Source: a virus. From it: a stretch of 64,000 nt of DNA. The notes beneath the pieces were generated by a model. The model did not search any database, was not told the DNA's origin, and saw only the letters and a program-made list of their open reading frames with translations. Shown piece by piece: positions 1 to 64,000 of this stretch (position 1 is its first letter; each line of letters opens with the position of its first letter). The stretch lies in IMG/VR virus record IMGVR_UViG_3300007760_001422, positions 1 through 64,000 of that record; one strand, 5' to 3'. The translations under genes were made by a program, and so were the position numbers.

Positions 1-114
1 GCCGTCACCACAGGAGAATCCCCAGCACATAGCGGTTGATTGCATGGGGGCGCTTCTATCTCCATAAAGAAGGGGAAATGCTTTTACTAGTTTTTTATCA
101 TTTTCTTTATTCAT
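1..114 (-). CDS. hypothetical phage protein, 5' part only (runs off window)
   Basis: Not in ORF track. ATG at 114 opens MNKENDKKLVKAFPLLYGDRSAPMQSTAMCWGFSCGDG with no stop to base 1; GGAGAG upstream. Confidence 0.75.
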   Translation of the reverse strand, partial: MNKENDKKLVKAFPLLYGDRSAPMQSTAMCWGFSCGDG

Positions 115-140
115 TCTTCGCTCTCCCGCAACTCACTATA

Positions 141-371
141 TTAGCCCCATCTGGACAGTAAATCAATCGCCTGCTCAAGATGCCTAAGCCCTTTCGTAGC
201 ATTCTCATCCTCTGGTGCCGCTTGGGTCGCGGTTCGTATCTGATCATACACTCTATCAAGCGTGGCAATCTCTTCCTTGATACTATCCGGTCCAGTATAG
301 GGCATGGCACTATCCACCCCTTCAATCTCTTTTTTGATAATCTTTCTAAGTTGTCGTTTTGTGATTTTCAT
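141..371 (-). CDS. small protein with N-terminal MKITKRQLRKIIKKE motif (putative internal head protein)
   Basis: 76-aa ORF with AGGA RBS and CTATTTA motif upstream; N-terminus shared with ORFs 8490-8837 and 35402-36082. Confidence 0.7.
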   Translation of the reverse strand: MKITKRQLRKIIKKEIEGVDSAMPYTGPDSIKEEIATLDRVYDQIRTATQAAPEDENATKGLRHLEQAIDLLSRWG

Positions 372-402
372 TTTGTGTTTTCCTATAAAATGATGGTATT
401 CA

Positions 403-409
403 TAAATAG
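403..409 (-). promoter_or_regulatory. putative late promoter motif CTATTTA
   Basis: Same heptamer recurs in intergenic gaps before structural genes. Confidence 0.55.
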
Positions 410-459
410 GTTGAGTGGTTACTTTTTGTATCTTTATTCATTCTTCACTCTTTTCCTCA

Positions 460-497
460 TATGAACCGCATGCTCTATCCAACTGAGCTACGAGGGC
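460..497 (-). pseudogene. tRNA(CAT) 5' half (positions 1-37), 3' half absent
   Basis: GCCCTCG-TA-GCTC-AGTTGGATA-GAGC-A-TGCGG-TT-CAT-A gives an acceptor strand, a perfect D-arm and half an anticodon arm. No CCGCA, T-arm or CGAGGGC follows. Confidence 0.75.
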
Positions 498-1224
498 ATT
501 GTAATTCACGAATACGGGCATTCGCTACATCAACATATTCTGGATTGATCTCTATCCCAATAAAATTTCTATTTGTTTTTATTGCGGCGAGTGCCGTTGT
601 GCCGGATCCAATGCAATTATCTAATACAACATCTCCCTCATTTGTATATGTTTTAATCAGATATTCAAACAGGGCCAGTGGCTTTTGTGTCGGATGGTAT
701 ACCTTCCCCTCGCTTTCAGCAGTTTTAAAATATTGCACAGTGCGAGGATAGCGCATTCCAGTATCATTCTTCACAAGAACCGACTTTTGCTTTCCATAGA
801 CTTCGGTTGGCCGGTGAGCCTTGCCCTTGTTATATGGAGTGCTCTGCCACATTTGTGGATTATACACCGGTGGCTTTTTATAAAACACACACACGTCTTC
901 ATGAGCCCTCATCGGCATTTTTTTCGCATTCAAGTAACCGGTGGCCTTTGATTTTTCCCAAATCCAATTATATTTAAATTCTTTAATGTTCGAACTAATC
1001 AATACGCTAGTAAATGGCTGTGCGGACGTTAATACCACAGCTGCATTCTGTTTGATTACTCTCTTATACTCTTTCCACAATTCTTCAAGTGGGATGATTG
1101 TATCCCACTTGCATTGTGTGGTGCCGTATGGTAAATCACACAATATCATGTCAATTGAATCATCAGGAATCTCTCTCATCGTTTCCAGACATTCACCTGT
1201 ATATATTTTATTCAGAGACTTCAC
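475..1224 (-). CDS. DNA amino-methyltransferase (N6-A/N4-C, beta class)
   Basis: Catalytic motif IV ILCDLPYG near the N-terminus, HPTQKP, SAM-binding VLDNCIGSGTT and FIGIEINPEY near the C-terminus. Confidence 0.93.
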   Translation of the reverse strand: MKSLNKIYTGECLETMREIPDDSIDMILCDLPYGTTQCKWDTIIPLEELWKEYKRVIKQNAAVVLTSAQPFTSVLISSNIKEFKYNWIWEKSKATGYLNAKKMPMRAHEDVCVFYKKPPVYNPQMWQSTPYNKGKAHRPTEVYGKQKSVLVKNDTGMRYPRTVQYFKTAESEGKVYHPTQKPLALFEYLIKTYTNEGDVVLDNCIGSGTTALAAIKTNRNFIGIEINPEYVDVANARIRELQCPRSSVG

Positions 1225-1849
1225 TACCCTTCAACCTCTCTTCAAAAACATCCATAATGCTCTGAACATATTCCTTCAACTTTTTGTGATTTAACGGCTT
1301 ATGGTTTTCTTTCTTCCAGATTGGCTTTGTACTGCTTCGCTTTCCATCGGTTAAAAAACTAACACTACCGATGTGCCCCTCGTCCATGATAAAATCATAT
1401 GACTCTTTTTTAACAGAATTTTCAATAGCCAAGACAGAACTAGAAATATTACTTTTAGTATACTTTCTGATCATCCTACAGTCATCAGAGGCTCTAATAA
1501 GATAGCATCGATCCAAATAGGCCTTGCACTCTTCAATGTGAATCAAATCTCCGTCAATATATTGATGGCGGTCAACTTGCATCTGAATGGCATTGCCATT
1601 TTCATTAGTGCATTCAATCTTTCTTTCATCTCCCTTGAGGGTTTCGAATTTGAAACCATAAAGATTGGCATAGTGACTGCCCACCGCAGCCCATGCTGTC
1701 TCTGATAGTTTTTCACCCAGAGCGCCATTCATGTATCGAATTCGGCCGCCAACGTTGGGGGCGTGCGAGATTGAATCAATCTCTTTCATTGTTTTAGTAT
1801 AAAGATTATTTACTTTTTTACAAACACTATTAAACATTTCTTTTTGCAT
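1208..1849 (-). CDS. putative PD-(D/E)XK nuclease, possible restriction endonuclease partner of the MTase
   Basis: GALGEK...QVD(x)n IEECK pattern; overlaps the MTase start. Confidence 0.5.
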   Translation of the reverse strand: MQKEMFNSVCKKVNNLYTKTMKEIDSISHAPNVGGRIRYMNGALGEKLSETAWAAVGSHYANLYGFKFETLKGDERKIECTNENGNAIQMQVDRHQYIDGDLIHIEECKAYLDRCYLIRASDDCRMIRKYTKSNISSSVLAIENSVKKESYDFIMDEGHIGSVSFLTDGKRSSTKPIWKKENHKPLNHKKLKEYVQSIMDVFEERLKGSEVSE

Positions 1850-1857
1850 ATCTCATC

Positions 1858-2079
1858 CTATAATTTTTTTGTTTTTCCTCTAAATATTTGATAGAACACT
1901 GGTTTTTCTTTTGCATAGCAAACCGTTACATAGAAAGCATATCTATTGTTTGTCTGCATTGAAATTCCCATTTGTACGTTCCCACAAGAACAAGTATCAG
2001 CAGCGTTCCCTTCGTGAAAGTCGCTATGAAAAAACACGTCCTTGCACAAAGGGCACTCTATCTTTACTTTTTCTGCCAT
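1858..2079 (-). CDS. small zinc-finger protein
   Basis: CPLC...CSCGN; ATG at 2079 preferred because the GTG at 2088 abuts the -10 box. Confidence 0.65.
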   Translation of the reverse strand: MAEKVKIECPLCKDVFFHSDFHEGNAADTCSCGNVQMGISMQTNNRYAFYVTVCYAKEKPVFYQIFRGKTKKL

Positions 2080-2090
2080 ATAATACACCC

Positions 2091-2119
2091 ATTATACAAT
2101 GTTTTAGTTTAAAAAGCAA
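2091..2119 (-). promoter_or_regulatory. sigma70-type early promoter
   Basis: TTGCTT-17 bp-TATAAT upstream of the zinc-finger/nuclease/MTase genes. Confidence 0.7.
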
Positions 2120-3071
2120 GAGATATTCTTTTAAAATTTGCAAACATATCTGACCAATCATATGAGCCAAAGCCGTCCTCCAACATCGCCTTAAGAACTT
2201 CGGTTTTGTTAAATTCAGGATTAAAGTTTTTTATCACATGATTGATGCGTTGTTTCCCCTGTATGCTAATTAAAGGCGAATATAACTGCATCAGTTTATA
2301 ATTTTCTTTAATAAGTTCAACGTTATCAACAATATTTCTGTAAGCTTTAAGATTCGAATCTGTAAGCTCACAAAACTCACTGACTTCCGGAATGGAATAA
2401 GTCTTTTCTTCTTTTAAAAAAGGTAGTCTTTTCGCCACTGTGGGCATGCCAATCGCTGGAACCCCGGGAAGATTGTCTGATTTATCACCAGCAATGGCCC
2501 GGGCTAAGGCAAAATTAGTCGGATGTATGCCATACATATCAACAATTCTGTTAGTGTTTAAAACTTGCTTTTGAATTGGCCTTAAGACAACGGTTGTATC
2601 GTCACAAAGTTGAAAAAAATCTTTATCACTAGAGACTATAACCTTTTGCCATTCACTGTAATGTTTATGTCGAACAACATAAGAAATAATATCGTCGGCC
2701 TCGACTGAATCTAGCATCAGCTGCATGACCGGCATGCTGTTAAGAACTTCCACCAATCTGGTCTGCTGCCAGATTTTATTTTTGATTTCCTCTTCCTCTC
2801 CCAAGGTTCTAATATCTCTATTCAGTCGCAGTGGTTTTCGACCAGCTTTATAGTTTTTGTTTGTTGATTTTCTCTTTTTTGACCCGCCGGGGCCGTCCCA
2901 GCAGATCACAACCCCATCGGGTTTTATTTCTCTGATTAATTTTTGTAGGATCTTTAAAAAGCCCTTTAACCCACCGATTGGATCGCCATTGGTTGATAGA
3001 CTAGGGTCAACAATATATGCCCTGAAATACATATTGAGGGCGTCGATGATGAGCAATCTTTTAGTTTTCAT
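2109..3071 (-). CDS. 5'-3' exonuclease / flap endonuclease (PolI N-terminal domain / T4 RNase H family)
   Basis: LLIIDALN, YKAGR, VEADDII, IVSSDKDFFQL, GDKSDNLPGV motifs. Confidence 0.93.
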   Translation of the reverse strand: MKTKRLLIIDALNMYFRAYIVDPSLSTNGDPIGGLKGFLKILQKLIREIKPDGVVICWDGPGGSKKRKSTNKNYKAGRKPLRLNRDIRTLGEEEEIKNKIWQQTRLVEVLNSMPVMQLMLDSVEADDIISYVVRHKHYSEWQKVIVSSDKDFFQLCDDTTVVLRPIQKQVLNTNRIVDMYGIHPTNFALARAIAGDKSDNLPGVPAIGMPTVAKRLPFLKEEKTYSIPEVSEFCELTDSNLKAYRNIVDNVELIKENYKLMQLYSPLISIQGKQRINHVIKNFNPEFNKTEVLKAMLEDGFGSYDWSDMFANFKRISLAF

Positions 3072-3771
3072 TTTTAACTTCCATGTAGGCCTTTATTGTT
3101 TCCGGAAACAGGCCTTCTGCGATCCGCAAGCATGCACTAGCCACTAATTGTATTTCCCACTGTGCGCCCTCGTGATTTCTCAAGTCAATAAACTTAAGAA
3201 AGTTATTTAAATTAACAGTGCCGTAATACTCTGTATATAAATTTTGTGGCAACACACCTCGGGCTTGTTCTCGACACACGCCGTGTTCCATTAGAATATT
3301 ATAAAGCGCTAGCGCCTCTTTGTGAAAGCTCTTTATTCGACGAGATGCAACATGGTGAATGTTGCCTACCCCTTTCATTGCCGGAAATACAGGATTTATA
3401 TACTCTGGTACCGAAGCTTGCCGGTTCGAGTCGCTCTGTTTCCTAAAGGTTTCTGGCTCATAGAACTCTAAATTAAAATCCGTATAGCGTCTTGAAATTT
3501 CGTTATATGACCAAGTTCGATGTCTGTGGTGTTGTGAGCGGATAAACAAGGGCACCTTAAACCTAAACGTCATGACGTTGTGTTCCAGCGTTGACGTGTG
3601 TTTGTTTTTAATAAGATATTTAATTAACTTAATATCGCGCTCATTAAGACTTGTGACACGCTTACCGAAACTGACACGAGCGGAATTAACAACTGTAGTA
3701 TCACTACCCATATGGGAAACATACTCAACAAAACCAATGCCATCTGAATATAATTCAATTCTTTTCTCCAT
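3061..3771 (-). CDS. thyX: FAD-dependent thymidylate synthase ThyX
   Basis: ARVSF, HTSTLEH, signature RHRTWSYNEISRRY, EQARGVLP, AQWEI. Confidence 0.96.
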   Translation of the reverse strand: MEKRIELYSDGIGFVEYVSHMGSDTTVVNSARVSFGKRVTSLNERDIKLIKYLIKNKHTSTLEHNVMTFRFKVPLFIRSQHHRHRTWSYNEISRRYTDFNLEFYEPETFRKQSDSNRQASVPEYINPVFPAMKGVGNIHHVASRRIKSFHKEALALYNILMEHGVCREQARGVLPQNLYTEYYGTVNLNNFLKFIDLRNHEGAQWEIQLVASACLRIAEGLFPETIKAYMEVKNEN

Positions 3772-4159
3772 TTTTTTCTTCCTCGAATTGTGGCCCTACT
3801 TTAAATTTAAGGGCGCGCCACTGTGGACAATTTTCATCTTCTAGTGCCAAGTTGTTATAAACCAAGCTATAGTCTGCCAAGCACATAGTTGTGCACACAC
3901 AAGTTGCATATCGTGGTTCAAAGGATTCGCCACAATCTACAAACATGGGCGTGCCTTGATGCTCGCCAAATCTACATACATTTTCGCTGATTTTCGACAG
4001 AATGTCAAGCTTTTTTTTCAAATTAATTTTATCTTTTTTTATTTTTTGATTCTCTTGTCTTAAACTAACAACTTCCATAGAGATATCGTAGACTGCATAT
4101 GAGGCGAGGCCAACAGCAAGAAGTAAAAAGATATTTAATGTTATTTTTTTAACACTCAT
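3755..4159 (-). CDS. hypothetical membrane-anchored, Cys-rich protein
   Basis: N-terminal hydrophobic helix, coiled coil, six Cys in the C-terminal half. Confidence 0.65.
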   Translation of the reverse strand: MSVKKITLNIFLLLAVGLASYAVYDISMEVVSLRQENQKIKKDKINLKKKLDILSKISENVCRFGEHQGTPMFVDCGESFEPRYATCVCTTMCLADYSLVYNNLALEDENCPQWRALKFKVGPQFEEEKNGEKN

Positions 4160-4169
4160 GAATAAAAAG

Positions 4170-4202
4170 TTGAGACATCTGTAAACCCATGCCTCCCTGC
4201 GG
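4170..4202 (-). repeat. 33-bp intergenic repeat, copy 1 (candidate structured RNA)
   Basis: CCGCAGGGAGGCATGGGTTTACAGATGTCTCAA, identical to 5198-5230. Confidence 0.9.
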
Positions 4203-4208
4203 TTTAAA

Positions 4209-5120
4209 CTAATTTAATAGATTAGAAGTTTTATTTAGCTTAACAATTTTCTGCTTATGTTTAAGAGAACAACCATTAGGCACAGTAACCCTTCGATAAT
4301 CCACAATTAATCCATGAGCGATAGATTCTCCATGCTTATGATGGACTCGACCTCCCTTGGTCTTATAATCAGAAGCAGCATTATACTGAGTATGAATTGC
4401 CACATAATTACTAAACCAAAGCTTAAAATCTTTGTCGACCGCAGAACCATCATTAAAAGACGGATGCAACTTGAATAAGAGCGTAGTGCCCTCCAAAAGT
4501 TCACCCTGAATCTTTTCATCGCTCGGCCACGCTTTGTGCAAAAGTTCAGAAGCTAGTTTTACGTTATCTAAACCGTGCTTTGCACATCGGTTAAACGCCC
4601 CAACAGAGATTCGCTTTGAGTTTGGTGCACCAACGGTGCCAAACGTATCAGGAGAGCCATAAACACTCAAACCAGCATAAACAAGCTGATTTTTAGTCTC
4701 TAGTGCTTTCTGGTCTTGTGCAAGAACTTGGTGCACAAAAACTTCATCTTTGTTTGCACTCTTGCGGTTCGACCAGTTAACTTCATAGAAAAGTTTATGA
4801 TATTCCTGTTCGTCTCCAACATCGATACGATAACAAGGCATCTTAGTACGATTTGGAAACACGACTCTGTACATTCCTCGGCGGTGATCACCATCTAAAA
4901 GATATTCATCACCACTAGGAAAGACAGCAATTGTGGGGGGAGTGAACTTTGACCAATCAAAACCATCCTTAAGATATTTCTTAAGTTGGCTGGCCTTTGT
5001 TTCACGATTAACCAGACTCAACACATCCACACTTACTTGGCCCGGTTTACCGGGCTTTCCGAAAATATCGACGTCATTGATTTTTAGAGATTTTACATCT
5101 CCAACTAAAAAATTACTCAT
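4209..5120 (-). CDS. ParB/Srx-like N-terminal domain protein
   Basis: FDWSKFTPPTIAV...YLLDGDHRRG resembles the ParB-like DGxHR motif; AGGAGG RBS. Confidence 0.65.
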   Translation of the reverse strand: MSNFLVGDVKSLKINDVDIFGKPGKPGQVSVDVLSLVNRETKASQLKKYLKDGFDWSKFTPPTIAVFPSGDEYLLDGDHRRGMYRVVFPNRTKMPCYRIDVGDEQEYHKLFYEVNWSNRKSANKDEVFVHQVLAQDQKALETKNQLVYAGLSVYGSPDTFGTVGAPNSKRISVGAFNRCAKHGLDNVKLASELLHKAWPSDEKIQGELLEGTTLLFKLHPSFNDGSAVDKDFKLWFSNYVAIHTQYNAASDYKTKGGRVHHKHGESIAHGLIVDYRRVTVPNGCSLKHKQKIVKLNKTSNLLN

Positions 5121-5197
5121 AATTATTCCTCCTTATGAGCAGCATCTAAGGTTTTGAGGCCAATTGGACTTACACTAGGTACCTTATCACCTAAAAT

Positions 5198-5230
5198 TTG
5201 AGACATCTGTAAACCCATGCCTCCCTGCGG
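5198..5230 (-). repeat. 33-bp intergenic repeat, copy 2
   Basis: Identical to 4170-4202. Confidence 0.9.
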
Positions 5231-5243
5231 CTCTATAAAGAAT

Positions 5244-5603
5244 TTAATAATAGTATCTGCGTGTAACTCTTCTTTTAAGATTGCCTTTTCTATTATATCG
5301 TCTCGTTACAATTCGCTTTCGCACACGATGGTTGTGCCTGTGGTGGCGCACACGATGGTTGTGCTTGTGATATCGTACGCGCTGTCGATGATGGCGACGG
5401 ACACGATGATATCTTTTGTTAACTTGGCCCATATAACGCCTGTAGGTGTTGCTGTGGGTTCTTACCCGAATCACAGATGCCGGAGCGTGTGAAGTATATA
5501 CAACTTCGTGTGGCATATACGCCTCACCCTCATATGCAAACCCTGCAAAGCAGCCCGGGGTGACAAAAAGCGTAGTACCTAGCACTACATATAAAATACA
5601 CAT
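5244..5603 (-). CDS. putative exported/lipoprotein with Arg/His-rich tail
   Basis: AGGAGG RBS before ATG 5603; hydrophobic N-terminus ending TPGC; tail with repeated HNHRVR. Confidence 0.6.
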   Translation of the reverse strand: MCILYVVLGTTLFVTPGCFAGFAYEGEAYMPHEVVYTSHAPASVIRVRTHSNTYRRYMGQVNKRYHRVRRHHRQRVRYHKHNHRVRHHRHNHRVRKRIVTRRYNRKGNLKRRVTRRYYY

Positions 5604-5628
5604 TGTAGTTTTCCTCCTAGAAATATTA

Positions 5629-6762
5629 TTATATATTTGTTGCAATTTGCGTGCCATTTTCTTCATCCTCGTAAAATGCTTCCGCGGAGCCAATTCGTTT
5701 ATCAAATTTCATGATAATTTCTTCATCCATAATAGTTAAAACCCGATTTCGAAACTTTTCTTTCGAAAGCTTCTCTTTCCATTTGGATGCTTGAAACTTT
5801 TCTCGTGTGTCGTCCTCGTAACAAAGCTCATACCATGCACCAGCCTGTTTTAACGAGTCTGAGCCCTTAATCGCATCCAGCCAGCTTTCCTCATCTTGTA
5901 CACCAATCTCGTCACCCCACAAGATTTTAAAATTGCATTGTCTTCCTTGGGTGCCAAAGCGACTCTTCTCAAGTTTTACCTTGACTTCTGATCCCACCCT
6001 AAAGCCTTTATCATCCAGTACGAAAGAAGCCTTTGCCTTGCGCCCAGTGAGCCACACACGCAATGAATAGGCATAAATCATAGCTTTGCCGCCCGGGGTC
6101 ATATAGGGCGTTGTAAGAGCCTCTGAAGGGCTCCTAGTGATATTAGACTTAAGCTGGTTTAGGACCAAAAATGTCGACTGACTATTAGCTATTGGTACCG
6201 TTAATTTTGACATCCCTTTTGCTAAAATTCTAGCCTTTACTGCCATGGATGAAAGTGGATTAAAATCACCCTCAACATCAGAAACTGCTGGCGTTAAAGC
6301 TAGCGAGTCCCAAATAAATAACATTCTATTTTCATTCGCGCCTAGAAGCTCTTCGATTGTCTCTAATACAAATTCAACATTTTGTGCTTGAATATATAGA
6401 ATATTATCGACGTTGCAACCAGCCTTCTCTAGAAAGCCGGGATCAATAGCAGATTCCGAATCAAAATAAATCACATCGATGCCCATTTTTTGAGCGTTGG
6501 CAGCAACTTGGGCGGCCATGTAAGATTTTCCCGTAGATTCTAATCCTGCGATTTCAGTAATTTTTCCAACTGGTATGCCCGCTGCTCTTCCTCGACATAT
6601 AATTGAATCTAGCCAACGTGAGCCAGTAGGAATCCACTCTTTGACAATCGTTGGGCTGTCTTCATTTAGATTATGAGCCACGTTCATTCCAGCTTTTTTA
6701 TTAATAAGCTGTCGCATATCTGCGACCGATAGGCTCCCAACTTTTTGTTTTTTTCTTGCCAT
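5629..6762 (-). CDS. recA: RecA/UvsX recombinase
   Basis: IPTGSRWLD, Walker A GLESTGKS, Walker B FIWDS, NQLK, TPGGKA, QAGAWY. Confidence 0.95.
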   Translation of the reverse strand: MARKKQKVGSLSVADMRQLINKKAGMNVAHNLNEDSPTIVKEWIPTGSRWLDSIICRGRAAGIPVGKITEIAGLESTGKSYMAAQVAANAQKMGIDVIYFDSESAIDPGFLEKAGCNVDNILYIQAQNVEFVLETIEELLGANENRMLFIWDSLALTPAVSDVEGDFNPLSSMAVKARILAKGMSKLTVPIANSQSTFLVLNQLKSNITRSPSEALTTPYMTPGGKAMIYAYSLRVWLTGRKAKASFVLDDKGFRVGSEVKVKLEKSRFGTQGRQCNFKILWGDEIGVQDEESWLDAIKGSDSLKQAGAWYELCYEDDTREKFQASKWKEKLSKEKFRNRVLTIMDEEIIMKFDKRIGSAEAFYEDEENGTQIATNI

Positions 6763-6779
6763 AATTTACCTCGATTGAA

Positions 6780-6806
6780 ATTGAGAGGGGCAATGCCCCT
6801 CTCAAT
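6780..6806 (-). terminator. perfect hairpin between SSB and RecA (terminator or processing site)
   Basis: ATTGAGAGGGGC-ATT-GCCCCTCTCAAT, 12-bp stem with only a short U tail. Confidence 0.6.
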
Positions 6807-6814
6807 ATTAAACT

Positions 6815-7579
6815 TTAAGCATTAATTAATTCATTAAAAGCAGCTTCAACTGAACTTTCTTTTGTTCCTTTGTTGTTGCTTTTATTATAAGCTTGAAGCT
6901 CGGAGGAGACTTCTTCTGCGTCGGTGTCATTCAGGATGAACTCATTGAGCAGAGCAGAAACCTCTTGGGGGGATTTTCTATCGAATAAAGATTCAAAATC
7001 CGGAATGCTCTCAAGCAATTCTGCACAACGCTTGGGATCCATCTCATCGCATAGCGAAGAACTTTTTCTGCGAGGAGTGATCTTTGTTTGTGGGAATGAT
7101 GCGCCCGGAGGCTTTCCATACCCAATTGTAAGATCCGTTCCTGCCTCGACATCTGTAATGTCTCCATATTCAGGATTCAACACTAGACTAAGAAGGTTTT
7201 CATATGCCATCTTGCCGAAGCCCCAAACTTTAACGCCCTCATCCTCTTCGCCGCGCACTAGCACCGGTGTAAAAAACCGTTGGCGCACAAAAAGGTTTTT
7301 GGCCTCTTTGATACTTTCGGTTGTACCGTCTTTATATAGCTTTGTTGCAAAATCGCAGACTGCACAGTCTTCGCCATAATTGCGCTTTGGGCAGAGAAAG
7401 CCCGGGTTTTTGCCAACGTTATAATGGAAATAATAATCCTTAAAAGGATCTCCATCTGCCGTAGGAACAATTCTCACCTTGGTTTCGCCCTCTTGTGGGC
7501 GCCAAAATTGACTACTTTTGCCGCCATTGGACTTTAGGTTAGTCAATCTTTCCCGAATTTTATTTAAATCTAAACTCAT
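6815..7579 (-). CDS. single-stranded DNA-binding protein, T4 gp32-like
   Basis: FWRP, VRIVP, H..CPK..DCAVC zinc site, KVWGFGK, YGDITD..GTDL, C-terminal AFNELI; adjacent to RecA. Confidence 0.8.
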   Translation of the reverse strand: MSLDLNKIRERLTNLKSNGGKSSQFWRPQEGETKVRIVPTADGDPFKDYYFHYNVGKNPGFLCPKRNYGEDCAVCDFATKLYKDGTTESIKEAKNLFVRQRFFTPVLVRGEEDEGVKVWGFGKMAYENLLSLVLNPEYGDITDVEAGTDLTIGYGKPPGASFPQTKITPRRKSSSLCDEMDPKRCAELLESIPDFESLFDRKSPQEVSALLNEFILNDTDAEEVSSELQAYNKSNNKGTKESSVEAAFNELINA

Positions 7580-7606
7580 AATATTTTTCCTTTTTTTTTG
7601 TAAAAG

Positions 7607-8476
7607 TCAAGACGGCAAATCTTCCGTCCTGCTGTTTTGTTGTACATAAGAGCACTTTGCTACACAGTAAGAATAAGACACATCATATTGCGTAGAATAT
7701 ATACCATATGTTATTTTCATTTTATCATGTTCTGCTCTGCTTTTCACTTGTTTTTTTATTTTATTTAGCAAGCCGCCATCATTGTCAACCACATCATCAG
7801 GTATAGCATAATAATACCTTTTATCTCTAACTTTGTCAAGAGAAAAAAACATTTTTTCTTTTCCGCTTTCAAAGTCAACGATTCCAAAGGTTTGAATGCG
7901 TACTGAAGGGGGCGAATTTGAAAAGGTATCAATGATGGAATCAGAATTTTCAAAGACATTTATCATGTGATAGGTTGAAACAACTACCTCATTAATTCTA
8001 TTGTAATATTCTTTTATGGGCACATCGCCTATTATTTCAGAAACGGTCGCGTTCGAAACAAGATTTATTCTCTCAAAAACACCAGAACGAGCATATTCTT
8101 GCATTACGCCAAACATAAGATTTTCTTGCAGACTTTTCTTCTCGTTTAACAGGCCAAGATCCGGCTTTATATAAAGAATGCTTATTTTATTTTTTTTCTT
8201 TTTTTTAAGTATTTCCAGAGCGCGCAAACAAAGACCAGATATATCGCCACAACTACTTATAAACAAAATATCGCCTTCTATCTTTTTTAAAAAGGGGCGC
8301 ATTTTAAGGATGGAACAATTTTTTTCATATTCTTCGGGGCCGTCATGAGGCAGAACATTAAGGCAATTCTTTCCCTTAATTCCTACATCTATCTTATATA
8401 TTTTATATTGAGAATATTGACTAAATTGGTCCGCCAGATTACACCCGGCGTTTCCTAGTCCTATAATCGATTGCAT
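7607..8476 (-). CDS. divergent tubulin/FtsZ-like protein
   Basis: N-terminal IIGLGNAGCNLAD (FtsZ/tubulin T1 loop), later LVSN and YYNRIN; the GGGTGSG loop is degenerate (SSCGDISG). Confidence 0.6.
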   Translation of the reverse strand: MQSIIGLGNAGCNLADQFSQYSQYKIYKIDVGIKGKNCLNVLPHDGPEEYEKNCSILKMRPFLKKIEGDILFISSCGDISGLCLRALEILKKKKKNKISILYIKPDLGLLNEKKSLQENLMFGVMQEYARSGVFERINLVSNATVSEIIGDVPIKEYYNRINEVVVSTYHMINVFENSDSIIDTFSNSPPSVRIQTFGIVDFESGKEKMFFSLDKVRDKRYYYAIPDDVVDNDGGLLNKIKKQVKSRAEHDKMKITYGIYSTQYDVSYSYCVAKCSYVQQNSRTEDLPS

Positions 8477-8489
8477 CTAACCGCCTATT

Positions 8490-8837
8490 TTATACTTGTT
8501 CTGGTGGTGTACCTTGTTGTGTTGCGTCGGGGGCCGGTTCAGCATCCGGTGTGGCCGTTGGCTGTTTTTCTTTTTGTTGCATGTCTCGAACCACTGTCGA
8601 CATCGCAGATCTTACATGGCTGGCTTTAAATTTTTCTGGCAAAAAGCTCACAATTAACTCCAGCATTTCTACAAGCTCTTGTGGTGTGTCAACTCTACTA
8701 AAATAATTTGCAAGGCCGGGCACCTTCCCCAGCTTATCACCGACACGCTGGACATCTTTTTGCGTGGCGTCTTCCTCCAGCCCTCTAGAGATTTCTTCTT
8801 TTATGATTTCTTTTAGTCTTGTTTTTGTAATGAGCAT
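8490..8837 (-). CDS. small protein with N-terminal MLITKTRLKEIIKEE motif (putative internal head protein)
   Basis: Shared N-terminal motif; own CTATTTA motif at 8872-8878 and GAGG RBS. Confidence 0.7.
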   Translation of the reverse strand: MLITKTRLKEIIKEEISRGLEEDATQKDVQRVGDKLGKVPGLANYFSRVDTPQELVEMLELIVSFLPEKFKASHVRSAMSTVVRDMQQKEKQPTATPDAEPAPDATQQGTPPEQV

Positions 8838-8871
8838 GATACTTTCCTCTTCTATAATAAACTAACTAATA

Positions 8872-8878
8872 TAAATAG
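8872..8878 (-). promoter_or_regulatory. putative late promoter motif CTATTTA
   Basis: Recurrent intergenic heptamer. Confidence 0.55.
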
Positions 8879-8898
8879 CGTTTTTAAAAACAAAATGC

Positions 8899-10080
8899 CT
8901 ATATTGCTAATTTTTTCATATCTCCAAAATTTTTTCCCACATTCACATTGACAAGAAAGTTGCCAGTATCAGTTTCAGAAAAAGATTTCTTCAATTTTAA
9001 CAAAATATCCATGTCTTTTTCAGACAAATCTATAACAAGCGAATCGTGTATACAAAACGCAAGATGAGATAACCTACCTTCAAGTAGATTATGAATTTTC
9101 ACAAATTGACGGAGAAAAATTTCTGCGGCGGTGGCTTGTATGATATAGTTTACTGCATGGTATTCGTCAGACTCAATTTCCTTTCCAAACATGGTAGTAA
9201 TCTTTTTTCCATCCCAATATTTTTGTTTAATTACGTCCCTCTTGTACATTCTGTCTGAAAGGTGATCCTTGGCAGCGGGATTATATAGCCAAGCAAATAT
9301 TCGTTCTTTGGCCTTCTCTCTAGTCAGTGAGTTTTTGTATACGTTTTTAATGTTCCACGCATGCAGATCTTCCTTTGGCTGTTTCTGTCCCAACAGGGCT
9401 AGCGCCGTTCGAAGTTCCATGGCGTTATAATCAAACTCCACAAACCAATCGTTTTTGGGGCTTAAGATTGCCCTGTGTTCTTTAGCCAGTGTTAATATTG
9501 GAAAATAGTCTTTTTTACCCGTCAGCCTCCCAGTTTTACTACCAAATACATTATAAGAAACGCGGGGTTTTATTTCTTTTAGTTTCTTGACAAATCTTCT
9601 TGTTTTAAGCCTGTGTAGTTCGCCGGCCAGTGAGGATGCGTCGATATTTAAATCTTGCTGTTCGATATCCGAAACCACCCTTGCGAGCGAAAGCAAGAAT
9701 TCATAATTTGATGGCCGATTATAATTTGTTATAACGTAGTTTGTTAATTTATTTTTAATCTCACAATAATCTTTTACAAAATCTTTGGGCACCAAATCAT
9801 AAAAGCAATGCTCTTTTAAATCTAGACCAACCTCCCTCATTGAACGATAGTAAGCCTTAAGGCGATTATTAATGTTCTCCCACTCTTCTTGCAGGCCCGG
9901 AGGGCACACTTTGTCTAAGGTTTGCCCTCCACAATATAACTTTGCACACTCAACATTTACATTTTTTAAGGCCGGTGAGTAACTCCACGTCTGATTAAAG
10001 TGGGGCTGTAGGTTTTTATAAAATTTTGAATTATGATATATTAAAGGACAGTCTCTGTCTATAATTTGAAATATGGCCAT
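8899..10080 (-). CDS. family A DNA polymerase, polymerase domain only
   Basis: TGRL, motif A FDYNAMELR, motif B REKAKERIFAWLY, NYIIQATAA, motif C IHDSLVID; 393 aa. Confidence 0.85.
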   Translation of the reverse strand: MAIFQIIDRDCPLIYHNSKFYKNLQPHFNQTWSYSPALKNVNVECAKLYCGGQTLDKVCPPGLQEEWENINNRLKAYYRSMREVGLDLKEHCFYDLVPKDFVKDYCEIKNKLTNYVITNYNRPSNYEFLLSLARVVSDIEQQDLNIDASSLAGELHRLKTRRFVKKLKEIKPRVSYNVFGSKTGRLTGKKDYFPILTLAKEHRAILSPKNDWFVEFDYNAMELRTALALLGQKQPKEDLHAWNIKNVYKNSLTREKAKERIFAWLYNPAAKDHLSDRMYKRDVIKQKYWDGKKITTMFGKEIESDEYHAVNYIIQATAAEIFLRQFVKIHNLLEGRLSHLAFCIHDSLVIDLSEKDMDILLKLKKSFSETDTGNFLVNVNVGKNFGDMKKLAI

Positions 10081-10092
10081 ATGCGCTCACTA

Positions 10093-11421
10093 TTAATAAC
10101 CAGAAGTAGTTTCATAACTCATTGGACCGGTAGTATATACAAACTCTTCCGATTCCGCAGCAACAGATAGTGCCTCTGCTGCAGCTGCAATCTCCCCTGC
10201 CGAAGATATATCTGCCACTTTTGTCCTATCGATTTCAACTTGTCTTCTGTATTTTGAAACTTTATTTCTTATACTGTCGTCAATATATAACATTATCGTC
10301 CTGTTGTCAATTGTTTTTTTGGCCAAAAGTGATTCAATGTCTTGTAGCGTTTTTTTGTAGTCCTGACGCGTCATGTAACCTTGTAAGCCTTCTTCCATAA
10401 TCCTTAGCTTAAAATAAAAACCACACCAAAACCGAAAACTTAACTTTTCTTCAATTTCATTCTCGGTAATTTTCTTTCGTTCAACCCTGCAAATGACCGT
10501 AGGTTCCCACAATTTACCTTGGGATTTAATTTTTGTCACGTGAGTATTCCTAGAAGAAATATAAGAATCATAAAACAAAAAAGGCATTTCTTTTAAAAGG
10601 GGCAAGTCCTGAATACATGTTTCTTCATAGTAGTTTTCATAAATTTGTTTTACCGTATACGAACCAAAATTTTGTGCCTTTGCGCGGAGGCGCGGGTGTT
10701 TTAAATTTGCTACCAGACGCCACGGGGCATTTTTATCAAGGACAAATCCATGTCTTTTGGCCGCATTTTTGAAAGCATTAAAATTTTTAGATTGCATTTT
10801 TTTCCATTTGACGAGATCGTCTCCATGTTTTGCTCGATCCGAGAAGCCCAAAACCAAGCCGCTGGAGCGCGGATCACAATATTTACTTTTCATTAATGCG
10901 CTCTTTGTGATGGGCACTCCGCTGGCGGCCATGCCGAGCAAAAAGTTCCCAAAGATGTCGAAAAAAATATCAAAATTTGTTATTTTCCCTAAAAGATTTA
11001 ATCTGTCTGCATATACTCCAAAGAAATTTTCATATATCTCTTCAACCAGATCATTATAAATTTTGGTGGGATGGCTGGGTGGCTTGAGTCCGTTTATTGG
11101 AACGACAGCGCCAAAGACATCCAAAGCAGTTAGGCCCGGGGTTTGTCGGTGAAACTCAACAAAGTCTTTATAAGCCGCGGCAACAAAATCTAGTGTATAT
11201 ATCTTTCCCGGGGGTATGGGCGCAATGATATTGTCCCTATCTTGCAAAGCAATGGTGTGACCGGAAGGGCTGGTTCTGCCATACCATGGGCGATCATACC
11301 AATAGTCCATAAGTCGAGTTGGTAGTTCATCTTCGGGCTTTAGGACCTCCTCTTTATAATATTTTCTCTCTTCAAACAGGCGCCTAGTTCCTAATTTATT
11401 TTCTCCTTCCGGTCTTGCCAT
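10093..11421 (-). CDS. hypothetical protein (end of tail/baseplate operon)
   Basis: 442-aa ORF with AGGAGG RBS; no recognised motif. Confidence 0.7.
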   Translation of the reverse strand: MARPEGENKLGTRRLFEERKYYKEEVLKPEDELPTRLMDYWYDRPWYGRTSPSGHTIALQDRDNIIAPIPPGKIYTLDFVAAAYKDFVEFHRQTPGLTALDVFGAVVPINGLKPPSHPTKIYNDLVEEIYENFFGVYADRLNLLGKITNFDIFFDIFGNFLLGMAASGVPITKSALMKSKYCDPRSSGLVLGFSDRAKHGDDLVKWKKMQSKNFNAFKNAAKRHGFVLDKNAPWRLVANLKHPRLRAKAQNFGSYTVKQIYENYYEETCIQDLPLLKEMPFLFYDSYISSRNTHVTKIKSQGKLWEPTVICRVERKKITENEIEEKLSFRFWCGFYFKLRIMEEGLQGYMTRQDYKKTLQDIESLLAKKTIDNRTIMLYIDDSIRNKVSKYRRQVEIDRTKVADISSAGEIAAAAEALSVAAESEEFVYTTGPMSYETTSGY

Positions 11422-11460
11422 AAAATTTAAGTTTCCTCCTAGGATTTATTAAGTAATTAT

Positions 11461-14328
11461 TTACTTACAACCAGTTTTGCCTATACTTCTTGGAGCACGC
11501 TGTCGTTTTCCTTCTCTCGCACCAAAAGATTCCCACTTACAATTTAATTTTGTAAAATAGCTCCCGGGCTTCAACTCATGCTCAACCTTTGTAACTAAAA
11601 AATAGCCGCCTAGGCCTAGTCTTCTAGAAGCACTCCGGGCTCTCTTGGGATCTCCAAATGTCGACGGGTTAATAAATATATATTGTCCGGGCAGAAACAA
11701 AGGATTGCCAAAGAGTTCAACGTCAGCGTCATATATTTCTCTAAACATTTCTGGTTCAACATTGTTGACGATTCTGTGAGATCTTAAAAATGGTTGATCA
11801 TTTCTTTTAAATTTAATATTTTTTAACAGGCCCCGGGGACTTCCAATGTGAAAATGATAAACACCTCTCTCAAAATCTCCCTGTTTGTCCCCCGTTAAGA
11901 CACTAGGAGAGAAAGAACTGGCATACAAATAATAATATAATTTTGGCACATTTTTCGGAGGCTTTCCACTTGGATGAGTACTGTATCTTCCCCAACCTCT
12001 TGAAGAACTATAATTAAATTTAACATTTTCCACACAATACCTTTTCCCGCGAAATATATTTGAAGAATCTGCCCATATTTCGGCCGTGTGCACTCTAGCC
12101 GTGGACTTTTGGCCGCCGGCGGTAGCATCGATACACAACGGACCTATACTGCTGGCAACCAAATCTGATATTATATCTTGCAAGAATTCCTTCAGTGGAT
12201 ATTCTTCACGCAGGGGACGAATAACTTTGTCGATAAACCATATGTGAAAAGCATGAAGAGATATTGGTATATCTGCCAAGTTTACGTAATACGGAGTGCC
12301 AGTAAATGGATCTGTCCAAGTGTAGGGGCCAAGTATAAAATTGACCGTATCGGTTTTGCTGTTGTGGAACCCAACAGCATCATTGTTGTTCGCTAGCGTC
12401 ATAAGGGCGGCGTTTATAATATCCCCCAAATATACAAAATGAAACACAGTTTTGCCATCAGAAAGAAACGGCGCCGAAGAGGCAATTGCTTCGCTGCCTG
12501 CTTGTTCGATGCTCGCCTTGCTCATACCATTCGCGGCCGTCTTCACTTTCTTCGCAACATCGGCCGAGGCGCCCTGTACGGCCTTTTTGGCGGCTGCAGC
12601 CTTTTTGCTCCCGGCCTGCTGGACGATGCGCTCTAGTTCCCATGCTCCGGCCATGGCGGGAGTGGTGGCCGTTTTTTTAGCAAGCGTTTTTTTAGCATCA
12701 GAGTCGCCAGCTTTTGCTCTTTTATTTAATTCCGCAGCTGTGCTGTCGGGTAGTTTATCTTTCCTTCCCCCTCTGGCCACAAGGCCCTCGGAACTAAGCT
12801 GCAGTTCAGAGTTGGGCACCTTCATCCTCCATATACCACCAAAGTTTTGTAACTGCTGCAAGAACGTTTCATATTTTTTTCCGCGTTCTTTTTGTGCCTC
12901 CATTCGCATAAAGGAGTGGAAGCTAGCTATGTGTGCCTGCTGGCCCTTTATTTGGCCTTCAAGCTTTTTGCTCTTTGCATTATCTGCTTGATTTGCTGAA
13001 GCGGCCGGCGCGGTGCCCTTGTTACCAGATGTTTTGTTTGATTTGCGGACTTCAGAATCATGATCGCGCTTTGTGCCTTGAACTTTTTTAAGTCGACTTT
13101 GTGCAGCTGCCATGTCTTGCTTCCACTTTGATAGCTTGGTAGAATATTCTTGTGACATTTTAAAAATATCAGTTTCGCCGCGTTTAAGTGCGCCCTCAAT
13201 CCAGCCAGTATAATTTACAGTAAGCTCTATTGCGCCATTTTCTTTAAATTCTAAATCGTGTTTGTGAAGCTCCAGCGCTACTCTTATTTTTGTATCTGCT
13301 ATGGCCTTTCTTAAATTATTATCGATAATATATTTTTCATTGATGTTTTTGTGTGGGACTGTCCATCCAATTTCTGCAAGTATGCGAAAATACCTCTCCG
13401 TGCTCAAGCCACTGGTTGCAGGACTGGCCGATATTCCTCGCGACCAAGCTGTTGAACTCGGCGCCATAATCAAATCTGAATAAGCTATCGTCTGCGCTTC
13501 AGAGGGAGAGTTAAGAGTGGCCCCGGGGGCGATGCCAGCGCGAAGGAAGGTTTCAGCATTTTGAAAAACAAATTTAAGCTCTGCTGATAGAGTCTTGTCG
13601 ACCGGCTTTGTTTGCCCTTCGTTGGTAAATTTAAAGCTTAATAGACCGGCGCCATCCCCTCTCATTTTGCGATCCGAATATACACTCTCAAAGTCTCCAC
13701 CTGTATATCTGTTCTTTTTGTGTTTAGGGTCTGGAAAATGATTACTAAAATGAAATTCCACTGGGGTACCTTTCTTATCGACTGGGCTTGAGTACGCCAC
13801 CTTGTACAAACGAATCTTTGGCTGCAACAAAGAAAAAACCCATGGCTCTATTTCTAGAAAATGTTTAAACTCTTTGCTGTGTAGAATTTTGTTATATATG
13901 AGCGCGCTGTTCCCAGAAAGAGTTGCATAGAAAACAGGATCTGCGACACGGCCGCGGCCAACTTTCGAAATGCACTGGCTTAGGACTTTTTGCATGTTCA
14001 TATACAAAAAGCACTGCTCTTGTACTGCTAGGTTTCTGGCTCTTTCGGCGGTTTTAGCTTCTTCGGCGGCCTTTTGCGCTAGTTCTTCTTCTTTGGATAG
14101 TTTTCCCTTGCCAACCAACACGGTGCGCCCTTCCATTCTTTCATCTACTGCGCTCTTGTCGTGACCAACAACGCTTGCGGCGCCGCGGGTGACATATTCC
14201 ATCCCCTTGACCGCTTCATTGGTCACACTATTGCTTGTAACTGTATCGGTCCAAGAATATAATTTATTACCAATGCCAGCAACTAGCTTGTTCCACTTAT
14301 GAGACCATGGTACATTTTTGTCTGCCAT
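11461..14328 (-). CDS. putative baseplate hub protein
   Basis: 955 aa; C-terminal YDADVELFGNPLFLPGQYI...LGGYFLVTKVEHEL resembles hub (gp27/gpD-like) folds; follows a LysM protein. Confidence 0.6.
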   Translation of the reverse strand: MADKNVPWSHKWNKLVAGIGNKLYSWTDTVTSNSVTNEAVKGMEYVTRGAASVVGHDKSAVDERMEGRTVLVGKGKLSKEEELAQKAAEEAKTAERARNLAVQEQCFLYMNMQKVLSQCISKVGRGRVADPVFYATLSGNSALIYNKILHSKEFKHFLEIEPWVFSLLQPKIRLYKVAYSSPVDKKGTPVEFHFSNHFPDPKHKKNRYTGGDFESVYSDRKMRGDGAGLLSFKFTNEGQTKPVDKTLSAELKFVFQNAETFLRAGIAPGATLNSPSEAQTIAYSDLIMAPSSTAWSRGISASPATSGLSTERYFRILAEIGWTVPHKNINEKYIIDNNLRKAIADTKIRVALELHKHDLEFKENGAIELTVNYTGWIEGALKRGETDIFKMSQEYSTKLSKWKQDMAAAQSRLKKVQGTKRDHDSEVRKSNKTSGNKGTAPAASANQADNAKSKKLEGQIKGQQAHIASFHSFMRMEAQKERGKKYETFLQQLQNFGGIWRMKVPNSELQLSSEGLVARGGRKDKLPDSTAAELNKRAKAGDSDAKKTLAKKTATTPAMAGAWELERIVQQAGSKKAAAAKKAVQGASADVAKKVKTAANGMSKASIEQAGSEAIASSAPFLSDGKTVFHFVYLGDIINAALMTLANNNDAVGFHNSKTDTVNFILGPYTWTDPFTGTPYYVNLADIPISLHAFHIWFIDKVIRPLREEYPLKEFLQDIISDLVASSIGPLCIDATAGGQKSTARVHTAEIWADSSNIFRGKRYCVENVKFNYSSSRGWGRYSTHPSGKPPKNVPKLYYYLYASSFSPSVLTGDKQGDFERGVYHFHIGSPRGLLKNIKFKRNDQPFLRSHRIVNNVEPEMFREIYDADVELFGNPLFLPGQYIFINPSTFGDPKRARSASRRLGLGGYFLVTKVEHELKPGSYFTKLNCKWESFGAREGKRQRAPRSIGKTGCK

Positions 14329-14347
14329 AACTTATCCTATTCTCCCC

Positions 14348-14689
14348 CTACACATCGAACATGTCAATTATTCGTTCCAAGGGCGCGGGTACGTATACTG
14401 TATCTCCGAGTTCCACGTGGGCCTCGGTCGGAGTTTGATTATACCACGCAATCACCCACCAATATTCCTCAAAACCATAATAAGTGCTAGCTAGCTTATA
14501 AAAACGATCTCCAGTTGACCACGTGTGGCCAATCAATGTCAATGAATTAATTTCTTCGTCAGTTGGATATCTCATTTCTGGCGTGTCATAATACGTAATA
14601 AAGGCCTTTCCCCGCTCCTTAAGGAAAGTTTTATATTGTTCCTGATCTAGTTCTCGAATATTTCTTCCGTCGTATCTACTAATAGGCAT
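14348..14689 (-). CDS. LysM-type baseplate protein (gp53/gpX-like)
   Basis: HTWSTGDRFYKLASTYYG..YWWVIAWYN...GDTVYVP. Confidence 0.8.
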   Translation of the reverse strand: MPISRYDGRNIRELDQEQYKTFLKERGKAFITYYDTPEMRYPTDEEINSLTLIGHTWSTGDRFYKLASTYYGFEEYWWVIAWYNQTPTEAHVELGDTVYVPAPLERIIDMFDV

Positions 14690-14728
14690 TTATTTTGATA
14701 ACCTCCTAATTAATCATTCTGAAGGGCC

Positions 14729-15661
14729 CTACGCTAGCGCAGACCCATCCACCACGATCCCCGTGAACGGATCGTTGCCGGGTTTTGTCGTGGCCGCGGC
14801 GCCTTTGCTATCCGCTTTCTTCGCGGCATCTTTCTTCTTCTTCCTTTTTGGCTTATCGGGATTTTTCGGATTGCCCTGTTTGGAAGACTCTTCTTTTTTA
14901 CTTAAAACATTTGTTAACCCATATGGAAAGCCCGGTGACAAAGTTGTGCCATTTGCATCAAAGCCTAGGTCATGTTGGTGGTGGACAGTAAGTTCGCAAC
15001 TTAGTTGCACCGACTGCGGAAAAATAAAACCTTCCACAATAAAATAACCGTCTTCTTCAATGGGCTCATAGGTAAGGCCCGAAAGGCGCGCCATTAAACC
15101 ACTGGAGCTGGCCTTGGAAAAGTTCTTTTTTTGTGCTTTCATCCACTTTTTGTGTTGCTCCTTAAGTGCCGCATCGTTGGTACCGGCCGCAATTTTGGGC
15201 GGTGCTTTGCCCGTGGCACTGTTTGCTATTAAGTTCATGAATTTCACTTTAAACATTGGGGGTGAGCTTATTTGGGTTGACGATATGTCGTTGTAGCTGG
15301 CTTCGCCGGCCAAGGTTTCATATGCAGGATAAAGCATGTTCGCCAGTATAGAGCATTTTTTCATATTAGTCTGTGCCTCAACCATATTGGCCGAAACACA
15401 TTTCCAACCCAAAGAAATTGTTCTTGTTGTCTGTGTAAATATTTCAATAGGGTCCATGCGGCCATATACGTTATAGGTTTCCCATTTGGAATCATACTTA
15501 TCAGAAAATTGTGTCAAGAAAGCGGGAAAACTAACAGTGTGGCCACTGACCATGTGATAAAATTGAATCTTAACACCTTCTTTTTCGTGCGATTTAACAA
15601 CATCTGTGTATCGAGCCGCGGCGCGCGGCCTGTGTGGAAATTGTCCCGGTTTTTTCGCCAT
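14729..15661 (-). CDS. putative tail tube initiator / baseplate protein
   Basis: FPAFLTQFSD..W....YGRMDPI....TTRTISL; lies between tape measure and LysM genes. Confidence 0.6.
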   Translation of the reverse strand: MAKKPGQFPHRPRAAARYTDVVKSHEKEGVKIQFYHMVSGHTVSFPAFLTQFSDKYDSKWETYNVYGRMDPIEIFTQTTRTISLGWKCVSANMVEAQTNMKKCSILANMLYPAYETLAGEASYNDISSTQISSPPMFKVKFMNLIANSATGKAPPKIAAGTNDAALKEQHKKWMKAQKKNFSKASSSGLMARLSGLTYEPIEEDGYFIVEGFIFPQSVQLSCELTVHHQHDLGFDANGTTLSPGFPYGLTNVLSKKEESSKQGNPKNPDKPKRKKKKDAAKKADSKGAAATTKPGNDPFTGIVVDGSALA

Positions 15662-15672
15662 CCTATCCCCTC

Positions 15673-18600
15673 CTAGGTTAATAACCTGTATTTGTTTTCT
15701 AAATATATTTCTGCTGTTTGGCCTACCACATCACCATCAAGCGTGACCTGTACTATGACCGGCGAGCCCTTTTTGCCGGCATCGCTGCCTTTGGCGGCGG
15801 CGCCTGTGGCACCCAAAACTTTAGCCAGTTTATCAACCAGTCTTTCGAAAGCAGGATTTTCCGCGGCTGCAACCTTATTCTCTTGTATAAACTCTGTATA
15901 GCGCACCGCCTGATCAACCAATCCTTTGGTGTTTTCGACAACCTCTGGACGAATTGTTTCGGCAGCTTGTGCTGTTTTTTCCAACGCGAGGCCGGCCTCA
16001 ACCATTGCAGCAGAGGGCATGTTCTCAAAACCAGTAAAAACACCGGTGAGGGCTGCCATCTTTGCCTCTGGTATATCCTCCATTTTTGCCAGAACCTCTA
16101 GAGTTGTTGACGACGGTAGTTTTTCTATGGCGCCGCCAAGTCGTGTTATCGCGCCGATTATTAAAGTTATGCTGCTAGCAATTGCGAAGCCTTTATCTCC
16201 TATATCCAATATTGTATCAAAGGCTGTTTTTGTACCGGTAGATAAATTTGTACTAGCTGTTCCCAAACCTGTAAAGATTTTTCCAAGAGACTCTAGTTCT
16301 GGACTAATCCATTTTATAGCAGCACCCACGCCAAAGATCGGTATCAGCATTGCCGTTAGGCCAATTGCCAGTGCGCCTAGGCCAATGGACAGTTTGGCAG
16401 AAACAAATGCCATAAGGGCCATGGAACCCGCCAGTGCCCCAACCACAATAGCTGCCTGCCAAGCGTTCGGACCCATCTCTGCCAGTCCTCTGGACATTTC
16501 ACCAACACCCAGCGCAGCGAGAGCAATGGCGCTGCCTATCATGAGAGCAGTTGCACCTATGGCCAATAAGATGGGTGCGGCTGGAGTGCCTGCAGCTGCG
16601 AGCCCAGCAAGGGCAGTGGCGGCTGCCGTTAAGGCTGGTACCAAAAAGTAAAAAGTGCCAGCCAATATCGCCACGTTAATGCTCAACGCTAACGCCTCCC
16701 AGCCTAGACCTTTCATACCTTCTGCCATTACTCCTATGCCCCATGCGGCAAGTGCGATCCCCGTGCCTATACCAATGGCCGCTAATGCTATGCCTGCACC
16801 CAGTGCAATGATTTGTACCGCCGACAATGCCGCAACAGCGCCCAGTACGCCAATGGCACCTGATTGGGCGGTTATAGAGCCGGTAACGGCTGGCCCTTGG
16901 GCTATCAGCGCGGTGTTTGCTTTAACCTCTGCACCTTTGCCCATCACAACGCCTTTTTCTGCGCCTGCCAGTGTAGTGCTTGCACCTGCTTCTGCCATTT
17001 TCTCTGCTGTGAGCGTAGCCTCTTGGCCTATCAGCACAGTGTTTTGGCCCATCGCGGTGGCGCTAGCTGCGTTTTCAGCCAATTGGGCTATAAGTGCAAG
17101 TTTTTTACGGGCCAATACAAAGCCCATCACTGCATTAAATGCCCACCACACACCAACAAGGCCGATCATGAGGGGTATAAAATAGCCACCGGTGGCCTTG
17201 TTTATTTCGAATATGGCATCAAAAAAGCCATGGAGAAGATCTAATACCGGTGCTAATGAAACAGCAAACAAGGTCCACACCTCTTTAAGTTTTTCTGTCA
17301 TCGTGGTTAAAGACCTTGATGCATCTTCTAATTCTTTTTGGCCGGCTGCGTTTGCTTCTGATTTTGCCAGCATCTGATCATAGCCGACAAGGCCTTTGCC
17401 AAATAATTTATTCGCCTCATTCATGTCTTGAATTCCAGCAGCTGCAGCTATGGCCTTTCTTTCAAATTTGCCCATAGATTCCCAGCTTTTTCCGGAAGCT
17501 TCAATGCCCTGCAACATTAAACGGATTCTCTCTTCTTCATCAGCTGCCATCATTTCAACGCTGTTTAAATAGGAGCCGCCCAATATTGCGTTTAGTTTGC
17601 CAACCTTGTCGGCAGCATCTTCAAACGTATCAAATTGCGAAAATATACTTAACAGTCTTTGGGTTTCAACGCCCGTTGCTCTTGCAGCTGCAGCTACTCT
17701 TTTAAATATTTGTGGAGCCCTTGAACCGTAAGCAGCGAGAACCGGCATGGCGGCTTTCATCCCCTTGATCATTTCGTCAAATGGCATTTTAATCGCCTTT
17801 GCGGTACCGAGCAACTCTTTATAAATCTGCTTGGACCTTGTAACGCCCAAGCCTAGACTTTTGGTAAAGTCGTCGAAAAGCTCACCTGATTCGCCAGTTG
17901 CAACCCCTAACTTATCCATCATGGATGTAAAATTAACCAACTCTGTTTGTTGCTCTTTGTTAAGATCATTAAAATCTTTCATGTTTTTGGATAAATCTAT
18001 AGTAGCATCTCTTACTGACTCCATCCCGATTATCATGTGGCGTTGAGACTGAAAGCTTTCCATTACTTGATTGTCGAATTTACCAAATTGGCTGGTAGCT
18101 CTGTCGACGGCGACCGTTGTCTCGTCGAAAGCCTTCATCAAGGCAATGGATTCCTCCTTCACCGCCATGAGCACTGTACCCATGACATTTGCAGGCGACA
18201 TTAGCTCCATAAAGCCTGCGGCCATGGCATGCATTGATTTCTTTATGTCTTTTGTTAAAATAATACTACCGGCAAGAGTATCTTTCCACCTCTCACTAAC
18301 ACCAGTGACCGACTGAAGCCAATCTTGAGTTATTTCATTTGTTTTTTGTGTGGCGGTAATTTGTTCTTTTTTTGTCGCCAAAATATCATATTCTACTTCT
18401 AGTTCAGACTGAAGAACCGTAAGCTGATCGTGTTCTGATTGAAGAATTTCACGTGCTATCTCTGCAGAGTGACCCTCTGCAACCAATTTCCTTTCTTCGT
18501 TTAATAAGGCGCGTTCGCGAATGTCCAACTCTTCCAATCTGGCGTTGGCCATTTTTTGCTCTTGATCCAGTCGGCGCGCATCGTGTTCTTGCTCAATTTT

Positions 18601-18840
18601 AAAAGTCTCTACAATATCGTTTATAAAGCGATATCTTTCCTTTACCATTTCGAGTCTTTGTATTTCATCGCTAGCTTCTGTTTGTGCAATTTTAAGCGAA
18701 TCTGTGCGATTGCGAAGACTATCTTCAAACAGCTGCTTTCTTTCGGTCCAAAGTTTGTTGCCGCGTTCTATTTCTTCGTTGTATTCGCGTTGGCGCGCCA
18801 GTTCCTCTTCGGTGGGCGGATTATTGTTGTTGTCGGCCAT
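15673..18840 (-). CDS. tail tape measure protein
   Basis: 1055 aa; helical N-terminus, Ala/Gly-rich hydrophobic repeats, C-terminal VQVTLDGDVVG; position downstream of tube and chaperone. Confidence 0.85.
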   Translation of the reverse strand: MADNNNNPPTEEELARQREYNEEIERGNKLWTERKQLFEDSLRNRTDSLKIAQTEASDEIQRLEMVKERYRFINDIVETFKIEQEHDARRLDQEQKMANARLEELDIRERALLNEERKLVAEGHSAEIAREILQSEHDQLTVLQSELEVEYDILATKKEQITATQKTNEITQDWLQSVTGVSERWKDTLAGSIILTKDIKKSMHAMAAGFMELMSPANVMGTVLMAVKEESIALMKAFDETTVAVDRATSQFGKFDNQVMESFQSQRHMIIGMESVRDATIDLSKNMKDFNDLNKEQQTELVNFTSMMDKLGVATGESGELFDDFTKSLGLGVTRSKQIYKELLGTAKAIKMPFDEMIKGMKAAMPVLAAYGSRAPQIFKRVAAAARATGVETQRLLSIFSQFDTFEDAADKVGKLNAILGGSYLNSVEMMAADEEERIRLMLQGIEASGKSWESMGKFERKAIAAAAGIQDMNEANKLFGKGLVGYDQMLAKSEANAAGQKELEDASRSLTTMTEKLKEVWTLFAVSLAPVLDLLHGFFDAIFEINKATGGYFIPLMIGLVGVWWAFNAVMGFVLARKKLALIAQLAENAASATAMGQNTVLIGQEATLTAEKMAEAGASTTLAGAEKGVVMGKGAEVKANTALIAQGPAVTGSITAQSGAIGVLGAVAALSAVQIIALGAGIALAAIGIGTGIALAAWGIGVMAEGMKGLGWEALALSINVAILAGTFYFLVPALTAAATALAGLAAAGTPAAPILLAIGATALMIGSAIALAALGVGEMSRGLAEMGPNAWQAAIVVGALAGSMALMAFVSAKLSIGLGALAIGLTAMLIPIFGVGAAIKWISPELESLGKIFTGLGTASTNLSTGTKTAFDTILDIGDKGFAIASSITLIIGAITRLGGAIEKLPSSTTLEVLAKMEDIPEAKMAALTGVFTGFENMPSAAMVEAGLALEKTAQAAETIRPEVVENTKGLVDQAVRYTEFIQENKVAAAENPAFERLVDKLAKVLGATGAAAKGSDAGKKGSPVIVQVTLDGDVVGQTAEIYLENKYRLLT

Positions 18841-18854
18841 GCATTATAATTTCC

Positions 18855-19193
18855 TTATTTAAATGGCCACTTAAGGCCAGTTTCTTTTTCGAAATTTTTG
18901 ACCGCTTTATCTAAATTATATTTAGACTGATATGTTCTGTCGTCTCCGAGTCCATATCTTCTAAAACTCTGCATGTAACTTTTTTCACCATTCATGGCGT
19001 TTGCAAAAGATTTAATTTCCGAAGGGGTGCCACGAACCGAAACAGGCAAGCCGCTTGGTACATCGCCAAGAAGCCTTCTCATAAGAAGCTTAACTTGGCC
19101 AGCGAACATATCGATCCAGCCTTCGTTTAATTCATTTTTTCGGTGTATCCCTAAATCAACGACCATGGGAACTAAATCATTATTATCTTCCAT
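18855..19193 (-). CDS. hypothetical protein
   Basis: 112-aa ORF with AGGAGGAG RBS and CTAATTA motif upstream. Confidence 0.75.
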   Translation of the reverse strand: MEDNNDLVPMVVDLGIHRKNELNEGWIDMFAGQVKLLMRRLLGDVPSGLPVSVRGTPSEIKSFANAMNGEKSYMQSFRRYGLGDDRTYQSKYNLDKAVKNFEKETGLKWPFK

Positions 19194-19263
19194 AATGAAA
19201 ACTCCTCCTTTTTATAATTAGTAGTGTAATGAAAATAGATAGAGGAAGGCATGCTTAAAAAAC

Positions 19264-19459
19264 TTATCTCGATTTCTTTTTCGCCTTTTCATATTCTTTG
19301 CGCTCATCTTCAAACTGCTTAATCAATCTTCTGACAAACCATTCTCTTATTAAAATGGGAAGGTTGTATGCCTCGATAAAGCTCCAGCCGCCATGGTGTT
19401 TTAAGACAAAAAATTGTTCATAAACGCTTTCAATATATTGATCATCTAGGCCAAAAAAA
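19264..19459 (-). CDS. tail assembly chaperone C-terminal extension (frameshift product, gpGT-like)
   Basis: Frame FFGLDDQYIESVYEQFFVLKHHGGWSFIEAYNLPILIREWF has no good start of its own and overlaps the T7 run at 19453-19459. Confidence 0.65.
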
Positions 19460-20305
19460 GTCCGTCGTAAACGGCACCTCCATTTCTTGTTCATAGCCGC
19501 AATTTTCACAATCAAATGTTTGGCTAAGATCAATGTTTGGGGCTGATTTTGAATAAAATTCTCTAAGGTATTTTGAGTCTAGTGCTGGCATGTTTGCTAC
19601 CAACGTGTTGACTGCTTGCCGGTCTGAATCGCCATTGACAGACTGAATTAAATACCTGCATTGGTCTGTCACGTTGCTATCGGGGAGATTATTTTTTGTT
19701 CTCTTTTCCATGGATTTCACGATTGCTTTTTCGTCAGCGCTGGTCAGCAGTCTAATTCCAACTTCAGCTTTGGTTTTCGGCAGCGTGACATAAAATAGGC
19801 CATCTCTTTCTTCCGCATCATATTCATCAGAAAAATCTTCGCCATGATTTAGCTCTGCCTCATCTAGATCAAATTCAAACTGAACCGATTTTGCGCATGC
19901 TGGGCACTGGACTCTTGTTTTATAGTCTGCCCCATATCCACTTACTCTAGCTGCTACAACAAGAGCGTTTTTGTCTCCAACAAGCAAGTCGGCAATTTTA
20001 ACATTTTTATCGATAATTATATTTTGCAAAAGCCTATCTATTGCAATTCCCTTTCTTAAAAGGGATTTCGATGTCAAAATATCTTCATCTTTTGCGGTCA
20101 TAAACCTAATTTCTATGCTCTCTGCATTGTGCAGTGGATGGCCTTCGGGATAAAACCTGCCCTTGCTTGGCAATTCAACAAATTCCGTGGGAGTTGCAAA
20201 AGAAAAAGATGCAGTGGGATCACTATTTGTTTTATTATTGTCCTGTTCTGTAAAGGCTGTAGGTGGTGGGTCAGAGTTTATTCTTTTCTCATTTCTTGAT
20301 GTCAT
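19442..20305 (-). CDS. baseplate hub / tail assembly chaperone (T4 gp26-like)
   Basis: VELPSKGRFY, MTAKDEDIL, CPAC and CENC zinc pairs, C-terminal VPFTTDFFWP. Confidence 0.8.
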   Translation of the reverse strand: MTSRNEKRINSDPPPTAFTEQDNNKTNSDPTASFSFATPTEFVELPSKGRFYPEGHPLHNAESIEIRFMTAKDEDILTSKSLLRKGIAIDRLLQNIIIDKNVKIADLLVGDKNALVVAARVSGYGADYKTRVQCPACAKSVQFEFDLDEAELNHGEDFSDEYDAEERDGLFYVTLPKTKAEVGIRLLTSADEKAIVKSMEKRTKNNLPDSNVTDQCRYLIQSVNGDSDRQAVNTLVANMPALDSKYLREFYSKSAPNIDLSQTFDCENCGYEQEMEVPFTTDFFWPR

Positions 20306-20328
20306 TGTTACCTCTTAATTTATTGTAA

Positions 20329-20877
20329 TTAGGCTAATTCGAACAATCCTGCTCCAGATGATGAAATTAGCTCTGCCCAGTCATATCTCACGGTCAACTC
20401 TAGATCGGTAAGTGCATCCTCTTCATAAGAAAGCTCACTAAATGTAACCTTTCGAAGCCATGCGTTCTTAAATGTCCACGTTTCAAGTGCGCCTTCACCG
20501 GTTGCGTCAATAATTTCAACGCTAAGTTCTCCCAGTTCTGATATGGCGCTAGCCTTGTCCATTGTAGATAGGCTGTTCATATCTTTTGGGGGACTATATC
20601 CTGCATTTTGAATAATGGTCGACATAACCTCCGCGGCATCAGGGGTGATGGGATCAACCAGTGTGAAGTTCACCTCTGACCATTTGACTCGGCCGGGATA
20701 ATAAAAAGTATGATTAAGATAAGCATGTTCTGCTTCTTGAACCTCTATTTCCGGTCGTGATACTTTTTTAACCAACCATTGAATGTTATCAAAGCTGCCT
20801 AGCGTCAACACAAATCTAAACGCACGTTTAGGGTCTTGAAGTGGTGCCGACCAAAAATTCGTATTCTTATCTGCCAT
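20329..20877 (-). CDS. tail tube protein (gp19-like)
   Basis: PKRAFRF, YYPGRVKW..V.FTLVDP, ETW...NAW, LSY...LTVRYDWA; directly downstream of the sheath. Confidence 0.88.
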   Translation of the reverse strand: MADKNTNFWSAPLQDPKRAFRFVLTLGSFDNIQWLVKKVSRPEIEVQEAEHAYLNHTFYYPGRVKWSEVNFTLVDPITPDAAEVMSTIIQNAGYSPPKDMNSLSTMDKASAISELGELSVEIIDATGEGALETWTFKNAWLRKVTFSELSYEEDALTDLELTVRYDWAELISSSGAGLFELA

Positions 20878-20930
20878 TATCTTTTATTCTCCTCATAATA
20901 TATAGTAGTTAATTAGCTTTTTAATATCGC

Positions 20931-23891
20931 CTAGTCCTCAAACGCCGCTCCATCGTTTGTAATTACAAAATCAATTGCAATAAATTCAATAGCTTTAGCC
21001 GGTTTCAAGAAAATCTTTGCATACATAATATTTCTGTCAACAAGATCCGGTGTAGTGGTTGTTTCATCCAACACTATTTTATAATTTTCCAAACCTTGAT
21101 TGGCTTTAATATTTGCCAAGAATGGCTCCACTTGACCTCTAAATCTTGCCCACGTTGTTCGCGTATTCTGCGCGAACAATAATCTAGATGCAATTCTAGA
21201 AATTTCTTTTTTCACAAGTACCATCAGGCGGCGAACATTAATTCTGTCGAGCGCCGACAATGATGCCTGTAAAGTTTTCTGGCCAAAAATAACAACTCCT
21301 TCCGCCGGGAAAGTGGCAATAGGATTGATATTGTTTTCATATAATTTGTCTCTTTCGCTGGACTTTAGCTTCTCTCGCGTCTGTACAACCGGCAACCCTG
21401 CCGCGCCTTCAGACAAGCCACCTCTGGTGAAGCCGGCGGGTGCGAACCACGCTGCTGAATTGGCCTCGGCACTGCCCATGACACCAAGCGCCACAACTGA
21501 TGGCGGTACCCAAACAAGCGCATTATTCAGTGAGTCGCGAATCTGCACCCACGGATAGTAACAACAGCCATAGCTGTTATTCAGCTTTCTCGCTTTAATG
21601 TTGGTGACCGCGGTGGAAACGCTACCAAGCCTGTTTTCAGGATCCGATGAGGATTCTGCAGCTGTCTGATATCCCGTGTCCAAGTCAATAATCGCTAGTG
21701 CGTCCGCTCTGTCCTCGCACGTATCGAGCAATCTAGAGGTTAAGGACTCGTTGTATATACCGGGCATGGCAGCCAAGTTATATTCAACATCTTCGGGATT
21801 TGATATCGTATCAATTGCCCTCTTAATCGTATAATAAGCGTAGCTAGAAAGCTCATTGGAGGCCGCTTTTGTGGTTGTGTTATTAAAGGGATCTGCCTCT
21901 TTAATATTAACACCTTGCGAGCCGCCATGGAACACCGTAGTGAATTGATCAAAACCGGCATCTATAATGTTTTGATAGCCGCCGCCTGCAGCGTTCTTCG
22001 ATGTACCATCGTGGTAAGAACCAGAAATGTACCATGCTTTCGCCGGCGAAGAACCTGTGGTGCTACCGCTAACATCATCAAGCGTGAAATACCACGATGA
22101 TTCTACACACGATGTTGAGTCCGTGATGCTTGATGGTAGCGTTCGAACGATATCCTGAACGCTGCGCGCATATCTAGTCTTATTTGCATTCGGAGATGAA
22201 CCATGTATCGACAAGTCCACACCAAAGAATGTTTTTGTCTCGTCGCCCAGATCCAAATCGGCACTGTTTGAGCGAAGAGGAATTGTCGGGAAAACAAATG
22301 AAGCTGTAACATTTCTATTGTCCCCCCATGTGCCAGAGATGAAGCCATATTGACTTGCTCCTTCGGACACACCATATCCACCAACATTTGGTATGTCATC
22401 GTGGCCAACCACGAACGTTTGTGCGCTAGCGGAAGTGGCATGCTCCGAGCCAAGAAGAAGGGCAGTTGTTGAGCCTGTCTGATCGTTAACAGTCACCTGA
22501 CTACCAGAGCCGATTGATGTAAAGCCTTTAAATCTTGGAGGACCATATACGCCAAATGGTAAACACTCTGCATTTATTTTACCGTCAGCAACATCGCCGT
22601 TAACTTCGACCCTGACTCTCTTGGATACATTGGGCCAGTCGCCAAACTCGCGTAATCTTTGTTCTGTATCGTCCCACGTAGTATATTTTGTACCAATTTT
22701 TCTTCCAACATAATTAATTGAATTCGGGTTCAAATTACACTGCGTATATCGCTCAATGTTTCGTGGGCGTTTGTCCGTATCTGACATGCGCCGGATAGAT
22801 AAAGTGAACGTACCATACGCGTCCACATCTTGATTGGGAGAGGGCTTGATGTCCGAAATGGAAACCTTAACATTGTTTTGGTCCCACGTGCCCGGGCTCA
22901 AACACACCAACCTGAAGAGTTTTTGCATGTTTTGTGGATTATATGATGCCGTATCGTTGGTGAGATCCTGTGAAAAGAACCAACCGGTTCTTGCTTCCTC
23001 TGCATCTTTTTGTACAATACCCTTGTTAGCGCTGCCACTCTGCAGGGCCAAAATAACACCGAATTGTTGGCCGGCACTGGAGCCGGTTACGGTGGCGTTA
23101 ACATAGTCTTCATACGTCTCGCCAAGCCAATAAGTTTTAGCGGTGCCCTTGGTCACAGTGCTGTTAGTGAGCGTAGGGTTGGTGTTAAAAACTTTACGAA
23201 TAAATTTATCAGAATTTATATTAAAGTTAAAGGAGTGATCGACAAAATTTGTTACAGTTCCGTTCGCACCACCCGTATCAATTTGAAGTTTGAATTCTTT
23301 ATCTGCGCCTTGGGTTTGAACCCACGTGGCGGCGCGAGCGGCAGAAACTGCAGCGGCGTTGCCAAATGATTCGCCGGTTGTACCAGATAGTCTGATGCTT
23401 CCGGTTTCCAGATACCACACGGCTGCAAGGGTGCCTGTTAAATTTGATGTTGCGCTGCCGCTATCAATAATAAACAAGCCGTATGCACCACCATTAGAGC
23501 CAGAGGTGGTGGTGGCGGTGGAATTCGCTGTCTCCCAACCGGCCTCACCTTGATCTGCTGTATAATTTGTGTGTGCATAACCCAACAATCTCACTATAGT
23601 TACTGGGTTGTTGTTTTTTAAGTAGGCTTGTGCAGCATAAGATGCATAAGTGGGCGCTAGTGATTGTCCGTTTCTCCAAATATCAGTTCCGCCGAGCCCT
23701 GCTTCTGGTTCTCCAAAAATTTCTACAAATTCTGAAAACGACTGTACGGTAATCGGCTTCATAGCTGGGCCGCGGGTTGTGCGTCCGATGATTACTGGAC
23801 CCATTCGCGCGGGTGCAGATTCGATCTGTGATTGATCGATTTCATCGATGAAAACTCCGGGCGAAACAAACTTAAATTTTTTAACAGACAT
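20931..23891 (-). CDS. contractile tail sheath protein (gp18-like)
   Basis: FVSPGVFIDEID, YYPWV, WFAPAGFTRG, LYENNINPI, GQKTLQ..SALDRINVRRL, AIEFIAIDF. Confidence 0.96.
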   Translation of the reverse strand: MSVKKFKFVSPGVFIDEIDQSQIESAPARMGPVIIGRTTRGPAMKPITVQSFSEFVEIFGEPEAGLGGTDIWRNGQSLAPTYASYAAQAYLKNNNPVTIVRLLGYAHTNYTADQGEAGWETANSTATTTSGSNGGAYGLFIIDSGSATSNLTGTLAAVWYLETGSIRLSGTTGESFGNAAAVSAARAATWVQTQGADKEFKLQIDTGGANGTVTNFVDHSFNFNINSDKFIRKVFNTNPTLTNSTVTKGTAKTYWLGETYEDYVNATVTGSSAGQQFGVILALQSGSANKGIVQKDAEEARTGWFFSQDLTNDTASYNPQNMQKLFRLVCLSPGTWDQNNVKVSISDIKPSPNQDVDAYGTFTLSIRRMSDTDKRPRNIERYTQCNLNPNSINYVGRKIGTKYTTWDDTEQRLREFGDWPNVSKRVRVEVNGDVADGKINAECLPFGVYGPPRFKGFTSIGSGSQVTVNDQTGSTTALLLGSEHATSASAQTFVVGHDDIPNVGGYGVSEGASQYGFISGTWGDNRNVTASFVFPTIPLRSNSADLDLGDETKTFFGVDLSIHGSSPNANKTRYARSVQDIVRTLPSSITDSTSCVESSWYFTLDDVSGSTTGSSPAKAWYISGSYHDGTSKNAAGGGYQNIIDAGFDQFTTVFHGGSQGVNIKEADPFNNTTTKAASNELSSYAYYTIKRAIDTISNPEDVEYNLAAMPGIYNESLTSRLLDTCEDRADALAIIDLDTGYQTAAESSSDPENRLGSVSTAVTNIKARKLNNSYGCCYYPWVQIRDSLNNALVWVPPSVVALGVMGSAEANSAAWFAPAGFTRGGLSEGAAGLPVVQTREKLKSSERDKLYENNINPIATFPAEGVVIFGQKTLQASLSALDRINVRRLMVLVKKEISRIASRLLFAQNTRTTWARFRGQVEPFLANIKANQGLENYKIVLDETTTTPDLVDRNIMYAKIFLKPAKAIEFIAIDFVITNDGAAFED

Positions 23892-23946
23892 CCTTTATTT
23901 CTCCTTGCATATTCTAGGGGGTAAAAATGCTTTGTCTTTACTTTAA

Positions 23947-23953
23947 TAAATAG
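23947..23953 (-). promoter_or_regulatory. putative late promoter motif CTATTTA before the sheath gene
   Basis: Recurrent intergenic heptamer. Confidence 0.55.
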
Positions 23954-23978
23954 TAATTAAAATATTGAAAATCCATAT

Positions 23979-24836
23979 TTAAGATCTATAAAATGTTTTA
24001 GTTAGGTCTCCGTGCTCCGGGGAGTCACTCAATACGACCCTTTCTCTCGGCATACGAACTTCCACTTTGTTTTCCCTAACCACTACCTTGGGGGTCTCCT
24101 GATTTTTATCTTCCCCTATTAAATAGCCTAAAATCTTAATATCTATCTTCGTCTTGTACTGTCTTTGCTCTTGTTCCATGGAGGCAACATTGTTGTCAAG
24201 CGAAAAATCTTGCTGTATAAATCCCGGATATTGATGGCTATTTTTATAAATTGTAAAATAATTTATTCCGCCAGTACGAGTTATAAACGGTGTAACAGCC
24301 TCGTTCATTTGCTGTTGATACTCTGTCATCATCGTGATCGAATATGTGACCTCAATATATGCCGGCATGGGGATCGATATCATTTGATATACAACTTTTT
24401 CATTTTCTTTTTTATTTCCGAACCCATCCTTCAATGGAAAATTATCTTGTTTAACGCTACTCTTCTTCCTGTCGGCGTTTGCAAATTCTGATGTTTTTTG
24501 TTGTTGTAGTTTTCTCGTCACCTGTATTGAACCACCCTTGTGATCTCCATTGGCTGGGATATTTCCCCAGAACATCCCCTTTCTAGCAGGATCTTTAACC
24601 ATAGCTGTTCGTTCGACTGTTATAAGGGGTAATATCAAAGAGCCTGTCGAATCGCGCATCTCTTTGCTGTTTTTAATCTGATGTGAACGTTCTGAAGATA
24701 CCCATAGTACTGGTGTTTTTTTCCACCCCTTGTTGGTGGTTGTATGAACGTCCATCTTTTGGTCTATCCAATCAAAAAAGGCAGCATCAATTACTTCTAT
24801 TGTAGAAGGCTCGACTGGGAATTCTTTACGCGGCAT
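23979..24836 (-). CDS. putative tail terminator / sheath stabiliser (gp15-like)
   Basis: ILPLITVER, IPMPAYIEVTYSI; synteny between neck and sheath. Confidence 0.6.
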   Translation of the reverse strand: MPRKEFPVEPSTIEVIDAAFFDWIDQKMDVHTTTNKGWKKTPVLWVSSERSHQIKNSKEMRDSTGSLILPLITVERTAMVKDPARKGMFWGNIPANGDHKGGSIQVTRKLQQQKTSEFANADRKKSSVKQDNFPLKDGFGNKKENEKVVYQMISIPMPAYIEVTYSITMMTEYQQQMNEAVTPFITRTGGINYFTIYKNSHQYPGFIQQDFSLDNNVASMEQEQRQYKTKIDIKILGYLIGEDKNQETPKVVVRENKVEVRMPRERVVLSDSPEHGDLTKTFYRS

Positions 24837-25320
24837 TAAACGTGCCCTCTCTGGCCTTAATACACTTAGCCTCTATTTCTATTTTGTGTTCAACTTGGCC
24901 AAACATTTCTTTTGGCTCATTTAGGGTAACAATTTCATAGTAATCGGTGCCGTATAAAACAAAATCACCTTCACGCACAAACATCTCTTGATCTTCTGTC
25001 AATCTTCTTTTGTGAAAATGTATTATAATCGATGGCCTTTTATCAATTCCAAAATTGGTAGTTGTGGTCTCAATCCCCTCCCACACAATCAACGCATATA
25101 CTCTCACTGGCGATAAAAATGTCTTTTTCATTGCCTCTCCGTATACCGGATGGAATTCGGTGTGTTCCAAGCTGATCGGATAATAAACAATTTGCTGGCC
25201 GATGACGCGCTCAATTAACTCATCGTTAACTTGCTTAACTAAATCCCTCTCTTTTTTCCCCAAAAACATTGGGGGAGGAGGGGCGGTGGGCTGTGACCAC
25301 TTATTATTTTCTTGCGACAC
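24826..25320 (-). CDS. putative head closure / neck protein (gp14-like)
   Basis: IGQQIVYY, VYGEA, VREGDFVLY...YYEIV; synteny. Confidence 0.6.
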   Translation of the reverse strand: MSQENNKWSQPTAPPPPMFLGKKERDLVKQVNDELIERVIGQQIVYYPISLEHTEFHPVYGEAMKKTFLSPVRVYALIVWEGIETTTTNFGIDKRPSIIIHFHKRRLTEDQEMFVREGDFVLYGTDYYEIVTLNEPKEMFGQVEHKIEIEAKCIKAREGTFNAA

Positions 25321-25335
25321 TTGCTTTTACCCTCG

Positions 25336-26601
25336 TCAGCCAACTATAATAGGAATAGGCGACATTGTTTGTATCTTGCCGACCTGCTCCACGATAGCTG
25401 CATCATTTTCCATTAATTTATTATAGGTTAACTCATCAAGAATTGTTTTAAGTTCTTCTCGTAATTTTTCTTGTTCTTGCTGGCCCTGCGTAATCAAATC
25501 TCCACCGTTTAGTTGTACTGAATCGCCCGGAATAGGTATGCTAGCAAATTTACTTCTTGCATATCCCAGCATTTCCTTGCACACCGAAAGGGCAAACCTA
25601 CGAATCCACTGCTTTCCAATTGAATTGATGTTGCCGTACGGCAAGTTTTCAAACGGCAAGGTATTCATATTGTTGATCCCTTCAATACCAGAAATTTTAT
25701 CCGGTGCAGATTCTTCCCATGGCTCTGAATCATATACATAAAATTCAATAAAGTACTTGTCTGGACTTTCATTAACTGGTGACGGATATAGCCTTATTTT
25801 ATTGTTTTTAATCTCGTACGAGTAGTGTGAATTTCTTGTATAAATTGCATCCTCAAAAGCCATGGCTTGTAGTTTATTTTGCCATGCCGGAATGATCTCA
25901 AATTGAGAATCGTCAGCAAATTGACCATAACTAGCTAGATTTCCAACAGTATTTAGGCCGCCATAATATCCATAAAATCTCCACATCGCATGCGGTGTTT
26001 TAAAATAAACTTTTGTAACATAAATTCTTTTATTTCCCACCTTACCATAAAAATCATTGGTTGAAGTGTTCGCACTAGAAGAGACGATCTGTTGTAGGTC
26101 ATAATCTTGTTTGCTGGCCACCACATCAAAAGATGCCGAATATATATTTCTTTCACCGCCGAGGCCTGCTTGAGTGGCCGCGTCTGCTCCCACTCTTTTA
26201 GCATATTGAAAATCAAACCTAGGATACTTGAGTGCAATATCAGAGCCTGAAAGTGATTCCCCCGATTTAATTTGGCCATCGTGATCAAAAGAGCCGGTTG
26301 AAGAACCAAGCATGTTTGATAGAACATTTTTTGACTGATGCAGATTGAGAATATATGAATATTCCAATACTGCGTCTTCATATGCTGAATATACTTGATT
26401 TTCTGTAATTTCTATGTTTAACGTGTCTCCGCCGAGTTTTTGGTAAACATATGCCACTTGGTCTGCGGCGCCGGATAAGAAATCTGTTGAACCGGCATAT
26501 ATCCCAAGCGGCAATGCGGCTTCAACACTGCCGACAGTTCCCGTTTCTGGTAGGACAATTGCGCTGGTTTCACTACTGGGTGTTAAAGTTGGAGTGGCCA
26601 C
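25336..26601 (-). CDS. neck / head-tail adaptor protein (gp13-like)
   Basis: YQKLGG..LNIEITENQ; C-terminal WIRRFAL..KEMLG..RSKF..IPIPG..VQLNG; GTG start at 26601 follows a GAGGAG RBS. Confidence 0.75.
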   Translation of the reverse strand: MATPTLTPSSETSAIVLPETGTVGSVEAALPLGIYAGSTDFLSGAADQVAYVYQKLGGDTLNIEITENQVYSAYEDAVLEYSYILNLHQSKNVLSNMLGSSTGSFDHDGQIKSGESLSGSDIALKYPRFDFQYAKRVGADAATQAGLGGERNIYSASFDVVASKQDYDLQQIVSSSANTSTNDFYGKVGNKRIYVTKVYFKTPHAMWRFYGYYGGLNTVGNLASYGQFADDSQFEIIPAWQNKLQAMAFEDAIYTRNSHYSYEIKNNKIRLYPSPVNESPDKYFIEFYVYDSEPWEESAPDKISGIEGINNMNTLPFENLPYGNINSIGKQWIRRFALSVCKEMLGYARSKFASIPIPGDSVQLNGGDLITQGQQEQEKLREELKTILDELTYNKLMENDAAIVEQVGKIQTMSPIPIIVG

Positions 26602-26641
26602 TGATTTTCTCCTCTTATTATAAGTAGTAAAAGGGCTAAGT

Positions 26642-26673
26642 AAAAGCCCCATGTTGAAGATTCAACATGGGGC
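26642..26673 (-). terminator. intrinsic terminator after the major capsid gene
   Basis: GCCCCATGTTGAA-TC-TTCAACATGGGGC followed by TTTT. Confidence 0.8.
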
Positions 26674-26705
26674 CCTTTTAAGAAACTAATTGTTATTGTT
26701 TGTGA

Positions 26706-28421
26706 TTAGCCAAGCATATCTTCGACAATAACCAGACCATACATATCAGGTCGTACCATCTTCTTCGCATAGCGGGTCATGACCCCCTTGCGCGGTACGA
26801 AGTCTTCCGTACCAAAGATAGTCGGCGTAACTTGTAGTGGCACATACGGAGCGTATACGTAGCCGCTTTCTAAGAAGCTTCCACCCTTACGTCCAACGAG
26901 CACAACATTTCTTAAGAAATATGGGTCAACCCATACATCCCATTTCTTGCTGATGCTACCCGCTTTAACTGCGCCTACGGTGCCTCTGTCTCCATCGGCC
27001 GTAATGTTGGCGCGGAATCCACTAGTGAACTCAAGAAGATTAGCAACCTCTGGTCCTACAACCAAGAAGTTAGCTCCGCCTCTTAAGGTCTTGCGGTGAA
27101 TTTGTGCCGAAACATCATTGATTGTTTCAACAAGCGTCTCATACCACTCTGAAACTGTACCGGTGAAATCGGGGAACAGGCTCTGGTTTGCTGCTGCGCC
27201 AGACTCTTTCTCAACAAATTTACCGGGCTTACGTGACCAGTAATAAGTCTTTGCAGTGGCACCCTTAACGAGATCCTCTAGGATTTCACGATCAATTTCC
27301 AAAGCAATGTGCTCTGAAAGTACGCTAGTAAGCTCAACCTCGGCATCCAAATTGTGATAGGCATTTAAGTCCTGACCAAGTTCCGGAGTCCACTTTGCTT
27401 TGAGCTTCTTGGTGATTGCAGTGACGGACACTGAATCAACGTTGATGTTAATCTCGGGAATATCAGCATTATTCTCAAGACCCCATGCACTTTGACCAAC
27501 AACAGCACCAAGTGCATTATTGGCGCCGGCCGCGGGTGTTCCACCAAGATCATCAGTTTGAGCATATGTAACGGTGTGTGCACCGGTCAAGTCAAACTTA
27601 AGATCATCGACACTTTCAGAACCAGTTGCTTGGAACACGACCAAAAGATCGGGGTTTTGACCAGTAGTAGAACCACTAACTTGAGTCAAACGACGAATCT
27701 GGCGACCTTGCGAATCTTGTGGTTTCGCTGCAGCGGTATTAACATCGCATTTAACTGTTACGAGGTTTTTAAGACTAAGCTGATCAAGAGCAGTAGCTGC
27801 TGCAGTGATCTTACCAATCCAGACAATGCTGCCGGAAAGATCCGGATCGTGACGACAGATGCGGTTGATATCTTCATTCGAAGCTCCAACCGTACCACTC
27901 TGGAATCCTGCGACGGTTACCGAGGAAGCAGAGCCTGTTGGTGAAGAATAACCATTGTTCAACGCATAGAATGCTGTCTCTGCATTCCCATCGGACAAAT
28001 CAACACCGCCCGTCACTTTTTGACCCAAGACGCCACCGCCGTAAACCGAGTCGCCTTCTGTTGCGCCTAGGCGCGTGTGACTATATTTAAAGTCCATGAA
28101 GAAAATCAGGCCCGAAGGCAAGCTCATGGGCTGTACGCTAACAAGATCGTTAGCGATAAGACCGCCGAATACACGGCGAACAATAGGGAACGCCACTGCG
28201 GCAAAGCCCTCGACATCACCGCCGGCCATGGTCGACGCGTGTGACTCACGAAGAAGTTCTTTTGCTTGATTCTCAAGAAGAACCGCCAGAGTCTCTTTGG
28301 AGCGCGCAGAGTTTATACCCTCTAGGAGCCCAGTTTTTTCCCATTTGGATAGAAGGGCGTGGCCCTCCTTAGCGAGATCGCGATTAACGATCCCTTCTGT
28401 TAATTTTTGCAAGACTGACAT
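26706..28421 (-). CDS. major capsid protein (T4 gp23-like)
   Basis: LLENQA, FPIVRRVF, VQPMSLPSGLIF, KLKAKWTPELGQDL.AYH.LDAEVEL, EIDREI, GYVYAPYVPL, PRKGVMTRY. Confidence 0.96.
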   Translation of the reverse strand: MSVLQKLTEGIVNRDLAKEGHALLSKWEKTGLLEGINSARSKETLAVLLENQAKELLRESHASTMAGGDVEGFAAVAFPIVRRVFGGLIANDLVSVQPMSLPSGLIFFMDFKYSHTRLGATEGDSVYGGGVLGQKVTGGVDLSDGNAETAFYALNNGYSSPTGSASSVTVAGFQSGTVGASNEDINRICRHDPDLSGSIVWIGKITAAATALDQLSLKNLVTVKCDVNTAAAKPQDSQGRQIRRLTQVSGSTTGQNPDLLVVFQATGSESVDDLKFDLTGAHTVTYAQTDDLGGTPAAGANNALGAVVGQSAWGLENNADIPEININVDSVSVTAITKKLKAKWTPELGQDLNAYHNLDAEVELTSVLSEHIALEIDREILEDLVKGATAKTYYWSRKPGKFVEKESGAAANQSLFPDFTGTVSEWYETLVETINDVSAQIHRKTLRGGANFLVVGPEVANLLEFTSGFRANITADGDRGTVGAVKAGSISKKWDVWVDPYFLRNVVLVGRKGGSFLESGYVYAPYVPLQVTPTIFGTEDFVPRKGVMTRYAKKMVRPDMYGLVIVEDMLG

Positions 28422-28452
28422 TTATTTTTCCTCCCTTTATAATTTGTTTTGA

Positions 28453-29559
28453 TTAAGAATTTTTATTTAATCCTGCTAGTTTTTGCATCCTTTCTATTGC
28501 GGGATCGATCCTTTTAACTTCTTTGCGAGGCAAAAATGTTGTAGAACGCTTTGATACTACTTCGTTCAGTGATTTTGGTGTGCTATTATTTGAAACACTA
28601 CCCACTGCACTTTGAAGGGTCTCAAAAATTGTTTTTGATTCCTCAATAGATTGAGCTTTTGAAATAGCTTCGACAATTTTATTTTTTTGTCGCTCATTCA
28701 GGGAGTCGCTAAGTAAAATTTTATTTGTATATAATAGTTTAGCATTTGAAAGGTTAACTTCACCAAGTTTCTCTTTCATCTGAAAAACTACACTTTTTAG
28801 GTGTTCGTTGTTTTCTTTTAGTTCGCTGGTTTCATCCTCGGATACTAGTTGGCCGGTGTTAACATCTTTAACTCTTCGGCCGGGCTCTTTTGCTGTCGCA
28901 GTGTCGGATGTTTTTGTGCGCTCTTCAATATCAGCCTGTTCCTCTTCCAGCGGCTTAAGTCTATCGTCTGGTGTGTCGCCGGGGTTTCGATCAGGAGAGT
29001 TTTTCTTTGTTTTCTCCTCCAGTGATTGATCCTCTTCTTCCTCTAGTTCCTGTGTTTCTTCCTCTAGAGGCGAATCTTCATCCTCATCTAGCATTATTTC
29101 AGACAATTCCTTTATATCTTCTTCAGACAACCCAAAATCTTCATCTCCTTCAATAATGTTCATCAGCACTGATTCCTGAAGTTCGAGTTCTTCATCTTCA
29201 AGCTCGTCGGCAAATTCTTCTCTGTCTTCTAATTCTCCCGAATCCAATTCGGCCGAATCAATCTGGCGCGCTAGCTCATCAAAATCAATCTCAACCTCCT
29301 CTTCTTCATCAGGACAAGGACACAGCTCTTCTCCATCGGTGGCAGCAGAAGGCACCTGATCAGCAAAGTCGCTCTCCTCGTCGGCCGCTGGATCTTCCAG
29401 TGGCTCCTCTTCAAATTCGTCCTGTTCCAATAAATTATTAACCGCTTCTTTGATGTCTTTTGAGTATTTTTCAATTAAAGCTGTTTCTGCATTTTTAATT
29501 GCTGCTTCTTTTAAAGCTTCCGCATCAATGATGGCTTGATCGAGCATGCTAGCTGACAT
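28453..29559 (-). CDS. prohead core / scaffolding protein
   Basis: Very acidic coiled coil directly upstream of MCP; many (L/I)xE sites; C-terminal RMQKLAGL. Confidence 0.8.
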   Translation of the reverse strand: MSASMLDQAIIDAEALKEAAIKNAETALIEKYSKDIKEAVNNLLEQDEFEEEPLEDPAADEESDFADQVPSAATDGEELCPCPDEEEEVEIDFDELARQIDSAELDSGELEDREEFADELEDEELELQESVLMNIIEGDEDFGLSEEDIKELSEIMLDEDEDSPLEEETQELEEEEDQSLEEKTKKNSPDRNPGDTPDDRLKPLEEEQADIEERTKTSDTATAKEPGRRVKDVNTGQLVSEDETSELKENNEHLKSVVFQMKEKLGEVNLSNAKLLYTNKILLSDSLNERQKNKIVEAISKAQSIEESKTIFETLQSAVGSVSNNSTPKSLNEVVSKRSTTFLPRKEVKRIDPAIERMQKLAGLNKNS

Positions 29560-29597
29560 ATGTCTTCTCCTTTAGTTTACGCGTATACAGACAAAAA

Positions 29598-29604
29598 TAA
29601 ATAG
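29598..29604 (-). promoter_or_regulatory. putative late promoter motif CTATTTA before scaffold/MCP
   Basis: Recurrent intergenic heptamer. Confidence 0.55.
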
Positions 29605-29628
29605 TATCGTATTTCATTAAATTCCTTT

Positions 29629-30168
29629 TTAATCCATTCCATAGTAGTCAATGACCACTGTCAAGGTGCCCGAAGTCGAATTTGTTGTGCCATTGCCGGT
29701 ACCAGCATTGCAAATATAGACATATTGATCTGCGGTGCCGTTTCTAACAGTGTCCCTGCAGATCCACACCTCTTTGGGATCGTTTTTCAGATCAATATCG
29801 GATGCGCTAGCGCTATCTGTAGCGTCGGTGTTTGATACGCCGGCACCAAGTAGTTCTGTCCCGGAAGCGATCTCTGCATCGGGCGCCGTGCCAGTGGTAG
29901 CGGACATCTGAATATTAACACTGTGTGTTGAAAGGTTGCTGGCTGTTTTCACAATGGCTGCCACGCTGGTTATAATCGCATTTGCTGGAATTTTCATCGA
30001 CGCAGGCAATTCAACGACTACGTGGTCATCTTCGTTGTGGGCAAATCTGATATCTTGATCTATGGAAATTGTATGTCTTCCCAGACCAACAGACAAAATG
30101 TTAGTTGATATACTACTTTTGTCTAATTCGTCTTCTTCGTCATGAAATTTCTTATTTGGTCCTGACAT
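29629..30168 (-). CDS. putative virion (decoration-like) protein
   Basis: Beta-rich; IPANAIIT...GTLTVVIDY resembles capsid decoration/cement proteins; in the head cluster. Confidence 0.5.
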   Translation of the reverse strand: MSGPNKKFHDEEDELDKSSISTNILSVGLGRHTISIDQDIRFAHNEDDHVVVELPASMKIPANAIITSVAAIVKTASNLSTHSVNIQMSATTGTAPDAEIASGTELLGAGVSNTDATDSASASDIDLKNDPKEVWICRDTVRNGTADQYVYICNAGTGNGTTNSTSGTLTVVIDYYGMD

Positions 30169-30180
30169 TAATGTTTTCTC

Positions 30181-30705
30181 CTATGTTTCATCCGTTATAC
30201 CGGATCCAGTCATTGTAAACATTTCGTCCGAATCAACACTGGTCAGCTCTGCAAACAAAAGAAACGAGCCAGATACACCAGTTGCCTGTGCTGAAGTTGG
30301 GCTATCGTTGAATCCCAAACATGTAATATTCACAGTGCTGCATTTTACATCAAATGTAAAAGAGTCGTTAGGATCCGCCAACTCAACATAGTGATTGTTT
30401 TTAATTTGTGGAATATTTACCCCATTCCACTTTGTTGACCAATGGTAAACTCCATAATAATTATCCGCCAATGTTTCAGCAGATGGTGGTGGGCCAAAAT
30501 GTACCACTAGTGAACCGGTGTTAACTGTGCTGTGCATTCCGTTTTCTGCAACATTGTTAACAATTGTGATCGACTTTGCAACGGTTGGAAATTGCACAGT
30601 TACTGAGCCTGATGGTTGAAGGGATGAACCAGTTATCCACGCGTGGCCAGCTGTGGTAAAGGCCGGCTGATATCCTAGGCCCGAGCGGTATCGATGTGTT
30701 GGCAT
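30181..30705 (-). CDS. putative virion protein
   Basis: 174 aa, AGGAG RBS, late motif at 30749-30755, five [ST]GS motifs. Confidence 0.6.
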   Translation of the reverse strand: MPTHRYRSGLGYQPAFTTAGHAWITGSSLQPSGSVTVQFPTVAKSITIVNNVAENGMHSTVNTGSLVVHFGPPPSAETLADNYYGVYHWSTKWNGVNIPQIKNNHYVELADPNDSFTFDVKCSTVNITCLGFNDSPTSAQATGVSGSFLLFAELTSVDSDEMFTMTGSGITDET

Positions 30706-30761
30706 TTCTTTCTCCTTGTTAAAAAGTCATGGGATTTAAAGCTAATAATAAATAGTTCTCT

Positions 30762-30797
30762 AAAAAAGAAAAAGCCCACCTGTCGAAACAGGTGGGC
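30762..30797 (-). terminator. intrinsic terminator
   Basis: GCCCACCTGT-TTCG-ACAGGTGGGC followed by TTTTTCTTTTTT. Confidence 0.9.
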
Positions 30798-30824
30798 CAA
30801 TTAACAAAAGTTAATTAATTATTT

Positions 30825-33398
30825 TTATTTTTTAAGGTTAGCGATGGCAGCTTTAAGTTCACTAATCTCATACTGCTGGGCCTTTACAGACTCAACGAGA
30901 ATAGTGGTTAGCTTCGCATAGTCAATACCAAGACCACCTTCAACGGTTCCACCGTATACAACCTCTGGAACTACTTCTTTAACCTCTTGGGCTATGAAAC
31001 CAATATCTTTGGCTCCATCACTCTTCCAATCGTAAGAAACTCCACGCAAGCTCATGAGTTTATCCATTGGATTAACAAGAGTCTTGACGTTCTCTTTAAG
31101 AGTTTCATCAGAATAAGTAACGAAAGAGTGTGCTTTCGCGGTACCATAAGAAGAATTGTTCGGAAGAACGAGACCGTTCGTGCCGTCCCAGAAAGTAGCT
31201 ATAGCTCTTTCCGTTCCAGCCACCAAACAACTAACTACAACCTTTCCGTCTTCTTCGGTGTTTGTAACATCCAAAGAATAACCTGCAATGTTTGCATACT
31301 CGGTTGAGTTTCCACCAGAATCATCACCGGCGAACTCAATCATACCCAAACCGTCATTGTCAGCAGGGCTGGCAGAATCATGGTTGAATTTGAGTATCGC
31401 GGCTTCGGTGTCAGCATTGGAGTTTTTAATCTCGACCACTGGTTTTTCACTAGTCGAAGAATCAATAACAAGACTGGGTGTTGTCATTAAAACTGCAGTA
31501 GCTGCATTTACATCTAATGTCGGAGCAGTAAGGTCGATCTCCGTTGGAGCGGCCACTGCGGTAACACCAGAACCAGCACTACCAATGTATTGATCATCGT
31601 TGTCATCATCTTCGAAGAACAATTTGTTTGTGCTGTTTAATAAAAGACCTTCATTGTGCTTGTGTGTCAAGCTAACATCGGAATCTGCACCAAATCCAAG
31701 TTTGGCGTCATCAGAATCCAACTCAAGGTCATCACCGACATAAAGGTCGGCAGCAACACTTGCACCACCTGCAACAGTTAGCGCACCAGAAGTTGTGCTA
31801 GAAGCTGCAGTAGTTGCTATAATTGCAACTTGTTGACTTGCGTCAACGGTGATTGCGGCTGTTGTGCCATGAGTGGCGCCAACACCAATCTCAAGCTTGT
31901 CAGCACTGTCATCTAGACCCATGCGGAAATCTTGTGCATTACCGTCAAAGACCAAGAAAGTATCCTCCGCACCAGCATCACCGATAGTGAGTTTGGGCGT
32001 GGTTCCTTTGATAACAACACCGGCTGAACCAACTTCCATGTCAATTTGGCCATCTGCTTCAAGTTTCAAAACACCGTCCGAAGACTGTGCGATGAAGGTA
32101 TCGGCATCACCGAATTGCAACTCTCTGCTGCTGTTAAGCAGAATACCGTCATTGTGAACGTGAGTCAGCGTAACGTCGCCGTCATCACCCAAGGAAATGA
32201 CACAGCTGTCAGAGTCCATGAGAAGATCGTCACCAACTTTAATGTCACCATCAGACGAATAGATCACTGCTTTGCTGTTAACAACAGTACCGGCCGAACA
32301 TCCGTCCACCAAGTTTAACTCTTCTGGAGTAGAAGTAACTGAAGTGGTGCTTGCCGCGGCAAGAACTGGTATGTAATACGTACCGGCTGCCATGGCAGGC
32401 AAGTTTAATGTCGCATCTGCAGTTGGATCAATGATACCTAAAGTGGTTTCGTGAGAGTTGGCCGAAGACCCTTCAAACACGAAAGCATTTGTTACATCGA
32501 TATAAGTTTGATTAACAGACGTTGTGGTACCATTAACAGTCAAGTCTCCTGTAACCGTCAAGTTGTCGTTAACTGTCGTCTCGGAGGTCGTGTGACCAAT
32601 CGAAACTGCAATACCGGAAGTTTCGGTTGCAATCTTTAATGCACCAACGGCGTTGGTGATATACGAATTTGTACCATCATGGTAAAGTTGTAAATCGTCG
32701 CCAGTACCTAATTTGATATTAGCGCTATCCGGCATGTCTACGTGAGTAGCAGGTGAAAGCACACCCGCAACGTCAACAGTGCTGGAAAAGTCTGCAGTAC
32801 CATTGAAATCAAGTGCCGTAGCGGTGAAATCAATTTCATCCGTTGCACCAAGTGCCAAAATAGCATTGCTTGATCCGTGGATAAACTGTGACGCGTCGTT
32901 GAATTCAATCTTTTTGGTACCAGCCATCAATAAAGAATCTGCTGATCCATCAATTCTGAAGATCTCTGTTCCGCCTGCATCTTCGAAGACGGCATCTCCA
33001 GCCGTAGTGGCCAAGTCAATTTTAAGACCTGTTGTTCCACCATCTTTGAAAGTGAAATCTCCGCCGTCTGCGTCAAGATTTATGTTACTTGCCACATCGA
33101 GCGTCAAGTCACCGGCGCCGACTGTCATCGAGCACGCGGCGACTGAATTAAATTCTGAAGCCACCAGAGCAGATGCAGATAACGCCGAAGCGCTCACGTG
33201 CAAAGTTGTCACTGGTGTGGAGTGGTTACCCTCTGGACCGATGAACAAAGTCCTTCGATCCGCTTCGTTGCCGGCTCCGGAAGAGCCGCGAGAACCCGAT
33301 ATGTACATCGCACCCAGATTTGAACTAATCGTACCGCTGGTCGACAATTCAAGATCCAGATATGAACCATATGCGGTTGCTGAAATATTACTAGCCAT
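30825..33398 (-). CDS. fibre protein with C-terminal peptidase S74 intramolecular chaperone
   Basis: Gly/Asp/Thr-rich repeats; YSDETLKENV...LRGVSYDWK...IGFIAQEV..VVPEVV...IDYAKL followed by a coiled coil. Confidence 0.88.
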   Translation of the reverse strand: MASNISATAYGSYLDLELSTSGTISSNLGAMYISGSRGSSGAGNEADRRTLFIGPEGNHSTPVTTLHVSASALSASALVASEFNSVAACSMTVGAGDLTLDVASNINLDADGGDFTFKDGGTTGLKIDLATTAGDAVFEDAGGTEIFRIDGSADSLLMAGTKKIEFNDASQFIHGSSNAILALGATDEIDFTATALDFNGTADFSSTVDVAGVLSPATHVDMPDSANIKLGTGDDLQLYHDGTNSYITNAVGALKIATETSGIAVSIGHTTSETTVNDNLTVTGDLTVNGTTTSVNQTYIDVTNAFVFEGSSANSHETTLGIIDPTADATLNLPAMAAGTYYIPVLAAASTTSVTSTPEELNLVDGCSAGTVVNSKAVIYSSDGDIKVGDDLLMDSDSCVISLGDDGDVTLTHVHNDGILLNSSRELQFGDADTFIAQSSDGVLKLEADGQIDMEVGSAGVVIKGTTPKLTIGDAGAEDTFLVFDGNAQDFRMGLDDSADKLEIGVGATHGTTAAITVDASQQVAIIATTAASSTTSGALTVAGGASVAADLYVGDDLELDSDDAKLGFGADSDVSLTHKHNEGLLLNSTNKLFFEDDDNDDQYIGSAGSGVTAVAAPTEIDLTAPTLDVNAATAVLMTTPSLVIDSSTSEKPVVEIKNSNADTEAAILKFNHDSASPADNDGLGMIEFAGDDSGGNSTEYANIAGYSLDVTNTEEDGKVVVSCLVAGTERAIATFWDGTNGLVLPNNSSYGTAKAHSFVTYSDETLKENVKTLVNPMDKLMSLRGVSYDWKSDGAKDIGFIAQEVKEVVPEVVYGGTVEGGLGIDYAKLTTILVESVKAQQYEISELKAAIANLKK

Positions 33399-33434
33399 TA
33401 TATTTTCCCCCCTTTGGAAATATGTTTAATGTAA

Positions 33435-33469
33435 ACACCTCCAGTATATTTAAAACACACCGGTGGCGT
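33435..33469 (-). promoter_or_regulatory. G-U-rich hairpin in the 5' UTR of the fibre gene
   Basis: ACGCC-A-CCGGTGTGT-TTTAA-ATATACTGG-A-GGTGT, just downstream of CTATTTA at 33477-33483. Confidence 0.5.
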
Positions 33470-33556
33470 TGTATCTTAAATAGGGCCCGCATGCAGCGTT
33501 TAGAAGTGAAAAAAAATATTATTTTTAAAAGATGTGTAATGTGAAAAAGATGCGAA

Positions 33557-34723
33557 TCACGATCCGTCTTTTGTCGATCTGCGATCCGATTTAAGTTTGT
33601 TTTCTAGTGAAGATATTTTCTTTTGTTGTTCCTTAACCGCCTCAACCAATATTGGTACTAATCTGGTATAGTCCATACTATAGGCATCGACCCCTTCCGT
33701 TTCCCAGTCAACTATGTCCGGGAGTATTGTACCAACCTCTTCCGCAATGAAACCCAAATCTTCTTTGGTGGAGTTTTTCCACTTGTATGTTACGCCCCTT
33801 AATTTCATAATTGTGTCTATCGGCTCTTCAATGGTCTTAATATCCTCCTTGTAGCGTTTCGACGAATAAGATACAAATGCATTAGCTTTGATGCGACCTG
33901 CAGCGCCGGCGGTATTGGGCAACGTTAATCTGTGAGTTGCACTGTCTGCAGCGACACCCATACCAACATAGCCTGTACTATCATTATAAACCACACTAGA
34001 GGCGGCTCCGAATGCATTTCCGCCATTATTATACTGAAATTGAGTGTCGGCGCCGGCTGGGCGGCCTTCTGTAAGGTCGGTTTCGGCTAGCTCGTTAGAT
34101 CTCCAATAAACCTTGCCATTAGTTTTAGCATATAAATAACCACCAGCACCATCGGACGGCGCGGATGGGGTGGAAGATTCAGCCGAAATGTGCACCAGTC
34201 CCGCAATTGTGGCGGCATTACCATAAATATTACTACCAGATACCACAGAGCCTGTAATTGCACCCAATGCCGATATATTTAGCGTTGTTACTGTATTGTT
34301 AACATATAACGGTTTGTTGAGTTCCATCCTAGAATTGGCATGAGACCACAAGAAAGACGCATCAGTGCCGTCTATTTTAAAGCCGGCCCCGTTCGCAGCA
34401 GAAGAGTCTGCGGCTCCGGAAGCGACTAGTATTGTTGCATCTTGTATAAAAAGTTCTGTTCTTGTATATGCGTCGATGTTCCCAACCACTGTTAGGTTGC
34501 CATTTATTTTAACATCATCGGCCAAGGAAAAGTTAATATCCCCAGAGCCGGAATTAACAGTTATATTTGAATCCCCATTAATTCTAGCGGGTGAGTATAG
34601 CTTGGTGCTGGAGTCATATAAGAGGAACTCACCAGTGACGGGTGGTGATATGTCCACATCGGCAAAGAGAGACAGCGGTTGATCTTGTATTTGTGATGTG
34701 ACAGATTTAGAAAAGCTACCCAT
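33557..34723 (-). CDS. second fibre protein with S74 chaperone
   Basis: YSSKRYKEDI...LRGVTYKWK...LGFIAEEV..ILPDIV...MDYTRL. Confidence 0.85.
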   Translation of the reverse strand: MGSFSKSVTSQIQDQPLSLFADVDISPPVTGEFLLYDSSTKLYSPARINGDSNITVNSGSGDINFSLADDVKINGNLTVVGNIDAYTRTELFIQDATILVASGAADSSAANGAGFKIDGTDASFLWSHANSRMELNKPLYVNNTVTTLNISALGAITGSVVSGSNIYGNAATIAGLVHISAESSTPSAPSDGAGGYLYAKTNGKVYWRSNELAETDLTEGRPAGADTQFQYNNGGNAFGAASSVVYNDSTGYVGMGVAADSATHRLTLPNTAGAAGRIKANAFVSYSSKRYKEDIKTIEEPIDTIMKLRGVTYKWKNSTKEDLGFIAEEVGTILPDIVDWETEGVDAYSMDYTRLVPILVEAVKEQQKKISSLENKLKSDRRSTKDGS

Positions 34724-34752
34724 GCTAATAAATATTTGGGCGGGCGCTTAAG

Positions 34753-34950
34753 CTACTTTTTTTTTATTTTTTTTCGGCGTTCAGCTTCTTTTCTTCTTTT
34801 GGTGGAAGGCTTTTCATAATACATTTTTTCGCGATAGCGGTCAAGAATTTCTTGTTTTTTAACTTTTTTGATAAAGCGGCGCACCATCTTTTCTAGGGGC
34901 TCATCGGGATATTTAGGTTTAACTTCAACGTTAATTGTGCGCTTAGCCAT
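34753..34950 (-). CDS. rpsU: ribosomal protein bS21 (phage-encoded)
   Basis: MAKRTINVEVK...EPLEKMVRRFIKKVKKQEILDRYREKMYYEKPSTKRR matches the bS21 pattern (RRFKK...YEKPS); ATG at 34950. Confidence 0.88.
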   Translation of the reverse strand: MAKRTINVEVKPKYPDEPLEKMVRRFIKKVKKQEILDRYREKMYYEKPSTKRRKEAERRKKIKKK

Positions 34951-34951
34951 T

Positions 34952-35389
34952 CTATTTAACCAACGCCTTCCATGAGCCAGCAGCAACATTCATTATTCCC
35001 GATATGTCAACGCCAGAATCGTTTGGATCCATATTAGATAAAGCGCTGTGTGGCTGGCTATTGCCCTTCTCGCTTCCGCCGGTGGCCAATGGCTTGGTAC
35101 CCTCAAACAAGTTAACGCCACCATACGCATCGGCGTTAATGGCATCGTTCAGTCTTTTTCTTTGCAAATCTAAAGCTTCCTTGTATTGGCTCTCTTTGAT
35201 TCTCATTTGCTGCTCTGTAATTTGTTCTGTCTGGGGGGATGTTTCTTTTGAATTGACAAGACTAGAGGCGTTAACTCCCTGCATAACTTCGGAAATGACA
35301 CTAGACAAGATTCCCTCCTCTATAAGAGACTCTAAAATACACTCCTTAACAATTGGCTTAATAATTCTTTTAAGATCTGATTTCTTCAT
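34952..35389 (-). CDS. hypothetical head-cluster protein (MKKSDLKRIIKPIVKE variant motif)
   Basis: 145-aa ORF in the head operon. Confidence 0.7.
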   Translation of the reverse strand: MKKSDLKRIIKPIVKECILESLIEEGILSSVISEVMQGVNASSLVNSKETSPQTEQITEQQMRIKESQYKEALDLQRKRLNDAINADAYGGVNLFEGTKPLATGGSEKGNSQPHSALSNMDPNDSGVDISGIMNVAAGSWKALVK

Positions 35390-35401
35390 TTATACCTTCT
35401 G

Positions 35402-36082
35402 TTACTCTTCGTAATAACTCTTCTTTTTCGACGGGAGATCAAATCCATGTTGTCTATAGCATGATTCTTCATAAGGTGCAAATTCCCGTACACTTGGGGG
35501 ACCGTGTTGGCTAGTTGTAAGTTCTTCGCGCTTCTTCTCCAGACACCGATTTAGCGCTTCCCTCCTCTCTTCTTTTGACAATCCTCTGCTGCCGCGTCTT
35601 TTTTCAAACTCTTTTTCTTCTTTTTCGCGGTCCCATTGTCTCAACTGTTCGTTGTCCCTGATTTTATCCGCACGGTCTTTCGAAACCCTCTTCTCGGCGT
35701 GACCCTGCACTTGGATAATCAATGCTGTTATATCTTTGATTTTTTGTCTTGCCTTCTCTTTGTCGCTTGAGTCGCCAAGGTTTTTGGCATTTACTCCAAA
35801 TGCTCGTTCGGCTTGGCGTCTTATTCCTTCAAGTTCGTCAAGGAGGGCTTCAAATTGACTGGCTTTGGTGCGCGGTCCTCCTCTTTTGAGTTTTTTAAAT
35901 TTATTTTCCAAGTCCTCTAGCTCAAAGTCGATTCTTATAAACATCCCCGCAGCATCTCTTGATTTAAACCCTAGCATCTTTTTAAGAAAATTCATGTCTT
36001 TGACGCTACCCACTTGCTCGGTCATGACTGCTTCAATTTCTTCTTTGATAATTTGTTTTAGTTTTGATTTAGCAATATTCAT
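35402..36082 (-). CDS. protein with N-terminal MNIAKSKLKQIIKEE motif (putative internal head protein)
   Basis: Directly downstream of the prohead protease; highly charged helical body. Confidence 0.7.
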   Translation of the reverse strand: MNIAKSKLKQIIKEEIEAVMTEQVGSVKDMNFLKKMLGFKSRDAAGMFIRIDFELEDLENKFKKLKRGGPRTKASQFEALLDELEGIRRQAERAFGVNAKNLGDSSDKEKARQKIKDITALIIQVQGHAEKRVSKDRADKIRDNEQLRQWDREKEEKEFEKRRGSRGLSKEERREALNRCLEKKREELTTSQHGPPSVREFAPYEESCYRQHGFDLPSKKKSYYEE

Positions 36083-36083
36083 T

Positions 36084-36692
36084 CTATTTTTTCCTTAAAA
36101 CTTCATTCAATGCTCTGTTGATTCTGTCGCCTTTTGTAAAAATCTTGCTAAGGTTTTTCTCCATACCCTCGGTCATCATATACGCGCCGGGGGTTGATGG
36201 TTCCGAAACAAAATCAAAACAAATTAACTGAAAGTCGTCTTCAACGATTGTTTTTCCTTGGGATTCTCTGACAGAGCCTAGGCCTCTGGAAGAAATACCT
36301 AGCTTTACTCCGGACTCAACGAGCGATTTAAGCACTTGGCCGGCCGGAGTGTTCAAAACTTGCACCTTGCCCATAACATCGCCGCCGTTCCACCAAACAT
36401 CAGTAACAAGGTGTGATGCATTTTTAAGATTTATAACGGAGTCTTCAGGGTGGTCTAGTTCGCCCAGTGCGCGGCGCTCTTGTACAAGCTTGCCATAATT
36501 TTCTACCTCTCTCTCTAATATTTTTCTGGGGTAGACGCGACCGTTGCCGTTCAATTCATCGCACTTCTGCATTATTCCAGATAAAATTAGTGTGCCCTCT
36601 CTTACTAGGCGCTTTTCGTCTTCTGTGAGGAGATCTTGGCAGACACCACCTTCACAAAGCTCATAATATTCTCTCAAAAGAAGTTTAGACAT
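36084..36692 (-). CDS. prohead protease (T4 gp21-like)
   Basis: NGNGRVYP, ALGELDHP, TPAGQ, LGISSRGLGS, DFVSEPS. Confidence 0.93.
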   Translation of the reverse strand: MSKLLLREYYELCEGGVCQDLLTEDEKRLVREGTLILSGIMQKCDELNGNGRVYPRKILEREVENYGKLVQERRALGELDHPEDSVINLKNASHLVTDVWWNGGDVMGKVQVLNTPAGQVLKSLVESGVKLGISSRGLGSVRESQGKTIVEDDFQLICFDFVSEPSTPGAYMMTEGMEKNLSKIFTKGDRINRALNEVLRKK

Positions 36693-36759
36693 TATCAGTA
36701 AACCTTTTCCTCATAGCGGCTTCCGCCTTAATTCTAGATGCGGGCGCTACCCGCGCGCA

Positions 36760-36816
36760 TTAAGAGCCCTTGCAACAACGTCGAACAGGCTGTAGTTTCC
36801 ACTTTTTATTTATCAT
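36760..36816 (-). CDS. putative 18-aa peptide MINKKWKLQPVRRCCKGS
   Basis: GGAG 6 nt before ATG; overlaps the end of the upstream membrane-protein gene; below the ORF-track cut-off. Confidence 0.5.
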   Translation of the reverse strand: MINKKWKLQPVRRCCKGS

Positions 36817-37189
36817 CCCAATCTCCAAAATCTTCTAAGTCCTCGTCGTGTAGCGCACTGTTGCCATGCATTCCGCCGGAATTGAAGGGATCTTCCTTCT
36901 CTGCGAAAAGCACATTCAACATATACGAAGTGCCCGAACTCAAGCATCCTAAAATAAGTAAATTCGCCCAAGTATATTCAAAATTAAATAGTTCTGTAAA
37001 TTTGTTTATACCAAATAAAAACACGCCAACCCAAAAACCCATACACATTGAACAATTGAAAAGCTGTCCAAAGCCCTTCAGCCAACTGGCGTCGGGGCGA
37101 ATTGCATCGAATATTGAACCGTAAACAATGATTTGTGTAAGACCGTGGGCTGCGAGAATAAAATATATTAGTTCTAATGTTAGCTCCAT
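36806..37189 (-). CDS. membrane protein with CxxCxGFW motif (DUF1360-like)
   Basis: Three hydrophobic segments; LFNCSMCMGFWVG. Confidence 0.65.
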   Translation of the reverse strand: MELTLELIYFILAAHGLTQIIVYGSIFDAIRPDASWLKGFGQLFNCSMCMGFWVGVFLFGINKFTELFNFEYTWANLLILGCLSSGTSYMLNVLFAEKEDPFNSGGMHGNSALHDEDLEDFGDWDDK

Positions 37190-37199
37190 AACTCCTCTT

Positions 37200-37763
37200 T
37201 TATGCTCTATACATACCAGTCATTCCATATGCAGCCGTAGAACCGGGCCACCTATGTATTGTGCCTTTTCTTTTTTGATGTGGCACTTCACCAAGTTCAG
37301 TTGAATCCTTCTCATCGGGATACAACATGTCTTTTTCTAACTCTTCTTCATACTCTTGATCACGCCTATAATATGGTAACTCTTCTTTGATGAATTTATC
37401 TACAGTAAACACAACAGCCTGCACAGAATCCACTTCATCGCTTTCTAGAAATGCCGCTTCCATTGAACTATACACGCTGCCGCCCTGTATTGACGACGGA
37501 TCGGTTACACCTTTTTTTACCAAAAAGTCAAATAATCTGCTTTGGGCGGAATAAACATGATCCCCCATTTCATCTTTTGGAAAAGCTATTATTTTTTTAT
37601 TTTCTGGGGATATAACAATATCAATCTCGGGATGGCTAAATAAAACAAGATTGCCATCCAAAGTCTTTCTTATATTAATGCTGGACTTGTGTTGAATCGG
37701 CTTTTTTTCGGCTTCTTGTTCGGGGGCAGCTGCTGCTGATCCTATTTTTACCTGAATGGCCAT
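37200..37763 (-). CDS. hypothetical protein
   Basis: 187-aa ORF, translationally coupled within the head operon. Confidence 0.75.
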   Translation of the reverse strand: MAIQVKIGSAAAAPEQEAEKKPIQHKSSINIRKTLDGNLVLFSHPEIDIVISPENKKIIAFPKDEMGDHVYSAQSRLFDFLVKKGVTDPSSIQGGSVYSSMEAAFLESDEVDSVQAVVFTVDKFIKEELPYYRRDQEYEEELEKDMLYPDEKDSTELGEVPHQKRKGTIHRWPGSTAAYGMTGMYRA

Positions 37764-38587
37764 TATGCTTGAATCTCTCTAATCAAGTTTTGCACTTTAA
37801 GCACTTGTTCGACCATGCTCTTATCAATAGCGCGATCTTTAAATTGCTCAATTAACTCAAACACCTCTTTTGTTTTATCAAGCATGCCACGATCTTCATT
37901 AATTTCTTCACTATTTTTCATAGCAACCCCTAAAGCATCTTTTAATCTTTTTACTTCTTCATTCAAAAACATTTTCAACCCTATTCCATTATCTGAAAAC
38001 GAGGAAATGTAATTATTCATTAATGTTTTTTGTTCTTCGTGCAGCTTGTCTCCGTATTCTTCATTGAACTTTTTGACAAAAGTTTTATAAACTAAATTAT
38101 CAATAGGGGGCATATTACCATTTTCTTCGTTTTCCTGCACCGTCATGTTTTTCATAAGGGATTCTTCTAGAAGCACCTTGCTTTTAATCGGGGTTTTATC
38201 GCTAAAAACTTGCGATATTGTGGCAAGACTTTTAAAGTTTGGAACAAAGTTTGAATAAACATCCTTTGATAAATTTTGATTTATGTCCGATATAAGACTA
38301 CTTTGCTGTTTAAACAGCGTATCTTGATCAAGAGAAAAATATACTCTCTTGGTTTCCTGTATAAGCTTTTCTGCAACATATGGCTGCATGTTTTTGCTTT
38401 CTAGAATTGCCTTATATAATTCAAGCTCCTTCAACAAGAGAGAATTTTTATTAAAATGTTTTTTTATTATCGATGTGGCCAATCCTTTTCTTTTTGTATT
38501 TTGCTCTACAACGGATCTAGTCACCTCTCTTATTAAGGCTTCAAATAAAAAAGCAGTATTTCGTCGCTTATTGTGCTTTAGCTTCAT
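37763..38587 (-). CDS. hypothetical head-cluster protein
   Basis: 274-aa helical ORF overlapping the portal stop. Confidence 0.75.
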   Translation of the reverse strand: MKLKHNKRRNTAFLFEALIREVTRSVVEQNTKRKGLATSIIKKHFNKNSLLLKELELYKAILESKNMQPYVAEKLIQETKRVYFSLDQDTLFKQQSSLISDINQNLSKDVYSNFVPNFKSLATISQVFSDKTPIKSKVLLEESLMKNMTVQENEENGNMPPIDNLVYKTFVKKFNEEYGDKLHEEQKTLMNNYISSFSDNGIGLKMFLNEEVKRLKDALGVAMKNSEEINEDRGMLDKTKEVFELIEQFKDRAIDKSMVEQVLKVQNLIREIQA

Positions 38588-40544
38588 CTTTTGACTCCAA
38601 TTCTTTTATTAGTTTTTTGATATCTTGATTCATATCAAAAATCTTTTGTTCTTCCTTATTATAACTAGTTTCTTTTCCCTCATAAATTCCTTTTCCCAGT
38701 CCCAGCAGTTCTTGGGCGCCCTTGAATACATTCCTGTCGGTCGCTTTTGAAGTTTCATCAGACCATTTTGATTTCATACTTCTTTTACGAGCGCCCATAT
38801 CTCTTTTATCGTTTTTTGTTGGCTTATAATATTTTCTTGAGGTCTTTGTCTTAACGGCACCATCTTTTCTGACCTTCACCCATTGCTCCTCATCTCTTTT
38901 TCCGGGCGCTGCCAAGAGCGGACTCTCTTCGCCGGGTGGTGCCTCGGCGGCCGGCTCTTCTGCGGCCATGTCTTCACCGCCTTCGGCGCCCATTTCTTCG
39001 TCACCGAAACCTTCGTCGCCCAGATCATCACCCAGCCCTTCTTCTGCGCCGGGCATGCCTCCTCCGGGGAGGGCCGCTGCAGCCTCTCCTGCAACCATTT
39101 CAGCCACCGACTCCAATGAAGCATCAAATTTTCTGTCATAAAACATTTCTCTTTGATTTCTTAAGAATTCTTCGTCTGAAATTCCCAACAGATTAGAAGA
39201 GATCCATCTCCGACTAAAATAACCCTCTGTTGCACCGGTGGCAATTTCAAATTTAGTTCTCCAGTGTTCTAGTTCTTGTAACTCTGCCAATTTCGAAGGA
39301 TTATTTAGCGTCAAGTTAAAAGACACAATGTCATCTCCTCTAAATCCCAAAGTATACAGGTGAACAATTCCAATTTTTTCCAGACTACTTAAGACTGATT
39401 TTTGAAGCCTCTGGATTGTTCTAGAAAACCTGATGTCTTTTTGTGCTAAAGTGGTCTTATCTTCGTCGGCGCCGTCGCCTTGCGCCAAATAAGACTGGGG
39501 TATTTTAATTGCGGAAAATAACTTTTCCCTAAGATATTTAACGTCATCGATATCGCCAGTGTAGGTTCCCCCGGGCAGATTTGTGATCTCTGTTCCCACG
39601 CCATTTCTTTGGGGGATAAAATAATCTTCATCAATGCTCATGGGGTTATAACGAAGATCGACGCGGCCAGTGTTCGGATCAACAACTTGATTGCGCTTCA
39701 TCGATGTGATAACCTTTTGCATATATTGCTCTACATCTTGCGGTGGTATGTTACCCACCTCAACTTTAAAAACTCTACGCTCCGGTGAGCGAACAATGCG
39801 ATAAGCCATCATGGCGTCTTCCAATAGCGTCAGCTGTCTCCATATTCTTCTCGCAGGCTCTAAAACTGATGTGCCATATGGCGCATACTTATCATTCCCT
39901 AGTATTCTAAAATGTGCCAGCTGCCAGTTTTCAAAGGTCACGCCTCCAGAGTTCCATTGATACTGAATGTAATTTGGGTTAGTTTTGTCTTCTCCCTCAA
40001 GGCGCTCTAGCTCGCCTGTCGGCAGGCCAATGACATTTTTAATTCCGCTGGATTCATCGATATCTAGATATAAGAAAAAGTCCCCATACTTACACATGGT
40101 TCTGCACCAGCCAAACAGGTTAAAATCAATATTTAAAATATCGTGATACAGGGAATCTAAAATTCCTTTTATCTCTTCGTTCGAACTGTTTATGTGAAGC
40201 ATCTTGTTCAAAAGGCTGGCCGTGGTTATTTCATCGGCATATATATCAAGGGCCGAGGCCAACTCGGGTGTATACTCCATTTGATCAAAATCTAAATATC
40301 TTTGCATTCTGTTTTGCTGCACCATGATATTGGCCTGTAGATTATCAAACGGATTATACCCAAGCCTTTGAAATTTTTGACCAGCAACATCCTTAAATTT
40401 ATTGGCATATTTATCATACGCCCTTCTTCTCAATTGTCTTGTGGTTTGAGAACGTCGATTGATTATCGGTCCCGAAAACAAGCGTGTAAGTCTTCTAAAC
40501 AGGGGCGCGCCATCGTTTTTTGGATTTGTTTTTCTATCAGCCAT
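38568..40544 (-). CDS. portal protein (T4 gp20-like)
   Basis: LLEDAMMAYRIVRSPERRVF.VEVGN, EDYFIP.R, GTEITNLPGG, DIDDVKY, KIPQSYL, DIRFSRTIQRLQ. Confidence 0.95.
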   Translation of the reverse strand: MADRKTNPKNDGAPLFRRLTRLFSGPIINRRSQTTRQLRRRAYDKYANKFKDVAGQKFQRLGYNPFDNLQANIMVQQNRMQRYLDFDQMEYTPELASALDIYADEITTASLLNKMLHINSSNEEIKGILDSLYHDILNIDFNLFGWCRTMCKYGDFFLYLDIDESSGIKNVIGLPTGELERLEGEDKTNPNYIQYQWNSGGVTFENWQLAHFRILGNDKYAPYGTSVLEPARRIWRQLTLLEDAMMAYRIVRSPERRVFKVEVGNIPPQDVEQYMQKVITSMKRNQVVDPNTGRVDLRYNPMSIDEDYFIPQRNGVGTEITNLPGGTYTGDIDDVKYLREKLFSAIKIPQSYLAQGDGADEDKTTLAQKDIRFSRTIQRLQKSVLSSLEKIGIVHLYTLGFRGDDIVSFNLTLNNPSKLAELQELEHWRTKFEIATGATEGYFSRRWISSNLLGISDEEFLRNQREMFYDRKFDASLESVAEMVAGEAAAALPGGGMPGAEEGLGDDLGDEGFGDEEMGAEGGEDMAAEEPAAEAPPGEESPLLAAPGKRDEEQWVKVRKDGAVKTKTSRKYYKPTKNDKRDMGARKRSMKSKWSDETSKATDRNVFKGAQELLGLGKGIYEGKETSYNKEEQKIFDMNQDIKKLIKELESKDEAKAQ

Positions 40545-40547
40545 ATA

Positions 40548-42137
40548 TTATCCCTTTAACAGCCAAGCATGGTCTTTTATGTCCTCTACATATTTTTTAG
40601 CTTTATCATCCAATTCTATATGTTTTGGTTTAAGCATACCCGGTAAGTTTGTATTTAGTTGTGAATTTGTTACTGTCATTGCGTCTATAAAAGCCTTATT
40701 ATATTCAGCGTCTCTTTGATTTTCAATTATTGCAGTATCTCTAACCCAACACCCAATGGCACATGCCATAATTAAATCATCGTTATAAGATCTCATCGCT
40801 TCTGGTCGACCGTTGTGCCAAACAAAAGTTGACAATTCGCTTTGAAGTCTTTTAGAATATATTTTAAGTAGTTTGTTTCTGATGAATTCTTCGAATTTTG
40901 CAACAACTAAAGGCCTTGTTTTCATTGACATTGTAAAACCGGCCACTGCGCCCGAGCGTCTTTCTGCGGCTAATTCATCAATATATTCATGAGTCGACTT
41001 GATTGAGTGGTAGATGTTGGAATATGCACTTTCTTTTAATTTTTCTAATACAGAGTACCCAATAGAATTGTTTTCAATGACCACCATACAGTTTCCATAC
41101 TCCTTTCCTGCTGTGTCCACCACAGAGGCAAACATGTCTGGAGGTAATTTACCTTGGTACTCGGCAACAATTTCCATTGTTTCTAATTTAAAGACATGAA
41201 ACACCGAATAGTCTTGGCCGTCGCCGCGAGCAACGTCAGCAGACAATAAATATGTATTTTCTGAATTGTATTCTTCCCATATCCAATAATTTCTATCAAA
41301 CCCTGTTTTATATTTGGGCTCCGCGGTTTCAGCCAGAATCCTTTCTATGTCTTGGCTGTGGATAACTGTCTCTCCGGAGGCATTAAAGTTGCACAACAGC
41401 TCTTGTGCAATTTGTCTATAAGACATGTTTTTGGTTTCATTTGCAAACCAATCCTGATCTCTTTCGGGGTGCACGTCCCACATTAGTTTAATTGGATAGA
41501 AATCATTCTTATCTGACTCTGCATCAATATAACTTTGATGAAACCAGTTTCCAACGCCATTGGGGGTTGACAAGGCAATACAACGACCACCCGTAGACAA
41601 CGTGGGGTATAAGCCGGTCCACAGTTCATCTAAATTTTCAACGTGGGCAGCCTCATCAATGACCAAGAGGGAAAGAGCCTCTGAACGGCCGGCGTCACCC
41701 GAAGTGGAGGAGGCTTTAATTTGGGAACCGTTGCTCAACTCAAAAGAAGATCTATTGTCAACAGATACAGAAGCCAACTGCAACAGCCAAGGTGGCAGGT
41801 GTTTTATCATGTGTTTTACTTTTTTAACAAGATTTGATGCTGTGCCAAATTTTGTGGCCATCACCAGCACGTTTCTGTCCCTGTGGAAGAGCAGCATCCA
41901 AGCGATGTAAGCGGCCGTAATGGTTGAAATACCCAGCTGGCGCGCCTTGAGTATTACTGTGAATCTATGATCATTAAACTCATCCAGCAGGTCCGATTGA
42001 TAATTATATGTTTTAAATGGAATTAACCCCTTAAGGGGGTGGGAAATTCTTGCATAATTGTTAACAAAATAAGTCGGGTCTTTACCGCATTGACGTATTT
42101 CTTTGATGATTTCTTTTTTTGTTAATTCGTAACGCAT
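40548..42137 (-). CDS. terL: terminase large subunit (gp17-like)
   Basis: LKARQLGIST (Walker A), LLVIDEAAH (Walker B), LSTPNG, nuclease ADVARGDGQDYS and NDDLIMA. Confidence 0.96.
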   Translation of the reverse strand: MRYELTKKEIIKEIRQCGKDPTYFVNNYARISHPLKGLIPFKTYNYQSDLLDEFNDHRFTVILKARQLGISTITAAYIAWMLLFHRDRNVLVMATKFGTASNLVKKVKHMIKHLPPWLLQLASVSVDNRSSFELSNGSQIKASSTSGDAGRSEALSLLVIDEAAHVENLDELWTGLYPTLSTGGRCIALSTPNGVGNWFHQSYIDAESDKNDFYPIKLMWDVHPERDQDWFANETKNMSYRQIAQELLCNFNASGETVIHSQDIERILAETAEPKYKTGFDRNYWIWEEYNSENTYLLSADVARGDGQDYSVFHVFKLETMEIVAEYQGKLPPDMFASVVDTAGKEYGNCMVVIENNSIGYSVLEKLKESAYSNIYHSIKSTHEYIDELAAERRSGAVAGFTMSMKTRPLVVAKFEEFIRNKLLKIYSKRLQSELSTFVWHNGRPEAMRSYNDDLIMACAIGCWVRDTAIIENQRDAEYNKAFIDAMTVTNSQLNTNLPGMLKPKHIELDDKAKKYVEDIKDHAWLLKG

Positions 42138-42142
42138 GCATC

Positions 42143-42673
42143 TTATTTAAAGTTCTTTGATTTACTCTTGCCAAGTGCTAGCCAGTCTTTAATAGAATCG
42201 GTTAGTCTGTCTTCCGGTGTGCCTTGCCCCACGGCCTCGACGCCCTTGAGACCTCCAATCTTATATAATTTTGTGGCCTGTACCCATGAACGAAGATTGG
42301 ACATACTTTGCACCAAAACCTCGGCATCACCTTTGGGGGTCAACGATAGCGTGTCTTTTGTGATCTTTTTATATTCACCCTTCAGGAATTTTGAAATAGA
42401 TTTAAATTTTCTTTCAACATCGTCTTCGAAGCCCCCTTCGTGAACCTCTTTCATCGGCAACTCCGAATGATAGCTTAATATCAGCTGATCTCCAGATATC
42501 CTAACACTAAAGCCATCCATAACTCTAGAGTCGATGATAGGATCACCCTCTTCTCGGCGCAAGCCTATTTTCTTCTCTTCGCCATCATAAGAGTATCTTT
42601 TGTATTGTGAGCCGTCGTACGCATTTGCTGCAGCTTGATTGATCCCTTTTATAATATCATATACGCTTGCCAT
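42143..42673 (-). CDS. hypothetical protein
   Basis: 176-aa ORF with AGGAG RBS upstream of terL. Confidence 0.75.
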   Translation of the reverse strand: MASVYDIIKGINQAAANAYDGSQYKRYSYDGEEKKIGLRREEGDPIIDSRVMDGFSVRISGDQLILSYHSELPMKEVHEGGFEDDVERKFKSISKFLKGEYKKITKDTLSLTPKGDAEVLVQSMSNLRSWVQATKLYKIGGLKGVEAVGQGTPEDRLTDSIKDWLALGKSKSKNFK

Positions 42674-43069
42674 TTAATCTTGCTCCTTGTCTGGTCTCCA
42701 GCCATTTTCCCAGCGTTCTTCTCTATCTTCGACATACTGAATAAAGCAAAGATAACAGCACTCAAATTTATTCATATATACATCATCTTTCATGTCGAAA
42801 GAATAAACATCACAAACCGGACATTTTCTTTCGGTCTTCTTATTAATTAGATGCTTGCCGACGAAAAAACCGTCTTTATTAATTTTATCACACTGTTCTC
42901 TATTTTTTCGTTGTTTTTTATAAAATTCTTCTGATTGTTTAATGTGTTCTTTTTCTTTTTCTTCATCCCAATTAGACTTGGGGTTGATAATTGTCTTTTG
43001 CCCATACTTTTTAGCTATAGCTTTTTCAAGAGCAGCTATATAATTTAAATCTTTTCCCGATTTACTCAT
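42674..43069 (-). CDS. hypothetical protein with CxxC...CCxxC zinc motif
   Basis: CPVC, ECCYLC, C-terminal WENGWRP. Confidence 0.75.
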   Translation of the reverse strand: MSKSGKDLNYIAALEKAIAKKYGQKTIINPKSNWDEEKEKEHIKQSEEFYKKQRKNREQCDKINKDGFFVGKHLINKKTERKCPVCDVYSFDMKDDVYMNKFECCYLCFIQYVEDREERWENGWRPDKEQD

Positions 43070-43358
43070 ATGATATTGTTTGCCATTCGCCGGCAGCCAC
43101 GATCTTCAACCGATGAGTATCCTCCTCGTAAAGCATTAGGCCATTAAGTGCACTAGTGGCAGTTGGCTTGGAAGCTGCTAGAACTCTGGGTAACATCACC
43201 CCTTTGTTACTTGATGACATCTCCAATATAGCCGATGTGTTTGGTGAGCTAATGCCTATGCCAATATTGGAGTTTCCAGCATCGACATCAATATCATCAT
43301 CTCCGGAGCCAAGTTCTACGTTGCCGTCGACAGTTAAATCATCTCCATATTGTGACAT
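43062..43358 (-). CDS. short fibre-module protein
   Basis: NIGIGISSPNTSAILEMSSSNKGVMLPRV...NGLMLY...W is typical of fibre repeats; AGGAG RBS. Confidence 0.6.
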   Translation of the reverse strand: MSQYGDDLTVDGNVELGSGDDDIDVDAGNSNIGIGISSPNTSAILEMSSSNKGVMLPRVLAASKPTATSALNGLMLYEEDTHRLKIVAAGEWQTISYE

Positions 43359-43376
43359 ATATATTTCTCCTTTTGC

Positions 43377-43844
43377 CTATTGCTTGGTCGCCTGATTAAC
43401 ACCATAAACCGTTATCAGTGTCAATGCAATCCCTACAACAACGCCGCCGGTAGCCCACCACGTTGAATAATCATTTGTATTCCCAGCAATTGCGGCAAGA
43501 CGCTCAATTTCATTGTTTTTGATATTGATCAACGCTTTATGTTTTGATTGTAAAGCTTGATAAGAAACCTTTTGAGTTTCTATAACCAAACCTAGTTCGG
43601 CTCTTAATTTTGCCATTTCATAATCTAATTTAAGCTGCCATTGTTTATCTGAATAATCCTTGTTCGCCAATAATTTGGCTGCAGCAACAGTATTTAATAG
43701 CACACCAGAGTATGGGGCTGGCTGCTTATACCTTAAGCCCGTTATTCTGCCTTCCGGCGGAATCATTGGCTCGTCCGCTAAAGCGATCACCGGTGTAAAA
43801 GTTATGCAAAACACCAATATTAAAGCTGTTATTTTATTCCACAT
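43377..43844 (-). CDS. exported coiled-coil protein with C-terminal TM (possible spanin component)
   Basis: Signal peptide ALA-DE, coiled coil, C-terminal WWATGGVVVGIALTLITVY. Confidence 0.55.
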   Translation of the reverse strand: MWNKITALILVFCITFTPVIALADEPMIPPEGRITGLRYKQPAPYSGVLLNTVAAAKLLANKDYSDKQWQLKLDYEMAKLRAELGLVIETQKVSYQALQSKHKALINIKNNEIERLAAIAGNTNDYSTWWATGGVVVGIALTLITVYGVNQATKQ

Positions 43845-44238
43845 ATTCTAACCCATATTTATCGGCCAGCAATCTTGCTAGCTCATCTGGTTTCTCATTA
43901 TACTCTTCGACCAGTACTTTGATTTCTTTTTTCTTTTGCTTGTCCAATTCTAAACTGTCTTCTTCATATTTTTCTTCTAGTTGTTTTAAAATATTACTAT
44001 ATTTTTCTAAAATTTTATCCTTTTTTTTAATTTCTTCTTCGTGAATTTCGTTTATTGCATCAATTTGTTTTTTATAGCTTTCGGAGCGCACCTTCAAAAC
44101 ATCATGTGCTTTATCCTTTTGTCTAAATAAAAACCACAAAACAATTGTATAAATTATAACGGCCGGTGCCTTCCAGTTGTGTTTAAGCCATGTCCATGTC
44201 TTTTTAAAGCCGGTCTTGATTGTCAGCCATGTTAACAT
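43834..44238 (-). CDS. N-terminal TM plus coiled-coil protein (i-spanin-like)
   Basis: TM PAVIIYTIVLWFLF followed by a charged coiled coil; in the lysis cluster. Confidence 0.55.
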   Translation of the reverse strand: MLTWLTIKTGFKKTWTWLKHNWKAPAVIIYTIVLWFLFRQKDKAHDVLKVRSESYKKQIDAINEIHEEEIKKKDKILEKYSNILKQLEEKYEEDSLELDKQKKKEIKVLVEEYNEKPDELARLLADKYGLEYVE

Positions 44239-44253
44239 AATAATTTCATCCGC

Positions 44254-44673
44254 TTATTGTTTTGTGGTTTTGCTTTCCAAAATAAAATAATATACCAATT
44301 GAGAATCTTTTTCATTATTTTCTTTTTTGACCTGCTTTGCCAACCACTCTTTTCCCTCTACGGCATGTTCGCTGCTTTCGAGCCAGAGCAAATAATGCTT
44401 TACAATCAAACTAGCCGAGAGGTCGCGAATGGCCTCGGTTGCATCACTGTTGGCCATAAGCACCACCATAAGAGACTTAACCCCCAGACAATTATTGGCG
44501 CGCACAAACAATGTACGTATACCCAGCACCGGCACATCGTACCGTTCGTCGGGGTCGCATTGTTTCTTAAGACTCTCGGCTGTCAACTGTGGGTATTTTG
44601 GTGCCGGTGATGTAGTGGCACAGGCTGCTGCAAAAGGCAACAGTAGGAACATAAGCAATAATTTTTTCTTCAT
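44254..44673 (-). CDS. lipoprotein (possible o-spanin)
   Basis: AAGGAG RBS; MKKKLLLMFLLLPFAAAC lipobox. Confidence 0.65.
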   Translation of the reverse strand: MKKKLLLMFLLLPFAAACATTSPAPKYPQLTAESLKKQCDPDERYDVPVLGIRTLFVRANNCLGVKSLMVVLMANSDATEAIRDLSASLIVKHYLLWLESSEHAVEGKEWLAKQVKKENNEKDSQLVYYFILESKTTKQ

Positions 44674-44683
44674 TTTTTCTCCT

Positions 44684-45544
44684 TTAATGATTGTCACAAA
44701 CTTTAAGTTTTTTAAGTGCATCGGGGCCGCCAACTAGCCAATTTCGATCACAACGTCTAATACCAGTCTCATCCAGACCGGCCAATTGGCCTTTGCTTGT
44801 CCATTGCCAAACCGACCATTCACCCCAGCCGCAATTGCCATCGGGCGCATTCCTGCCCCCTTCCTTATATGGCTTTGTGTAGTCAGCTACCCAAAGAGGA
44901 TAATCGACTAGATCGCCCGGATCATTTTTTAAATAACTATACATATACCATTTGGCGGTATATATTACTGCGCGAAGGCCTGTTTCGTTTTCTAGCTCTG
45001 CTAGCCATTCCAAAGCCCATTGGCGATTAAAGTCTGGGTCACCTTTAATGCCAGCTTCCAAGTCCAGCACGGGTAGCATGTCTCCTTCTGGAATTGAACC
45101 CCCGTAGTACTTTAAAAAGTCGCGCACCTCTGACTTAATATCATTTGCGCCGCCAATATGTGGAGATGGAAAGTGATAGCCGCCGATGGGAATTCCATGT
45201 GCGCGGCACTCTTCTAGGTTTCTTTGTGCGCTTTTGTCAAAATAATTAACACCTTGGGATATTTTAGCCCAAACAAATGAAACTTTTGTTGGATCAACTT
45301 TCGCCCAACGCACATTTCCGTTCCAATGGCTAACATCAACCCCTCCGTAAATATCAATTTTTAATTCCTTGCGGGTGTTCGGGCCAACGACGCCATCCAC
45401 CAACAGGCCGGCCTTTTCTTGAAACTTCTCAACCATATTGTGGGTTTTTGGGCCAAAGTCTCCGTCGATATTTAGACCGCCAACGGCACCCTGAATTCTC
45501 TTGACTTCCTGCCCCTTATCTCCCTTTTTGTGTAACAAGCTCAT
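44684..45544 (-). CDS. endolysin: peptidoglycan-binding domain + GH25 muramidase
   Basis: GDKGQEVKRIQ..DGDFGPKT..FQ..GLLVDGVVGPNT; GVDVSHWNG, GGYHF, PVLDLE, LWVADY, WQWTS; start 45544 follows GAGGAG. Confidence 0.92.
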   Translation of the reverse strand: MSLLHKKGDKGQEVKRIQGAVGGLNIDGDFGPKTHNMVEKFQEKAGLLVDGVVGPNTRKELKIDIYGGVDVSHWNGNVRWAKVDPTKVSFVWAKISQGVNYFDKSAQRNLEECRAHGIPIGGYHFPSPHIGGANDIKSEVRDFLKYYGGSIPEGDMLPVLDLEAGIKGDPDFNRQWALEWLAELENETGLRAVIYTAKWYMYSYLKNDPGDLVDYPLWVADYTKPYKEGGRNAPDGNCGWGEWSVWQWTSKGQLAGLDETGIRRCDRNWLVGGPDALKKLKVCDNH

Positions 45545-45545
45545 G

Positions 45546-45956
45546 TTATACTCCTCTATAGTCTTTAACGCCCTTTCCTTTCCAGCGCGCGTTCCAACCG
45601 CGTACATCATAATGTACAAAGTTTTTATAAAGCCCGAGGCCTCCCTTCTTGATTTTACCTTCTTTGATGAGGTTGGAAACAATTTTATGAAGTTCGTTGG
45701 CGCTCAAACCCTTAACAATAATGTCGGCAGCTTTTGCCTTCATATGTTGAGATTTTCTTGCGCCTCCGATCTTTCTATTGTATTTCGGACTTCTATATCC
45801 AGAAATCACATGAACTGGTTTACCTATGTGATCGCGAATAATTTGAAGGTTTTCTACTAGTTCACGAACATTGTCCATCAACTCGTCGGGTACTCGGGAA
45901 CCATCGCGACATTTAAATTCTGATTTTTTAAAGTTTTTTGAAAGAGGTACATCCAT
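45546..45956 (-). CDS. peptidase M15A (Zn D-Ala-D-Ala peptidase family) endolysin-like
   Basis: NFKKSEFKC.DG, ISGYRS..YN, SQHMKAKAADI, FVHYDVRG. Confidence 0.9.
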   Translation of the reverse strand: MDVPLSKNFKKSEFKCRDGSRVPDELMDNVRELVENLQIIRDHIGKPVHVISGYRSPKYNRKIGGARKSQHMKAKAADIIVKGLSANELHKIVSNLIKEGKIKKGGLGLYKNFVHYDVRGWNARWKGKGVKDYRGV

Positions 45957-45958
45957 AA

Positions 45959-46150
45959 TTATGCACCATGCCTCCATCTGGTGGCAATGTCCGCCAAGCC
46001 CTCTAGCCCTATATAAGCCAAACTAATTGCTACCCAGTCTGCCGATGCTAAAGGTACCGTCTCGAATAACATAAAACCGGTGGCCGTCATCCAAACCATT
46101 AGCTTCCTTGACATAAGTTTGTTCAAGGCGCTATCTAATATTTCCTTCAT
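45959..46150 (-). CDS. small two-TM protein, holin candidate
   Basis: SRKLMV...AYIGLEGLAD; next to endolysins. Confidence 0.55.
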   Translation of the reverse strand: MKEILDSALNKLMSRKLMVWMTATGFMLFETVPLASADWVAISLAYIGLEGLADIATRWRHGA

Positions 46151-46155
46151 ACGTA

Positions 46156-46386
46156 TTAGTCCTTCCTACTAAACAAAGTAAACAACAGCCCAACTGCCAC
46201 CAATCCTACAAGGCCTTGGCCGCCCAAGCTTTTTGTTACATTAACCACATTTCCCACAACATCTACTGGAAAAAATTCAACGTTTGGGCCGAATAGAAGC
46301 TGTAGTACAACAGCTAGTGCCAACAGGGCAATTGAACCTTCTGTTAACTGCTTAATCCACTCAACCACTGTCTTTAATTTATCCAT
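46156..46386 (-). CDS. small two-TM membrane protein (holin/antiholin candidate)
   Basis: Two hydrophobic helices; AGGAGG RBS; CTAATTA motif at 46410-46416. Confidence 0.55.
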   Translation of the reverse strand: MDKLKTVVEWIKQLTEGSIALLALAVVLQLLFGPNVEFFPVDVVGNVVNVTKSLGGQGLVGLVAVGLLFTLFSRKD

Positions 46387-46430
46387 AATATTTCCTCCTT
46401 GAATACTATTAATTAGTTTGTTTCTTTATT

Positions 46431-46706
46431 TTATTCATCTTCATCGGAGTCGTCATACTGCGCGCCGCCTTCGTCATAAGGGTTGTCGTCCAAGAGTGAA
46501 TCAAGGCCCCCTTCCCCAAATGAAGATTCCTTTTTTGTATAGCCATCACTTGCCCAACACTGGCCCTTTAGTATAAAACTGGGCGCCGAGATAATTTTTG
46601 CCGTATTGCTCTCGCACCTAGGGCAAGCGGGGTTTTCATCAGTATGTTTCTGGAGTTTGTCAAAGTTGTATTCACAAAACTCACAGACAAATTCATAAAT
46701 TGGCAT
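46431..46706 (-). CDS. FmdB-family zinc-ribbon protein
   Basis: MPIYEFVCEFC...CPRC...KIISAPSFILKG..W...Y; GGAG RBS before ATG 46706. Confidence 0.85.
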   Translation of the reverse strand: MPIYEFVCEFCEYNFDKLQKHTDENPACPRCESNTAKIISAPSFILKGQCWASDGYTKKESSFGEGGLDSLLDDNPYDEGGAQYDDSDEDE

Positions 46707-46707
46707 G

Positions 46708-49700
46708 CTATATCTCCACGTGTGCATATGCACCCTGTTTATCAATTGATATTTGCATATCAACGCAATCTTTTAAACTATCTAGGTGCGATATCAAAAG
46801 AACAATCTTAAAGTGTGTTTTAATTAGATCCAACATCCTAACAAAGCCTTCCATATTATTCTCGTCTAGAGCGGTGCCGGGCTCATCTAAAATAAATATG
46901 TTTCCTTTTGGTAGATTTGAGACAGACAACAGTGCTAGCCTTATGGCCATGGCAGCGATTGTTTTTTCTGCGCCGGAACCCAATGACAAGGGCCTAGCAT
47001 CGTGGGACGGGTGCTTGATAAACATCTTGAGTTTTTTTCCATCATCTTCAAAAAACACTTCAAAATTAACAATATTCGCTAATATTTTGGCGATTTCATT
47101 ATTAATTACCGGTAGTTTCTTTTTAATTATATCATAGGAAATACCACTAGTATGCATGCAGCGCATAAAAAGATCATATGCTGAATAAATCTCTTGAAGT
47201 TCTGACAATTCTTGCTTCTGCTCCTGCAAGTTTATTTTTTTCTGTTCTAGTGAGCCGTGCTGCTTATATAGTTCCAGCATTTCTTCTTCACACTCTTGCA
47301 ATAAGAGAGCTTGTACGTCGACTTCGGCACAAAGTTCATCTATTTCCTTTAAAATTGCCCCCTTGTTTTCAATAATTTCTTTATTTTGATAATAGTCTTC
47401 TATTTTTTCTGTTAACGCTTGAATTTCTAACTCTAAAGCATTATTTTGTATTTCCTGCTTTTCTAGCTGCAGTTTATCTGTGTTGATTTCGGTTTCTAGT
47501 TTTTCTTGTTTGCGCAAAAGCTTTTCATGTTTTTCCATGTATCGATCAAGTTTTTCTGGTTCCAATTCTGCTATTTCTTTTTCGACCTTGATGCGGCCGG
47601 CACCAAGCTTTGTACATGTGTGCTCGGTCACCTTAAGCTTGTCGATGGCAACGTATGCATCTTTAATGAATTTACAATGAGAATACTCTGACCCACAAGG
47701 CACCTCTTTAAGAAGTTCTGCCTTTTTGCTTTGATTTTTAAATTTAATTTCTTGGTTAGCAATATCGTTTATAATATTATCAAGCTGCTTTTCCTTCTCC
47801 AGAAGCAATTCCTTTTTGCCCTGCAGTTCTTCATTGTCGAATTCACTCAAAAATGCATTAATCTTTTCTAGCACTTGTTTTTTGTTGTGGTGCTTTTCTC
47901 TGAGTTTAATATTGTCAGCGATCAGGCCGGCACTAGTATTATTGCTGTTTGCAAGGCTAGATTCTAGTTCGTCAATGTTGATAATTTCTGCAGGTATCGC
48001 GTCGACTTCGCGCTCACAACTGTTAATCCTCTCTTTTGAATCATGAATTTTCACCTTAATAGCGTGACACTTGTTTGAGTGTTTTTTGGTTAATTCTTCA
48101 TTGGCTCGAAGTTCTGCGGCGGCCAGCAGTATTTCTTCATCAAACTCGCACCCTTCAAGTCTTTTTATGGCGCCCTTTACATCTGCAATATCATCTTTAG
48201 CTAGTTTATACTTTTTATCAAATATTTCTAAATCAAGAAACTTTGCTAAAATTTCTTTCCGACGCGTGGAGCCCTCGCTTATAAAATCCAAAGAGCCAAG
48301 CTGTGAGGCCATAGAAGTCAATAAAAAATCATCTAATGTACCAAAATATTTTCTTATGTGCTTGTCTGTTTCGTTTCTAGATAGACTGTTTAAACTTTGC
48401 GTCTCCCTCATAACAGGATCGTACAAACTAAAATCTACATCAGTCTTTGCCTCTAGTGTTTCTTCGCCTTTAAGTTTCTTCAGATATTTTTCTGAATGCC
48501 TGCTGATAGAATATTCTGTGTCGCCAATTGATAATTTTAATTTCCCTTGACCAAACTCTTTATTTTGGTTAATAATGTTGAGATTTTTTCTTTCACTCTT
48601 GGAAGTACTATTAAATAAAGTATACAATACACTGTCAATGATACTAGACTTACCAGAGTAATTTTTCCCAAATATTCCCACAATTCCAGAAAGTTTATTG
48701 AAATCAATTTTGTTTCCCTCGTCATAATTAAATAGGTTGTCCCACTCTAGTGTGTTCAACTTCCAATTAATATTTCTAGAGACCTCTTCATCTGATTCTA
48801 TGATCGTGTTGTATTTTCTATTTAATTTATATATACTTTCTAGCGTTTGGTCTTCGACTTGGTAGTCTTTTAAATATTCAGATATCAATTCTTCCTGTAC
48901 TGCGATGCTTCTTAAATTCTCATTAATAAGCTCGCCCGTTAGTTCATCAACATTACCGCGTTGGCCAGCCGCTCTATTAAGAAACGTTATCGATTCAGGT
49001 TTAAACCTAACTTTTGCAACATCAATTGCTTTCCTCATTTTTTCTAATGGCAAATTGTTATTCGATACCAATCTAAGACGAGCGCCATCTTGAATCTTTG
49101 TCCTGCTTGGTATGCGCCCCTTTGGGGTTAATTCTATGGTGACAAAAGGCTTGGGGTTCTTAAGCACGATGTGACGACATGTAAAAGAATCTTTATTATC
49201 AATTTCCCATAACAAAAACCCTTTATCATCTGTTTCTCCATGGTTTTGTTGAACAGTGGAGCCGGGGTATCGACAGCGACCATCATGATCTAATATTTGG
49301 TTTGTCTTGTGAATATCGCCAAGAAAAGCAAAATCATACCCTTCAAAAATTGATAAATCGTCTTCGCCGTGCTCCATAATCCACCCAAGATCTGTTCTAG
49401 AGTTCGATATAGCCCCATGATACAAAGCGATATTGATACTATCGGGATCGCTAGGATGGCACCAATTGTCGCGATCAAACACAGAAAGAACGTTAATAGT
49501 AAAGTTTTCATTTAATTTGGTTTCTCCCGAATATTTTAGAAGATGGAGTTCCGGGTGATCGAGTGCGTTAGCAATCGGAGTGAGAGCATCTTGGCGATTT
49601 GAGTTTCGTAAATTTCCATCATGATTCCCCAATATGATATATGTAGGTGCTATTGAGGCCAAATTGTTAAAAAAGTCAGAACACATTTCGACAAACTCTG

Positions 49701-49860
49701 GTGAGATTTGTGTTTTTGTGTGGGCTATATCTCCGCAATGTATGATATAATCAACCTTTTCTTCTCTCAAACTTTCATATAGTTTTTCGAAAACTTTTTT
49801 ATATTCGTAGTGATATTTTAAATTTTTAATATGGGTGTCTGCAATGTGTGCAAATTTCAT
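46708..49860 (-). CDS. fused Mre11/SbcD nuclease - Rad50/SbcC ATPase (gp47-gp46 fusion)
   Basis: HIADTH, GDIAH, GNHD, LGDIH, YPGS; Walker A GKNYSGKS, coiled coil with central Cys pair, GSGAEK, FILDEP, ISH. Confidence 0.92.
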   Translation of the reverse strand: MKFAHIADTHIKNLKYHYEYKKVFEKLYESLREEKVDYIIHCGDIAHTKTQISPEFVEMCSDFFNNLASIAPTYIILGNHDGNLRNSNRQDALTPIANALDHPELHLLKYSGETKLNENFTINVLSVFDRDNWCHPSDPDSINIALYHGAISNSRTDLGWIMEHGEDDLSIFEGYDFAFLGDIHKTNQILDHDGRCRYPGSTVQQNHGETDDKGFLLWEIDNKDSFTCRHIVLKNPKPFVTIELTPKGRIPSRTKIQDGARLRLVSNNNLPLEKMRKAIDVAKVRFKPESITFLNRAAGQRGNVDELTGELINENLRSIAVQEELISEYLKDYQVEDQTLESIYKLNRKYNTIIESDEEVSRNINWKLNTLEWDNLFNYDEGNKIDFNKLSGIVGIFGKNYSGKSSIIDSVLYTLFNSTSKSERKNLNIINQNKEFGQGKLKLSIGDTEYSISRHSEKYLKKLKGEETLEAKTDVDFSLYDPVMRETQSLNSLSRNETDKHIRKYFGTLDDFLLTSMASQLGSLDFISEGSTRRKEILAKFLDLEIFDKKYKLAKDDIADVKGAIKRLEGCEFDEEILLAAAELRANEELTKKHSNKCHAIKVKIHDSKERINSCEREVDAIPAEIINIDELESSLANSNNTSAGLIADNIKLREKHHNKKQVLEKINAFLSEFDNEELQGKKELLLEKEKQLDNIINDIANQEIKFKNQSKKAELLKEVPCGSEYSHCKFIKDAYVAIDKLKVTEHTCTKLGAGRIKVEKEIAELEPEKLDRYMEKHEKLLRKQEKLETEINTDKLQLEKQEIQNNALELEIQALTEKIEDYYQNKEIIENKGAILKEIDELCAEVDVQALLLQECEEEMLELYKQHGSLEQKKINLQEQKQELSELQEIYSAYDLFMRCMHTSGISYDIIKKKLPVINNEIAKILANIVNFEVFFEDDGKKLKMFIKHPSHDARPLSLGSGAEKTIAAMAIRLALLSVSNLPKGNIFILDEPGTALDENNMEGFVRMLDLIKTHFKIVLLISHLDSLKDCVDMQISIDKQGAYAHVEI

Positions 49861-50111
49861 AGCTTGGTATTCATCCTATGTATTCTCCAAAGACCTGCTC
49901 TCATTCTTCGGGTTGCGTCTGTTGAGCCACATACTTCAAATGCAACAAAAATATCATTCCACCGTATGTGAATATCGTCATCGCCTAGGCGCTTGTTGGT
50001 TCGAACCTCTAGAACATATCCAATTATGCTTCTATTCATCTCTTCGTCCCAACACGTAATAAGGTCACCAACTCTAAACGGGTGACTTCTTTTTTTAACA
50101 ATATAATTCAC
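49857..50111 (-). CDS. hypothetical protein
   Basis: 84 aa, FRVGDLI; directly behind a sigma70 promoter. Confidence 0.55.
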   Translation of the reverse strand: MNYIVKKRSHPFRVGDLITCWDEEMNRSIIGYVLEVRTNKRLGDDDIHIRWNDIFVAFEVCGSTDATRRMRAGLWRIHRMNTKL

Positions 50112-50119
50112 GCTATAGT

Positions 50120-50148
50120 ATTCTAGTATACATTATAACACATGTCAA
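50120..50148 (-). promoter_or_regulatory. sigma70-type early promoter
   Basis: TTGACA-17 bp-TAGAAT. Confidence 0.75.
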
Positions 50149-50149
50149 G

Positions 50150-51079
50150 CTAAATTTGCATTATTTCATGCATCATGAGAGAGCCGGCATTAAATAAGAC
50201 CGCCTCTTGTTTTCTCCTTTCAAATTCTCCCCTCGCCATAGAGCCCACATCTTCTTGGCCCGAAGTGTCAATTTTATATATTTCAATTCCATATTGAAGC
50301 ATTGTTTTTATTATTCTAAGTGCCTTTTTCTCCGCATCTTCATCGAGCGCAATGTATATTTTAGAACAATTATTAATTATTTTCGAAAATAAATTGGAAT
50401 TATCTCTTATGGTGGAGCCTAGAAGGGGAAGAGCGTTGCCTGCAACAACCGCATCAAATATGCCCTCCACGATAATTATATCCTGTTTCCAGTCAATGTA
50501 TAACTCGTTAAAGACTATATCTTTTGATGCAGGGGGGTTTTTGTATTTTGGCCATTCATTGGCATAATTGCGAGCAATATAATAATTACAGCGACCATCA
50601 ATATTAAATGATGGAAAAATAATTCTATTTTTATATTCCCCCTCGTGACAATATCCTATTTTCCATTTTAAGATATCTTCTTTAAAAATGTTGCGTTCCT
50701 TGAGATACGAGAGTGCGGTGTTTGCAGAGGGGGGCAATTTCTTGTTGCCCAAAAAAATAAAACCTTCCGGCAATTCTAGCCACTGTGGTTGTTCTGTTTC
50801 TTTTTGGCTTGAAAAAATATTGTCAAACTCTGATATATCAACCGTATTAGAAAGCTTTCTCCACTCTGCCTTCTGCGAATACGTACCGTATCTATTGACT
50901 ATTTTTCTAACATTGCCGTGTGAATCACAGACCCAACACTTATATGCATTGATGTCTAAATTTATACTTAATTTTCTTTTGTGGTGATTGCAGTATGGAC
51001 AAAAGAAAAGGTGTTCTCCGCCTGAAAAATAATAGCTCCCTAGAACACCTTTGATTATTGCTAACTTTTCTTTTTCCAA
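50150..51079 (-). CDS. DNA primase (zinc finger + TOPRIM)
   Basis: CPYC..HH..CWVC, YLKER, RIIFP, KYKNP, IVEGIFDA, ALDEDA. Confidence 0.92.
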   Translation of the reverse strand: MEKEKLAIIKGVLGSYYFSGGEHLFFCPYCNHHKRKLSINLDINAYKCWVCDSHGNVRKIVNRYGTYSQKAEWRKLSNTVDISEFDNIFSSQKETEQPQWLELPEGFIFLGNKKLPPSANTALSYLKERNIFKEDILKWKIGYCHEGEYKNRIIFPSFNIDGRCNYYIARNYANEWPKYKNPPASKDIVFNELYIDWKQDIIIVEGIFDAVVAGNALPLLGSTIRDNSNLFSKIINNCSKIYIALDEDAEKKALRIIKTMLQYGIEIYKIDTSGQEDVGSMARGEFERRKQEAVLFNAGSLMMHEIMQI

Positions 51080-51585
51080 AGTTTTAAACCTGCTTTGGCA
51101 ATTACAACACTATCTGCCATATCATATGAGCCCTTTACAGGGTTTCCGTATTTTGTATATGATATACTAAAGTCTTCCTCGTTGTCAAGCAAATATTTTA
51201 AAACAATCTCTTTCGATTTTTCACCACGCTTAATGTGAATCCCGCATGCCTTTCTTGCAGTGGACGCACGAAGCTGACTAGGGCCAGCATTAAAAGTCTC
51301 TTTACATATCCACGACACGGCTCCATTAAACCTTTGCAGCTTCGATATGGTTTGGGCCGAGCTAAACCCCGACTTAAATCCCATCAAGGGCTCCTCAATA
51401 AAAACAGCCTTTATTTTAAAGAGTTCTTTGATTGAGCGCAGTCTTTTTTTTATGATATATAATTTATCATAAAATGAAGAATTTGGTCTATCGGTTCTCC
51501 AAGCCTCACAAAAAATAAGTTTTCCCTCATCGTTGATCACGGACGCACCGGTGATCGATGTTGAAACATCAAGTCCTAAAATCAT
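51061..51585 (-). CDS. RuvC-like Holliday junction resolvase
   Basis: ILGLDVSTSITG, VFIEEP, YDMADSVVIA. Confidence 0.85.
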   Translation of the reverse strand: MILGLDVSTSITGASVINDEGKLIFCEAWRTDRPNSSFYDKLYIIKKRLRSIKELFKIKAVFIEEPLMGFKSGFSSAQTISKLQRFNGAVSWICKETFNAGPSQLRASTARKACGIHIKRGEKSKEIVLKYLLDNEEDFSISYTKYGNPVKGSYDMADSVVIAKAGLKLWKKKS

Positions 51586-51586
51586 T

Positions 51587-52783
51587 TTATATATCCAATT
51601 TTATTTTAAAAGTATATTCGTCTTTTTCTCTTTTTCTTACTGGCGTGGCTACCTTTGCGATTCCAATCAAGTTTCTATTTTTATCATACACGCCAATCTT
51701 GCTTATAAAAACTTGCTTTTCAAAACTAGCCGAATAGTTATAAAAAGAACTGCTAATTGTGTTTTTAATTGCAGCCTTTTTTTCCTCCACAAACAAAGCA
51801 GAACTGGTTATTGCACCTGTCATGTGTCCATATTTAACATATGTGGGGTTGTTAGAGTGGTTTAGCTTCGCGCTTGGGGCGTGAGCCAGCATTGTTAACG
51901 TATGAGCATAAGAAGTGCCGCTGAAGGCCATGTGGAAGCTGGCGCTGGGTGCTGCTATGTTGCCCGACATAGATTGTCCAAAATATATCCACTTTGGCTC
52001 ATCATATACGGGCGTTGCTGGTGCAGATGGATTTAAATAATACCAATCTTGATTTGATCCGCCCCACGCGTCGGTTGTTGCTGACTCCCGTGACAGCCTC
52101 CAGCTTCCTGTCAAAAGAATGAAACCTTCATTATACAATACAACTCCGGCAACTGAGCCGGTACTAGTACCAGAAACCTCTATAAGTGTACCATCTCGAT
52201 TTTTATCTCTTAATTCACCGACTAGTGTTCCTGTTATATAATATTTTAGACTAACAGAGCCCTTCTTAATATTTGTTCCGTAAAATATAGATGGTATACT
52301 CACCAAGCCAACATCTTGTTGATCCTTGTCGCCGGTAATAGACGAAGAGTATATGTAATGACTGTTTAGTGGGGTATAGTAATTTAAAGTATTTTTTAAG
52401 GCGCTCAACTCTGTGCGCGTAGTGTTTAAAGCGGTGGAAAAGTATAATTTAGACACACTAGCAGACAAAGGAAAACTAGCAGACATCACATCGCCATAGT
52501 TGCTAGTGTTAAAAGCCGTTGTTGAAACCGTTTTAAACGCCTCTAGGGCGCCGTCCTTTGTTACAAACGGGTATATTAAATTATCTGTCTCTCTATTGAT
52601 GTTTAATTCATACAAACTTACATGCCCGTCTTCGGTGTGCAATATATTATCAACATGTGTGCCGCTTATATTTTGTGCATTATTATAGTATGTCGAGCCA
52701 CTGTAAATAAAGAATTCGCACTTTGGATACATCTTTATTCTACTAGAATATATATCGTTATTTAAAAACTTGTAATAAGGCAT
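51587..52783 (-). CDS. putative baseplate/tail structural protein
   Basis: Ser/Thr-rich; C-terminal IGVYDKNRNLIGIAKVATPVRK, paralogous to 52807-53946. Confidence 0.65.
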   Translation of the reverse strand: MPYYKFLNNDIYSSRIKMYPKCEFFIYSGSTYYNNAQNISGTHVDNILHTEDGHVSLYELNINRETDNLIYPFVTKDGALEAFKTVSTTAFNTSNYGDVMSASFPLSASVSKLYFSTALNTTRTELSALKNTLNYYTPLNSHYIYSSSITGDKDQQDVGLVSIPSIFYGTNIKKGSVSLKYYITGTLVGELRDKNRDGTLIEVSGTSTGSVAGVVLYNEGFILLTGSWRLSRESATTDAWGGSNQDWYYLNPSAPATPVYDEPKWIYFGQSMSGNIAAPSASFHMAFSGTSYAHTLTMLAHAPSAKLNHSNNPTYVKYGHMTGAITSSALFVEEKKAAIKNTISSSFYNYSASFEKQVFISKIGVYDKNRNLIGIAKVATPVRKREKDEYTFKIKLDI

Positions 52784-52790
52784 TATACCA

Positions 52791-52797
52791 TAAATAG
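52791..52797 (-). promoter_or_regulatory. putative late promoter motif CTATTTA, 7 nt before ATG
   Basis: Recurrent heptamer; no SD between it and the start codon. Confidence 0.5.
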
Positions 52798-52806
52798 TAT
52801 TTGAAG

Positions 52807-53946
52807 TTAATAATCTAATCTAACTCTTAGAGTAAATTCGGTTGTTGGATCCTTCTTCAGCGGCTCGGATAATTTTGCCACCGCTAGTAAATCATTATCT
52901 GCTGAATACAATCCTATTGTCGTAACATAACTTACCGGACTATCAGAGCTTTTGTTTTTAACCTGCATCTTGCTGCTGGAAAGATAAGTTGGATTTGAGC
53001 TATAGTTGTAATCGTTGTGGTTCACTCGACAGAAATAAATCGATGAATTTAGCTCTGTTGTATTATTAAACTGCACACTGTGCAACATATTTCTAACTCC
53101 ATCGCACGAGGAAGAAATGGCCGAGGCGGACAGGACTGCTGCAATTGAACCCGTGTCGTATGTTGCGCCCGGGGCCCCGAAAGGCGAAGTCGACAGCATT
53201 TGAGTTGCGTGAGCGCCGTTCAATCCAATCCATGTGCTTCCGGAGTGGAAAGCAGAAGCAGTAACCACTGCCACGCCAGCCTGATAAAATATCAAACCAC
53301 GTCGATCAACAGTTTTAGTTGCCGCTGTTCTTTGTCGTGCATCAACATCTGCATATAGAATGCCATATTCGCCAGCGGGGGAATTTGTTCTATAATCATT
53401 TGTCGCATTATAATCTTCAAGAATGGTCTTTTGTTCCCAGTTGCTACCACTAATTTCGGGACATGCGGCGCCGCCGGCTGTTGTTTGTGAGTGCGATAAC
53501 AAAGTTAATACAAAAGAGCCCTTCTTAATTTCGTCTTTGTGTAGCAGTCTGGAAAAGTTTATAAACACTACCTCATTCATTACGGTGCCGCCAGTAAGAT
53601 CACCGTCCTCATCAAAGAGCCTAATGTTTCCATCTTCATCATGACCCATCAACAATTGGGCCATCTGATTATATATGTTAATTTTTTTGGCATTGTCCGT
53701 ATTGGCAGAACTAGACAACTTCGAACCAGTAGAATATCCGACAGCGAGATCAAAAATATGATTTGCCGAAGAACTTAAATAAGGGTAATCATATACACTT
53801 TGAAACATGCCGTGTGCATAATTTTTTACATTTTCATTATTATATGTTCCGGAAACGATTGTGCCCGTTATTGGGATGGCTTCGTGAAGCAATGTTCTTG
53901 TTGTTGTTCTGTCATTGTCTAAAAATGCTTTAAATGATGTTGCCAT
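52807..53946 (-). CDS. putative baseplate/tail structural protein
   Basis: EIKKGSF, NYSSNPTY, IGLYSADNDLLAVAKLSEPLKK...LRVRLDY. Confidence 0.65.
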   Translation of the reverse strand: MATSFKAFLDNDRTTTRTLLHEAIPITGTIVSGTYNNENVKNYAHGMFQSVYDYPYLSSSANHIFDLAVGYSTGSKLSSSANTDNAKKINIYNQMAQLLMGHDEDGNIRLFDEDGDLTGGTVMNEVVFINFSRLLHKDEIKKGSFVLTLLSHSQTTAGGAACPEISGSNWEQKTILEDYNATNDYRTNSPAGEYGILYADVDARQRTAATKTVDRRGLIFYQAGVAVVTASAFHSGSTWIGLNGAHATQMLSTSPFGAPGATYDTGSIAAVLSASAISSSCDGVRNMLHSVQFNNTTELNSSIYFCRVNHNDYNYSSNPTYLSSSKMQVKNKSSDSPVSYVTTIGLYSADNDLLAVAKLSEPLKKDPTTEFTLRVRLDY

Positions 53947-53949
53947 GTT

Positions 53950-54885
53950 TTATACCTTCTTTATGAATCTAACTGGTAGATCTATTCTATATCCTGTTGT
54001 GGCGCCAGTAATTCTTATCGTTGAATCAATAGCATTCATTGCGTCACTGCTAGGGCTTACCGTTACCGTGTTGGTGAGTCCTATTTGTTCGAATAAAAAC
54101 GTGCTAGTGTTCAATTCGATGGACGCCTTAATTTTAAACTGAAGCCTTGTGCCACGTGGCCCAGTGATGACTTCATTTTTGGCCTTTTGATCTCCGGTGC
54201 CACCAATTATTTTTTTCTTTTCGGGCCACGTATCCAAGACCAAATCGGTATTAACCCCGAGAGAGACAAAGTAGCTGGCTATTTGGTCGTCATCGATATA
54301 TGAAACTGCCTGTGGTGCGCCGGCAAGGTTTGTTAATTGGCCTAGCCGATTGTCCATTTCAATAATGTATTGCCTTTCTACCAAATCTGCATCTAGGTCA
54401 AACTTTGCCGAGATGTCTCCTGTGTGCAGGCCTTGATCAATCGTGATGCCGGCATCAAACGCAGCAGGGTTCGCACCAAATATGATTCCGTTGCTAGAGT
54501 TGGCATCGCTTAAACTGTTCTCTGTGTCGTCGTCGACGGCAATTACATATGGGCCAGAGCTGTGTTGTGCGCTTTGGTGATTCGCATTTATCTTCATGAT
54601 TGGCAAATATAATAAATTGGTTCTAGGGATTGAAATCAACTTTGATTTCATGACACTAGTGTTGTTTGTTAGTGCCTCTATAATCGGTGTTTGTAAAATT
54701 TCTAAATCATAATAAGCGCTACCGGAAGCGTGTCCCTTATTATAGCTTCCGTAATTAATTTCATCATCGGCTAGCGCAAATTTTACAATTTTAAAAGAGC
54801 CGTCGCCCCGAGATAGCCTCTGTCTTCCTGAATCTGTTAAAACGGCGTCTAAAATAATATCACCAGAGTTGTCTAAAAATGCCAT
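53950..54885 (-). CDS. putative baseplate/tail structural protein
   Basis: DAVLTDSGRQRLS...FALADDEINY; AAGGAG RBS; CTAATTA at 54906-54912. Confidence 0.65.
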   Translation of the reverse strand: MAFLDNSGDIILDAVLTDSGRQRLSRGDGSFKIVKFALADDEINYGSYNKGHASGSAYYDLEILQTPIIEALTNNTSVMKSKLISIPRTNLLYLPIMKINANHQSAQHSSGPYVIAVDDDTENSLSDANSSNGIIFGANPAAFDAGITIDQGLHTGDISAKFDLDADLVERQYIIEMDNRLGQLTNLAGAPQAVSYIDDDQIASYFVSLGVNTDLVLDTWPEKKKIIGGTGDQKAKNEVITGPRGTRLQFKIKASIELNTSTFLFEQIGLTNTVTVSPSSDAMNAIDSTIRITGATTGYRIDLPVRFIKKV

Positions 54886-54941
54886 TGTTTAGCTCCTTTT
54901 CCTTATAATTAGTATCAAATTTTTCTTTTTTATTGTTTTTA

Positions 54942-57737
54942 TTATATCAAAACCTCTAGGTCTTGTTTAAACTCAAAATATACATTAATTTGTTTGCCGG
55001 TTTTTTTAGATCTTATAATCATTTTATACTGTTTATTCCACATCTTCTTTTCTAAATGACCTAATATGACTTCTGATTTTTCGCCATCTTCCGCATCGAT
55101 AACCTGCTCTACCAACTGTTGTGCAATGGCCGGCTTAATTTGTATATATTTTCTCACTTTTCTTCCACCAGTCTCAAGTTTGACTATCTCTGGCTCAAAA
55201 TCAACTTGTGTAACCTCTATATAGGCCGCGCGGCCGGGTTTTCCGGAACGGACAGTGGCCGGCGCTTCTTCGGGACTGTTATCGACTAACTCAACTCTAT
55301 AGACGGGAGATGGGTTTGATATATATCCGTGCCTATCAATTGTTCTAAATGTATAATAATATTTTTTATTGGATTTTTTAATTTTTTCTATAAAACTATC
55401 TTTTTCAACTAATCTCGCAGTTCCTTTGAAATCTTTATAGCTTGTAGGCTTTTTATCAATTTTAAATACTTGAAATTTTTGTGAAAAATCATCTGACCTA
55501 AAAAGCATTTTTTCTGGTGATGAACCATACATCCCTGCATTTTCGCCCCAGCCCTGACTTTTAAAAACTTTATCAAATATTGCTTCGTCGCTATCTTCAA
55601 TCATTATTGGTTTGGCTTTTATTTCTCCCACCGTATCATTAAGGGCGATTACAAACTTGTTTTTTACTGCCCTGTAAGGAATAATCGTTACTTCTGGCGG
55701 CAATGGCGGGTTGTCGATTATTGTCACATCATCTAAACTGGAGTCTTGAAATGGCGCCTCAACAATGGCCGGATATAATTTATAATACATAGTGGCATAT
55801 GCAACACCAGCAGTAGCGACAGTTTTCGAGTCGCCGGCTTTGCCATGAATTGAGGTTGAGGAGCATGCAGGGCTGGTGACAACTTCCTTGGCTTCGTATT
55901 CCGTTGGTTGCCATGGCGTTCCCGGGCCGCCTAAATTAGCATAATAATATTCAGTACCCAGAACAAGATTATACGTTTTTATTTCATAAGAATAAGTCTT
56001 ATCATATACCACTTGAGTATCACAATAATTTACTATATTTAATTCCTTAAAATTGGGCACCCATATGTTTTGTAATATATTTCCAAATTCATCTTTTTTT
56101 ACTATTTTATAAAACAATATTTCTGAATGTGCGGGCTGTTCGGTGAGAAAATCTTCCGCGGCCCTCTTGTGTTTTGTATATAGAGATTGCAATTTTGAAC
56201 GGAGTATCATAGCGCCAAAGATCATAGAAAACTTACTAATTTCATTTGCATCTTTTTTTGGAACGGCCTTGGGATAGGTCTCGGATGGTTTTAAAAACGT
56301 CGCCTTCCCGTCAATAAAGTTTGCATTTTCATAAAAAGCTGTTTTTCCATGATCTTCGGCAAGAAGTCCCGGGAGGTATTGTGAGCCGAGCCAGTCGCGC
56401 AAGTCCCAAACTTTATACGGGGCTGCAGTTACTGTATCTGTTTGTATTGTTTCTTCGGTGTCGCTGTCAAGCCCCATGGTGAGTGCGGTAACAGACACAT
56501 TGTCATGTTTATTAAAGTGCACTTCTGTTTGGTTTTCTATGAGTTCTTGACCGACCCAAACAACGCCACCGCCGGTACCGTAAGTCCATGTTCGATACCC
56601 ATTTATTAAAAAATTGGCTAAATATTTTGTAGTGCCTGTTTGTTTCACCGTTTCCATAAAATCTGACTCCTGTTCGGTGGAGAATTCGATATCGACATAG
56701 AAAGGGAAATGTTTCTTTTCATCCGGAGGGCCCTTAAGAAGACTCACGCTATCAGTAAAAATAATGTTTTCTTTTGTTTGCAGCGGAAAAGTGTCAGTCG
56801 GACTGCTAGTATAGTTAGGCTTTGGTTCAACATAAAGATGCATATGGGCGTAATTTACATAAGAGGTTCGAAGTTTGTAACCAAATAAATTCAATGCACT
56901 TGGAAAATTTTCTGATTGTCTAAGGGCGTACTGCCCCGATGGGGTGAGCGAAGTCCCGTATGTGGCTCTAACGTAGTCTAAATTTTCTCTATCGTGCAGC
57001 ATCATATATATGTTGGGCATGTTGCGCTCCGAATTGGAGTACTTCTTTAACATTAAAGACCCATTTTCATATTCATTATGATAATGTTGATACACAACAT
57101 TTAATTTTACATACTCGTGTTTTACATTGGAGCCGATCTGTTTATAAGAAAATGGAGAATCATAGTCAAATTTTAAATCAACAAGGGTTTGTGGAAATAC
57201 TGGTATTATAGGATCGCCGTTTTTATTTTTAAAGGCGTTTCCCCACTTTATTTTATCAAAAGCTTTTTCGACGCCAAACGAGTTTTTGAATACAGCATCT
57301 GGATCGGAGGTCCCAACAATAAACCCTCCGCCGGGTTGGGCCTGACTTTTATATTCGTCTTTGATATATTCAGCAGGCTCTTTGGACTGAAAAAATAACA
57401 CTGCTTTGTTCGAGTCCGCCCAGTTAGCTGGTACTTTATCCTTATCTGGATCGGGAGTCAACAAATCGGCTGCCGCGGATCCCCAGCCGGCATGCGGTAC
57501 CGCAATATAGGATTTATAATCATAGGCTCGATCTCGTACGTGTACAGAAAAAAACGGATTCTTTGGGTTATCAAGCACCCTAGCATATTTTGTTCCTGCG
57601 TACGCTTTTTCGAATTCTAGAATATCGGTCTTAATCATGGGTCCGTAAAAGGCTGTTTTGCCGGAACTGGGTTCTTCTGATAGTCTATCACCGACACTAT
57701 TTTTTACTAAAGATTTATTGCTAACGCCTTTTGCCAT
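54942..57737 (-). CDS. large hypothetical (probably virion) protein
   Basis: 931 aa; FN3-like YYYTFRTIDRHGYISNPS segment. Confidence 0.65.
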   Translation of the reverse strand: MAKGVSNKSLVKNSVGDRLSEEPSSGKTAFYGPMIKTDILEFEKAYAGTKYARVLDNPKNPFFSVHVRDRAYDYKSYIAVPHAGWGSAAADLLTPDPDKDKVPANWADSNKAVLFFQSKEPAEYIKDEYKSQAQPGGGFIVGTSDPDAVFKNSFGVEKAFDKIKWGNAFKNKNGDPIIPVFPQTLVDLKFDYDSPFSYKQIGSNVKHEYVKLNVVYQHYHNEYENGSLMLKKYSNSERNMPNIYMMLHDRENLDYVRATYGTSLTPSGQYALRQSENFPSALNLFGYKLRTSYVNYAHMHLYVEPKPNYTSSPTDTFPLQTKENIIFTDSVSLLKGPPDEKKHFPFYVDIEFSTEQESDFMETVKQTGTTKYLANFLINGYRTWTYGTGGGVVWVGQELIENQTEVHFNKHDNVSVTALTMGLDSDTEETIQTDTVTAAPYKVWDLRDWLGSQYLPGLLAEDHGKTAFYENANFIDGKATFLKPSETYPKAVPKKDANEISKFSMIFGAMILRSKLQSLYTKHKRAAEDFLTEQPAHSEILFYKIVKKDEFGNILQNIWVPNFKELNIVNYCDTQVVYDKTYSYEIKTYNLVLGTEYYYANLGGPGTPWQPTEYEAKEVVTSPACSSTSIHGKAGDSKTVATAGVAYATMYYKLYPAIVEAPFQDSSLDDVTIIDNPPLPPEVTIIPYRAVKNKFVIALNDTVGEIKAKPIMIEDSDEAIFDKVFKSQGWGENAGMYGSSPEKMLFRSDDFSQKFQVFKIDKKPTSYKDFKGTARLVEKDSFIEKIKKSNKKYYYTFRTIDRHGYISNPSPVYRVELVDNSPEEAPATVRSGKPGRAAYIEVTQVDFEPEIVKLETGGRKVRKYIQIKPAIAQQLVEQVIDAEDGEKSEVILGHLEKKMWNKQYKMIIRSKKTGKQINVYFEFKQDLEVLI

Positions 57738-60700
57738 TATTCATACCCTCCAGTGCCCATCGTGCCCTTATCGGATTTGCCGCCGGCCTCTTCGAATGTT
57801 TGTTCCGTTCCTGTTTGCTGATTTTTAGCAGCAGCTGCCTCTACTGCCTTTAAATAGCCCAATTGAGCCTTTAAATCAATCTCAAATGCTTGTATTATGG
57901 CATCAGACTTTGACTCCAATTCTTTTTTAACGGCGGCTTGCGCAGATTCTGATGTCGACGGTTCAATTATAAAATATTCATCAATCGTGGGTAGCTCCAT
58001 CTTTTTAGATGGGCGTATTCTTAATTCACTGTGATAATATGGTTTCAGGCGACAAATAAGAGTTTTAGCTCCTTCTTTGTCACTCCAATCCTCACTTTCT
58101 TTAAGGGTGCGCCAGTTTGGCCTATTTAATAAAAGTTCGCCAGTACTTGATTTATCAAATCCTTGAAGCACCTGCACCTCCATTAGTTTCATATAGTTGA
58201 TATAAAAGGCGCCGGCCAGATCATAGCCGGCCATCGGATCTGTTAATGATTCGACATGTGGTTGGTTCCCGAGCGCAGCCGTACCAAGAGAGCCCTCTGG
58301 GGATGCCTCGAATAATTTAGCCTTAAACCAATCATGAACTACCGCGGTGGGCGACACAGAATTCACCAAAAACGATTTAAGTTGCAAGGGCAAGCTAGCT
58401 ATATCTTTTTCGCTCATATGATGAAGAAAATGATTAGTGGAATTGATGTCAAAATTATGCACAGTCATGTTGTGCGGCGACCGTGGAATTTTTTCCTTTT
58501 TCTTGATTCCAGCTAGGTTCTCATGTTCGTAACCAAATATCTGATTTTTCAGCAGGTGTCGATATAAAGGAATGGTGGAAGCCATGGCTTCTTCCTCTAA
58601 TCGGTCCTTTCCTTCGTTTGCAAACCGCTCTTTCCGAAAACTTCCGGAAATGAATAACGAGCCACTTCCCATCACCGTCTCTGCGTCGACAAAAATAGAT
58701 TTCATATTTTCCATATTTTTAGTTGTAACTCGCAACGGGCGCGCCGTAATATTTGACATTTCTGCAAATAAGGGAGTTAGTTGGGAACTTAATACTTGTT
58801 CTTGAGTGTTCATAGAGGAATGAGGGTTAATTTTTATTTTTAACAATGGTACTTGCGGAGAGCGGCGAAGAGAATTAAATCTTACAATTTTTGCAATTAT
58901 TTCTCGCTGCTTTGGATCCAGAAATAATTGGTCGCCTTTTTCTAAAAAGGAGACATACCCATCATCTTCTTTTCCTCCGGGCGTGCCGTTGTGTATCTCG
59001 CTCTCTGTAAAAGATCTAACACTAACACTAGATGGAGACAAGTAAGAAAACAAATTTTTCCTTAAAAAATCTTCCTCAAATATAGACTGTAATTTAAGTT
59101 GCTTTATTTTAGCAGCACTAATAGTAGAATCTTGTTCTAATTGGCCACTTTTATTTATTTGAAAATATTTTTCAAACTCCTTCATTGTCCGGTTGATGTA
59201 TCCCTTTGTAGTATAGCGAGGCATTTTTCGCAGGCCACTGCCCCAAGATGCTTTTTCTATTGGGCCGTGAGCGTTCAAGTACTCATACCCCACTCCCCTA
59301 GGGACACTGGCGTCAAAAACGGACGAGAACCACTTCTCGAATTTGATATTTCTTTTAGCTGCCTTATTTTGTTTAGAAGAGTTGGTCTTTTCATCCCTGC
59401 TATATGTTGTTAATCTGGTTATTGATTTACCCATGGTTGTTTCTACTTTTCTTATTAAGTCACTTATCAGATCAATAACTATTTTAATTCCTTCCGGGCT
59501 TCCTGTTCTTGGGTGTATCAATATTTGAAAGTACGGTATATACGCTTTAAAAAAGTTCATTGATTTTGTAGACAGCGCATCAAAGATTTCTACATAATCT
59601 TTTAAAGCATTGTTTCTTATTTGGCGATTCTCTGGCTCTTCCCACCTACTAATAAACGCATTAGAAAATTTTCCCGTGGTGCTATCGTAGTTGCCCATCA
59701 CACTAGAGGCCTGAAGTTTTCCCGAAGGATCAAGCACGTGCTGCTGAAAGGATTGCCTTGAGGCCTCGTGAAGATACGCCTCAAGGCTCGTGACAGCTGA
59801 CTCTAGCTTTTTTATCTTTGATTGTATATAGACCACCGTATTATCGATCAACTCTACCTCGACCTTGTACTGGTATTGGCCAGTGTGTTTCGGAAATTGA
59901 CCTTGGCCGGCCTTCATGTCTTTTGTCTTTCCCAGATCCCAGTCACTAAAACTGTAAAATCTCAATGACTCTTCTGGTTCCAAAGTTTTCTCGGTTACGG
60001 TTGTTGTTATCTCGTTTCCTTCTGTGGCCTTCACTTCGCCGGTCTCGGGATCGATTTCGGCCTGATCATCGGTGACAAATTTGGTTTCCTCTTTTGTGAC
60101 ATAAGTTACCGTACCTAGACCCGTTAGTTCAACGCGCTCCATTAAGCCGGTCCAGCCTCCGCCGGTGACATCGCCTACTTTTGTCGCCTTTACACTTCCA
60201 AACTGGTCTTTTACATAGTGTCCAAACTTCAAATCTTCATCTTCTACTTGAACTATAAGAAGTGGATTTTCATTATTATATGAAACATGGCCAGTTATAT
60301 TTCCCCCAAGCTTATTAATTGAATTGATTTCTTTTACCCTTCTTCTTTTGATAGAAAGTTTTTTAATACTAGCAAGACTAAGCAGTTCCGACGCAATTGT
60401 TGGGTTTTTATAAAGGCCGGGGAAGGCAGAATTTTCCTCCAACACTCGCTGAAAATGTATACCAAACAACCCACTGCATTGGCCAAAGCGGCCCCTTGAC
60501 ATAAAAAGCTCCGTAGTTAAACTGTTTTTAAAAGATATATCTTTAATGTCTGCATAAAACTGCAAGTTTTTGCTTTTATTTACAAATTCATTTTTTATAA
60601 AAGTGCTGGCAAAATCCTTTGCTATGTTGTTCACTGCTTTCGTCAGTCGGAAATCTTGAATATTAATATTATTTTCAACACTCCTTGTGAGATACTTAAC

Positions 60701-61636
60701 CCTCCCAAGCTCAACATCTTGTTTTGAATGCCCCGAATTGGTACCAGTCATCCATCGTCCATCTGCCATTTGGTGCACCATTCCATGATGTTGATTGCCA
60801 TCGGAATCGCGAAAAACTATAGTCTTAGAAGCCGTTTTATAATTTTCTATAATGGTTTGATGTGTGCAATTTGCATATTCTGCGTAAACATGGCCCGCAT
60901 CATTAAGGGGGGCGCCTAGTGCGTCTTCTGGGAGTTTTATATATGATACAATAAAATAAGTTAAATCTTTTGGATTACTATCGACATTATCGATATAATC
61001 GAAAAAATAATTTTTTACACGATTTCCACTTTTATCATAACTGTGTGTCACGCTTTTTGTTATATAACCTTTCCCTAGGAGATCTGAAAGGGTTAAATCA
61101 TGTTCTATGATATTCTGACCCAGCTGTTTCTCGTAGTGTTGTTGTAGACTTTGTTCGTGAGACGAGGGGCTGTGGCCGGGGACGTATTTGCCAAAAACCC
61201 AGTATAAAGGCGTAGTCATGGCGGGGCCGGGAAGGAGCGCTTTCATAACGGAATTATTTTTTGGAAGCGTGCTTCTTATAATTTTAACGTGTATATAATT
61301 TAATATATCAAGTTGTGAGCCCGGGCCGTAAGAAGTATCAAAAAGCCACAAATTATCCTCTTCTTCTTTAACGGACAATTTTAAGTGAACTTTTAGTGTG
61401 CCTTGGTTAGTCCAGCTTGATCCTTGGCCGCCTAGACCGGAGAGCCCCCATGTCTCTGGTGACATTGAAGCCCATGCCCTCTTTAGTGCCTCCTCTTGTT
61501 CATAACTAATGGCCTTTTCTCGTTGGATGTGAGGGTCTTTTCGAGCTGTGTTTGCCGCGTCCCAATTTGCAACGCTTTCTAGTCCCACTGTATTAATTTC
61601 TATGCATGGCATTAGTGAATCTTGTAGCATCGTCAT
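57737..61636 (-). CDS. large hypothetical (probably virion) protein
   Basis: 1299-aa ORF coupled to its neighbours. Confidence 0.65.
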   Translation of the reverse strand: MTMLQDSLMPCIEINTVGLESVANWDAANTARKDPHIQREKAISYEQEEALKRAWASMSPETWGLSGLGGQGSSWTNQGTLKVHLKLSVKEEEDNLWLFDTSYGPGSQLDILNYIHVKIIRSTLPKNNSVMKALLPGPAMTTPLYWVFGKYVPGHSPSSHEQSLQQHYEKQLGQNIIEHDLTLSDLLGKGYITKSVTHSYDKSGNRVKNYFFDYIDNVDSNPKDLTYFIVSYIKLPEDALGAPLNDAGHVYAEYANCTHQTIIENYKTASKTIVFRDSDGNQHHGMVHQMADGRWMTGTNSGHSKQDVELGRVKYLTRSVENNINIQDFRLTKAVNNIAKDFASTFIKNEFVNKSKNLQFYADIKDISFKNSLTTELFMSRGRFGQCSGLFGIHFQRVLEENSAFPGLYKNPTIASELLSLASIKKLSIKRRRVKEINSINKLGGNITGHVSYNNENPLLIVQVEDEDLKFGHYVKDQFGSVKATKVGDVTGGGWTGLMERVELTGLGTVTYVTKEETKFVTDDQAEIDPETGEVKATEGNEITTTVTEKTLEPEESLRFYSFSDWDLGKTKDMKAGQGQFPKHTGQYQYKVEVELIDNTVVYIQSKIKKLESAVTSLEAYLHEASRQSFQQHVLDPSGKLQASSVMGNYDSTTGKFSNAFISRWEEPENRQIRNNALKDYVEIFDALSTKSMNFFKAYIPYFQILIHPRTGSPEGIKIVIDLISDLIRKVETTMGKSITRLTTYSRDEKTNSSKQNKAAKRNIKFEKWFSSVFDASVPRGVGYEYLNAHGPIEKASWGSGLRKMPRYTTKGYINRTMKEFEKYFQINKSGQLEQDSTISAAKIKQLKLQSIFEEDFLRKNLFSYLSPSSVSVRSFTESEIHNGTPGGKEDDGYVSFLEKGDQLFLDPKQREIIAKIVRFNSLRRSPQVPLLKIKINPHSSMNTQEQVLSSQLTPLFAEMSNITARPLRVTTKNMENMKSIFVDAETVMGSGSLFISGSFRKERFANEGKDRLEEEAMASTIPLYRHLLKNQIFGYEHENLAGIKKKEKIPRSPHNMTVHNFDINSTNHFLHHMSEKDIASLPLQLKSFLVNSVSPTAVVHDWFKAKLFEASPEGSLGTAALGNQPHVESLTDPMAGYDLAGAFYINYMKLMEVQVLQGFDKSSTGELLLNRPNWRTLKESEDWSDKEGAKTLICRLKPYYHSELRIRPSKKMELPTIDEYFIIEPSTSESAQAAVKKELESKSDAIIQAFEIDLKAQLGYLKAVEAAAAKNQQTGTEQTFEEAGGKSDKGTMGTGGYE

Positions 61637-62649
61637 TCTTCACAGTCCTCATATTCTTCAACAATTTCTTCAACAGTGAGTTCTTCACAGACTCTAACTA
61701 TATCAGTATTAACAGGATCAATAAATTCGTGCTCTGATGTGGGAATATGCTTCCATGAATTATATATATCACATGGCTCTATTTCATCATCAACCAAAAT
61801 ATTAAAATAGTATTCAGCAAAATTCGAATCAATATCGCCTATTTCTTCTTGGCCGGTTATTTGATTCATCTCTCGTTTAACAAATGGTAATAGTTTTAAA
61901 TGCTCAACCACCACAGTTTCCGTGCCTTGGGTTGTTTCTTCTTGCTCGACTTCATATATTTCTATTTCAAAATTTTCATTTGTAAATTCAGCATGTTCTT
62001 CTTTAACATAAATTAAAATATTCTCATGTTCAATATCAACGCCAGTCATGCCGCCGGCTGCACCATCTTCGTAGGTCGTGAAGCTATCATCTGCAGGCAT
62101 CTTTCCAGAGTCCCCATCGTCGTCGTCACCTTCATCCTCGTCATCCCAGTTCTTATCATAAACAATATTTGTCGTTGATTCTACGTGCAGTTGAGGTATC
62201 TTTAAAGTTTGTGTGGAGCCGGTCAAAAATTCTACAGAGCCTTCAACTATTTCACCGGTCAAAAACCTAAGATGCCATGCTGGAATATATTCACTTGATA
62301 ATTCGGAAGTACCTAGAGGGTTTGGTAGTGTATAATTCTTTTCGTTATCTGGTTGCGGAATGTAATTCGAATCCATCAAGCTTCGGCGTTTTTCTTCTAA
62401 ATAAGATTTAACATTTTCCTCAACACCCGTATATGCGCCTTGTGGCTTGTGGCGAGGGACCTCTTTGATCCTGTTAGTAATGTCGTTTTGATCTTCTTGG
62501 AGACCAGCATATTCTGAATCATAGACTACATCGTCATCAAAAAACGCATAATAAACCGGGCTAAGTTTTCCTTCAGCCAACAAAGATCTGCCGAAACGAG
62601 TTAACTTAAAATCTATTACCTCTTCTTTTCTATTAAAAAATTCTGACAT
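61633..62649 (-). CDS. acidic putative baseplate/tail protein
   Basis: N-terminal DFKLTRFGRSLLAEG...YYAFFDDDVVY, similar to 53950-54885. Confidence 0.65.
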   Translation of the reverse strand: MSEFFNRKEEVIDFKLTRFGRSLLAEGKLSPVYYAFFDDDVVYDSEYAGLQEDQNDITNRIKEVPRHKPQGAYTGVEENVKSYLEEKRRSLMDSNYIPQPDNEKNYTLPNPLGTSELSSEYIPAWHLRFLTGEIVEGSVEFLTGSTQTLKIPQLHVESTTNIVYDKNWDDEDEGDDDDGDSGKMPADDSFTTYEDGAAGGMTGVDIEHENILIYVKEEHAEFTNENFEIEIYEVEQEETTQGTETVVVEHLKLLPFVKREMNQITGQEEIGDIDSNFAEYYFNILVDDEIEPCDIYNSWKHIPTSEHEFIDPVNTDIVRVCEELTVEEIVEEYEDCEE

Positions 62650-62691
62650 TTAATTTCCCATCATCTATAAGTATTTGCTAGCCATAAAAAT

Positions 62692-63999
62692 CTAAAAGCT
62701 TCCGGGGGGAAGTTTATCAAACTCACTCTTTTTCATTCCTTCTTGTTCAGCCTCTTTTTTGGTTTTCGACATCTCTTCATCTGATGCTGATATGCCATAC
62801 TGTGTCGCTTTTTTCGATTTGGCGGCCTTCATAAGCTTTTTCTCATCCGGGGTCATATGTTTATATTCTTTAGGAATATCGATGCCCTCGCCACTCTTTG
62901 TATACATATCAATATCTGCATCCATTTTTATTGACTCCACCAAAGAACAATAATCATATGGCCAGTTAAAGTTATAGTCTGGTTCGGTGGCCTTGGTTCC
63001 GTCGTTGGATCCATGCTTAAATTTAAATTTAAAACCTGTATCATCCGCGGAGTCAAGCGTTTTTTCATAGTAATTCCATTTTGCTTTTTGTTTTACTTTA
63101 AAGACCATCCACTGTATGTTTGATAAATGGCCACCGTTATTATAGCCCTGTTCCACCCATGGACCAAGCAGTTCGCTTTGATCTATTTTGTGTGTTATCG
63201 TTCTTTCTTCAATCTTTATCTGCTTGGCCTTCTCTGGTAATAGATTTTGCCACATGTCTGCCAAGTCTTGTCTGTCAAAAGTACGTGAAAATTCAAATAT
63301 ATACATCATGATTGGTTCTACGCCGCCGGTGCCGGCAGGGATATCATGAAAAGCCCCAGATTCCTTATAAAACAAGGCATTAAGCCACGAAGGTAGCACG
63401 TATCGTTGCATTTTTTCTACCATATTTATTATACTTTGGCCCGGAATCATATCATCTAGACCGGGGAACTGCATTGGGGCCTGATCCTTCTTGCCATTTG
63501 CCATCTCTACCGCAGCATCAAACAATGGACGAGGAATAGTTGCAAAGTATCTTTTTCCCTCATCCTCAAAGAAAGGAACAGCAATAACTGCTTCACTGAT
63601 TGTTTTAGAACTGCGTATTTTGCCCACTGCAGATGGCTTGGATTTTTGGAATCCGCAGCGATCAGCCAGTGAAAAGACTTTTTTGCCCCAGCCTAATGGT
63701 TTCGGAGCGTCGGGATTGGCGCCGGCAGAGGTCAATACATCTTCTTCTTCTGTGGGTATTCTGGAGCCGTTAACATATGGTGTATTTAATGGATCCATTA
63801 TTTGTACAAAGAAGCCATCTTTTTCTGGCATAGCACCATACTGGTGCCACATTCCTTTAGTGAACGAGCCCGTGCCATATGGCAGCGATACAGCATGATC
63901 ATCTGCGTGACCATTGCTGTGATCAATACTAGTGTCGGGCCATGTTACTGATGAAGTGGCTGCGTTCTTGAAATTTAACACCGGGCTTTCCCACTTGGT
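62692..63999 (-). CDS. large hypothetical virion protein, 3' part (start beyond window)
   Basis: Frame is open to the window end (TKWESPVLNFK...); C-terminal QWMVFKVKQKA, YNFNWPYDYCSLVE. Confidence 0.7.
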   Translation of the reverse strand, partial: TKWESPVLNFKNAATSSVTWPDTSIDHSNGHADDHAVSLPYGTGSFTKGMWHQYGAMPEKDGFFVQIMDPLNTPYVNGSRIPTEEEDVLTSAGANPDAPKPLGWGKKVFSLADRCGFQKSKPSAVGKIRSSKTISEAVIAVPFFEDEGKRYFATIPRPLFDAAVEMANGKKDQAPMQFPGLDDMIPGQSIINMVEKMQRYVLPSWLNALFYKESGAFHDIPAGTGGVEPIMMYIFEFSRTFDRQDLADMWQNLLPEKAKQIKIEERTITHKIDQSELLGPWVEQGYNNGGHLSNIQWMVFKVKQKAKWNYYEKTLDSADDTGFKFKFKHGSNDGTKATEPDYNFNWPYDYCSLVESIKMDADIDMYTKSGEGIDIPKEYKHMTPDEKKLMKAAKSKKATQYGISASDEEMSKTKKEAEQEGMKKSEFDKLPPGSF

Positions 64000-64000
64000 T

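Follow-up and report, generated by a model that had tools for sequence, protein, structure and literature searches.

The DNA analysed here (the window) comprises the first 64,000 nucleotides of the 131,445-bp viral record IMGVR_UViG_3300007760_001422. Three of its minus-strand ORFs, 141-371, 8490-8837 and 35402-36082, share a 17-residue N-terminus, referred to below as the tag, with the consensus M-K-I-T-K-x-Q-L-K-Q-I-I-K-E-E-L, and their likeness is confined to this stretch. An earlier note, made from the letters alone, had described otherwise dissimilar ORFs with a common N-terminus; the four that it named, these three and 34952-35389, have the coordinates and N-termini that it gave, and all are on the minus strand. 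The features of the locus are as follows.

141-371, minus strand: tagged ORF, 76 amino acids (HMM E = 1.8e-8); no relatives of the body found
403-409, minus strand: late-promoter-like CTATTTA, 32 nt upstream of the 141-371 start
8490-8837, minus strand: tagged ORF, 115 amino acids, orphan body, between PolA and the next replication-module gene
8872-8878, minus strand: late-promoter-like CTATTTA, 35 nt upstream of the 8490-8837 start
26706-28421, minus strand: major capsid protein, gp23 type (phrog_138, E = 6.8e-67)
28453-29559, minus strand: probable gp22-like scaffold, 368 amino acids, strongly acidic, adjoining the major capsid gene on its upstream side
34952-35389, minus strand: conserved head-module protein, 145 amino acids, with a tag-like N-terminus and a conserved V-K-E-C
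35402-36082, minus strand: tagged ORF, 226 amino acids, basic body (pI 9.2), in a variable slot directly after the protease gene
36084-36692, minus strand: prohead protease, Peptidase_S77, T4 gp21 type (E = 1.5e-34; phrog_207, E = 3e-55)
38568-40544, minus strand: portal protein, gp20 type, at the start of the head module (phrog_213, E = 4.4e-75)

The module around the orphans 141-371 and 8490-8837 encodes a DNA methylase, a 5'-3' exonuclease, ThyX, RecA, a gp32-like protein and PolA, which bears out their placement in a replication region by the earlier note. Each of the two has its own CTATTTA on the gene strand, again as claimed. The motif CTA[AT]TTA otherwise precedes the tail and head genes of this phage, and within the replication module (0-11.4 kb) it is seen only before these two ORFs. 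Together with its motif, 8490-8837 is an insertion, since 10 of 11 syntenic relatives have no such ORF in the slot; its matches comprise its own cluster and one fragment. The ORFs 34952-35389 and 35402-36082 do lie downstream of a prohead protease gene, the Peptidase_S77 gene at 36084-36692. The N-terminus of the protease itself contains L-R-E, L-C-E and L-T-E, and that of the major capsid protein has one L-R-E ahead of the conserved core. CTATTTAT precedes the scaffold candidate 28453-29559, which is called from position, composition and a 34-residue N-terminal match (E = 9e-5) to the ORF that precedes the capsid gene in phage immuto; it has no PHROG match.

To score the tag across the record, a 17-position HMM was built from the three main tags and compared with all 3,923 possible ORF starts. 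The three are recovered at E = 1e-9 to 2e-8; the next-best match is a weaker fifth candidate at 129676-131127 of the record, outside the window (E = 0.002), and the start of 34952-35389 scores E = 0.37 only. Six-frame translation of the record contains the core word L[KR]x[IV][IV][KR] six times, four of them at the four ORF starts. When the first 20 residues are removed, no pairwise BLASTP match between the five proteins is better than E = 0.012. Codons for the same residue are identical between the three tags at only 4-8 of 10-11 positions, and such synonymous differences rule out recent copying at the DNA level. Synonymous codons of the tag likewise vary freely (Ile ATC/ATT/ATA; Leu CTT/CTA/TTA/CTC), and selection on the tag, judged from these codons, acts at the protein level. 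Conservation of the nucleic acid, with the peptide a by-product of a recombination cassette boundary or of an element for translation initiation, would suit the A-rich start of the tag and the inserted state of 8490-8837. It is very improbable in view of the codon differences in the window, the free synonymous positions of Ile and Leu, and the retention of the peptide in GC-richer relatives with Arg replacing Lys.

The earlier note had proposed an HMM scan of the genome and its relatives; searches of this kind find the tag clade-wide and on diverse bodies. A scan with the exact pattern gives 171 tags on at least 119 viral stretches. A profile search matches 12,507 cluster representatives at E ≤ 1e-3. 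A profile scan of near-complete relatives gives 22-30 matches each at the same threshold, and 141-371 scores E = 1.5e-11 in that scan. The earlier note had four copies; their true number is in the thousands. In total 334 profile matches start at residue 1-3 of an ATG ORF; an exception to strict N-terminal placement is formed by some long proteins that repeat the tag internally (multi-tag polyproteins).

The bodies behind the tag are diverse. BLASTP groups 152 of them into 128 clusters, namely 112 singletons and 16 clusters of 2-5 members, and among the 150 longest tagged proteins a handful have Pfam matches (LRR, pentapeptide repeat, YkuD, GNAT, FliG_C), five kinds that are mutually unrelated. 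BLASTP, clustering and Pfam diversity all support a portable N-terminal peptide on unrelated bodies, and the tag is best read as an address helix of this type, shared within a lineage of uncultured, T4-like marine myophages. The earlier note had held that homology between the downstream regions would indicate one ordinary paralogue family; they are unrelated by BLASTP and fall mostly into singleton clusters. A fast-diverging family, in which tandem copies of one small helical protein kept in common only the N-terminal helix that folding or oligomerisation requires, is decidedly unlikely, although tandem arrays of copies, the 16 clusters with several members and the prevalence of acidic bodies of ~90 residues outside known families are what it predicts. 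Against it stand body lengths from 41 to 375 amino acids, the five Pfam kinds and the 112 of 128 clusters that are singletons. Simple divergence does not give the contrast between a near-invariant tag and unalignable bodies, the tag also occurs on single inserted genes and recurs inside polyproteins, and such a family provides no function for the helix.

Position 2, left free in the search pattern, is Lys in 164 of the 171 exact-pattern tags, which likewise points to selection on the protein. Positions 12-14 have the shape of a cleavage site. Among the 171 profile-found tags outside the pattern, position 12 is I, V or L in all and position 14 is E in 165, with position 13 variable (K in 93, R in 42, A in 9, L in 6, Q in 5, others), and [LIVM]-x-E stands at positions 12-14 in 328 of the 334 profile tags; since profile and pattern both derive from the tag, these figures lean towards it. 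The cleavage rule of gp21 in T4 is given as L/I-X-E in the relevant part of a review (PMC9026906). The I-K-E site proposed in the earlier note fits this rule, and relatives keep the hydrophobic residue and the Glu. In the window, however, L/I-x-E is present in 8490-8837 and 35402-36082 and absent from 141-371, where an extra Lys makes the tag read I-I-K-K-E, so that it lacks an exact L/I-x-E at positions 12-14. In an AlphaFold2 model of 8490-8837, which is a single helix, the tag is helical with pLDDT 88-95, in favour of an address helix. The putative cut would fall inside this predicted helix, and the conserved helical pattern continues past it to about residue 22; we count both points against loading into the head.

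A gp21-type S77 protease, the enzyme that such a cut would require, is encoded by the phage and by its tag-bearing relatives. Counted in tag-bearing records only, PF03420 (S77) is present in 30 of 44 records of at least 30 kb and in all four that are at least 90% complete; the 14 records that lack it are all fragments. Across 21 neighbourhoods compared, the protease gene frequently has a tagged or tag-like ORF as its immediate neighbour on one side or the other. A conserved protein encoded just downstream of the protease has a start that resembles the tag, and in jumbo relatives the two are almost identical. In the window this protein is 34952-35389. The earlier note took it for variant cargo; instead the gene is a conserved part of the head module, with 32 BLASTP matches in the compared loci (best E = 1e-42), and 17 sequences of the protein were aligned. 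Its model is non-globular (pTM 0.23) with an N-terminal helix at pLDDT ~90. It has no PHROG family and no homology to the ORF that follows the protease gene in Mel-JY01, and homology to T4 gp68 or gp22 was rejected (hhalign probability 0.1 and 0.2, respectively). Complex prediction of a protein of this type with the tag region, run without controls, scored 0.00 against a mark of 0.32, which speaks neither for nor against contact.

Based on these data, we consider it on balance probable that the tag, longer and present in vastly greater numbers, is an analogue of the capsid-targeting sequence (CTS) of T4 and loads its carriers into the head. Docking, cutting, packaging and injection of the tagged proteins are inferred. 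The tag would dock its carrier into the assembling prohead core, and the gp21-type S77 protease would remove it by cutting behind the Glu that closes the conserved I-x-E (positions 12-14). The clipped bodies may then remain inside and be delivered to the next host together with the DNA, or may be expelled like scaffold fragments.

Further results weigh against head loading and bear on a different partner for the helix. Bodies are mostly ~90 residues long, acidic and without a known family; beyond the putative cut, 277 of 334 have a pI below 6 (median 4.7). Their acidity sets them apart from basic internal proteins that bind DNA and brings them closer to proteins of the scaffold or anti-defence kind, which we also count against the head-loading reading. 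Most tagged genes stand in tight arrays, and in jumbo relatives the majority form arrays of 10-20 genes at a great distance from those for the head, a further point against it. The late-promoter-like motif is not enriched either: in the sampled loci the 80 nt upstream of the ORF contain CTA[AT]TTA for 16 of 275 tagged ORFs as against 89 of 1,101 control ORFs. This counts against the head-loading reading, and the notion of late promoter plus tag as a general unit does not hold. The helix could be a docking handle not for the capsid but for a host hub, such as RNA polymerase, the ribosome or a protease/chaperone, or for a phage hub, with the arrays encoding cytoplasmic effectors or anti-defence proteins that it directs to a single site. 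Small acidic bodies resembling many cytoplasmic anti-defence proteins, long arrays away from head genes and without the late-type motif, a conserved helix running beyond the putative cut, and a ribosomal S21 gene adjoining the gene of the conserved tag-like protein are all consistent with this explanation. We nevertheless regard it as unlikely, as it leaves unexplained the kept [LIV]-x-E with its free middle residue, the clustering near the protease gene, the resemblance of the tag to the N-terminus of a conserved protein of the head module and the limitation to S77-bearing phages.

The head-loading reading has precedents in known systems. The T4 internal proteins IPI, IPII and IPIII carry a CTS (Mullaney and Black), and the CTS has been proposed to let T4-like phages load varied proteins, as set out in parts of two reviews (PMC9026906, PMC3012670). 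As far as these parts describe it, the T4 CTS resembles the tag: proteins with nothing else in common carry it as a short N-terminal peptide ending in hydrophobic-x-Glu (the gp21 rule), an S77 protease is encoded in the genome, and the cargo genes are scattered and polymorphic. On the same basis the two differ in length, the tag having ~14 residues to the putative cut and ~22 conserved residues compared with 10 for the CTS. They differ also in scale, with 22-30 genes per near-complete genome and the 12,507 cluster representatives on one side and three internal proteins plus Alt on the other. Unlike T4 CTS cargo, tagged bodies are mostly acidic and some tagged proteins repeat the tag internally, and their packaging and cutting are putative. 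T4 gp22, gp67 and gp68 begin with short peptides ending in I-A-E, L-I-E and I-P-E; compared by eye, they have the hydrophobic-x-E leader in common with the tag and no real sequence similarity to it.

In giant phiKZ-like phages (201phi2-1, phiKZ, SPN3US), propeptides of head, inner-body and ejection proteins are cut by a diverged gp21 homologue at S/A-X-E, according to the relevant part of PMC9026906. Going by that account, these giants resemble the tag system in their many different head proteins, gp21-type cut after Glu and numerous packaged proteins, the processing being putative for the tag. Their propeptides are, from the same source, apparently not one near-invariant peptide common to unrelated proteins, the P3 residue is small where the tag has Ile, and their other genes are not T4-like. 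The RiPP-like precursors also combine one leader with many different bodies, and a tag serving as leader for a radical-SAM/SPASM-type modifying enzyme would reproduce this pattern. This is extremely improbable: PF04055 is unmatched in the phage record and in two near-complete relatives (96% complete with 23 tags at E ≤ 1e-3; 100% complete with 22 tags), and PF13186 (SPASM) is unmatched in five of five records while it is matched in 8 of 14 control genomes, which rules out a radical-SAM leader. Encapsulin cargo-loading peptides are likewise short and portable and bring unrelated cargo into an HK97-fold shell; they usually stand at the C-terminus, are not known to be cut off by a protease, and serve a compartment of the cell, not a virion.

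If the tag is a head-loading signal, the proteins delivered alongside the DNA by abundant ocean phages can be picked out by a simple sequence rule, a set otherwise invisible because the bodies belong to no known families. Nature would then have scaled up the T4 cargo trick a hundred-fold by means of one short peptide, and the long-standing question of the role of T4-type internal proteins could be tested on thousands of natural examples. It would also provide a new, well-conserved tag for putting foreign proteins into T4-like capsids. Only tentatively do we extend this to a wider and more doubtful, if possible, proposal: that one 16-residue address helix, copied from the start of a conserved core protein, loads a vast, fast-turning-over injected arsenal in marine T4-like phages, above all ~290-kb jumbo phages, with more than 12,000 protein clusters and 20-40 members per genome, including a second tag class (M-K-L-I-M-E-N-W...) and multi-tag polyproteins cut by the head protease. 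In that case the tag would be a sequence key to thousands of first-minute host-takeover and anti-defence proteins in ocean viromes. Should it dock to another hub instead, it would still mark a very large unexplored effector family.

Literature searches by motif string, or for capsid targeting in marine, T4-like, myovirus or metagenome contexts, returned no description of the tag (supplements were not covered) and no virion proteome of a tag-bearing phage, nor one for immuto among the matches listed. The ten best tagged proteins in a large protein collection are all unnamed or 'hypothetical protein'. A tblastn search of 50,697 phage records with the 226-residue tagged protein and a 24-residue tag gave no match, the short Lys-rich queries probably having been filtered. 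The sequencing runs containing the stretch are 20 DNA runs from marine metagenomes, with no RNA run among the matches listed. Among 596 Gb of prokaryote genomes, the exact pattern is limited to 12 stretches on 9 contigs, all of them MAG contigs and several with multi-tag arrays. With the tag profile, the cultured phages HTVC008M, P-TIM40, S-SZBM1 and Mel-JY01 show no tag, and in immuto, a cultured Flavobacterium phage, it occurs as a short variant.

The record (131,445 bp, the window covering its first 64 kb; completeness 49% as estimated by CheckV) belongs to a distant T4-like myophage and has 113 of its 127 crude gene calls on the minus strand. Besides a prohead protease, the portal, large terminase, gp23-type capsid protein and tail sheath were identified; among cultured phages, the protease finds its best matches in Flavobacterium phage immuto (45.6% identity) and in Microcystis phage Mel-JY01 (53.5%, over a shorter stretch). 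An earlier note had proposed that a common N-terminal peptide (the tag) directs otherwise unrelated proteins into the capsid. The four ORFs on which it drew (141-371, 8490-8837, 34952-35389 and 35402-36082) are all present on the minus strand at the coordinates given there, and are listed here together with the protease and S21 genes:

141-371 (-), tagged ORF in the replication module
8490-8837 (-), tagged ORF in the replication module
34753-34989 (-), ribosomal S21 gene, immediately following 34952-35389
34952-35389 (-), conserved head-module gene, previously taken as a variant tag copy
35402-36082 (-), tagged ORF
36084-36692 (-), Peptidase_S77 prohead protease (E 1.5e-34; phrog_207)

Using a 17-position HMM built from the three main tags and scored on all 3,923 possible starts of the record, we recovered the common start of 141-371, 8490-8837 and 35402-36082 with E 1e-9 to 2e-8, while 34952-35389 reached only E 0.37. 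One extra weak candidate lies outside the window at 129676-131127 (-) of the record (E 0.002), behind CTATTTAT. This protein of 483 residues (L172:1180-2628 in the sampled loci) has a weaker tag-like start with I-S-E at positions 16-18, and no Pfam family. The remainders of the tagged proteins (the bodies) are unrelated, as had been claimed: with the first 20 residues removed, the best pairwise match has E 0.012.

The tag is widespread in other phages. An exact-pattern scan of IMG/VR with the back-translated tag, position 2 left free, gave at least 119 stretches with at least 171 tags. Among the matches listed, tags often occur two to four in tandem, position 2 is Lys in 164 of 171 although it was free in the pattern, and the 152 bodies of at least 30 residues fall into 128 BLASTP clusters at E 1e-3, 112 of them singletons. 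Synonymous codons vary across these tags and synonymous sites differ among those of the window, so that conservation of the tag purely at the DNA or RNA level is unlikely. A profile of 100 tags matches 30, 23, 22 and 5 proteins at E<=1e-3 in the near-complete relatives G028, G008, G022 and G026, respectively, and 3 in the present record (39, 24, 30, 6 and 4 at E<=1), most of them in dense arrays of abutting genes. With a 40-column tag profile, 12,507 of 1.84 billion cluster representatives match at E<=1e-3 and 280 at E<=1e-10; ten matched proteins whose names were inspected are all metagenome-derived and unnamed or 'hypothetical protein'. In 596 Gb of prokaryote genomes the exact pattern occurs in 12 stretches on 9 contigs, all from MAGs and several with multi-tag arrays (e.g. 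7 tags in 4 kb), which are probably misbinned phage contigs. They are filed as Methylococcaceae (305,838 bp), Halobacteriovorax (101 kb, the 7 tags in 4 kb), Acidiferrobacteraceae and others (L138-L149). Four long database proteins (P0011, P0012, P0017, P0085) hold three or four tag copies, one N-terminal and the rest internal, several of the internal ones lacking Met; they look more like multi-module polyproteins than fused gene calls.

The tag was found at residues 1-3 of 334 distinct ORFs in the sampled loci (median 108 aa, range 41-375 aa), and once the first 14 residues are taken off, 277 of the 334 bodies have a pI below 6. Pfam matches were found in only a handful of the 150 longest tagged proteins, namely leucine-rich repeats (two) and one each of pentapeptide repeat, YkuD L,D-transpeptidase, GNAT acetyltransferase and FliG_C. 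For the body of 8490-8837, relatives are limited to its own cluster and one fragment. Many of the small acidic bodies may form a diverging paralogue family, but this fails for the Pfam-bearing bodies and leaves the helix unexplained that AlphaFold2 predicts for the tag (pLDDT 88-95). We also considered a radical-SAM leader and rejected it, since two near-complete genomes that hold 22-23 tags lack radical SAM and none of the five records has SPASM.

Among 171 profile-found tags outside the search pattern, Leu8 is kept in 169 and Glu14 in 165; position 12 is I in 162, V in 8 and L in 1, and position 13 is variable (K93, R42, A9, L6, Q5, others). Positions 12-14 thus have the shape of the T4 gp21 cleavage rule, L/I-X-E, as stated in an excerpt of PMC9026906. 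T4 gp22, gp67 and gp68 start with short peptides ending in I-A-E, L-I-E and I-P-E, respectively. Likewise, L-R-E, L-C-E and L-T-E are found at the start of the window's protease, and in the window's capsid protein a single L-R-E precedes the conserved core, in the stretch that holds L-T-E in T4 gp23. The gp21-type protease family PF03420 is present in 30 of the 44 tag-bearing records of at least 30 kb that were examined (two further ones were left out), and in all four that are at least 90% complete; the 14 records without it are all fragments (<=81% complete), and the comparison covers tagged contigs only.

Excerpts of PMC9026906 and PMC3012670 describe the T-even internal proteins as diverse, with the capsid targeting sequence (CTS) as their sole common feature. 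According to the same excerpts, ten residues are enough for targeting, processing depends on residues 8 and 10, and the CTS may give T4-like phages a general means of loading varied proteins. Judged from its sequence, the tag would resemble the T4 CTS on every point testable here; it is a different, longer peptide. Our literature search found no report of this tag at such scale. We lean, with some reserve, towards the tag being a capsid-targeting signal. The main rival is a docking handle for a hub other than the capsid, which would fit the acidic bodies, the distance of the arrays from the head genes and a helix extending beyond the putative cut.

In 21 protease neighbourhoods of relatives, a conserved gene of 130-150 aa lies between protease and S21, and in seven of these neighbourhoods small tagged ORFs directly precede the protease. 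In the window the conserved gene is 34952-35389. Its start is tag-like, as had been noted, and it belongs to a conserved head-module family with 32 BLASTP matches in the sampled loci (best E 1e-42), V-K-E-C being conserved and the start becoming almost the tag in jumbo relatives. AlphaFold2 models its N-terminal helix with confidence and gives the protein no globular fold (pTM 0.23), and comparison with T4 gp68, gp22 and all PHROGs gave no detectable link. A variable slot separates the protease from this gene; the proteins found there are unrelated and measure 80-762 aa, and several have tag-like starts. The slot's occupant in the window is 35402-36082. The order protease, variable slot, conserved gene, S21-like small basic ORF is seen in most relatives.

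The two ORFs described earlier as orphans in a replication region are indeed flanked by replication-module genes (DNA methylase, 5'-3' exonuclease, ThyX, RecA, gp32-like protein and PolA). The family-A DNA polymerase at 8899-11421 (-) looks split in two ORFs, of which 10093-11421 (442 aa) has no Pfam match and the next, 8899-10080 (393 aa), matches the C-terminal part of DNA_pol_A only. Of 11 syntenic relatives, 10 have no intervening ORF of at least 40 residues from PolA to the next conserved gene, and the eleventh has an unrelated 105-aa ORF at this place; 8490-8837, together with the motif preceding it, is thus an insertion. That conserved gene encodes a 289-aa protein (7607-8476, -), directly after PolA in the 10 relatives, without Pfam or PHROG match; its start, G-L-G-x-A-G-C, is reminiscent in sequence of a nucleotide-binding loop.

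The most enriched word before the minus-strand genes of the record is CTA[AT]TTA (CTAATTA 15-fold, CTATTTA 8-fold). It precedes the sheath, tail genes and the probable scaffold; since it marks tail and head genes, CTA[AT]TTA(T) is a candidate late-promoter word. CTAATTA is the top 7-mer, found before 10 genes (upstream regions at window 18855-20877, 46156-46386, 53950-54885 and others). Within 0-11.4 kb the word precedes 8490-8837 and 141-371 only, the motif of the latter having been placed separately because the gene list for this count omitted it. In the sampled loci, however, 16 of 275 tagged ORFs have it in the 80 nt upstream, versus 89 of 1,101 control ORFs. Promoter plus tag thus occurs locally and does not make up the general unit proposed earlier. 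The proposed capsid-loading module is partly supported, among others by the tag on unrelated bodies and the co-occurrence with the S77 protease. Tag-bearing phages may use other promoter words too.

A second N-terminal peptide, roughly M-K-(L/V)-I-M-E-N-W-(R/D/N)-x-F-(L/V)-x-E-E, occurs in the clade on other unrelated proteins, e.g. at L158:1699-2202(+), L160, L164, L012:4765-5892(+), L095:8194-9843(+) and L098:4267-4986(-); a regex search of the present record found none. It contains I-M-E and often adjoins the protease gene, and two of the proteins that bear it contain domains of the P-loop kinase type (AAA_33, Zeta_toxin-like). Cultured Flavobacterium phage immuto has a tag form two residues shorter, M-K-K-S-Q-L-R-x-I-I-..., on at least two unrelated proteins (gp080, L127:11689-12447; gp094, L127:1381-1860), and a looser form on gp072, a 73-aa ORF in its head module (L003:3654-3875). 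This phage thus offers a handle for experiments.
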